From Sulfurimonas sp. (GTDB taxonomy: Bacteria; Campylobacterota; Campylobacteria; Campylobacterales; Sulfurimonadaceae), in contig JAQIBW010000333.1 in the NCBI GenBank assembly GCA_027858865.1, positions 1-36,147 on the forward strand: DNA of 36,147 bases, given 5' to 3'. The notes under the pieces were generated by a model, which did not search any database, had not been told where the DNA came from, and saw nothing but the letters and a program-made list of their open reading frames with translations. This document shows, one piece after another, positions 1 to 36,147 of the stretch. The position numbers and the translations under genes were made by a program. Every line of letters begins with the position of its first letter. The first letter of the stretch is position 1.

Positions 1-495
1 CATATATACAAGCCCTACATTTTTCTGTGCTGACTCATTGCCCTGAAGTGCTGATTTTTCTAAAAGCTCAGCTGCTTTTGTTACATTTAAATCAGTTGCA
101 TCACCTTTGTAGTACATCAGTGCAAGATTGTACTGAGCATTTGAGTTATTTGCCTCTGAAGCTTTTGTTAACCATGCTAATGCTATCTTGCTATCTTGCT
201 TAACATTTTGACCAGTAAGATACATCATACCCAAGTCATTCTGCGCTCTGGCGTCTGAATTAGATGCAGCTTTCTCTAACCAATTTATACCTTTTTGGGC
301 ATCTTTTACAACACCTATTCCATTAAAGTAAAGATAACTCAACGCATTTTGAGCAGTGGTATCACCGGATTTTGCACTCTTTTCGTATAGTTTAAAAGCT
401 GCATCATAGTCTTTATTCTTAAAAGCTTCTAACGCTTTACTACTATCACCCAAGAGAGTCATGGAGATAAACAATAGAGATAATATATATTTCAT
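1..495 (-). CDS. Sel1-like repeat (SLR/TPR) protein with signal peptide; 3' end runs off the window
   Basis: Manual translation of the minus strand from ATG at 495: MKYILSLLFISMTLLG...AQNALSYLYFNGIGVVKD...AQNDLGMMYLTGQNVKQD...AQYNLALMYYKGD...AQKNVGLVYM. These are repeated AQxxLGxxYxxGxxVxxD Sel1 motifs. Absent from the ORF track because no stop lies in the window. Confidence 0.9.
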   Translation of the reverse strand, partial: MKYILSLLFISMTLLGDSSKALEAFKNKDYDAAFKLYEKSAKSGDTTAQNALSYLYFNGIGVVKDAQKGINWLEKAASNSDARAQNDLGMMYLTGQNVKQDSKIALAWLTKASEANNSNAQYNLALMYYKGDATDLNVTKAAELLEKSALQGNESAQKNVGLVYM

Positions 496-513
496 TACTA
501 ATTTTCCTTAAAT

Positions 514-1728
514 TCAAATTTTACGTTTTTGCATCTGGTCTATGATTTTTACAACCACTAAGTCAGAAGTTACATTTATAGATGTTCTTGCCATATCCAA
601 GATTCTATCAACGGCTACAATCAGTGCTAAATATTCAACAGGAAGACCAATTTGATTTAAAATCACTACCATCATAACCAGAGATGCACTCGGTAGTGCT
701 GCAACCCCAACACTTAAAGCAACAACTGTTATGCCTAATACAATCTGGTCCATAAAGCTCAACTCTACCCCTGCTAAGTGAGAAATATATAAAGCAGCTA
801 TTGTAAGATAGGCAGCTGTTCCATCCATAGAAACTGTTGCACCAAGAGGCAAAACGAATGAAGCATTTTTCTCATCGACACCACCTACGTCTTCTACTAT
901 TCGCATCGAAACTGGTAAAGTAGCTGCACTAGACGCTGTTGAGAATGCCATAATAGGTGCTTCTCTTATGGCTGTTAAGTATTTGTAAGGATTTACTCTA
1001 CCAAATATTGCTAATACCGCAGGGAGTGTAACAATAGCATGTACAAGTAGTACTACTATTACCATTAGAACATACTCCCAAAGACCAACTACTACATCTA
1101 CTCCTTGCTCAGCTATAACATAGGAAATTAGACTAAATACACCAATAGGCGTAAGTTTTATAACCCACTCTGCCATTGTCAGCATAGCATTTGTTACGCC
1201 TGTAAAAAAGTCAAGCATTAACTCCTGTCTCTTTACCTTTAAATGCAGAGATGCAATAGCAAATAAAATAGAAAATACTATAATCTGCATCATTGAACCA
1301 CTAGATAAAGAATTAAAAACATTTGTAGGGATAAAGCTAAGTATCATACTCTCAAATGAAAATTCAGCTACCTCTGCTGCTTTTACAAATTCTAAACCTT
1401 CAGATGATATAGGTTCACCAATTGGTGTTATATTCATAACAGCAATAGCAAGAAAAACTGCTAGTGCTGTTGTTAAAAGATATAAGCCTATTGTTCTAAG
1501 ACCTATTGATTTGAGATCATCCAAACTACCCAAACCCATAATTGCTACATATATACTTGAAAAAACTAATGGAACAACTAGCATCTTTAAAAAACTAATG
1601 AATATCTGTCCTATTACCTGTTGCTTTAGTGCCAACTCAGGTAATAAACTTCCAAAAGCAACTCCCAAAACTATTCCAACAATAACCAAGGTATTTGTTG
1701 TGGAATATTTTTTTATCTTTTGTATCAT
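514..1728 (-). CDS. Dicarboxylate/amino acid:cation symporter (DAACS/SDF, GltP-like)
   Basis: FLKMLVVPLVF, AFSTASSAATLP, FVLPLGATVSMDGTA and AVDRILDMART motifs; multiple TM helices. Confidence 0.93.
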   Translation of the reverse strand: MIQKIKKYSTTNTLVIVGIVLGVAFGSLLPELALKQQVIGQIFISFLKMLVVPLVFSSIYVAIMGLGSLDDLKSIGLRTIGLYLLTTALAVFLAIAVMNITPIGEPISSEGLEFVKAAEVAEFSFESMILSFIPTNVFNSLSSGSMMQIIVFSILFAIASLHLKVKRQELMLDFFTGVTNAMLTMAEWVIKLTPIGVFSLISYVIAEQGVDVVVGLWEYVLMVIVVLLVHAIVTLPAVLAIFGRVNPYKYLTAIREAPIMAFSTASSAATLPVSMRIVEDVGGVDEKNASFVLPLGATVSMDGTAAYLTIAALYISHLAGVELSFMDQIVLGITVVALSVGVAALPSASLVMMVVILNQIGLPVEYLALIVAVDRILDMARTSINVTSDLVVVKIIDQMQKRKI

Positions 1729-2154
1729 CTATGCCTCAGTTTTCACATTTTTCATAATCTCGAGCCAATCCAAAGAGAAATTTTTTAATACATAAGACTT
1801 ATGATGTGGTACACTACACGATGAACAGTCTTGATGGATAACACCATTACTAGCGAACTCTTCACCATTATTTATATCACAATCACTGAGTATTTTAAAC
1901 TCATTGTATGTTCCTAAACCATTATCATTAAATCTAAAGTTAGGACAGGCGCACATATAACAGTTCAACTTATCCATATCATGACACTTTTTATTGTCTT
2001 TATAAAGAGGACAAAAATTTGGCTCTTCTTTTACCATGTTGTCAAAATCAAAATAGTCGATTATTTGCTCTTTTGTATAATCTAAATTAACTAATTTATC
2101 TACAATTACTTTATGCTTTTTAGCATGGGCGTCAAACCATTTAATATAACTCAT
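1729..2154 (-). CDS. Cysteine-rich small-domain (zf-like) metal-binding protein
   Basis: CPLY...CH...NCYMCACP...DCSSCSVPH pattern; its stop abuts the start of the symporter gene. Confidence 0.65.
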   Translation of the reverse strand: MSYIKWFDAHAKKHKVIVDKLVNLDYTKEQIIDYFDFDNMVKEEPNFCPLYKDNKKCHDMDKLNCYMCACPNFRFNDNGLGTYNEFKILSDCDINNGEEFASNGVIHQDCSSCSVPHHKSYVLKNFSLDWLEIMKNVKTEA

Positions 2155-2233
2155 AGTGTATACTACCTAAAAAAGCGAAATGTTTTAAGCTATAATGACA
2201 AAAAAATAGCAAATATTTACAAAAGACTAATCA

Positions 2234-3097
2234 TTGAAAAACTCACACTTTACCTACCTTCTTATTTTAGCAATGTTTTTATGGGGCGGAGGCTGGAGTG
2301 CACTAAAAATTTTAACTTATGAGCTTCCAATCGAAATCATAATATTTTGGCGTTTTTTCCTAATGAGCATCTCTTTTATTCCCATTTTGTACTTTATGAA
2401 AGTTCCTTTAACTTTAAACCGTTCAGGTGCAAAATTTGTAGCTTCTAGTTCTGTTTTAAATGTATCGTTTATGGTTTTTTCTTTTTTGGGCGTAAAGTAT
2501 GGTTTTGCAGGAAATGGTGGAGTTATCATAACAACACTTACACCACTTATGACTTTTTTACTTGTTGCAATCATCTATAAGAATAAACTCTTTGCATCTC
2601 AGTATATAGGACTGACAATCGGCCTCATTGGTGGAATTATTATACTACAACTAAACGATTTGAGCATATTTTTAAATAGTTCTAATATATACTTTGCTAT
2701 ATGTGCGGTTATTTGGGCGGGGGTAACACTTCTGTCTCAACACTCGCATAAGCATATTCATCCGGTTCACTACAGTTTTTATATATCTGTAGTAGCTACT
2801 CTTGCTTCATTTATATATGCCTTTAATAGTGATTTACTTAGTGTGTTTGAGCAAGGAGTTAAGTTTTGGATAGCTATGATTTACTTAGCAGTTTTAGGAC
2901 AAACTGTCGCAACAACTATCTTCTTTATAGCTTCAGCAAAGTTAGGTAGTCAAAAAACAAGTTCGTTTATGTTTTTAGTGCCCCTATTCTCTCTTATAAT
3001 CGCTTGGGCTGTCTTAGGCGAACCTATACAAGCATATATACTTATCGGTGGTTCTCTTAGTCTTATTGCAGTTTATTTCATAAATAAAAAAAATTAA
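2234..3097 (+). CDS. DMT/EamA family transporter
   Basis: About 10 TM helices in two EamA repeats (LAMFLWG, FWRF, LVPLFSLIIAWAVLGEP); TTG start. Confidence 0.9.
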   Translation: MKNSHFTYLLILAMFLWGGGWSALKILTYELPIEIIIFWRFFLMSISFIPILYFMKVPLTLNRSGAKFVASSSVLNVSFMVFSFLGVKYGFAGNGGVIITTLTPLMTFLLVAIIYKNKLFASQYIGLTIGLIGGIIILQLNDLSIFLNSSNIYFAICAVIWAGVTLLSQHSHKHIHPVHYSFYISVVATLASFIYAFNSDLLSVFEQGVKFWIAMIYLAVLGQTVATTIFFIASAKLGSQKTSSFMFLVPLFSLIIAWAVLGEPIQAYILIGGSLSLIAVYFINKKN

Positions 3098-3159
3098 TAG
3101 AGTTTTAATATCACTTGGTGTAATATTTTTTATTACTATGTTTTATACAAAAGGCACTT

Positions 3160-4344
3160 ATGAAAACTGTTTTAATTATAGGAGGTGGCTTCGCTGGTCT
3201 TGAAGCTGCTATTTTCTTAAAAAAATCAAATTATGATGTTACTTTAGTAAGTGAAAGAGATTACTTTTTCATCTACCCTACTTCGATCTGGATTCCAACA
3301 AGAGAACAAGAGTTCGATGATGTTTGTATAGATCTTAAAAAACTACAAAAAGTACATGGCTTCAAGCTAGTAGTAGATGCTCTCAAAAAGATTGATGCTA
3401 AAGAGAATTCATATACTCTAGATAGCGGAACTGTTTTAAAAGGCTATGAGCACGTAGTTCTTGCAATGGGTGCTTCAAAAATGAAACACAAAGGCATAGA
3501 AAACACTCTTTCTATTTGTGGAGACCCTAAGCAATCTCTTCAAATAAGAGATGCTATAGATGCTCTTATAAAAAAAGGAAGCGGTAAAATCTGCTTTGGT
3601 TTTGGAGGAAATCCAAAAGACACTTCTGCTGTTCGTGGTGGACCTGCCTTTGAACTACTTTTTAATACTCACCATCTTTTGAAGAAAAAAGGGATAAGAG
3701 ACAATTTTGAGTTAACATTTTTTGCACCGATGCCTGAACCTGGAAAAAGAATGGGTAAAAAAGCTCTTAAGATGATGGCTCAATTTTTTGAAAAACTGGA
3801 TATAAAACAGCACTTTGGTATAAAAATAAAAGCTTTTGAGAATGACTGTATGGTATTTGAAGATGATTCAAAACTAGAATCTGACTTTACTATGTTCATA
3901 GCTGCTGGAGACGGTCATGATGTTGTTAAAGAGTCTGACCTTCCGACTAATGAGGCTGGATTTATAAAAATAGATGACTTTTGTAATGTTGTTTTTGACA
4001 CTCCAGAGATGCCAACTAATATCTACGCAATTGGAGATATCGCTGCATTAGAGGGAGCTGATTGGAGAGCAAAACAAGGTCATGTTGCCGAAGTAATGGC
4101 TAGAAATGTTGCTTTTAATATTGAGCAAAAAGACAAAGGTCTTTCTGACTTTAAAGGCTACCAAGAACATATCAATATTATTTGCATGATGGATAGCGGA
4201 AATGGTGCTTCATTAATCTATAGAGATGGTAAAAAAGCTTTTATGATTCCACTTCCAATAATTGGTCACTGGTTAAAAAAAGGGTGGGGAGTTTATTGTA
4301 AGCTATCTAAATTAAAAAAGATTCCTAGGATTCCCGGTATATAA
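3160..4344 (+). CDS. sqrF: Sulfide:quinone oxidoreductase, type VI (SqrF-like)
   Basis: GGGFAG dinucleotide motif, PTSIWIP, SICG (FAD-linked Cys position), GFGGNPKD-SAVRGGPAFE, AKQGHVAE, ICMMD and a C-terminal amphipathic GHWLKKGW helix; 394 aa. Confidence 0.75.
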   Translation: MKTVLIIGGGFAGLEAAIFLKKSNYDVTLVSERDYFFIYPTSIWIPTREQEFDDVCIDLKKLQKVHGFKLVVDALKKIDAKENSYTLDSGTVLKGYEHVVLAMGASKMKHKGIENTLSICGDPKQSLQIRDAIDALIKKGSGKICFGFGGNPKDTSAVRGGPAFELLFNTHHLLKKKGIRDNFELTFFAPMPEPGKRMGKKALKMMAQFFEKLDIKQHFGIKIKAFENDCMVFEDDSKLESDFTMFIAAGDGHDVVKESDLPTNEAGFIKIDDFCNVVFDTPEMPTNIYAIGDIAALEGADWRAKQGHVAEVMARNVAFNIEQKDKGLSDFKGYQEHINIICMMDSGNGASLIYRDGKKAFMIPLPIIGHWLKKGWGVYCKLSKLKKIPRIPGI

Positions 4345-4350
4345 TACTAC

Positions 4351-4373
4351 TTGTGTAACAATGTGTAACACAA
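4351..4373. repeat. Tandem TGTGTAACA direct repeat inside an imperfect palindrome
   Basis: tgtgtaaca at 4352-4360 and 4362-4370; ttgtgt/acacaa arms at 4351-4356 and 4368-4373. Confidence 0.6.
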
Positions 4374-4484
4374 AAAAAACTAAAAATCATTTTGCTTACT
4401 CAGTGACAAAATTACCAACAAATATGGTTATACTTAACTCTAAATAATAACAAGATAACATCTTAAATCTTTAAGGGTTGTGTA

Positions 4485-5033
4485 ATGTCTAGAAAAATTT
4501 TATCCAAAGTTGATTCCCCAAGAAATATAACAAATCATGAAAAACTACTTGACGCTAATGACTTCATAGTATCTAAGACAGATACTAAAGGCAACATTAT
4601 ATACTGCAACGAGATATTTACAGAAATGTCTGGATATAAAGCTTCTGAACTTATCGGTGCTAATCACAATCTAATAAGACATCCAGATATGCCTCGTGTT
4701 GCTTTTAAGACAGCTTGGGATTTAATAAAAGAAAAAAAAGAATTTTTTGGTTTTGTGAAAAATCTTAGAGCTGATGGTGGATTTTATTGGGTTTTTACCT
4801 ATATAACTGCTGACCAAGATTTAAAAGGCAATGTTGTAAGCTATACATCAGTTAGAAGAAAACCTACTACATCAGCCATAGATGCTATTACTCCGGTATA
4901 TAAGCTTTTAATAGATGCCGAAAAAAGAGATGGGATGAAAGCCTCAGAAAAACTCTTAAATGACTTTTTAAATGAACATAAAACTGGTTATGAAAATTTT
5001 GTAATTGACCTTCAAAAAGGGATTACTCCATGA
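4485..5033 (+). CDS. Stand-alone PAS-domain sensor (Aer/CetB-like)
   Basis: IVSKTD-KG-I-YCN..F..MSGY...[13 protein letters not shown]...F...W...[12 protein letters not shown]...Y-SVR is the Aer-type FAD-binding PAS signature. Confidence 0.9.
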
Positions 5034-6484
5034 TTGCCATTAGAAATATAAATGTAATAATACTATTAATTTTAATCACTATATCTGCTATATTTTTAGC
5101 TATAAATTCTCAAATAATTTTTGCTGTTGTTTTAATACTGCTGAGCATCTTATCTTTGTTTTTACCTCAAAATCACAAGATTAACAAAGAGGATGCTTCT
5201 CTTATGAGCAAAATAGCAACAACGCTTGAAAATGTAAAAGACGGTAAACTAGCTACACGCGTGGTTATACATAAAAATGAAACACCTTTAGAGAGTATTG
5301 GTTGGAACATCAACAAGTGTTTAGACCAAGTAGAAATAACGCTAAGAGAAAGCCGTAATACAATAGATGCCGTTAGCCGTGGTGAGATGTATAGAAGTAT
5401 GTTTCCATCAGGACTTCAGGGTGAATTTAAAGAGACAGCAAACATAATTCAAAAAGCTGTAGCTTCTATGAAAGCAAATGAAAGATATAAACTTATGGGT
5501 CTGCTTTCTACTTCCTTTAGTGGGTTCAATGGTGGGATGAAGGGCAACTTAGACATTATAAAAAACGATATAAATAAAACTGAAGACTCTTTTATCGAAG
5601 TTACTTCCAATACATCTAAAGCTTCAACTTCTGCATACGAGACTTTCACTGCAGTTGAAATAACTACAGGGCAGATATCAGACCTTAGTGAATTGGTTAC
5701 AAATACTGTAGATGCGATAACGCAGATGGATACAAATGTCAATGATATAACTATGATTGTCAATCTAATCAAAGACATAGCAGATCAAACAAATTTACTT
5801 GCACTTAATGCTGCGATAGAAGCAGCAAGAGCTGGTGAACATGGACGCGGTTTCGCCGTAGTTGCAGACGAGGTACGAAAACTAGCTGAACGAACACAAA
5901 GTGCAACTAGTGAGACAAGCATAACTATCCAAAACCTTCAACAACAATCAAGTAGCATCTATGAAAATTCAACAGCAATGAGTAACATAGCAAACAATAC
6001 AAATGAAACAATGAACAATTTTTCAGATACTATGAATAATTTCACAAATGATTTAAGCCATACTTCTAAACTTTCCAACAAAAGTAGTTTTGCTCTCTTT
6101 TTATCAAACTATAAAATTCATCATATCTTATTTAAATCAAATGCTTACTCTGCTGTTGTCAACTCAACAGCTACAGATGAACTAAAAAAAGATCATAAGC
6201 ATTGTGGATTTGGAGCATGGTACTATGAAACCGGAAGTAAATTATTTGCAAATAACTCTACCTTTAAACAAATGGAATCCCATCACGTAGAGTTTCATAA
6301 TCTTATAAATGAAAATATAGAGTGTGCATTGAGTGGTGGCTGCATGTCGGAGAATAAATCAAAAGATGAGATTATGAAGAGATTTCAGGATGCAGAAGAA
6401 CATTCAAATAAACTTTTTGATTTAATGAACAAACTCTCAGATGAAGTCGGGGCAGATATTGAGATGAAAGAAGTTTTAGCCTAA
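5030..6484 (+). CDS. Methyl-accepting chemotaxis protein (CetA-like TM hairpin) with C-terminal CZB zinc-binding domain
   Basis: N-terminal hydrophobic hairpin; [40 protein letters not shown] signalling tip; [17 protein letters not shown] and HVEFH CZB motifs; ATGA overlap with the PAS gene. Confidence 0.92.
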
Positions 6485-6494
6485 TATTTTATGC

Positions 6495-6528
6495 TTCACA
6501 CTTTATTTACACTTTTAACTTCTATAAT
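6495..6528 (+). promoter_or_regulatory. Putative sigma70 promoter (TATAAT 6523-6528) with an 11-bp-period direct repeat upstream
   Basis: TTCACACTTTA (6495-6505) followed by TTTACACTTTT (6506-6516), then TATAAT. Confidence 0.5.
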
Positions 6529-6534
6529 ACAAGT

Positions 6535-6645
6535 CAAGAAAGAGAAATATAGGACTTTATGTCCACATGAAGTATGGATTTCTTTCGTGTGCTTCCCTTA
6601 AATTCAAAGCAATGTCGCAGTACTTACCCCTTTGTGCGGCATTAC
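6535..6645 (+). ncRNA. Candidate structured small RNA with two stem-loops
   Basis: Starts just after TATAAT. Stem 6554-6561/6566-6573 is enclosed by 6541-6548/6578-6585; second stem 6611-6619/6635-6643 has a C/U-rich loop. The G-U pairs work only on the + strand. Confidence 0.35.
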
Positions 6646-6648
6646 TAT

Positions 6649-7698
6649 CTAAATCTCACTATTAATTTTTTCTCGTCTCTTTTGTTTCATTTTTATTTTA
6701 GCCAGTTCTCGCATATCTACAGTAGAGTCACTCTCATCAACTATTTCAACACCTAAAATAGTTTCAACACAATCCTCTAAGGTAATAATTCCTTCTGTCT
6801 GATCGTAATTATCAATAACTAGAAACATGTGATCTTTTTTAGAGATAAAAAGGTCTAATGCTTTACTAACAGGAACATTTTCATTTATAGAAAATATATC
6901 TTTTTTAATCGATCCTACCTTTACGCTATCATCTTTAAGTGCCTGCTTAAAGATTTTTTTCGTCATAACGATTCCAACAACTTCGTCTATTGCTCCATGA
7001 TACACTGGAATACGAGAAAACTTAAATATTTCATCTTTTGTTTCAATGATCTCCTTAATACTCATATTCTCATCAAGTGCAAATACAACACTTCTTGGTG
7101 TTGAGACTTCGCCAACTTTTATTTTATTAAGGTTTAAAATATTTTCTATAAAGTCTGATTCTTTTTCATCAATAACACCATCATCTTCACTAAGAAGCAT
7201 ACTATGCAAAAGTTCCTCTTTTGTTAGGCTGTTTGAATCTTCTTTTCCTTTTGAAATCCTGTTTGTAACAAAAAGCGTAGATAAAATTATTGGATATGTT
7301 ATAAATATAAATATTCTGATAATCTGAGTTGACAATGGAGCCAACTGTTTCCAATAAATCGCACCTATTGTTTTAGGAATAATTTCTGATAAAAACAATA
7401 TAGCAAATGTTAGAATTATTGACACGTAAACAACTGCTTCATTACCAAAAAGTATAGCCGCTTGAGCACCAACAGCAGCAGCTCCCAATGTATTTGCAAT
7501 TGTATTTAAAATTAAGATTGAAGCAATTGATTTGTTTATATTTTGTTTATGTTGTCTTAAAAAGGCCCCGACTTTTGGTTTATCTTTTTCCAATACCGAG
7601 ACATAAGACATATTGACTGACAAAAGTACCGACTCTAAAACTGAACATAAGAATGAAACACTAACTGATAAAACGAAAAATAGAATTAATAAATCCAT
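6649..7698 (-). CDS. CNNM/DUF21 + CBS-pair membrane protein (CorB/hemolysin-like, Mg2+/Co2+ transport)
   Basis: SFLCSVLESVLLS, ILILNTIANT, LSEIIPKTIG, FSRIPVY and GIITLEDCVETILG motifs. Confidence 0.9.
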   Translation of the reverse strand: MDLLILFFVLSVSVSFLCSVLESVLLSVNMSYVSVLEKDKPKVGAFLRQHKQNINKSIASILILNTIANTLGAAAVGAQAAILFGNEAVVYVSIILTFAILFLSEIIPKTIGAIYWKQLAPLSTQIIRIFIFITYPIILSTLFVTNRISKGKEDSNSLTKEELLHSMLLSEDDGVIDEKESDFIENILNLNKIKVGEVSTPRSVVFALDENMSIKEIIETKDEIFKFSRIPVYHGAIDEVVGIVMTKKIFKQALKDDSVKVGSIKKDIFSINENVPVSKALDLFISKKDHMFLVIDNYDQTEGIITLEDCVETILGVEIVDESDSTVDMRELAKIKMKQKRREKINSEI

Positions 7699-7715
7699 TT
7701 ATTTATAAATATCCT

Positions 7716-9044
7716 TTATAATAATATATATGTTGCTAGACCTAAAAAACTAAAAAAGCCTACAACATCTGTTACGGTTGTTAATATAACTGTACTTCCG
7801 ATAGCTGGATCAATATCCATTCTCTTTAAAAATAGAGGTACTGTCGCACCAAAAAACCCAGCAGCTAAAAGATTAATAAGCATACTTAGCGCAATTACTA
7901 CTCCAAGCATAGCCATATCAAACCACAGAGCAGCTACTATTCCCATGATTATAGCAAATAATATACCGTTACCAAGGGAGAGAGCTACCTCTTTTTTTAT
8001 AATCCTCATCGCATCGCCTTGAGAAATATCTCCAAGTGCCAGCTGTCTTACAACAACCGTTAAGCTTTGCGTTCCAGCATTTCCACCCATAGAAGCAACT
8101 ATTGGCATAAGCACAGCAAGAGCAACCATACTCTCTAAAGTATCAGAGAACAGAGCAATAACAAAAGAAGCAGCAATTGCTGTAAATAAATTTAGAGATA
8201 GCCAAGTGGCACGCTTACGTCCAGCATTTAATATCTCATCATCTTCTTCGGCATCGTCATCAACACCAGCAAGGTTATACATTTGCTCTGTTGCATGTTC
8301 GTTGATAATATCATAGATATCATCTGATGTAATACGACCTAGTAAAACACCATATCTATTTATAATCGGCATAACCGGGAGGTCATACTCTTTAAAAGTG
8401 TGTACTACATCTCTTATGTCATCCCTGTCTCCCGCCATTTTTGGTTCAAAACTATCATCACTGCCTTCTATATTTTCCATTAATGTTTTAGAAAAATCAA
8501 ATATAAGTAAATCGTCTAGTCCGACTGTATATCGTAATTTATTATCCTCATTTGTTATAAAAAGATTTTGAACATTTTCAAGCTTATTTTCCTTTCTAAG
8601 GCGAGCAAATCTTTTTATAACATCTTGAACAATTTCACTTCTTAATGCAGTAAAGACTTCAAACTGCATGTAAGCACCAGCTTCATCTTCTTTATAGTTT
8701 TGAAGTCTGGTTATTTCTACTTGAGATTCTTCGTCAAGAGTTTCAAAAACCTGAGATGCTACATCCTCATTAACCTCTTCAAGTTCTTGCATAAACTCTA
8801 ACTGGTCATCTGATTCTAGCTCTGCTACTGCATGAGAGAGTTCATCTACACTTAGAGACTCAACAACATCATCAAAGTATCTATCTGGAAGAGCAAGAGC
8901 AACATCACCAACAAGATTTTTAGGAACTAGTTTTATAGCATCAGTAAATTCGCTATCATCTAGCTGCTTTAAAATCTTAGCAATATCGGAAGGGTGAATC
9001 TCACTAAGTTCGTGAGAATTTAAATACTCTTTTAACTTGTTCAT
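7716..9044 (-). CDS. mgtE: Magnesium transporter MgtE
   Basis: Acidic N-domain, AGAYM, CBS pair (LLGRITSDDI), LMPIVASMGGNAGTQSLT and DPAIGSTVILTTVTDVVG. Confidence 0.96.
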   Translation of the reverse strand: MNKLKEYLNSHELSEIHPSDIAKILKQLDDSEFTDAIKLVPKNLVGDVALALPDRYFDDVVESLSVDELSHAVAELESDDQLEFMQELEEVNEDVASQVFETLDEESQVEITRLQNYKEDEAGAYMQFEVFTALRSEIVQDVIKRFARLRKENKLENVQNLFITNEDNKLRYTVGLDDLLIFDFSKTLMENIEGSDDSFEPKMAGDRDDIRDVVHTFKEYDLPVMPIINRYGVLLGRITSDDIYDIINEHATEQMYNLAGVDDDAEEDDEILNAGRKRATWLSLNLFTAIAASFVIALFSDTLESMVALAVLMPIVASMGGNAGTQSLTVVVRQLALGDISQGDAMRIIKKEVALSLGNGILFAIIMGIVAALWFDMAMLGVVIALSMLINLLAAGFFGATVPLFLKRMDIDPAIGSTVILTTVTDVVGFFSFLGLATYILL

Positions 9045-9052
9045 ATATCGGA

Positions 9053-9060
9053 ATTATACC
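9053..9060 (-). promoter_or_regulatory. Putative -10 box (ggTATAAT) for mgtE
   Basis: TATAAT on the minus strand at 9058-9053, 8 nt upstream of the ATG, with no SD in between. Confidence 0.5.
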
Positions 9061-9181
9061 CTATATTGTTGATACATATTTTTAAAAAAGTTGTAAACAA
9101 AATTATTTAACTAAAAATCAATAAAAAGAACTAGACATGCTAAAAAATATTATTAAATTTATATAGTGATTATAAATTTAA

Positions 9182-9209
9182 GATATACTTATGTTATTAG
9201 TATTAAGGA
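9182..9209 (+). promoter_or_regulatory. Putative -10 box (gaTATACT) and SD (AAGGA) for the KS-CLF pair
   Basis: TATACT at 9184-9189, AAGGA at 9205-9209, ATG at 9215. Confidence 0.5.
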
Positions 9210-9214
9210 AAAAG

Positions 9215-10306
9215 ATGAGAGCATTTGTAAATGAGTATGAATCTAACTCATGTGTAGGTAATACTAAAGAGTTGATGGAATCAATATATAAACAACAGAC
9301 TGGAATAACAATAGATACTACTTATATTCCAGATATTCCTGTTGGACTTGGAAAAATGAAATATAATAATTTCTTTGAAAGTCTCAATTCTGTCGTTGCA
9401 ACTGTTCTAGATAAATCAAATTTAGAAAATTTTAATGATACGCTACTCATTGTTGGATCTTCTGTAGGTGGAATGCAAGAGAGTGAACAGCACTACTTTA
9501 AAGATAAAAATTATAAAAATATAGATACTTCTCGTCATGCTATTAGTGTTATCTCAGACTCTTTAGAAAAAGAGTTTAACTTCTGTGATAGTCGTTCGAT
9601 TTCAACTGCATGTACATCAAGTGCAAATGCTCTATTGTTGGCAAAAAGACTTATAAATATCGGTGCTTATAAAAACATCTTAGTTGTAGGTGCTGATGCT
9701 CTGTGTTATACAACTGTATGTGGTTTTTATGCGCTAAGCGTACTATCTTCAAATGTATGTACTCCTTTTAATAAAAATAGAGAAGGTATGAATGTAGCCG
9801 AAGCAGTAGGAGCACTTTTAGTCCAAGATGTACAAACATGTGACTCTATTGAACTTGTTGGTGTTGGTGCTAGTAGCGATGCTTATCATATGACAAATCC
9901 AGATCCAGAAGCAAATGGGGCTATAGCATCAATGAGTAAAGCTTTAAAAGATGCTAACTTAGATGCAAAAGACATAGACTATGTAAACGCACATGGTACT
10001 GGAACAATGGCAAATGATACAGTAGAGGGTTTAGGTATTGAAAAACTCTTTAATGATGTTTATGTAAGCTCTACAAAGGCAATAACAGGACATACATTAG
10101 GGGCTGCAGCTGCTCTTGAGGCTATTATCTCTTGTGAGGTTATTAAGCAGGGGATTATTCCATCACAGACAAATTTAACAGATGCTCAAAACAAAAATAT
10201 AAATATTCCAAATGAAAATATTAAACAAGATGTAAAGTATGTTATCAGTAACTCATTTGCATTTGGTGGAAATAACACATCACTTATCTTTGGAGGATTA
10301 AACTAA
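9215..10306 (+). CDS. Beta-ketoacyl-ACP synthase (type II KS, ApeO-like elongation KS)
   Basis: Cys-His-His triad: TACTSS, NAHGTGT, GHTLG; C-terminal SNSFAFGGNN. Start moved from 9191 to 9215 because of the SD. Confidence 0.9.
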   Translation: MRAFVNEYESNSCVGNTKELMESIYKQQTGITIDTTYIPDIPVGLGKMKYNNFFESLNSVVATVLDKSNLENFNDTLLIVGSSVGGMQESEQHYFKDKNYKNIDTSRHAISVISDSLEKEFNFCDSRSISTACTSSANALLLAKRLINIGAYKNILVVGADALCYTTVCGFYALSVLSSNVCTPFNKNREGMNVAEAVGALLVQDVQTCDSIELVGVGASSDAYHMTNPDPEANGAIASMSKALKDANLDAKDIDYVNAHGTGTMANDTVEGLGIEKLFNDVYVSSTKAITGHTLGAAAALEAIISCEVIKQGIIPSQTNLTDAQNKNINIPNENIKQDVKYVISNSFAFGGNNTSLIFGGLN

Positions 10307-10956
10307 TGTCAAAAAAAGTAGCAGTTACTATAATCAGTGCTTCAAAAATATATGCACCTCAAAAAATAGAAGACTTAGAAGAGAAACGCATAGTTCCAAA
10401 GATGATAATAAGACGACGTTTAACTAGAAATGCAAAGATTATGCTCTACCTAGCAGATAAGTGTTCATTTACTGGTGGTAAAATTGTGTATGCTTCTGCG
10501 TTTGGCGAACTACAATCTACTGTTGGCATCACCGATTCCATCGTAAATCAAACGCAGATAAGCCCTACTCTTTTTCAAAATAGTGTTTATAACTCTGCAC
10601 CATCTTACTTCTCACTTTTAAATGAAGATAAGGATGAGATTATTACTATCTCATCAGGTATGAAAAGCTCCCTTGATGCTTTAAAAACTGCTGCATTACA
10701 AGCATTTATCTCAAATGAAAAAGTTTTATGTGTAGCTACTGAGTGTTTAGACATAAAAAATATACAAGAGGTAAACAACTGTACAACTTATCTTGAATCT
10801 GGAGCAGGTGTAGTCCTTGAAATAGCTCAAGATGAGAGTGGTGCTGTTGAGATAGATGAGTCAAACGAAGAGGGATTAATTGACTCTTTATCTGACTTAG
10901 TAAGAGTAGTGAAAATGAGTGAAAATGGTATAAAAAAGATCTTTATTAACTTATAG
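10306..10956 (+). CDS. Ketosynthase chain-length factor (ApeC-like, non-catalytic)
   Basis: IRRRLTR, VYASAFGE and ISPTLFQNSVYN motifs typical of APE chain-length factors; no catalytic triad; coupled to the KS by a TAATG overlap. Confidence 0.85.
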   Translation: MSKKVAVTIISASKIYAPQKIEDLEEKRIVPKMIIRRRLTRNAKIMLYLADKCSFTGGKIVYASAFGELQSTVGITDSIVNQTQISPTLFQNSVYNSAPSYFSLLNEDKDEIITISSGMKSSLDALKTAALQAFISNEKVLCVATECLDIKNIQEVNNCTTYLESGAGVVLEIAQDESGAVEIDESNEEGLIDSLSDLVRVVKMSENGIKKIFINL

Positions 10957-10965
10957 ATTTAAGAT

Positions 10966-10992
10966 TTTGTGGGGCTTATAAAGCCTCACAAA
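10966..10992. terminator. Hairpin between convergent genes; possible bidirectional terminator
   Basis: tttgtggggctt-ata-aagcctcacaaa forms a 12-bp stem with one G-U pair on +; it overlaps the methyltransferase stop and lacks a clear U-tract. Confidence 0.4.
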
Positions 10993-12040
10993 CCATTAGT
11001 GTATGTCCAAATCCTAAACCGTTAATTTCTTCAACAACTTTAAGTCCAGCTTCCTCAGCAAATTTTTTAAATTCACTTGCTCTATACATTTTACTCGTAC
11101 CATTTGCCATTGTACTAAAGTAAGGAGACGTATTTATAAGACAGTATGCACCTATCTCATGGCTCTGTCTATCCCAAAATGGCTCAACAATATAAACCTT
11201 TCCATCATCTTTAAGTGCAGTTTTTGCACGTTTAAGAAGGTTGACAATATCTGATGGAGGAAAACAGTCTAAGAACTGACTCATCCAAACACCATCTACC
11301 TCAGATGGGAATGGTTTTGAGTGATCTAGTAGGTCCAGAGGGTAGCCTTTAACTCTATCTTTAACTCCGGCTTCTTCTGCGTTTACATATGCAACATCTA
11401 TTTGAGCTTTGTGATCTAAAATAGTTACTGTTGTATCTGGAGAAGCACTTGTAAGTGCAATAGACCATTTTCCAGTATTTCCCCCAACATCAAGAAGGTT
11501 TTTAATCCCACGTTTACTAATAATCTCAACTAAAGACTTAAACGCAGCATCAGAGTAGAAGTGATCAAAACCAAACCAACTATCTTGAGCTTTTTGTGGT
11601 AGCTTTGTTAAGATAGGATATATAGTCTCTTCTGTTTTTGAAAATATATGATGTAAGCCTGCAGGTTTCCCTTCTTTAAGAGCTTCATCAAGGTAAAAAA
11701 GTCCCTCATAATTTACATCATGGTTATAGCTAAGGTTTGCTTTTGTCATCTCGTCATTTTCTAAAAAATATCCTATTCTTGTGATAGTATATTTTTCATC
11801 TTCAAAATTGAGTGCTCCCATACTAAACCCAGACTCACACAAAACTTGTGCAGCATAGACTGTAATATCACATTCTTTTGATATTTCCTCAATACTTAAA
11901 GGCTTTTTTTTTGTTTGAAGTAAGTTAAAAATTCCCCAATCACGAAGTAGTCTAGCACACTGAAATACTACAGGTGCAAAGGCTATTTTTTGGGCTTCAA
12001 GGAGGGCTTGCTCCCCCGAGATTTCTTTTGTATTGAACAT
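10976..12040 (-). CDS. SAM-dependent methyltransferase with an O-methyltransferase-type fold (ApeB-like)
   Basis: N-terminal dimerisation/HTH region, LLDVGGNTG SAM motif, WMSQFLDCF; AQKIAFAPVVFQ N-terminus resembles APE-cluster methyltransferases. Confidence 0.85.
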   Translation of the reverse strand: MFNTKEISGEQALLEAQKIAFAPVVFQCARLLRDWGIFNLLQTKKKPLSIEEISKECDITVYAAQVLCESGFSMGALNFEDEKYTITRIGYFLENDEMTKANLSYNHDVNYEGLFYLDEALKEGKPAGLHHIFSKTEETIYPILTKLPQKAQDSWFGFDHFYSDAAFKSLVEIISKRGIKNLLDVGGNTGKWSIALTSASPDTTVTILDHKAQIDVAYVNAEEAGVKDRVKGYPLDLLDHSKPFPSEVDGVWMSQFLDCFPPSDIVNLLKRAKTALKDDGKVYIVEPFWDRQSHEIGAYCLINTSPYFSTMANGTSKMYRASEFKKFAEEAGLKVVEEINGLGFGHTLMVCEAL

Positions 12041-12055
12041 TGTAATCCTTGGCGA

Positions 12056-12637
12056 TTATTTAGTTGTTGACTCGTCTGAAATAACTTTACCTTTGTTAAA
12101 TGAAACAACAAATGTAGTCCATCTGTTTTTCCAATATACCCATGTATCCGTTTTTAAGTCCGGTGTACGATGTTGTGGTGGTGTACCAAGAGATAATAAA
12201 ACAGCACTTTTACTCATACCTTTAACTAAACCAGCAGATTCAATAGCTTTTTGTTCTGCCTTAGAAAATTGTGAAAGATTTACTTTTTTTGTTGAGAAGT
12301 ATTTTGATGCAACATCAGAAATACCCATTCCTGAGTACTTTGCAATATTTCTCAAAGTGATTTTTTGACCTTCATATAAAAATGTAAGCTGTTTTGCATT
12401 TACATCTTGCATCGTAACTAAAGAGTTTACTGGAATCAAAGTACCGATTTGGTAGTTTGTTGTATCAATAATTTTACTAGATCTAGATACATTGTAATGC
12501 ATATTAGATTGTGTATACATTTTTGATTTATCTTGAAAAGTTTTTGTAACCTCTGGAGTTAGTTTCGCTGCTCCACATCCACTCATTAAAAAACTTAAAC
12601 CTATTGTAGCCATTAACATACTTAAATGTTTTATCAT
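12056..12637 (-). CDS. Lipoprotein with C-terminal SmpA/OmlA-like domain (APE-cluster lipoprotein, ApeA-like)
   Basis: Lipobox FLMSG-C; GMSKSAVLLSLGTPP...WVYW...VSFNKGKV; lies directly upstream of the methyltransferase. Confidence 0.7.
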   Translation of the reverse strand: MIKHLSMLMATIGLSFLMSGCGAAKLTPEVTKTFQDKSKMYTQSNMHYNVSRSSKIIDTTNYQIGTLIPVNSLVTMQDVNAKQLTFLYEGQKITLRNIAKYSGMGISDVASKYFSTKKVNLSQFSKAEQKAIESAGLVKGMSKSAVLLSLGTPPQHRTPDLKTDTWVYWKNRWTTFVVSFNKGKVISDESTTK

Positions 12638-12773
12638 CGTTTATCCTTATGAATTATATGCATGAATTATATCATAATAGAATATTAATAGTGAGTTAAA
12701 AGATTTAATTTAACTACTTAAAAGTATTATAAAAGTATAATAAGAACAAAATTTATAAAGTAAAAAGATAAAA
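12638..12773. promoter_or_regulatory. Divergent promoter region of the cluster
   Basis: Minus strand has an extended -10 TGaTATAAT (12674-12666) and SD AAGGA. Plus strand has TATAAT at 12736-12741. ATGAATTATAT is repeated at 12649-12659 and 12662-12672. Confidence 0.6.
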
Positions 12774-13685
12774 ATGAAAAAAGTATTAGTTGTTTATTAT
12801 TCACAGACAGGGCAACTGGAGAGTGTTTTAAAAAGTTTCACCTCAAAACTAGGTGATGAAGAGATAAAAGTTGATATGCGCCCTATACAACTTAAAGTGA
12901 AATATCCGTTTCCATGGCCATTTTATACATTTTTTGATGAATTTCCAGAAGCTGTTCAGATGGACGGTTGTGAGATAGAAGAGCTTAAAGAGCTAGAAGA
13001 AGATTATGCTTTAATCATTTTAGGATATACAGTTTGGTATATGTCCCCTTCAATTCCTATAACTGCTTTTATGCAATCACAACAAGCAAAGAAAATATTT
13101 AAAAATAAACCTGTGGTAACTGTTGTAGCTTGTCGTGACATGTGGGTACTAGCACAAGAAAAAGTGAAAGTTCTACTTAATAGTCTTGATTCAAGAGTCA
13201 TAGATCATGTAGCTCTTACAGATCAGAGTGGTTCAGTTTTAAGTCTTGTAACTTTACCTATGTGGATGTTAACAGGAAATAAAAAGTTTTTCAGTGCATT
13301 ACCACAGGCTGGTATTACTCAAGAAAATATTGATAACTGTACAAGATTTGGTGAACGCCTAAATAGTTCTCTTAAGCAAGATAAAGAGAAAGAATCAGGG
13401 GCAATGTTGAAAAACTTAGCTGCAGTAAGTGTAAATGCAAAACTTATAGCAACTGAAAAAATTGCTAATAGAAGTTTTTTAGTCTGGACACAACTTATTA
13501 AGTGGTCTGGTAAAAAATATTCATTTGGTAGAAAAGTAACTATAACAATCTATTTTGTGTTTTTGGTACTTTTATTATTGACTGTTGTTCCATTAAATAT
13601 TTTGGCACGAAAAATTTTAAATATTTTTCAAAAAGAAAAGTTACAAGCTATGGAAGAGAAATATGAACTTCCAAGTGGTAAATAA
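12774..13685 (+). CDS. darA: Dialkylresorcinol condensing/aromatase enzyme DarA
   Basis: KKVLVVYYSQTGQL, YPFPWPF..FFDEFPE, GYTVWYMSPSIP and ACRDMW motifs; directly upstream of darB. Confidence 0.9.
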   Translation: MKKVLVVYYSQTGQLESVLKSFTSKLGDEEIKVDMRPIQLKVKYPFPWPFYTFFDEFPEAVQMDGCEIEELKELEEDYALIILGYTVWYMSPSIPITAFMQSQQAKKIFKNKPVVTVVACRDMWVLAQEKVKVLLNSLDSRVIDHVALTDQSGSVLSLVTLPMWMLTGNKKFFSALPQAGITQENIDNCTRFGERLNSSLKQDKEKESGAMLKNLAAVSVNAKLIATEKIANRSFLVWTQLIKWSGKKYSFGRKVTITIYFVFLVLLLLTVVPLNILARKILNIFQKEKLQAMEEKYELPSGK

Positions 13686-13697
13686 AGCGGAGATAAT

Positions 13698-14843
13698 ATG
13701 AGAAATGTATATATAAACAAAATAGCAGCTTTTTTACCAAATGAAGCAGTTGACAATACAAACATTGAAAAAGTCTTAGGACAGGTTGGTGAAAGACCTT
13801 CTCGTGCAAAAAGAATTATCCTACGTTCAAATAAGATAGAAACTAGATACTATGCAATAGATCCCAAAACACATCAAATTACACATACAAATGCAGAGCT
13901 AACTGCAAATGCAATTAAAAAACTTGAAGCTGATGGTCTTGACCTAAATAGTGTTGATTTACTCTCTTGTGGAACAAGCATGCCTGATCAACTTATGCCA
14001 AACCATGCAAGTATGGTACATGGTGAGTTAGCTTGTGACCCTCTAGAAGTTGTCTCTACAGCTGGAATCTGTCTGAGTGGAGTAACTGCTTTAAAGTACG
14101 CATTCACAGCAGTAAAATCTGGTGAAGCAGAGATTGCAGTTGCTACTGGTAGTGAAAATGCATCGGCAATTATGAGAGCAGAAAACTTTGCTCCTGAGAT
14201 TGAGGCTAAAGTAGACAACCTTGAGAAGCATCAAGAAATAGCGTTTGAAAAAGATTTCTTAAGATGGATGCTAAGTGATGGAGCAGGTGCTATTGCTTTG
14301 AGTGCAAAGCCAAATACAGACTCTCTCTCTCTTAAAATAGACAAAATTTTTTCAACTTCATATGCGAATATTTTAGATACTTGTATGTATGCTGGAAGCG
14401 AAAAACAAGAAGATGGCTCTCTAAGAGGCTGGAGAACTTACTCTCCACAAGAGTGGTTGAGTAAGTCCATTTTTGCTGTAAAACAAGATGTAAAACTTCT
14501 TAACGAAAATGTAATGGAATACACCGTTGCGCAAGCACTTATTACGATGCTTGGGAAAAATATGTTTGACCCTAAAGAGATAGACTGGTTCTTACCTCAC
14601 TACTCATCTGTTTTTTTTAGAGATATAGTTTATGAAAAAATGCTAAAAGCAGGTTGTGATATTCCTCAAGATAAATGGTTCACAAACCTTTCATATAAAG
14701 GTAACACAGGTTCTGCATCTATCTATATCATGATTGAAGAATTGCTCAATAATGGAAAAGTTAAAAAAGGGGAAAAGGTTCTCTGTTATATTCCAGAAAG
14801 TGGTAGATTTTCTACTGCATTTATGCTTTTAGAGGCTGTTTAG
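13698..14843 (+). CDS. darB: StlD/DarB-family KS III (dialkylcyclohexanedione synthase)
   Basis: PNHASMVHGEL, AGICLSG (Cys), FEKDFLRWMLSDGAGA, FLPHYSS (His), GNTGSAS (Asn), PESGRFS. Confidence 0.93.
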   Translation: MRNVYINKIAAFLPNEAVDNTNIEKVLGQVGERPSRAKRIILRSNKIETRYYAIDPKTHQITHTNAELTANAIKKLEADGLDLNSVDLLSCGTSMPDQLMPNHASMVHGELACDPLEVVSTAGICLSGVTALKYAFTAVKSGEAEIAVATGSENASAIMRAENFAPEIEAKVDNLEKHQEIAFEKDFLRWMLSDGAGAIALSAKPNTDSLSLKIDKIFSTSYANILDTCMYAGSEKQEDGSLRGWRTYSPQEWLSKSIFAVKQDVKLLNENVMEYTVAQALITMLGKNMFDPKEIDWFLPHYSSVFFRDIVYEKMLKAGCDIPQDKWFTNLSYKGNTGSASIYIMIEELLNNGKVKKGEKVLCYIPESGRFSTAFMLLEAV

Positions 14844-14844
14844 T

Positions 14845-15261
14845 ATGGATATTAATAGCGTTCCTCAAGATGATAGTTCAACATATGCAAAGAACAAAAA
14901 AGCGATATACGCGAAAGATGAAGATGGCAGCGTAAAGGTTGTCGGGTCTAGCGGTTGGAACGTAGAAGAGACAGTTACAAAACAAGCCTTAGAAAATCTG
15001 CTTGAACATGAAGCCGAAGCATACTGTGAAGTTAAAAAAGGACTCAAATCACCTCTGTACTACTATATGTATTCAATTAGAATGGATTTACAGGTTTTAT
15101 CTGAATCCACAGGTTTTTTTAAATGGACTATAAACAGAGACTTTAAACCTGAAGTCTTTGCTAAAATAAATGAAAAACGTTTAGCTGTTTATGCTGAAGC
15201 CATGGGTATAACAAGTGAAAACTTAAAAGTACTGCAAGAGAGTAATTATGAGTGTACCTGA
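14845..15261 (+). CDS. Conserved dar-cluster hypothetical protein with an HTH-like C-terminus
   Basis: VPQD..., YAKDEDG, SSGW.VE, SPLYYYM, MDLQVLSESTG; position between darB and the BtrH-like gene. Confidence 0.7.
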   Translation: MDINSVPQDDSSTYAKNKKAIYAKDEDGSVKVVGSSGWNVEETVTKQALENLLEHEAEAYCEVKKGLKSPLYYYMYSIRMDLQVLSESTGFFKWTINRDFKPEVFAKINEKRLAVYAEAMGITSENLKVLQESNYECT

Positions 15262-16252
15262 GTTTAAACATACCCATTCTGCACATTGTGAGAGTGGTGT
15301 AATGTCATCAATGTTAAGACATTATGGTCTTAACCTTAGTGAACCTATGGTTTTTGGTCTTGCTAGTGCACTCACTTTTGCTTACCTTCCTTTTTTAAAA
15401 ATGGGAGGAATGCCACTTGTTGCATATAGAAGTATGCCAAAGTCAATTATTAAAAATATTCAAAAAAATTTAAATGTAAAGATGAAACTTGAAACATTTT
15501 CAAGTAAGGAAAAAGGCGAAGCTAGGCTTGATGAGTTACTCTCAGAGGGAAAAATAGTTGGTGCTCAATCATCTGTCTATTGGCTTCCTTATTTTCCTGA
15601 GGAGATGCGTTTTCACTTCAATGCACATAACCTTTTAGTCTTTAAAAAAGATGGAGATACATACGATGTAAGTGATCCAGTTTTTGAGTTTACTCAAAAG
15701 TGTGACAAAGCTTCTCTTACAAAAGCAAGATTTGTAAAAGGTGTTATGGCTCCGAAAGGTCTTCTTTACTATCCTACAAGTGTTCCAACAGAGATAGACT
15801 TAAAGCCTGTCATTGTAAAAAGCATCAAAAAAGTTGCAAAATCAATGCTAAATACTCCTGTACCAATCGCTGGGTTAAAGGGAATTAAGTACTTAGCAAA
15901 AGCAATCCGTAAACTAGGTAAAAAAGATAAACGCTATTCAAAACTATTTCTTGGACATATCGTAAGAATGCAAGAAGAAATAGGAACTGGTGGTGCTGGT
16001 TTTAGATACCTTTACGCTTCTTTTTTACAAGAGTCTAGTCTTGCATTTGATAGCGATGCAACACTTGTTGAAGCTTCTGAAATGTTTTTAAAAGTTGGTG
16101 ATGAGTTTAGAGAGTTTGCACTTATAATTGCAAAATCAGTGAAATCTAAAAAAGAGATAGATTATGAAAAAATCGCTAATAAATTAGACTCCATAGCTGA
16201 TGAAGAAAAAAAAGTTTATCAAAAGCTATTAGAATTTTGCGCAAAACATTAA
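15248..16252 (+). CDS. BtrH N-terminal domain / C39-like protein (papain-fold Cys-His)
   Basis: HSAHCESG, LSEPMVFGL, LPYFP..RFHFNAH, SDPV and MQEEIGTGGAGFRYLY motifs. Confidence 0.85.
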   Translation: MSVPEFKHTHSAHCESGVMSSMLRHYGLNLSEPMVFGLASALTFAYLPFLKMGGMPLVAYRSMPKSIIKNIQKNLNVKMKLETFSSKEKGEARLDELLSEGKIVGAQSSVYWLPYFPEEMRFHFNAHNLLVFKKDGDTYDVSDPVFEFTQKCDKASLTKARFVKGVMAPKGLLYYPTSVPTEIDLKPVIVKSIKKVAKSMLNTPVPIAGLKGIKYLAKAIRKLGKKDKRYSKLFLGHIVRMQEEIGTGGAGFRYLYASFLQESSLAFDSDATLVEASEMFLKVGDEFREFALIIAKSVKSKKEIDYEKIANKLDSIADEEKKVYQKLLEFCAKH

Positions 16253-17128
16253 ATGATAAAAATAAAGAACCTCAGTAAATCTTATGGAGAGAAAAAAGCT
16301 CTCGATAACTTGTCACTAGAAATACAAGAGGGATCTATTTTTGGACTACTTGGTGTCAACGGTGCAGGGAAAACAACACTTCTTTCAATCTTAAATGGCA
16401 TCATAACGCAAGATAGTGGCACGATAGAGTTCTTTGGTTTAGATGCAAAAAAAGATATTAAAAAAGTAAAAAGCCTCAGCTCAATCATACCTCAACATCT
16501 TGCATTTTATGAAGAACTTAGCGTAAAAGAAAATTTAGATTTTTTTGCAAAAGTACAAAATGCAAAGCAAGAACATTATGATAAAGCTATAGAAGTAAAC
16601 TCTCTTGAAAAAATCCTTTCACAAAAAGCATCAACTCTCTCAGGTGGACAAAAAAGAAGACTCAACATTGCCATAGGACTTTTAAATAATCCCAAAGTTA
16701 TATATTTTGACGAGCCAACAGTTGGGATAGACCCAAAGAGTAGAAATGAGATTCTTGATTCCATAAAAGAGTATAAAAATTTTGGTATTACAGTTGTGTA
16801 CACCAGTCACTATATGAATGAAATAGAAAAAATTTGTGATGAAGTAGCGATTATAAGCCAAGGAAAACTTATAGAACAAGATAGAGTTGAGAATCTTATT
16901 ACAAATAGAAGTAGTGAGAGTATAAGTATTGAAGTCATCTACTCAGATAACTTAGAATCACTAGGATTAAATGTTATTAACGAAACTACTATACAGACAA
17001 AAGAGTCAGAACTTTTTGCTACTTTAGAGCTTTGTAAAAAACATAATATCTCTATAAAACAGATTAATTATGGTTCTACAAACTTAGAAAAATATTTTTT
17101 AAAGATTACGGGTGATTGTGATGTTTAA
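16253..17128 (+). CDS. ABC transporter ATP-binding protein (ABC-2 exporter type)
   Basis: Walker A GVNGAGKT, signature LSGGQ, Walker B IYFDEPT, H-loop SHYM. Confidence 0.95.
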   Translation: MIKIKNLSKSYGEKKALDNLSLEIQEGSIFGLLGVNGAGKTTLLSILNGIITQDSGTIEFFGLDAKKDIKKVKSLSSIIPQHLAFYEELSVKENLDFFAKVQNAKQEHYDKAIEVNSLEKILSQKASTLSGGQKRRLNIAIGLLNNPKVIYFDEPTVGIDPKSRNEILDSIKEYKNFGITVVYTSHYMNEIEKICDEVAIISQGKLIEQDRVENLITNRSSESISIEVIYSDNLESLGLNVINETTIQTKESELFATLELCKKHNISIKQINYGSTNLEKYFLKITGDCDV

Positions 17129-18257
17129 AGCGATGATAAAAAAAGAGTTTTTACTTGTTTTTAGAGATAGACATGCACTCTTAGCACTCTTTGTAATGCC
17201 TGCAATTTTTATACTGATTATGTCAGTTGCAATGAGGGATCAGTTTACAAGCGACAGCATAGTATTTACTCTTTATGTGCATGATACAGATAAAAGTAAA
17301 ATGAGCAAAGATATTTTGGCAAATATACAAGCAGATAAAAAATTCCATCTCATAAAAGATAAACACTCAGCACAGTTTATAGTGAAAATTCCAAAACGTT
17401 ATGAAAAAAAACCAAACGCTAAAGTAAGAATTGATGTAAGAGACTCTATAAAAAGTGATCAGATAGAAGTATTTAAAGCTATGCTACTTGAACATATTTT
17501 AAATGCAAGACTTGAGAGTATGGCGAGAAATATTGAAGATAAATCTCCCAAGGCAGCAAAGACTCTCTCTAATTTAGAAATCTCAGTTGATTCTATTTAT
17601 AAGGTACGCTACAACAGCTCTATACATATACCAAATTCAACACAGCAGAGCGTTCCTGCATGGATAGTATTTGGTATGTTTTTTATCATCATTCCTATGT
17701 CAACTATTTATGTCAATGAGCGAAAACAAAATACACTTGCTCGTTTAAATTCTATGAATGTTCCTGTCCTTGCTATGAGTATCTCAAAAAGTATTCCTTA
17801 TCTTGTTATAAATCAACTTCAGGTTTTAATAATGCTTGGTGTTGGGATGTATATAGTACCTCTTTTTGACACACCAGCTTTAGTTATCAATGGTTCACTT
17901 CTTGCACTTGGTGCTGTCTCTATTGCATTAAGTATTGCAGCTGTTGGTATCTCTTCTTTGATTGCTGTAAGTGCTAAATCTAGTGAACAAGCAACGACAA
18001 TAGGCGGAATTTTAAACATACTACTTGGAGCGATAGGTGGTGTTATGGTACCTAAGTTTATCATGCCTCCTGTAATGCAGAAATTAGCGGAAATTTCTCC
18101 AATGTCATGGGGACTTGATGGTTTTTTAGATATCTTTTTAAAATCAGCAAACTTTAGTATGGTATTAAATAATGTTCTTATGCTTATTTCATTTGGTATA
18201 ATTTGCTTAATGCTATCTATATTAATATTACGAATTAAAATAAATAAAGGTCTTTAA
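17121..18257 (+). CDS. ABC-2 exporter permease
   Basis: KEFLLVFRD..., QQSVPAWIVFGMFF, GGVMVP...SPMSW; one N-terminal TM plus about five C-terminal TMs. ATG 17121 preferred over GTG 17112. Confidence 0.9.
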   Translation: MFKAMIKKEFLLVFRDRHALLALFVMPAIFILIMSVAMRDQFTSDSIVFTLYVHDTDKSKMSKDILANIQADKKFHLIKDKHSAQFIVKIPKRYEKKPNAKVRIDVRDSIKSDQIEVFKAMLLEHILNARLESMARNIEDKSPKAAKTLSNLEISVDSIYKVRYNSSIHIPNSTQQSVPAWIVFGMFFIIIPMSTIYVNERKQNTLARLNSMNVPVLAMSISKSIPYLVINQLQVLIMLGVGMYIVPLFDTPALVINGSLLALGAVSIALSIAAVGISSLIAVSAKSSEQATTIGGILNILLGAIGGVMVPKFIMPPVMQKLAEISPMSWGLDGFLDIFLKSANFSMVLNNVLMLISFGIICLMLSILILRIKINKGL

Positions 18258-18524
18258 GTGGATATAGAAAAATTAAAATATGAATTAAAAAAAATGATTA
18301 TTGAAGAGTGTGAAAAAGAGGATATTTTGCCTGAAGACATAGCTGATGATGTTGAACTCTTTTCAGATAAAAGTGGTTTAGAATTAGACTCATTAGATGC
18401 CTTACAAATATCAATGGGACTGCAAAATAAGTTTGGTATTAGACTCGGTGACTCTAAGGAATTTAGAAGAGTTGTAACTACTATTGATAATTTAGTAGTT
18501 TACATAAACGAGAATAATGCATAG
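18258..18524 (+). CDS. Acyl carrier protein 1 (DarC-like)
   Basis: Acidic 88 aa protein; GLELDSLDAL phosphopantetheine Ser motif; GTG start. Confidence 0.92.
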   Translation: MDIEKLKYELKKMIIEECEKEDILPEDIADDVELFSDKSGLELDSLDALQISMGLQNKFGIRLGDSKEFRRVVTTIDNLVVYINENNA

Positions 18525-19644
18525 TGTAAATATATTAGACTACACTCTACGAAGTTCACAGGGAAATACCTTAGAGACACTAGAATCTATTAAAAATACT
18601 AATGTTGATATCTCACGTAAAGAGGTATCAACTCTTAGTGAAACTATTACAATTCCCTACTTTCTTTTTAAGGATAAAATCCAAGAAGATACTAATGAAA
18701 TAAAACAGGCTATAAAAGAGCTTGTTGAAAGTATATCTACGAAGTTAACACCACAACAAAGAGCACAAACAGCTCTGCTTATTGGAACTTCACTTGTTGA
18801 CCAAAATATAGTTCAAGCCGTTGAAGATAGTGTTTATGGGTATAAGAAAAAGCCTTATGCTTCACATAAAAGAAGTATTGATTCTTTTGCAAGTGAAATA
18901 TCAAAAGAGTTAGAACTTAACCCTTTTACTATGACTATAAGTACAGCGTGTACCTCAAGCATAAACGCGGTCTTAGAAGCTCGAAATCTTATAAATAGTG
19001 GCGTTGTAGAGTACGCTATTGTCATTGGTGTTGAGATATTTTCACAGATGATGAGTGATGGTTTCAGTTCTATGAAACTACTATCTAGTAGTCTTCAAAG
19101 ACCCTTTGATGTAACAAGAGATGGATTGGTATTAGGTGAGGCTATTGCTGGAGTCCTCATTGGTAAAGATAGTTCAAAGTGGTCACTAAAAGGTGGTTAC
19201 TCAAACTGTAATTCTTTAAATATCACCTCGGTAAGTCCTAGTGGTAAAGAGTATGCAGAGGTTATGAATAAGGCAATGAGTCTTGCTGATGTAGCTGTAG
19301 AAGATATTACAATGCTTAAAGCTCATGCAACAAGTACACATACAAATGATATGTCAGAAATAAATGCTATCAAAAAAGTATTTGCATCTGATCTGACTTT
19401 TAGTGTACTCAAGCCTTATGTTGGTCATACTCTTGGAGCATGTGGTGTTTTAGAGTTAGCTATATTTATGTCTTGTATAGATGATGGTTTTATTCCTAAA
19501 ACACTTAACCACAAAGAGTCAATCATAAAAGAGTACACACCACTTCAAGAGCATAAAGAGTGCAAGTCTGGAGTTTTCATGTTAAACTATTTTGGTTTTG
19601 GTGGTAACAATACTTCTGTAATTATTCAAAAAGAGTCTTTATGA
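18517..19644 (+). CDS. Beta-ketoacyl-ACP synthase (second KS)
   Basis: TACTSS, KAHATST, GHTLG and NYFGFGGNN motifs. Confidence 0.9.
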   Translation: MHSVNILDYTLRSSQGNTLETLESIKNTNVDISRKEVSTLSETITIPYFLFKDKIQEDTNEIKQAIKELVESISTKLTPQQRAQTALLIGTSLVDQNIVQAVEDSVYGYKKKPYASHKRSIDSFASEISKELELNPFTMTISTACTSSINAVLEARNLINSGVVEYAIVIGVEIFSQMMSDGFSSMKLLSSSLQRPFDVTRDGLVLGEAIAGVLIGKDSSKWSLKGGYSNCNSLNITSVSPSGKEYAEVMNKAMSLADVAVEDITMLKAHATSTHTNDMSEINAIKKVFASDLTFSVLKPYVGHTLGACGVLELAIFMSCIDDGFIPKTLNHKESIIKEYTPLQEHKECKSGVFMLNYFGFGGNNTSVIIQKESL

Positions 19645-20444
19645 AACTATATGTAAAAGCCTTAAGCTCTTATAGAGGGGATGTAGATGCTTCTACAATT
19701 AAAAAAGAGCTAAAGAGTAAGTATAAACTTGATACACGCCGACAAGACACTTTTATACATTTAGCCGTATATGGTGCTCAGTTGTTAAAAGATGAAATAG
19801 CTATTGATTGTTGTGATGAACTCTACATAACAAGTGGCGTTGGTAATATTGACGTTTTACAAAAAACTAACAAATATGTATATCATGAAAAAGATTTTAT
19901 TAAACCTTTTGATTTTATCAATATGTTAGGAAATACCACTAGTTATTATGTTGCAAACTCTTTAGGTATACAAGATAAAAATACTTTCCAGATTTCAAAT
20001 AATTTTACTTTTATAAATACACTTATTTCAATTTTTGCATCATTAAGTGTCTCTAAAAATGAAGCTATATTAGGTTCAGTTGACTTATGTACAAATCCAA
20101 AAGAAGTGATTAAAAGAGTCTTAGGTCTAGATGAAGAGGTAGATGTGATTAGTAGTGTTAATTATCAAAAAATTTCACTCTCTTGTTCTGATGCTATTGG
20201 TGAAATTGAGTTTGATGCAAAGATATACTCTTTAGACGAGGTGCAAAAATTTCTAAAAAGTACAGATTTAGAAGTAATGGCATCTCTAAGATGTAAAGAT
20301 TTAGAGTGTTCAAAAGATAGTCAGTTTTTTGAGACAATGCCCAGCTTTTATCTGAACAAAACTCTCAAAAAGAAAGGAAGTTTAATCTATATAGACTGTT
20401 TTGAAAATAGTTATAAAATAATAAAAATCATTAGTTTAGTATAG
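19641..20444 (+). CDS. Non-catalytic KS partner / chain-length-factor-like protein
   Basis: DTRRQDTFIHLAVYGA and IKPFDFINMLGNTTSYYVA parallel the CLF motifs RRxxR and SPxxFxNSV; ATGA overlap with the KS. Confidence 0.65.
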   Translation: MKLYVKALSSYRGDVDASTIKKELKSKYKLDTRRQDTFIHLAVYGAQLLKDEIAIDCCDELYITSGVGNIDVLQKTNKYVYHEKDFIKPFDFINMLGNTTSYYVANSLGIQDKNTFQISNNFTFINTLISIFASLSVSKNEAILGSVDLCTNPKEVIKRVLGLDEEVDVISSVNYQKISLSCSDAIGEIEFDAKIYSLDEVQKFLKSTDLEVMASLRCKDLECSKDSQFFETMPSFYLNKTLKKKGSLIYIDCFENSYKIIKIISLV

Positions 20445-20461
20445 CTTAACCAAAATTTTAA

Positions 20462-20489
20462 TATAATCTTAAATTGAATTACACAGGAG
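20462..20489 (+). promoter_or_regulatory. Putative internal promoter and SD upstream of the halogenase-like gene
   Basis: TATAAT at 20462-20467 and AGGAG at 20485-20489 in a 50-bp intergenic gap. Confidence 0.4.
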
Positions 20490-20494
20490 TAATT

Positions 20495-21709
20495 ATGAAA
20501 GAAGTAGATGTATTTATCATAGGGGCAGGTCCTGCTGGGTCTATCGCTGGTGCAAAACTGGTACAAGACGGTTTTAGTGTTAAGGTTGTTGATAAGCTAA
20601 AAATGCCAAGATTTGTGATAGGGGAATCTCTTCTTCCAAGATGTAATGAACTTTTAGAAGATGCAAATATGCTTAATGTTATTCAAGAAGCAGGTTTTCA
20701 GTTTAAGGGTGGAGTAGCGTTTAAAAGTGATAAAGGTGACTTTAGTGCACTTGACTTCTCAAAAAATTTAGGTCAGAAATGGGGAAGCTCTTTTCAGGTT
20801 AAACGCGAAGTTTTTGACAAACTTCTCATAGATGATGCTCAGAAAAAAGGCTGTGATGTTGAGTACGAAGTAGAAGTTGTAGCTTATGATGAAAATGAAA
20901 ATATCATTACAGTTAAAAACTTAGATGGTAGTGAAGACACTTATAAGGCTAAGAAAGTTTTAGATGCTTCAGGATATGGTCGTGTTCTACCGCGTTTACT
21001 AAACTTAGAAGCTGCTTCTCATCTTGCCCTTCGTCGCGCAACTTTTGCACGTGTAGATAAAGATAAACGCCCAGAAGGTGAACAAAATGGTTATATCTTT
21101 GTAGATATAGTTGGTGATAATGAAGCTTGGATTTGGAATATTCCATTTTCAGATGGAACTACTTCTGTTGGTGTAGTGTGTACTGAGGAGTACTTTACTA
21201 AGTTAAATATGAGTGATGATGAGTTTTGGAAACACATTATTTTCAACAATCCATCGGCATCAAAAAGATATGCTGATTCTAAATTAATAGTAGATGTAAA
21301 CTCTCTAAGTGGATACTCTTCAGCAGTTACAAAACTTTATGACAAAAATTTTATCTTAACAGGAAACGCATCAGAATTCCTAGACCCAGTTTTCTCTTCT
21401 GGTGTAACACTTGCATTAGAATCAGGGTCAAAAGCAGCTGAACTAACTTCAAGAGAGTTAAAAGGTGAAACAGTTGATTATAAAGTAGAATATGAAGATT
21501 ATATGATGCTTGGTATAGATGTATTTAGAGACTATGTAAATGCTTGGTATGATGGATCATTACAAACTATACTTTTCTCAGAGAAGAAAAATCCTGAAAT
21601 CACGAAAAAAATTGTATCTATTTTAAGTGGTTATGTTTGGGATAAAGAAAATAGTTTTGTTACTTCTTCAAAATATGCTCTTGAAAAAACATACGAGATT
21701 CTTAAGTAA
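20495..21709 (+). CDS. Flavin-dependent halogenase-like FAD oxidoreductase
   Basis: GAGPAG, PRFVIGESLLP, GFQFKGG (conserved Lys), WIWNIP (WxWxIP), FLDPVFSSGV. Start set at ATG 20495 after AGGAG. Confidence 0.82.
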   Translation: MKEVDVFIIGAGPAGSIAGAKLVQDGFSVKVVDKLKMPRFVIGESLLPRCNELLEDANMLNVIQEAGFQFKGGVAFKSDKGDFSALDFSKNLGQKWGSSFQVKREVFDKLLIDDAQKKGCDVEYEVEVVAYDENENIITVKNLDGSEDTYKAKKVLDASGYGRVLPRLLNLEAASHLALRRATFARVDKDKRPEGEQNGYIFVDIVGDNEAWIWNIPFSDGTTSVGVVCTEEYFTKLNMSDDEFWKHIIFNNPSASKRYADSKLIVDVNSLSGYSSAVTKLYDKNFILTGNASEFLDPVFSSGVTLALESGSKAAELTSRELKGETVDYKVEYEDYMMLGIDVFRDYVNAWYDGSLQTILFSEKKNPEITKKIVSILSGYVWDKENSFVTSSKYALEKTYEILK

Positions 21710-22188
21710 TGATTCTAAAAGTTTTTCTTTCTCTACTTTTTGCAAGCTCCGTGTTTGCGCAGAGTTATAACTTTACAGAACTGAGATATAGCGATGCTAT
21801 AGATCGATATACGCAGTTAGAGGGAAAGATAAGCTTTCACAAAGATGGGCTGAATATTTCATATCCAAAGAGTGCTAGAGAACTTAACTACAAAGATGAC
21901 ACCCTAGTCTATTATGAAAATGGCAAAAAAGTATCACTTCCTGATATGCAAGTTAGTAAAATGATACAGTATTTTAACATCCTCTCACTACTTCACAATG
22001 GTGATGAAAGTGAATTAGCAGATATGTTTGAAATAGAAAATCAAGCTAATAAAAAAATATTAAAACCGCTTGGTGCTATAAAGAACTACATAAACTATAT
22101 CGAACTTCGTAAAGAAGATACTAGACTTCAATACATAAAACTTTTTTTAAAAAATAACGACACTATAAGTATCAATATTAATGATTAA
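21709..22188 (+). CDS. Exported LolA-like carrier protein (ApeL-like)
   Basis: Signal peptide (VFA-Q) and a beta-strand-rich pattern (FTELRY...LEGKISF...ISYP); lies directly before the MMPL exporter as in APE clusters. Confidence 0.55.
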   Translation: MILKVFLSLLFASSVFAQSYNFTELRYSDAIDRYTQLEGKISFHKDGLNISYPKSARELNYKDDTLVYYENGKKVSLPDMQVSKMIQYFNILSLLHNGDESELADMFEIENQANKKILKPLGAIKNYINYIELRKEDTRLQYIKLFLKNNDTISININD

Positions 22189-24295
22189 ATACGCTAATTT
22201 TATAATACTATTTATTCTTTTAAGTGTAGGTCTCCTACTCAAAGACAATATCCATATATCTACAAATCTACTCTCTCTATTTGCGACAAAAGAGAGTGTT
22301 GAGAAACTCAACATCGCTAATAATTTGGGTTACTCTAAAGAGATGCTAATAGCAGTCAAAGGCTTTGACAAAAGAGCTAAAGAAGAAGTTCGTCAAATCT
22401 CTAAAGAACTCAAAAAACTCAAATACATCAACTTTGTGCAATCAAGTATAGTACCAACACAGGAAATACAAGAGTATTATAAAAAATACTACCCAATACT
22501 TGCTACATTTGATGATGCAAACATCACACAAGAGCAGGTTTCACAAAAGCTACAAGCACTTTATGATGCACAACTTTCTAGTGTTTTTTACTCAAGTATA
22601 AATAAAAACGACCCCTTATCTCTTTTTGAGTTACAAAATATTAAACGAACAGGTATATCAAATAAAGGTGAGTTCATTGCATTAGGCGAGTATGGACTAT
22701 TGGTCCGTGTGATGACAGATATCTCACCATCACAAATGAATGAGGCTAAAGAGCTATATAGGGATGTGCATACTCTATTGAGTAAGTACCCAGAAGTAGT
22801 GGCTTTTGCACCATTTTTTTATACAGTTGAAAACTCAACAAAAATTCAAGAAGATGTGCAGTGGATAATCATCTTATCTACAGTGGTTTTACTTCTGATT
22901 TATTATCTTCTTATAAAAAATATTAGACTTCTTTCTCAGACAGTTATAGCACTCTTTTCTTCAATGGTATTTGCAAGTTTAGTAAGTACAATGTTTATTG
23001 AAAATTTTAATATTTTATCTTTGGCGTTTGGAATGAGCTTAACAGCTGTAAGTATAGACTATTTGCTGCATTATCATTTTCATAACTTTTATGCGACATC
23101 TCAAAAGATTGACAAAAATGTACTCTATGGTTATCTCACAACCGTAATAGCATTTGGAATTTTCTCTTTTATTCCTATTCCTCTAATCGCTCAGATTAGC
23201 TCTTTTGCTGTTTTATCACTATCATTTGCTTATGTTCTTTTTACCTTTGTGTTTCCCCTTTTAGGTCTGAAAAAATATGAAGAAGTAAGAAAAGTAGAGT
23301 CTGAAAAACGAGAGAAAAAAGTTCCTGCACTTCTCTTTTTTGTACTCTCTTTAGCTCTGTTTACATACAGTGCATTTAACTTTAAACTCGATAGCAATAT
23401 CAGAAATCTAGACTATCAAAATCTACACCTACTCAAAGCAGAAAAACTCTTTAAAAGTAATAGTGGAGCAAAAATGACTCCTGTCATTGTCCAAGCTTCA
23501 ACACAAGAAAAATTGATAGAGGAATTACATGCACTAAAAATTCTACTACCTGATACATTCTCTTTAGCCACTTTTGTTAAAGATAAACAGAGTTGTAAAA
23601 CAAGACAAGAAGAGTTAAAGACTTATGATTTTAAGAGACTAAATAGACTCATAAATGAAGAGGCATCAAAGATTGGTTTTAAAGATGCTTACTTTAAAGA
23701 TGCTTATAGTTTTGTCTCTCCTTTAGCTTCTTGTGATGTAAAAGAGTTAGATGTTTTTAAAACTTATGGACTCTCTCTTTACCATGATGAAAATATATAC
23801 TACACTATGGCACTTGTAAGTGATGTCAAAAAGATACAAAAGCTACCCTTTATCACTAATATCAACGTAAAAGAGATGTTTAATAAGTCTGCACAGAAGA
23901 TGTACAGTGATCTTTTATACTTCGGTGCGATGGTTCTCATCATCATTTTTGTTTTACTTCTAGTTAGTGTAAGAGCACGATTTATCTATGCTATAAACTA
24001 TATACTTTTTCCTTTAAGTTTTACGGTGGCTATTCTTGTGAGTCTAGATGCTATAAATATTATGCATCTCTTCTCTCTCATAATCCTTATAGCCATAGGA
24101 ATTGACTACGGCATCTATATGAGCAACTCTAAGAAACCAAGTAACACAATGTTAGCGATTAAGTATTCACTTCTAAGCACTGTTGCTGCGTTTGGTGTAC
24201 TTATTTTTAGTACTATTGTAGCTCTAAATTCTATTGGGGTTGTGATTACTTTAGGCTGTGGTGCAATATTTATACTAATTAAAGCGATGCGATGA
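22181..24295 (+). CDS. MMPL/RND-family exporter (ApeM-like)
   Basis: Two repeats, each with TM bundles; SIDYLLHY and IGIDYGIY motifs; ISTNLLSLF N-terminal motif. Confidence 0.85.
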   Translation: MIKYANFIILFILLSVGLLLKDNIHISTNLLSLFATKESVEKLNIANNLGYSKEMLIAVKGFDKRAKEEVRQISKELKKLKYINFVQSSIVPTQEIQEYYKKYYPILATFDDANITQEQVSQKLQALYDAQLSSVFYSSINKNDPLSLFELQNIKRTGISNKGEFIALGEYGLLVRVMTDISPSQMNEAKELYRDVHTLLSKYPEVVAFAPFFYTVENSTKIQEDVQWIIILSTVVLLLIYYLLIKNIRLLSQTVIALFSSMVFASLVSTMFIENFNILSLAFGMSLTAVSIDYLLHYHFHNFYATSQKIDKNVLYGYLTTVIAFGIFSFIPIPLIAQISSFAVLSLSFAYVLFTFVFPLLGLKKYEEVRKVESEKREKKVPALLFFVLSLALFTYSAFNFKLDSNIRNLDYQNLHLLKAEKLFKSNSGAKMTPVIVQASTQEKLIEELHALKILLPDTFSLATFVKDKQSCKTRQEELKTYDFKRLNRLINEEASKIGFKDAYFKDAYSFVSPLASCDVKELDVFKTYGLSLYHDENIYYTMALVSDVKKIQKLPFITNINVKEMFNKSAQKMYSDLLYFGAMVLIIIFVLLLVSVRARFIYAINYILFPLSFTVAILVSLDAINIMHLFSLIILIAIGIDYGIYMSNSKKPSNTMLAIKYSLLSTVAAFGVLIFSTIVALNSIGVVITLGCGAIFILIKAMR

Positions 24296-25482
24296 TTTTA
24301 GAATATATACATTTAAATGCAAGTAGAGAAATAATTGACCTAGAAAAAACTACATCTATCACTTCTGGGTGGGATTATATACAAACTAGTAACAAGTTAG
24401 ATTTTATTAAGTCTTTTATACCTAAGTACTTAAGCTCTCAAAAGATTGTACTATTTGATGCAAATCATAAACAGCTACTAGACTTTTACAATAACAATAA
24501 TATTAATAACTTAGTAGGTATAGATAAAGCAAACGAGTCTTCTAAAATACTCTTCTTTACATCAGGAAGTAGTGGTTTTCCAATCGGTGCTTTTAAGTCA
24601 AATGACAACTTACTTTTAGAAGTACAAAGCCTTAAAAAAGTTGTAGTTACCCGAGATATAAAAAGAGTAGTAGTAAGTGTTCCTTTTGTACATATTTATG
24701 GTATTTTAGCTGGATTATTACTTCCTATAGAGCTAGGAAATATTACCCTTGTTGTTAAAGAAGATTTCTTACCCTATGAGCTTTTAGAAGAGGCTCAAAA
24801 AGAAGATACTCTTGTTATCACTACTCCTGTTTTCATTAAGGCATTAGCAAAATTACCAGAAAGTAAAGACCTCTCTTGTTCACTGTTTGTATCTTCAACA
24901 GCTCCTCTATCTTTAGATGATGTAGCAAGTTTTGAAGATAAGTATTCATCGAGTGTTGTACAACTCTTTGGCTCAACTGAAACAGGAGGCATAGCTTATA
25001 AACGAGGACGTGGAGCTGAGTGGAACGCCTTATCTGGAGTAGAGATTGACAGTAGTGATGGCAAACTAAGCGTAACATCTCCTTTTATATCTAACTACCT
25101 TCTAAACACAGAAGTAATGGAGCTAAAACAGCCTTATATAACAGAAGATATAGTAGAGATACACAATAATACTTTTACCCTTATAGGTCGAAGTAACAAA
25201 CTCATTAAGATTGCAGGTAAACGGATATCAGCTACTCAGATAGAAAATATTTTAGAAGAGATACCTGAAATAAACAGAGCTATTATTGAGCTAGTATACA
25301 AAAAAGAGTTACTCAGAAGTGAGCAAATTATCATTACTATTGAAGCAGTAAACAAGGTGGATAAACGGATAATAAAAGATAAAATAAGTCAATACTATGG
25401 TATTATAACAATACCATTTAATCTTAAATATGTAGATAAGATTAATTATTCAGCAATGGGTAAGAAAGTAATATTTAAATAA
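24292..25482 (+). CDS. AMP-binding acyl/aryl-ACP(CoA) ligase (ApeH-like)
   Basis: FTSGSSGFP, HIYG, FGSTETGG, TED, GRSNKLIKIAGKRIS and MGK adenylation motifs. Confidence 0.88.
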   Translation: MILEYIHLNASREIIDLEKTTSITSGWDYIQTSNKLDFIKSFIPKYLSSQKIVLFDANHKQLLDFYNNNNINNLVGIDKANESSKILFFTSGSSGFPIGAFKSNDNLLLEVQSLKKVVVTRDIKRVVVSVPFVHIYGILAGLLLPIELGNITLVVKEDFLPYELLEEAQKEDTLVITTPVFIKALAKLPESKDLSCSLFVSSTAPLSLDDVASFEDKYSSSVVQLFGSTETGGIAYKRGRGAEWNALSGVEIDSSDGKLSVTSPFISNYLLNTEVMELKQPYITEDIVEIHNNTFTLIGRSNKLIKIAGKRISATQIENILEEIPEINRAIIELVYKKELLRSEQIIITIEAVNKVDKRIIKDKISQYYGIITIPFNLKYVDKINYSAMGKKVIFK

Positions 25483-25500
25483 AAAAAGGACATAAAAATA

Positions 25501-25758
25501 ATGATAAAAATTGATGAAGTAAAGACTAAAATAATTGAAGGCTTAAACCTTGAAGACATCTCCATAGAAGAGTTAGAAGACGATATGGCACTTTTTGGTG
25601 ACGAAGGTTTAGGACTTGATTCTGTTGATGCTATTGAGTTAACACTTATTTTAGAAAAAGAGTTTGGTGTAAAAATTACAAATATGGCTGAAGCTGAAAA
25701 TATATTTGCATCATCTTTGTCTTTAACTCAATACATAAATGATGAAAAAAATAGTTAA
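25501..25758 (+). CDS. Acyl carrier protein 2 (ApeE-like)
   Basis: LNLED...LFGDEGLGLDSVDAIEL motif. Confidence 0.93.
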   Translation: MIKIDEVKTKIIEGLNLEDISIEELEDDMALFGDEGLGLDSVDAIELTLILEKEFGVKITNMAEAENIFASSLSLTQYINDEKNS

Positions 25759-25763
25759 AAATA

Positions 25764-26117
25764 ATGACTGAAATTAAACTTCCACACCTTGCACCGATAA
25801 AGTTTGCAAAGTTTACCCTAGATAAAGATGAAAAGAGTGCAAGAGTTCTTATAGAATTTGAGCAGATACCAACGCTTCCTATGTTGGTTGAAGCTGCTGC
25901 GCAGAGTAGTGCTTCTTTTAGAATAGATGATAAAGAGAATGCTTTTTTAGTAAGCTTAAAAGGTATAAATCTTTTACAAAAACCTACAAAGATGAGTCTT
26001 GTTGTGCATGCAAGAGATGAACATCGTCTTGATAAAATGAGATATGTTGGTTTTGACATTTTTGAAGATGAAGTAACTTGTGTGGCTAGTGGAACACTTG
26101 TAATCGCGGTTCAGTAA
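25764..26117 (+). CDS. Hotdog-fold dehydratase partner (ApeP-like)
   Basis: LPHLAP, LVEAAAQS and FLVSLK motifs of the FabZ-like hotdog fold. Confidence 0.75.
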   Translation: MTEIKLPHLAPIKFAKFTLDKDEKSARVLIEFEQIPTLPMLVEAAAQSSASFRIDDKENAFLVSLKGINLLQKPTKMSLVVHARDEHRLDKMRYVGFDIFEDEVTCVASGTLVIAVQ

Positions 26118-27707
26118 ATGAAATATGACACTATTGTAATTGGTTCAGGAGCAGGAGGATTATCTTCTGCTTTATGTCTCGCAAGAGAAGGGCAAAAAGT
26201 ACTTATTTTAGAACAGCACTATCTTGCTGGCGGCTGGTGTCATAGTTTTTCCAGTCATGGAAGTAAGTTTACTCCTGGCGTTCACTATATAGGTCTTCTT
26301 GCAGAGAACGAATCATCAAACAACTTATATAGAGGTCTTGGAATAGCTAATGACTTGACATTTTTTAGAATGAATCCAAAAGGCTATGAGCACTGTTGGA
26401 TTGGTGAAGAGAGATTTGATATTCCTGCTGGATTTGATGCGTTTAAAGAAGCACTTATAAAGAGATTTCCTCACGAAAAAAAGGGTATAAATAGATACTT
26501 AAACACAGTTAGTGATGTAAGTAAACAGTTACAACTCATTCCAAAAATGAACGGATTTTGGGATAAAATCACAATTCCTTGGCGAACTCGTCACTTAGGA
26601 AAATATGGTCTATTCTCTCTTAAACGAGTTATTAACTGGCATGTGAAAGACCCCCTACTCCAAAAAATACTTAATGTTCAGTGTGGAGATCATGGTCTTC
26701 CTCCAGAACAAGCGAGTTTTCCTCTTCATGCTGCTGTAATGGAACACTACTTAAGTGGTGGTTACTATCCTAAGGGTGGTGGTGCTTCTATAGTAAATGC
26801 TATGATAAAAGCTATTGAAAGTAACGATGGTGAAATTCGCACAAAGCAGAGAGTAAAACAGATTTTACTTGATGATAGTGAGGAGAAGTCTGCTATTGGT
26901 GTTGAACTTACAAGTGGTGAAAAAATTTATGCTACAAATATTATCTCAAATGCAGATCCAAAAAAGACTTACCATGATTTAGTAGGAAAAGAGCATTTAA
27001 GTGAGCAGTTAAATGCGAAGCTCGAGAAGAGTAAATACTCATGTACATCTCTAATGCTTTTTTTAACAGTAGATATGGATGTCGAAGCGGCTGGACTTGA
27101 CTCTGGTAATATCTGGATAATGCCAAATCGAGATATGGATGATGTTTATGCAGATATGATGCGTTCAGATATAGAAACTGGTGAGTATTTTTCAGGTCTT
27201 TTTATAAGCTGTACTACACTTAAAGACCCATCTAGTTTTGATGGTAAAAACCACACTCTTGAAGTCCTTACATACATCAACTATGATGCGTTTAGAGAGT
27301 TTGAAGATGAAGTAAAAAAACGCTCAGCAAAATACTTAGCATTTAAAGAAAAACTGATGGATAAGATGCTCAATACTCTAAACAGAGCCATTCCAAATAT
27401 TAAAGAGTGTGTTGTTCATAAAGATTTAGGAACACCCTTAACAAATGAGTATTTCATCAACGCCACTGAGGGTAGCGTTTATGGTACTCAAAAAACTCTT
27501 AATCAAATAGGGCCTAATGCGTTTAGAGCTGTAAGTGAAGTGAAAAATCTTTACCTTTGTGGAGCAAGTATCTTAGCACATGGTGTAACTGGTGCTACTT
27601 ACTCTGGTGTTGATACTGCGGCTAGAATCTTAGGTTGCAGACAAGAGGATTTAATTGAGCCAATAGAGGGTCAAAAATTGAAAATAATAGATATTAAAAA
27701 GGCTTAA
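26118..27707 (+). CDS. CrtI/RetSat-family (phytoene desaturase-like) FAD oxidoreductase 1
   Basis: GSGAGG, LEQHYLAGG...FTPGVHYIG, YPKGG, IISNAD, GTPLT...GSVYG, NLYLCG. Confidence 0.88.
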   Translation: MKYDTIVIGSGAGGLSSALCLAREGQKVLILEQHYLAGGWCHSFSSHGSKFTPGVHYIGLLAENESSNNLYRGLGIANDLTFFRMNPKGYEHCWIGEERFDIPAGFDAFKEALIKRFPHEKKGINRYLNTVSDVSKQLQLIPKMNGFWDKITIPWRTRHLGKYGLFSLKRVINWHVKDPLLQKILNVQCGDHGLPPEQASFPLHAAVMEHYLSGGYYPKGGGASIVNAMIKAIESNDGEIRTKQRVKQILLDDSEEKSAIGVELTSGEKIYATNIISNADPKKTYHDLVGKEHLSEQLNAKLEKSKYSCTSLMLFLTVDMDVEAAGLDSGNIWIMPNRDMDDVYADMMRSDIETGEYFSGLFISCTTLKDPSSFDGKNHTLEVLTYINYDAFREFEDEVKKRSAKYLAFKEKLMDKMLNTLNRAIPNIKECVVHKDLGTPLTNEYFINATEGSVYGTQKTLNQIGPNAFRAVSEVKNLYLCGASILAHGVTGATYSGVDTAARILGCRQEDLIEPIEGQKLKIIDIKKA

Positions 27708-27711
27708 AAAT

Positions 27712-28002
27712 ATGTTTGATGGTTTATATGAAGTTATCTCAAAAAATGAAGATGAAGCAGTGATAAAATTAACAGATAAAAAACATCCTATTTTTAAAGC
27801 GCACTTTCCAAGACATCCAATCCTACCAGGATTTATTCACTTTGAAATTGTTGCAGATGTTTTTAATCTTGAGATACAAAGTATTAAAAAAGCAAAATTT
27901 ATGAGTCTTGTAACTCCCAAACAGACTTTAAAATATAAAAAAAATGCTAATAAATTTAGTGTTCTTTGTGAAGATAAAGAAGTAGCAAGTTTCAGTTTAT
28001 GA
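27712..28002 (+). CDS. 3-hydroxyacyl-ACP dehydratase (FabZ/ApeI-like)
   Basis: HPIFKAHFPRHPILPG catalytic His motif; KKAKF...V.P. Confidence 0.85.
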   Translation: MFDGLYEVISKNEDEAVIKLTDKKHPIFKAHFPRHPILPGFIHFEIVADVFNLEIQSIKKAKFMSLVTPKQTLKYKKNANKFSVLCEDKEVASFSL

Positions 28003-28685
28003 ACATAGCTATTGTTATACCGGTTTACAACTCTCCCTTTATAGATGAAGTAATAGAAGATGTTTTTAAATACGGCTATAAAGTGATAGTAGTTGATGAT
28101 GGGTCTGAGCAAAAAGTCACTTCAGCACATAAAGAAATAGAAATACTAAGACATGAAAAAAATATGGGAAAAGGCGAGGCTATTTTAACTGGTGCTAAAT
28201 GTGCAAAAAAATTAGGCTTTGAGGCTATTTTAACTTTTGATGGAGATAAACAGCATCTAAGTTCACAGATAGCTAAATTAATTTCCCACTATAAAGAGGG
28301 AAATATTGTTATTGGTAACCGTGACTTTAGCTCACAAACTGTACCAAATAGTTCAAAATTTGGACGTAAGTTTAGTAACTTTTGGGTCTTTTTAGAAACA
28401 TTCAAATCACTTGGTGATACACAAAGTGGTTTTAGAATTTACCCAGTAAATATTTTAGAATTAAATATGCGAAATAGAAGATTTGATTTTGAAATAGAAG
28501 TTCTTGCCTTACATTCATATAGAAAGGGTGAAATTATTGATGTTGAAGTAGAGTGTTATTATCCTCCTAAGGATGAGAGAGTTTCTCATTTTGATAAGTT
28601 TCATGATAACTGGCGTTTAACGAAGGCACATACAAAACTAATGATACAAAGATATCTGTTATTAAGAGGAATTATATGGGTGTAA
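27999..28685 (+). CDS. Glycosyltransferase family 2 (ApeJ N-terminal-like)
   Basis: IPVYN, VDDGS, NMGKG, DGD, DTQSGFRIYP and RVSHF motifs. Confidence 0.92.
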   Translation: MNIAIVIPVYNSPFIDEVIEDVFKYGYKVIVVDDGSEQKVTSAHKEIEILRHEKNMGKGEAILTGAKCAKKLGFEAILTFDGDKQHLSSQIAKLISHYKEGNIVIGNRDFSSQTVPNSSKFGRKFSNFWVFLETFKSLGDTQSGFRIYPVNILELNMRNRRFDFEIEVLALHSYRKGEIIDVEVECYYPPKDERVSHFDKFHDNWRLTKAHTKLMIQRYLLLRGIIWV

Positions 28686-29545
28686 AACAGTATGGTAATG
28701 CCTTAGGTCATAAGGTAATATTGACTATATACAAGCTGTTAGGGTATAGATTTGTATCATTTATTTTAAATTTTGTTGCACTCTATTATGTACTATTTAC
28801 ACCCTCTGTTAAACAATCACTAGAGAGTTATTACAAACACTTAGGTAAAGAGCTGAGTTATAAAGCCTATTTTAAACATATTAAACTATTTTCACTATCA
28901 ATTTTTGATAGATTTATATCAAGAAATAAAGCAGATGAGTTGTCATTTGAACGTGAAAATAGAGAAGCATTTTTAGCACTTCAAGAGGGCGGTATAGTTT
29001 TACTTTCACACATTGGTGGTTGGGCAACTGCTGGACATTCAATGAAAGCCGATATTCCACCTATGAATATTGTGATGCACGAGTCAACTAAAGGTGAAAT
29101 TAGTGAATTTGAAAAATCTAAGCAACGCCAAAATGAGACAAATGTAAAAATAATAGATTTAAACCAAGGTGCTATAGCTGCAAATATTCAGATTGCCAAT
29201 GCCCTTATGAATAAAGAAGTTGTCGCTATGATGGCAGACAGAGTAACAGACCCTAGAAAAGTAGTCTTAGTTGATTTTTTAGGCTCAAAGGTAGAAATAA
29301 ATAAAAACCCATTTGATATAGCACATAGATTTAACAAACCACTTGTAGCTACATTTGTAGTTTTAACTAAAGAGAAGCATTATAAGTTAATATTTGAAAA
29401 TATTAGTATAAATGAAAAGTCATTAGAAGAAATAGCACAAGAATATATGAATATTCTTACAAAAATCATAAAAATTTATCCTAATCAATGGTATAATTTT
29501 TACGATTTTTTTAATCCGAGGACAATAAATGTTAATAAACAATAG
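28676..29545 (+). CDS. LpxL-family (lipid A-type) acyltransferase (ApeJ C-terminal-like)
   Basis: LLSHIGGW, MMADR, VDFLG and YPNQWYNFYDFF motifs. Confidence 0.8.
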   Translation: MGVKQYGNALGHKVILTIYKLLGYRFVSFILNFVALYYVLFTPSVKQSLESYYKHLGKELSYKAYFKHIKLFSLSIFDRFISRNKADELSFERENREAFLALQEGGIVLLSHIGGWATAGHSMKADIPPMNIVMHESTKGEISEFEKSKQRQNETNVKIIDLNQGAIAANIQIANALMNKEVVAMMADRVTDPRKVVLVDFLGSKVEINKNPFDIAHRFNKPLVATFVVLTKEKHYKLIFENISINEKSLEEIAQEYMNILTKIIKIYPNQWYNFYDFFNPRTINVNKQ

Positions 29546-31043
29546 AGTGATTTCATACAAAAATTTCTTACACGATAGTAGTGTAAAACTAGACGATAGC
29601 AAAGAGTTTATAGATTTTATCAATGCAGGACACGATTTTCTTATTGAAAACATCTCTGCAGGACGTCCGATTTATGGTGTAACTACAGGCTATGGGGAAG
29701 CTGGTCAAAATTATGCAGCATTTGAAGAAGCACAAGAACTTCAAAAAAACCTTTACAGTTTTCATGGTTGTGGTGTTGGTACTTACCTAAGTGAAGAGGT
29801 TTCACGTATCATGGTGACCATTCGTATGATAAGTCTCTCTAAGGGTAAAAGTGGAATTAGTTATGACTTACTCAAACGTTTTGAGATTCTTCTTCAAAGA
29901 AAAATCTATCCAGTGATTCCTTCTCAAGGTTCAGTTGGAGCTAGTGGTGACTTAACACCCTTATCATATATCGCAGCTGTAATCGCTGGTGATAGAGAGT
30001 GTTATTACGAAGGTAAAATGAGAGATACTGCTGAGCTTTACAAAGAGTTAGGTATTGAGCCTTATGTATTTAAGCCAAAAGAAGCACTTGGTATCATGAA
30101 TGGTACTGCTGCAATGAGTGCTATCGCTATAGATGCTATAGAAAAATTTGAGATTATTTTAGGCACTATGGAGTCTTTTGTTGCTTCTGTGTTTGAGCTT
30201 CTTTTAGGTGACATAACACCACTAGAGCCTTTTGTACACGATAGTAAACCTTTTGATGGACAGCGTACAACTGCTGCAAATATTTTAGCAAAATGTACTG
30301 GTTCAAAACTGACTCATGAAGCATTTGGTCGTTACGATCAGTTTCACCTTGAAGCAGAACAAAATATTCAAGACCGTTATTCTATTCGTTGTTCTCCACA
30401 AGTCTTAGGTGTAGTACATGACAACCTTACTTTAGCAAAAAAATGGATTGAGACTGAGATTAATGGGGTAAACGATAATCCACTAATTGATCACATTGGT
30501 AGAAAGATTTATACATCTGGAAACTTTTATGGTGGGTATGTCTGTCATGCTATGGATACTATGCGTATCTGTGTTGGTAATGTTGCAGATTTACTTGACA
30601 AAGAGTTTGGACTTTTAGTTGACCATAAATTTAACAAAGGTTTAGGTGAGTCTCTTAAACTAAACAAAAAATCAACACATCACGGTTTTAAAGCTATGCA
30701 GATTACACTTAGCTCATTAACTGCAGATGTTATTATGAATACAGTTCCAGCATCTCTCCATTCACGTCCTACTGAATCTTTTAACCAAGACAAAGTAAGT
30801 ATGGGGACAACGGCTGCACTTCATTTTGCTAAACAGTTACCTGATTTAACAAATATGCTAAGTATTGGTATTATCGGTATGGCTCAGGCTGTTGATATAC
30901 GTGGAAAATCTGAGTGTTCAGAATTTTTACAAAAAAATTATGACAAAGTTCGTGCAGAAGTTGATGCTTTAGAGTTTGACAGACGTATGGATATAGATAT
31001 TAAAGTAGTTTACAAAATGATTCTTGCAGGTGATTTTGTATGA
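29529..31043 (+). CDS. MIO-dependent aromatic amino acid ammonia-lyase (HAL/PAL/TAL family)
   Basis: IYGVTTGYG, GSVGASGDL (ASG MIO precursor, residues 138-140), KEALGIMNGT, QDRYSIRC, NDNP, GNFYG, NQDKVSMG. Confidence 0.95.
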   Translation: MLINNRVISYKNFLHDSSVKLDDSKEFIDFINAGHDFLIENISAGRPIYGVTTGYGEAGQNYAAFEEAQELQKNLYSFHGCGVGTYLSEEVSRIMVTIRMISLSKGKSGISYDLLKRFEILLQRKIYPVIPSQGSVGASGDLTPLSYIAAVIAGDRECYYEGKMRDTAELYKELGIEPYVFKPKEALGIMNGTAAMSAIAIDAIEKFEIILGTMESFVASVFELLLGDITPLEPFVHDSKPFDGQRTTAANILAKCTGSKLTHEAFGRYDQFHLEAEQNIQDRYSIRCSPQVLGVVHDNLTLAKKWIETEINGVNDNPLIDHIGRKIYTSGNFYGGYVCHAMDTMRICVGNVADLLDKEFGLLVDHKFNKGLGESLKLNKKSTHHGFKAMQITLSSLTADVIMNTVPASLHSRPTESFNQDKVSMGTTAALHFAKQLPDLTNMLSIGIIGMAQAVDIRGKSECSEFLQKNYDKVRAEVDALEFDRRMDIDIKVVYKMILAGDFV

Positions 31044-31738
31044 GTCTAAAAAAAGTTTTAGTAACTGGTGCGACTGGTGCTATAGGTGAAGCTTGTGCTA
31101 GATATTTTCATGATAATGGATACTTTGTATACCTAAACTATAGAAGTAATGAAACAAAAGCGAATGAAATTCATGCAGAGTTAGAGAACTCTGAAACTCT
31201 TTACTTTGACATCACTAAAAAAGATGAAGTAGCTTCAGCTGTAGAAAAATTAAATCTTGATGTACTTGTAAATAATGCTGGTATCACGAAAGATAATCTT
31301 TTCTTTTGGATGAAAGATGAAGAGTGGAGTGATGTAATAGACACTTCAGTAAATGGCACTTATTATGTAACAAAAGCGGTTCTTAAAAATATGATTGCAA
31401 ACAAAAAAGGTGCAATTGTAAATGTTGCTTCTGTTTCGGGTCTTGTTGGAAATGCAGGACAAACAAACTACTCAGCAGCAAAAGGTGCAATGATAGCGTT
31501 TACTAAAGCACTATCAGCAGAAGTTGCTCGTTATAAGATTCGTGTAAACGCAGTAGCACCTGGACTAATAGAGTCTGAAATGACAAAAGATTTACCTCTT
31601 AAAGAGATGAAAAAAGGTATTCCTCTTCGTCGTGTTGGTGTTGCAAACGATGTAGCTGAGTGTGTCTTTTTCTTAGGTGATAAAGCATCTTATGTTACAG
31701 GCGATGTTATGAACATCAGTGGTGGAATGGTTCGATGA
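31040..31738 (+). CDS. fabG: 3-oxoacyl-ACP reductase (ApeQ-like)
   Basis: TGATGAIG, NNAGI, NVASVSG, GQTNYSAAK (YxxxK), VAPGLIE. Confidence 0.92.
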   Translation: MSLKKVLVTGATGAIGEACARYFHDNGYFVYLNYRSNETKANEIHAELENSETLYFDITKKDEVASAVEKLNLDVLVNNAGITKDNLFFWMKDEEWSDVIDTSVNGTYYVTKAVLKNMIANKKGAIVNVASVSGLVGNAGQTNYSAAKGAMIAFTKALSAEVARYKIRVNAVAPGLIESEMTKDLPLKEMKKGIPLRRVGVANDVAECVFFLGDKASYVTGDVMNISGGMVR

Positions 31739-33063
31739 ATATAGCGATAATAGGAGGAGGACTCAGTGGACTTTTATGTGCACTTATGCTCCAACGCAGA
31801 GGATATTCTCCTACTATTTATGAAAGACTTACTAAATTAGGTGGTGTTTTAGACTCTTTTAAAAGAAAAAAAATACTTTTTGACATAGGCTTTCACTATT
31901 CTGGTGCTTTAGCAAAAGATCAATACCTTTACAACTCTATGAATGAGTTAAACTTACTAGATAAGTTAAAATTAGAAAAGTACGAAGCTGCATTTGACAC
32001 TCTGCACATAGATAATGAAACTTTTGAAGTTCCTCAAAGTTCAGTAAAATTTAAAGAACAACTTCAAAAGAGATTTTCTCTTGAGTCAGCAGCTATAGAA
32101 ACTTTTTTTGAGAAGTGTTATGAATCTTCTACTATTAGCTCAAAACCAGAAGATTTTGTAAAAGTAGATTCTCGTAGTTTAAAAGATGTAATGAAAGATA
32201 TAAAGGATGAAAAACTAAGAAAGGTTTTTCTTCATTTTACTATCTTTTATGCGACAGCTTTTTATGAAGATGCTTCTTTTGATTTTTATGCAAAAATCTT
32301 TATAAATATGCTTGATGGAACAAGAAAAATCGAAGGTGGTGGGGGAGCAATAATCTCAGCACTTAAAGATTCTCTCACAAGAACTACAATCAAAAAACGT
32401 AGTGAAGTTACAAAGATTTTTAAAGATGAGAATGGAATAAATGCACTTCTTTGTAAGGGTGAAAAAATCTCTTATGATGCCATCATCTCTACAGCTCATC
32501 CAAAAACAACACTTAAAATGTTTGAAGAGTTAGATAAAAAACAGACTAGATATAAGAGTCATGTTGATGACCTTGAAGAATCACCCTCTTTTTTCTCTAT
32601 ATTTTGTCTCATAGATGCAGAGATCAAATCAAACCTTTACTTTTACGAAGATGAGTTTATATCTGTTTTACCATCACGTATGCATGAAGGCAAAACAGTA
32701 GCTACAATTCTCGCAGGAAGTTACTATAGTGAGTATGAAAATCTTTCTAAAGATGCATACAAAAAGAAAAAAGAAAAAGAGTGTCAACATCATTTAAATA
32801 GAGTCAAAGAGTTATATGATTTTGGCGAGATTGAAGTTGTTGATAGCTCTACACCTTTGACAAAACAGCACTATTCTAATGGTAGTGAGGGGAGTATTTA
32901 CGGTGTTTTATGTTCGGCTAAGCAGAAAAGTCTGTCTGTTTTAATGCCAAGAACAAGAGTGAAAAATCTATATTTTGCAGGTGAAAATATTATTGCACCT
33001 GGTTTGATTGGTGCTTTTTTAGGTGCTGAAATATTAATGAATTATTTTGAGGATAACAAATGA
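31735..33063 (+). CDS. CrtI/RetSat-family FAD oxidoreductase 2 (shorter, divergent)
   Basis: GGGLSG, ER...LGG...FDIGFHYSG, GGGG, ISTAHP, STPLT...GSIYG, NLYFAGE...PGLIG. Confidence 0.85.
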   Translation: MNIAIIGGGLSGLLCALMLQRRGYSPTIYERLTKLGGVLDSFKRKKILFDIGFHYSGALAKDQYLYNSMNELNLLDKLKLEKYEAAFDTLHIDNETFEVPQSSVKFKEQLQKRFSLESAAIETFFEKCYESSTISSKPEDFVKVDSRSLKDVMKDIKDEKLRKVFLHFTIFYATAFYEDASFDFYAKIFINMLDGTRKIEGGGGAIISALKDSLTRTTIKKRSEVTKIFKDENGINALLCKGEKISYDAIISTAHPKTTLKMFEELDKKQTRYKSHVDDLEESPSFFSIFCLIDAEIKSNLYFYEDEFISVLPSRMHEGKTVATILAGSYYSEYENLSKDAYKKKKEKECQHHLNRVKELYDFGEIEVVDSSTPLTKQHYSNGSEGSIYGVLCSAKQKSLSVLMPRTRVKNLYFAGENIIAPGLIGAFLGAEILMNYFEDNK

Positions 33064-34286
33064 GAAGAGTAGTAATTACTGGTGTCGGATTAAACTCACC
33101 GCTTGGAAATTCGTATGATGAACTTTATGAGAGTCTAAAAGCAGAAAAATGTGGAATAGAATATGTCCCTGAATGGGAAATCATTAAAGACTTAGGTACG
33201 AAAGTAGCCGGTCGTGTTAAAAATGTAGACCTAAAAGCTATTCCAAGAAAATTTCGTCGTTCTATGGGTAGAGTTGCACAACTTGCGGCTGTATCTACTG
33301 GTGAAGCTATAGCTGATGCCAACCTAACTCAAGATATGCTTAGTTCTAAACGATGTGGTCTTGCGTTTGGCTCAACAATGGGTGGAAACGAAACAATGTT
33401 TGAGTATATGCCAGAAGTACAAGCGAAAATGAGCTTTCGTGGTCAAAACTCAATGGCATTTTTAAAAATGATGAGTCATACAGTTGCAGCAAACCTTGCA
33501 CAAATGTTTGAAATTAAAGGTCGTAATATTCCAACTTGTTCAGCATGTACCTCTTCTTCTCAAGGTGTTGGTGCTGGTTACGAGAGTATAAAGTATGGTA
33601 TGAGTGATATTATGGTTTGTGGTGGTGCTGAAGAGCATCATTATCTCTCTGCTGGTGTTTTTGATGTTATGGCTGCTGCTTCAACAAAACATGCAGATGA
33701 GCCACATCTTTCATCAAAACCTTTTGATGCATCACGTGATGGTCTTGTTGTAAGTGAAGGAAGTGGTGCACTTATTCTTGAAGAACTTGAACATGCTATT
33801 GCTCGTGGAGCGAAAATTTACGGTGAGATTATAGGTTATGGAACAAGTTGTGATGGTTCACACATTACTACTCCGTCAAAAGAGGGAATGCAACAGGTTA
33901 TGGAAACATCTTTAGAAGATGCAAATTTAAAACCATCAGATATTGAGTACATTAATGCTCATGCAACTGCAACAGCTAGGGGTGATATTGCAGAGTCACA
34001 TGCAACACACTCTCTTTTTGGTTCACAGACTCCAGTGAGTAGTACAAAAGGACACATGGGTCATCTTTTGGGTGGTTGTGGTGTTGTTGAGTCAGCTATT
34101 TGTCTTATTGCCCTCAACAAATCTTTACTACCAAAAACAATGAATTTTGAAACCTTAGATAAAGAGTGTGCTCCTATTAATGTTTTAAGCAAAAATGTCC
34201 AAAAAGATGTAAATATTGTTATGAGCAATAACTTCGCATTTGGCGGTATCAATACATCATTAATATTTAAGAAGTATCAAGCATAA
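33060..34286 (+). CDS. Beta-ketoacyl-ACP synthase, FabF/ApeR-like
   Basis: RRVVITG, RSMGRV, SACTSS, GGAEE, NAHATAT..GD..E, GHLLG, NNFAFGGIN. Confidence 0.93.
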   Translation: MRRVVITGVGLNSPLGNSYDELYESLKAEKCGIEYVPEWEIIKDLGTKVAGRVKNVDLKAIPRKFRRSMGRVAQLAAVSTGEAIADANLTQDMLSSKRCGLAFGSTMGGNETMFEYMPEVQAKMSFRGQNSMAFLKMMSHTVAANLAQMFEIKGRNIPTCSACTSSSQGVGAGYESIKYGMSDIMVCGGAEEHHYLSAGVFDVMAAASTKHADEPHLSSKPFDASRDGLVVSEGSGALILEELEHAIARGAKIYGEIIGYGTSCDGSHITTPSKEGMQQVMETSLEDANLKPSDIEYINAHATATARGDIAESHATHSLFGSQTPVSSTKGHMGHLLGGCGVVESAICLIALNKSLLPKTMNFETLDKECAPINVLSKNVQKDVNIVMSNNFAFGGINTSLIFKKYQA

Positions 34287-35713
34287 TGCTGGGCGATATT
34301 GTCTTTATAAACCCTCCCTATGAGCAAGTTGCTAAGGGTACTGATTATCTTAAACATATTACCAATAGATCACCATCTATTGGATTGTTGCTACTCGCTT
34401 CAAAAGCAAGAGAAATAGGCTATACTCCAGAGATAATAGAGAGTGATTTAGAAGGACTATCCCCAGAGGTTGTAGCACAAAGAGTGCTTGACAAAAACCC
34501 GAAATTTGTAGGGATTACACTTTTTACAGTAGGTGTTTTTAATGCCTCAATCATATCTAAAATTATAAAAGAAAAAAATCCTGATATTTTTATATTAGTT
34601 GGTGGACCACATATTTCTTCTATGGGTTATGAGACAATGCAACGTTTTCCTGAGTTTGATGTTTCTGTGATTCATGAAGGTGAGTTGATTTTAGAAAACT
34701 TACTTAGAAGTATTGAGAATGGTGACTCTTTAGAAGGGGTAAATGGTATTATGTATAGAGATGCTGATGGCTCTATTCGTAAAACTCTTCCACCACCAAA
34801 CATAGATGATTTAGATTCCCTTCCTATTCCAGCATGGGATTTATTACCAAATTTTCCACATGGATATTTACCTGCAATTTATGATTATCCTCGTGCTCCA
34901 GTGGCTACATACTCAGCTTCAAGAGGCTGTCCTTTTCTTTGTGAATTTTGTGATACTTCTACATTTGGCGGAAAGATACGCTATAACTCTCCTCAACACG
35001 TACACAATGTTATGAGACACTTAAGTGAAAAGTATGGCGTGAAGCACTTACAGTTTGTAGATGACCTTTTTGTAGCTCATAATGCTAGAGTTGTTGAGTT
35101 TAGTAAACTTCTTATCAAAGATAAGATAGATATGACTTGGAGCTGTACAGCTAGGGTAAATACGGTTAAACCAGAGACCTTAGTTCTTATGAAAGAAGCA
35201 GGTTGTTGGGAGATTAGTTTTGGACTTGAAAGTGGTTCAGACTGGTTACTAGATGAAATGAAAAAATCACAAAGAGTCGATACAGCAGAACAAGCTGTAA
35301 AATGGACTCATGAAGCGGGGATAAGAGTAAAGGGTCTATTTATGCTAGGTTATCCTGGTGAAACGCAAGAGAGTATTGCTATGACAAAAGAATTCATTCA
35401 ACGTGTTCCTATGACTACAATGAATCTTTCTAAGTTTACACCATATCCTGGCTCTCCAATTTATAAAAAACTCTATGGCACTTCTATGAGAGAAGAGGAT
35501 TGGGATAGACTTAATGGAATGAACTTTGTATACCAAGCAGAAGGCTTTAGTGAACAGCAACTAAATACTCAATATCAAGAGATTATTAAGTCTTTTTACA
35601 AACGTCCAAAGATATTATGGTATTACACTATAATGTCTTTAGCAAACTTAACACATCTTAAAAGGTTAGCTATGTTTTTTTTAGGTTTCTTAGGCTCTAA
35701 AATTAAAATATGA
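34286..35713 (+). CDS. Cobalamin-binding radical SAM enzyme (class B methyltransferase/BchE-like)
   Basis: N-terminal B12-binding domain (PSIGL, VGGPH, HEGE); SRGCPFLCEFC gives CxxxCxxC at C215/C219/C222; VDDLF, GLESGS, FMLGYPGET, TPYPGS. Confidence 0.92.
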   Translation: MLGDIVFINPPYEQVAKGTDYLKHITNRSPSIGLLLLASKAREIGYTPEIIESDLEGLSPEVVAQRVLDKNPKFVGITLFTVGVFNASIISKIIKEKNPDIFILVGGPHISSMGYETMQRFPEFDVSVIHEGELILENLLRSIENGDSLEGVNGIMYRDADGSIRKTLPPPNIDDLDSLPIPAWDLLPNFPHGYLPAIYDYPRAPVATYSASRGCPFLCEFCDTSTFGGKIRYNSPQHVHNVMRHLSEKYGVKHLQFVDDLFVAHNARVVEFSKLLIKDKIDMTWSCTARVNTVKPETLVLMKEAGCWEISFGLESGSDWLLDEMKKSQRVDTAEQAVKWTHEAGIRVKGLFMLGYPGETQESIAMTKEFIQRVPMTTMNLSKFTPYPGSPIYKKLYGTSMREEDWDRLNGMNFVYQAEGFSEQQLNTQYQEIIKSFYKRPKILWYYTIMSLANLTHLKRLAMFFLGFLGSKIKI

Positions 35714-35789
35714 GCATATATTTCAAGATAAAATATGAGATAATAGATTATAATACTCACAATAATTATTAAAAAACAAAGGAAATATT

Positions 35790-36014
35790 TTGGCAACACA
35801 AAAAGAAGTATATAGTAAAATTAAGAGTGTACTAATGGATGAGTTTGAAGTAGAAGAAGATTCAATTTCAATGGAAGCAAACTTATTTACAGACTTAGAA
35901 CTTGATAGTTTAGATGCGATAGATTTAATGGTTACATTAGACAAAGAACTTGCCACTATTGAAAATTGCAGTCGATACAGTCTCATTGTTAATAGTATTT
36001 TGGTTGTCATTTAA
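35790..36014 (+). pseudogene. Acyl carrier protein 3 (ApeF-like), with a disrupted or replaced C-terminus
   Basis: TTG start after AAGGA. LMDEFEV...ANLFTDLELDSLDAIDLMVTLDKEL is ACP-like up to ~35951. The tail ATIENCSRYSLIVNSILVVI lacks the acidic helix III/IV (T-V-x-D) pattern. Confidence 0.65.
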
Positions 36015-36146
36015 ATATTTGTGATAACTATCAATATTTAATATCTCTACTTCTACATCTCTCTTCTCTAGTTCTAAAGATTCTTTTAGTTCATAAGGAA
36101 GTGATTATATATTTTTGATAGCTACAGCTTTATCTAAAGCATAGTT
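35937..36146 (-). pseudogene. Fragment of an unrelated minus-strand reading frame with an internal stop
   Basis: Manual translation: NYALDKAVAIKNI*SLPYELKESLELEKRDVEVEILNIDSYHKYLNDNQNTINNETVSTAIFNSGKFFV*; TAA at 36107-36105 and a final TAA at 35939-35937 inside the ACP. Confidence 0.4.
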
Positions 36147-36147
36147 T

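What the first reader, a model, noticed from the sequence alone, without database searches (positions are those of the whole stretch)
9215..36014. Flexirubin-like APE-DAR hybrid cluster with an expanded tailoring set in an apparent sulfur-oxidising Campylobacterota genome
Seen: ~27 kb encoding an aryl polyene assembly line, darA-darB, a halogenase-like enzyme, a methyltransferase, two CrtI-like oxidoreductases and a B12 radical SAM enzyme. Known: APE-DAR esters are characterised mainly in Bacteroidota (flexirubins) and a few Betaproteobacteria (arcuflavins). Inference: the host looks Sulfurimonas-like, and the product is probably an undescribed halogenated and/or methylated aryl-polyene-resorcinol outer-membrane lipid. 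It may protect a microaerophile against oxidative stress.
Basis: partly seen in the sequence, partly recalled or inferred. Interest (0 to 1): 0.85.

Follow-up and report, generated by a model that had tools for sequence, protein, structure and literature searches.

The report
Sulfurimonas flexirubin-type pigment-lipid gene cluster
This is a real, nearly complete gene cluster in a sulfur-oxidising Sulfurimonas that likely makes a flexirubin-like membrane pigment-lipid; such clusters were already predicted in this phylum, and the unusual part is a vitamin-B12 radical enzyme, with two predicted polyene reductases, that would modify the product in an untested way.

Summary
The cluster is real: 29 genes at 9215-35952, an aryl-polyene (APE) line plus a complete dar cassette. 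The host is Sulfurimonas and carries soxB. The last ACP is cut at 35952, probably by misassembly; close relatives continue with ApeG- and ApeD-like genes.

The phylum novelty does not hold. Schöner 2014 (Table S7) already lists fused flexirubin-type clusters in Arcobacter nitrofigilis and two Sulfurospirillum species, and S. deleyianum is reported yellow from a flexirubin-type pigment. DarB is in 41 of 400 Campylobacterales and 21 of 193 genus genomes, against 10 of 200 Bacteroidota.

The halogenase-like, methyltransferase and CrtI-like genes are ordinary APE/flexirubin accessories, and chlorinated or methylated flexirubins are known. The CrtI-like pair looks more like retinol-saturase reductases.

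What remains unusual is a B12 radical-SAM enzyme: 8 of 193 genus genomes, all DarB-positive, none in 7 Bacteroidota loci, and no description found in my paper searches. Five other genomes carry all five tailoring genes. The scan noted B12 radical-SAM genes in similar clusters of other genomes, but nothing for this sequence. The product and the antioxidant role are inferred. Verdict: new variant of a known kind, modest interest.

The parts
9215..10306 (+). KS1, ApeO-like elongating ketosynthase (second ATG of ORF 9191-10306)
   Evidence: PRK09185 best NCBIfam hit; best PDB hits 7f28_B and 6qsp_A (that these are ApeO is recalled); Cys-His-His motifs intact
10306..10956 (+). CLF1, ApeC-like chain-length factor
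   Evidence: PF13723; matches the annotated chain-length factor of a Pseudoalteromonas APE cluster
10976..12040 (-). FlxJ-like SAM methyltransferase, likely acting on the aryl ring
   Evidence: NF053543 436.8 bits, below cut-off 560; kept in APE-only clusters G036, G110, G094
12056..12637 (-). Unknown protein with a lipoprotein-like N-terminus, recurrent in these clusters
   Evidence: No Pfam or NCBIfam hit; homologues in many APE/dar loci
12774..13685 (+). darA, aromatase (by position and homology)
   Evidence: 37-44% to the ORF upstream of darB in betaproteobacterial loci; weak flavodoxin hit only
13698..14843 (+). darB, cyclohexanedione-forming ketosynthase
   Evidence: NF005293 596.8 bits, cut-off 450; NF053539 520.8, cut-off 550
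14845..15261 (+). DarG-family protein
   Evidence: NF053536 166.6 bits, cut-off 70
15248..16252 (+). DarH BtrH-like acyltransferase, likely forming the polyene-resorcinol ester
   Evidence: NF053550 490.6 bits, cut-off 300; role inferred
16253..18257 (+). ABC-2 exporter: ATPase (16253-17128) and permease (17112-18257)
   Evidence: Pfam; same two functions in the Azoarcus dar cluster
18258..20444 (+). DarC-like ACP (18258-18524), KS2 (18517-19644) and KS/CLF-like partner (19641-20444) of the dar cassette
   Evidence: whole block absent from APE-only clusters G036 and G110
20495..21709 (+). Flavin-dependent halogenase-like enzyme
   Evidence: PF04820; best PDB hit 3nix 351 bits, then Mpy16/PltA-type halogenases at 136 bits or less; GxGxxG, Lys, WxWxIP and FxDPxFSSG motifs present
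21709..24295 (+). LolA-like carrier (21709-22188) and ApeM/MMPL-like exporter (22181-24295)
   Evidence: phmmer to annotated Pseudoalteromonas APE proteins, E 8e-4 and 7e-18
24292..26117 (+). AMP ligase (24292-25482), ApeE-like ACP2 (25501-25758), probable hotdog dehydratase DH1 (25764-26117)
   Evidence: DH1 has no HMM hit and is assigned by size and context only
26118..27707 (+). CrtI_1, CrtISO/retinol-saturase-like flavoprotein; 72% paralogue on contig C134
   Evidence: found in 8 of 193 genus genomes, all DarB-positive
27712..29545 (+). Dehydratase DH2 (27712-28002), GT2 glycosyltransferase (27999-28685) and acyltransferase (28676-29545); a split ApeJ
   Evidence: Pfam
29529..31043 (+). 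Aromatic amino-acid ammonia-lyase supplying the starter; FH selectivity motif
   Evidence: PF00221; FlxA model 316.5 bits, cut-off 700; FH here against SH in 5 of 5 Bacteroidota homologues
31040..31738 (+). FabG/ApeQ-like ketoreductase
31735..33063 (+). CrtI_2, retinol-saturase-like flavoprotein of a compact clade (99 hits at 55-100% identity, then a drop to 26-29%)
   Evidence: JGI names six members of the clade 'all-trans-retinol 13,14-reductase'; 13 of 193 genus genomes, including APE-only clusters
33060..34286 (+). KS3, ApeR-like ketosynthase
   Evidence: PRK09116 459.9 bits, cut-off 470; best PDB hit 7f27
34286..35713 (+). B12-binding radical SAM enzyme, the distinctive accessory
   Evidence: PF02310 and PF04055 above cut-off; C215/C219/C222 invariant in 17 sequences; model matches OxsB, AprD4, MgmA and TsrM
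35790..35952 (+). ApeF-like ACP3, cut at 35952; 35953-36147 is unrelated sequence, likely an assembly artefact

Best explanation
This is a fused flexirubin-type gene cluster of a Sulfurimonas that likely makes an aryl-polyene acid esterified to a dialkylresorcinol and exports it to the outer membrane, predicted to be modified by a ring methyltransferase, a halogenase-like enzyme, two polyene reductase-like flavoproteins and a B12 radical-SAM enzyme. Shown: the gene inventory, the intact catalytic motifs and the pattern of co-occurrence. Inferred from characterised clusters: the ammonia-lyase makes coumarate or cinnamate; the AMP ligase loads ACP2; KS1/CLF1 (with KS3), FabG and the dehydratases build the polyene; KS2, its partner and DarC supply acyl chains; DarB cyclises and DarA aromatises; DarH forms the ester; the ABC pair, MMPL and LolA-like proteins export. 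APE-only relatives keep the methyltransferase, CrtI_2 and the halogenase-like gene, so these most likely act on the polyene arm. The B12 enzyme most likely adds a C-methyl group to an unactivated carbon; its tracking with dar genes weakly favours the resorcinol arm. The same genes (GT2, acyltransferase, ApeD, ApeF-like ACP, KS3) probably also allow an APEL-type glycolipid. An antioxidant role is an analogy only.
For: Meets the published definition of a fused flexirubin-type cluster: PAL/HAL gene plus dar genes. The dar cassette has the same functions as Azoarcus darA-K. A Campylobacterota species listed with such a cluster, S. deleyianum, is reported yellow from a flexirubin-type pigment. Same gene order at 75-95% identity in G116 and G207, so the cluster is conserved, not debris. 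The accessory genes sit almost only in cluster-bearing genomes: B12-rSAM 8 of 8 and CrtI_1 8 of 8 are DarB-positive. Of the three DarB-negative CrtI_2 genomes, G036 and G110 carry it inside an APE-only cluster and G211 next to KS3 on a short contig. B12 is plausibly available: metH and cobQ above cut-off, cobS-like just below.
Against: No metabolite data, and no transcript data were obtained. The ammonia-lyase is only about 31% identical to Bacteroidota homologues and has FH instead of SH, so a 4-hydroxy starter, and hence a KOH shift, is not assured. No ApeK thioesterase or ApeN homologue was found with single queries. ApeD and ApeG are missing from this assembly. The fold matches of the B12 enzyme include non-methylases (OxsB, AprD4). 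Its link to the dar arm is weak: 0 of 6 DarB-negative against 6 of 14 DarB-positive lyase-bearing genomes, with kin not independent and several drafts. Its distant homologues often sit beside APE genes with no darB in view (darB in 4 of 34 loci).
Confidence: 0.7

Rival explanations
1. The main product is an APEL-type glycolipid (polyene on a sugar-phosphate-glycerolipid, with a conjugated fatty acyl from ApeF/ApeD), and the dar cassette makes a separate free resorcinol or cyclohexanedione.
For: GT2, acyltransferase, ApeF-like ACP3, KS3 and, in relatives, ApeD and ApeG match the roles proposed in Xenorhabdus (10.1101/2020.12.19.423268). APE-only clusters G036 and G110 have the same APE arm without any dar gene, so that arm can stand alone.
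Against: Bacteroidota dar-containing clusters also carry GT2, acyltransferase and LPLAT genes, and characterised clusters with these genes give DAR esters. DarH, the probable ester-forming enzyme, is above cut-off here.
Confidence: 0.18
2. The product is an ordinary, non-halogenated flexirubin or arcuflavin-like ester. The halogenase-like and CrtI-like enzymes are reductases or editing enzymes that add no new substituent, and the B12 enzyme is rarely active.
For: Arcuflavin is non-brominated although arcA is annotated as a halogenase. The closest structure, 3nix, is deposited as 'flavoprotein/dehydrogenase'. Homologues at about 40% are in 139 plasmid or chromid records, and the one read lies in a plain APE cluster. 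The accessory genes are lost freely among relatives.
Against: The halogenase motifs, including the lysine, are conserved across the subfamily. Chlorinated flexirubins exist (PMC3992019). The B12 enzyme is kept intact at 72-92% identity in dozens of relatives.
Confidence: 0.3
3. In this particular strain the cluster is really truncated (ACP3 broken, ApeG and ApeD lost) and the APE arm is partly non-functional.
For: ACP3 diverges at 35952 and no ApeG or ApeD orthologue is found in the assembly.
Against: The break lies 195 bases from the contig end of an 88% complete MAG. A near-identical contig from another run continues the intact ACP (one contig, 31 loose letters). The other genes are intact.
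Confidence: 0.07

Closest known systems
Fused 'flexirubin-type' clusters of Arcobacter nitrofigilis DSM 7299, Sulfurospirillum barnesii SES-3 and S. deleyianum DSM 6946 (Schöner et al. 2014, PMC3949708 Table S7; pigment note in PMC3035281)
   Same: Same phylum and order, same definition (PAL/HAL-type polyene cluster fused with dar genes); a yellow flexirubin-type pigment is reported for S. deleyianum.
   Different: I did not read those named clusters gene by gene. Among 19 non-Sulfurimonas Campylobacterales loci fetched by handle, none had the B12-rSAM or CrtI_1, one had CrtI_2 and four had the halogenase-like gene.
Flexirubin clusters of Chitinophaga pinensis (flxA-Y, darAB) and Flavobacterium johnsoniae (PMC3992019)
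   Same: Ammonia-lyase starter, KS/KR/DH polyene line, darAB, GT2, acyltransferase, LolA and exporter. Halogenase-like and CrtI-like genes occur in Bacteroidota dar loci too. Methylated and chlorinated products are known.
   Different: FlxA, FlxB and FlxJ models are all below cut-off; lyase motif FH against SH; no thioesterase found; B12-rSAM absent from 7 of 7 Bacteroidota loci.
Arcuflavin cluster of Azoarcus sp. BH72 (PMC3949708)
   Same: The dar cassette has the same functions (darA, darB, conserved protein, BtrH-like, ABC pair, ACP, KS); APE-DAR ester product.
   Different: Arcuflavin starts from 3-hydroxybenzoate via a XanB2 chorismatase and its loci are separate. The window has an ammonia-lyase, no chorismatase among 38 ORFs, and a fused layout.
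ape cluster and aryl-polyene lipids (APELs) of Xenorhabdus doucetiae and E. coli CFT073 (10.1101/2020.12.19.423268; PMC8253772)
   Same: ApeO/C/R-like ketosynthases, two APE ACPs, split ApeJ, ApeL, ApeM, ApeQ, and in relatives ApeD and ApeG.
   Different: Adds an ammonia-lyase, the dar cassette and four further tailoring genes; ApeK and ApeN were not found with single queries.
Cobalamin-dependent radical SAM enzymes (OxsB, AprD4, MgmA, TsrM, CysS, TokK)
   Same: B12-binding domain plus CxxxCxxC radical-SAM core; same fold (TM-score about 0.6-0.7).
   Different: 14-20% identity; below every NCBIfam cut-off. The window's protein belongs to its own subfamily (900 hits at E<=1e-60), often beside APE or lipid genes, with no characterised member found.

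Membership tests
Flexirubin-type (APE-DAR) gene cluster, as defined in PMC3949708 Table S7 | Polyene cluster with a PAL/HAL-domain gene | tested here: met
   PF00221 465 bits at 29529-31043, inside the KS/CLF/ACP/KR/DH set
Flexirubin-type (APE-DAR) gene cluster, as defined in PMC3949708 Table S7 | DAR biosynthesis genes (darA, darB and companions) in the genome | tested here: met
   DarB, DarG and DarH families above cut-off; darA by position and homology
Flexirubin-type (APE-DAR) gene cluster, as defined in PMC3949708 Table S7 | Conserved GT2, acyltransferase, LolA and exporter genes | tested here: met
Flexirubin pigments (chemical class) | omega-(4-hydroxyphenyl)polyene acid esterified to a 2,5-dialkylresorcinol; reversible KOH colour shift | not testable with these tools
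   Needs extract chemistry; the starter is uncertain because of the FH motif
Bacteroidota flx orthologue set (NCBIfam FlxA, FlxB, FlxJ) | Scores above the curated cut-offs | tested here: not met
   316.5/700, 268.8/340, 436.8/560
Arcuflavin/xanthomonadin-type cluster | XanB2 (YjgF-like) chorismatase | tested here: not met
   No such Pfam hit among 38 window ORFs; rest of the genome not searched
ape (APEL) cluster of Xenorhabdus/E. coli | ApeC/O/R, ApeE/F, ApeH, ApeI/P, ApeJ, ApeL, ApeM, ApeQ | tested here: met
   phmmer against an annotated Pseudoalteromonas APE cluster; an ApeP match was not obtained, DH1 is assigned by context
ape (APEL) cluster of Xenorhabdus/E. coli | ApeD, ApeG, ApeK, ApeN | tested here: inconclusive
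   ApeD- and ApeG-like genes follow ACP3 in relatives but are missing from this cut contig; ApeK and ApeN not found with single queries
Flavin-dependent halogenase (PltA/CmlS type) | GxGxxG, WxWxIP and a catalytic lysine | tested here: met
   the meaning of these motifs is recalled
Flavin-dependent halogenase (PltA/CmlS type) | Halogenating activity on its substrate | not testable with these tools
   The closest structure is annotated only as flavoprotein/dehydrogenase
CrtI phytoene desaturase | Score above TIGR02734 cut-off | tested here: not met
   158.6 and 51.8 bits against 238.1; relatives of CrtI_2 are named retinol 13,14-reductase or phytoene dehydrogenase-like by automatic annotation
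Cobalamin-dependent radical SAM methyltransferase | B12-binding domain plus CxxxCxxC core | tested here: met
Cobalamin-dependent radical SAM methyltransferase | Methyl transfer to the substrate | not testable with these tools
   Top fold matches include non-methylases

The most novel reading that the evidence does not exclude
The B12 radical-SAM enzyme defines an undescribed lipid-tailoring subfamily that C-methylates the dialkylresorcinol or the polyene chain. With the retinol-saturase-like reductases and the halogenase it yields a chemically new, partly saturated, methyl-branched and halogenated flexirubin in chemolithoautotrophic Sulfurimonas. A 72% homologue is on record for the cultured S. 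gotlandica GD1, so the reaction is directly testable.
Probability: 0.3. Interest if true: 0.55.

Novelty: new variant of a known kind. Interest (0 to 1): 0.33.

Why it matters
About a tenth of Campylobacterales species genomes carry darB, so flexirubin-like lipids may be a common, chemically unstudied envelope feature of sulfur-cycling Campylobacterota. Sulfurimonas clusters form a natural gain-and-loss series (APE only, APE plus dar, with or without each tailoring gene) that could assign functions to the poorly understood accessory enzymes of aryl-polyene pathways. A B12 radical-SAM step would be new chemistry for this pigment class. The presence of the cluster in this phylum is not new.

Tried and rejected
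1. 'APE-DAR is new for Campylobacterota': rejected.
2. 'The halogenase-like and CrtI-like genes are an expansion special to this host': largely rejected.
3. My early idea that CrtI_1 is an unrelated insertion, because of its 72% paralogue on C134: rejected, since all 8 other genus genomes with it are DarB-positive.
4. The idea that the B12-rSAM is tied to the KS3/ACP3/ApeD module: weakened, since L153 and L175 have it without KS3 or ApeD in view, and G071, G111 and G136 have KS3 without it.
5. Expression: no RNA holder listed; not evidence either way.
6. The mgtE-KS1 junction could not be bridged by any listed contig; uninformative. Two same-genus genomes have their cluster next to mgtE as well.
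7. Promoter scan of 8900-12900: 18 sites against 18.0 expected; uninformative.
8. The protein Atlas gave no answer for either CrtI-like protein.
9. Long metagenome records could not be searched for darB.
10. The CrtI tree is a quick tree with long branches; it shows CrtI_1, CrtI_2 and the Bacteroidota gene as three separate clades and does not establish orthology.
11. Paper searches with no hit: aryl polyene + resorcinol + Sulfurimonas; arylpolyene + Sulfurimonas (16); flexirubin + chlorin + halogenase + F. johnsoniae (62); aryl polyene + halogenase + flexirubin (65); PfXAL (83). One search (aryl polyene + radical SAM + B12 + methyltransferase) listed one general ocean-microbiome paper, seen as a listing only. 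One search showed no paper linking APE terms to Campylobacterota among 30 of 200 listed. Subscription papers (Fuchs 2013, Schöner 2015 and 2016, Zöphel 1991) were not searched or read, and the supplement of PMC3992019, with the flx gene tables, could not be read; they may describe some of these accessory genes.


Full report
OBSERVATION. The window is a whole contig, G000:C280, of an 88% complete genome. ORF calling plus Pfam and NCBIfam scans of 38 ORFs confirm a run of 29 genes from 9215 to 35952. The APE arm has KS1 (best family PRK09185), a CLF (PF13723), KS3 (PRK09116, 459.9 bits against 470), ACP2 and ACP3, FabG, two small dehydratase-like ORFs, an ammonia-lyase, an AMP ligase, GT2, an acyltransferase, and LolA-like and MMPL-like proteins. 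The last two were assigned by phmmer against an annotated Pseudoalteromonas APE cluster. All three KSs keep Cys-His-His motifs and all three ACPs keep the serine motif. The dar cassette is darA, darB (NF005293 above cut-off), DarG and DarH (above cut-off), an ABC pair, an ACP and a KS with partner: the same functions as Azoarcus darA-K (PMC3949708 Table 1).

THE RIGHT END IS CUT. ACP3 matches relatives only to 35952. A contig from run X2, with 3 differences in 185 bases, leaves the window at 35952; its 31 loose letters, read by eye, continue as in the intact ACP of relatives (a single contig). G116 and G207 have the same gene order at 75-95% identity and continue ACP-ApeG-like-ApeD-like. No orthologue of those two genes is in this assembly. 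I read this as a misassembled contig end, not a true deletion.

HOST. The closest DarB relatives (90%, same gene order) are in records titled Sulfurimonas (L011, L014). L015, also titled Sulfurimonas, shares the oxidoreductase-CNNM-mgtE flank at 83-91%. Cluster GC is 33.2% against 34.0% for the genome. soxB is above cut-off on another contig. The sqrF label was not tested.

PRIOR ART. Table S7 of PMC3949708 (supplement read whole; main text parts 2-4 of 5 read) lists fused 'flexirubin' clusters for Arcobacter nitrofigilis, Sulfurospirillum barnesii and S. deleyianum. The text says these pigments can no longer serve as Bacteroidetes markers and proposes protection against oxidative damage. PMC3035281 (passages only) states that S. 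deleyianum colonies are yellow from a flexirubin-type pigment, citing a 1991 paper that I did not read. PMC3992019 (parts 1-2 of 5; supplement unreadable) says known flexirubins vary in methylation and chlorination. I found no paper on such a cluster or pigment in Sulfurimonas, within an open-access library only.

DISTRIBUTION. DarB at E<=1e-50 is in 21 of 193 other genus genomes and in 41 of 400 genomes drawn across the order. At E<=1e-60 it is in 10 of 200 genomes drawn from the phylum of a locus titled Bacteroidales. A few hits are darB without a cluster in view (G112, G651). So the cluster is patchy but not rare. APE-only clusters also exist: G036 (complete) and G110 have the whole APE arm with no darB or darA.

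TAILORING GENES, ONE BY ONE. Halogenase-like: motifs intact; best structure 3nix, 'flavoprotein/dehydrogenase', 351 bits, against 136 or less for named halogenases. It has at least 7284 homologues at E<=1e-80. It is present at 40-42% in 4 of 7 Bacteroidota dar loci fetched (7 of the 10 positives, stretches of 40-60 kb), in 139 plasmid or chromid records and in 11 of 193 genus genomes. It is an ordinary accessory. Halogenation is plausible but not assured: arcuflavin is non-brominated despite arcA, although the ArcA type is probably a more distant subfamily.

Methyltransferase: FlxJ-like, below cut-off; present in 5 of the 10 other Campylobacterales loci, not seen in the 7 Bacteroidota stretches.

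CrtI_1 and CrtI_2: both below the phytoene-desaturase cut-off. CrtI_2 forms a compact clade whose named members are Campylobacterota; JGI names six of them 'all-trans-retinol 13,14-reductase' (automatic names), which suggests a polyene reductase or isomerase. CrtI-like genes at 24-26% lie in 4 of 7 Bacteroidota loci, in a separate clade. CrtI_1 is in 8 of 193 genus genomes, all DarB-positive, even where unlinked. CrtI_2 is in 13 of 193. The methyltransferase, CrtI_2 and the halogenase-like gene persist in DarB-negative clusters (G036, G110, G094), which places them on the polyene arm.

B12 radical SAM: both domains above Pfam cut-off, CxxxCxxC invariant; model pLDDT 79.5, matching OxsB, AprD4, MgmA, TsrM, CysS and TokK at 14-20% identity. 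It is in 8 of 193 genus genomes, all DarB-positive, in 0 of 7 Bacteroidota loci and in 0 of 19 non-Sulfurimonas Campylobacterales loci. In metagenomes, 80 of 256 loci were kept, and 27 shorter than 5 kb were dropped from the counts. All 19 remaining loci at 63% identity or more have KS3 beside it and 18 have CrtI_2. Of 34 loci below 63%, 15 show APE or dar neighbours by tblastn and 4 show darB. A Pfam scan of 44 of 104 neighbouring ORFs, from 12 of the other 19 loci, found LolA-like plus polysaccharide-deacetylase genes in 3, fatty-acid desaturases in 2 and no lipid context in 7. So this is a widespread subfamily, often but not always beside APE-type or lipid genes. G036 and G110 group with G067 and G032 on a KS3 tree (98% SH-aLRT, quick tree) and lack both the dar cassette and the rSAM, while G136 lacks only the rSAM. 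Among lyase-positive genomes of a 155-genome draw, the rSAM is in 0 of 6 DarB-negative and 6 of 14 DarB-positive. This hints at a resorcinol substrate but is weak. All five tailoring genes occur together in five other genomes (G116, G207, G159, G187, G143). The host has metH and cobQ above cut-off and a cobS-like gene just below.

STARTER. The lyase has FH at the selectivity positions in most Campylobacterota homologues (FC in four), against SH in 5 of 5 Bacteroidota ones. That Phe at this position favours phenylalanine is recalled, not tested, and PMC3992019 warns that specificity cannot be predicted from sequence. A cinnamate starter would give a non-phenolic polyene and no KOH shift.

MECHANISM. 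Most likely (0.7) a flexirubin-like APE-DAR ester in the outer membrane. The route is inferred from the Chitinophaga, Azoarcus and Xenorhabdus work (the Xenorhabdus preprint main text was read whole, its supplement is closed; PMC8253772 seen as passages). An APEL-type glycolipid may be made as well or instead. The rival estimates overlap, since the 'ordinary product' rival concerns tailoring rather than the scaffold.

VERDICT. A member of the flexirubin-type cluster kind by its published genetic definition; not orthologous enough to pass the Bacteroidota Flx models; not arcuflavin-type. New variant of a known kind. Earlier notes of this scan report B12 radical-SAM genes in APE/dar clusters of sulfate reducers and anaerobic Bacteroidota (unchecked), and none for this protein sequence. 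The open, testable point is the reaction of the B12 enzyme.

Noticed in passing
G000:C134:1852-3456: A 72% paralogue of CrtI_1 sits alone between a KdsB-like gene (judged from its N-terminal sequence) and a chemotaxis operon. G032 also has an unlinked copy. On the tree the paralogue groups with the in-cluster copy of G159.
   Followed up: partly
window 7716-9044 and L061/L070: G032 and G067 carry their cluster at the same site next to mgtE, with flanks 83-91% identical, but in a different gene order and with KS1 only 48-50% identical. This suggests replacement or reshuffling of the cluster at a fixed site.
   Followed up: no
L062:10041-12800 (G032): In G032 the B12-rSAM is split by an apparent frameshift and CrtI_2 contains a stop; decay of the tailoring genes or sequencing error.
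   Followed up: no
window 12056-12637 (-): Unknown 193-aa lipoprotein-like protein with no family hit; homologues recur beside APE/dar genes and beside the B12-rSAM in distant taxa (L157, L164, L183), and it is missing from APE-only G036 and G110.
   Followed up: partly
L097 (G552), between the lyase and fabG: About 7 kb of unrelated sequence is inserted inside the cluster.
   Followed up: no
window 35116-35192: One contig of run X3 skips 75 bases inside the B12-rSAM gene; single low-depth contig, likely an artefact.
   Followed up: no
L084/L085 (G112), L102/L103 (G414), L118 (G651): darB alone, or a short dar block, with no APE genes in the fetched stretch; stand-alone resorcinol modules.
   Followed up: no
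window 4485-6484: Split Aer-like sensor: a PAS protein followed by an MCP with a CZB domain, next to the sulfide-oxidoreductase-like gene.
   Followed up: no
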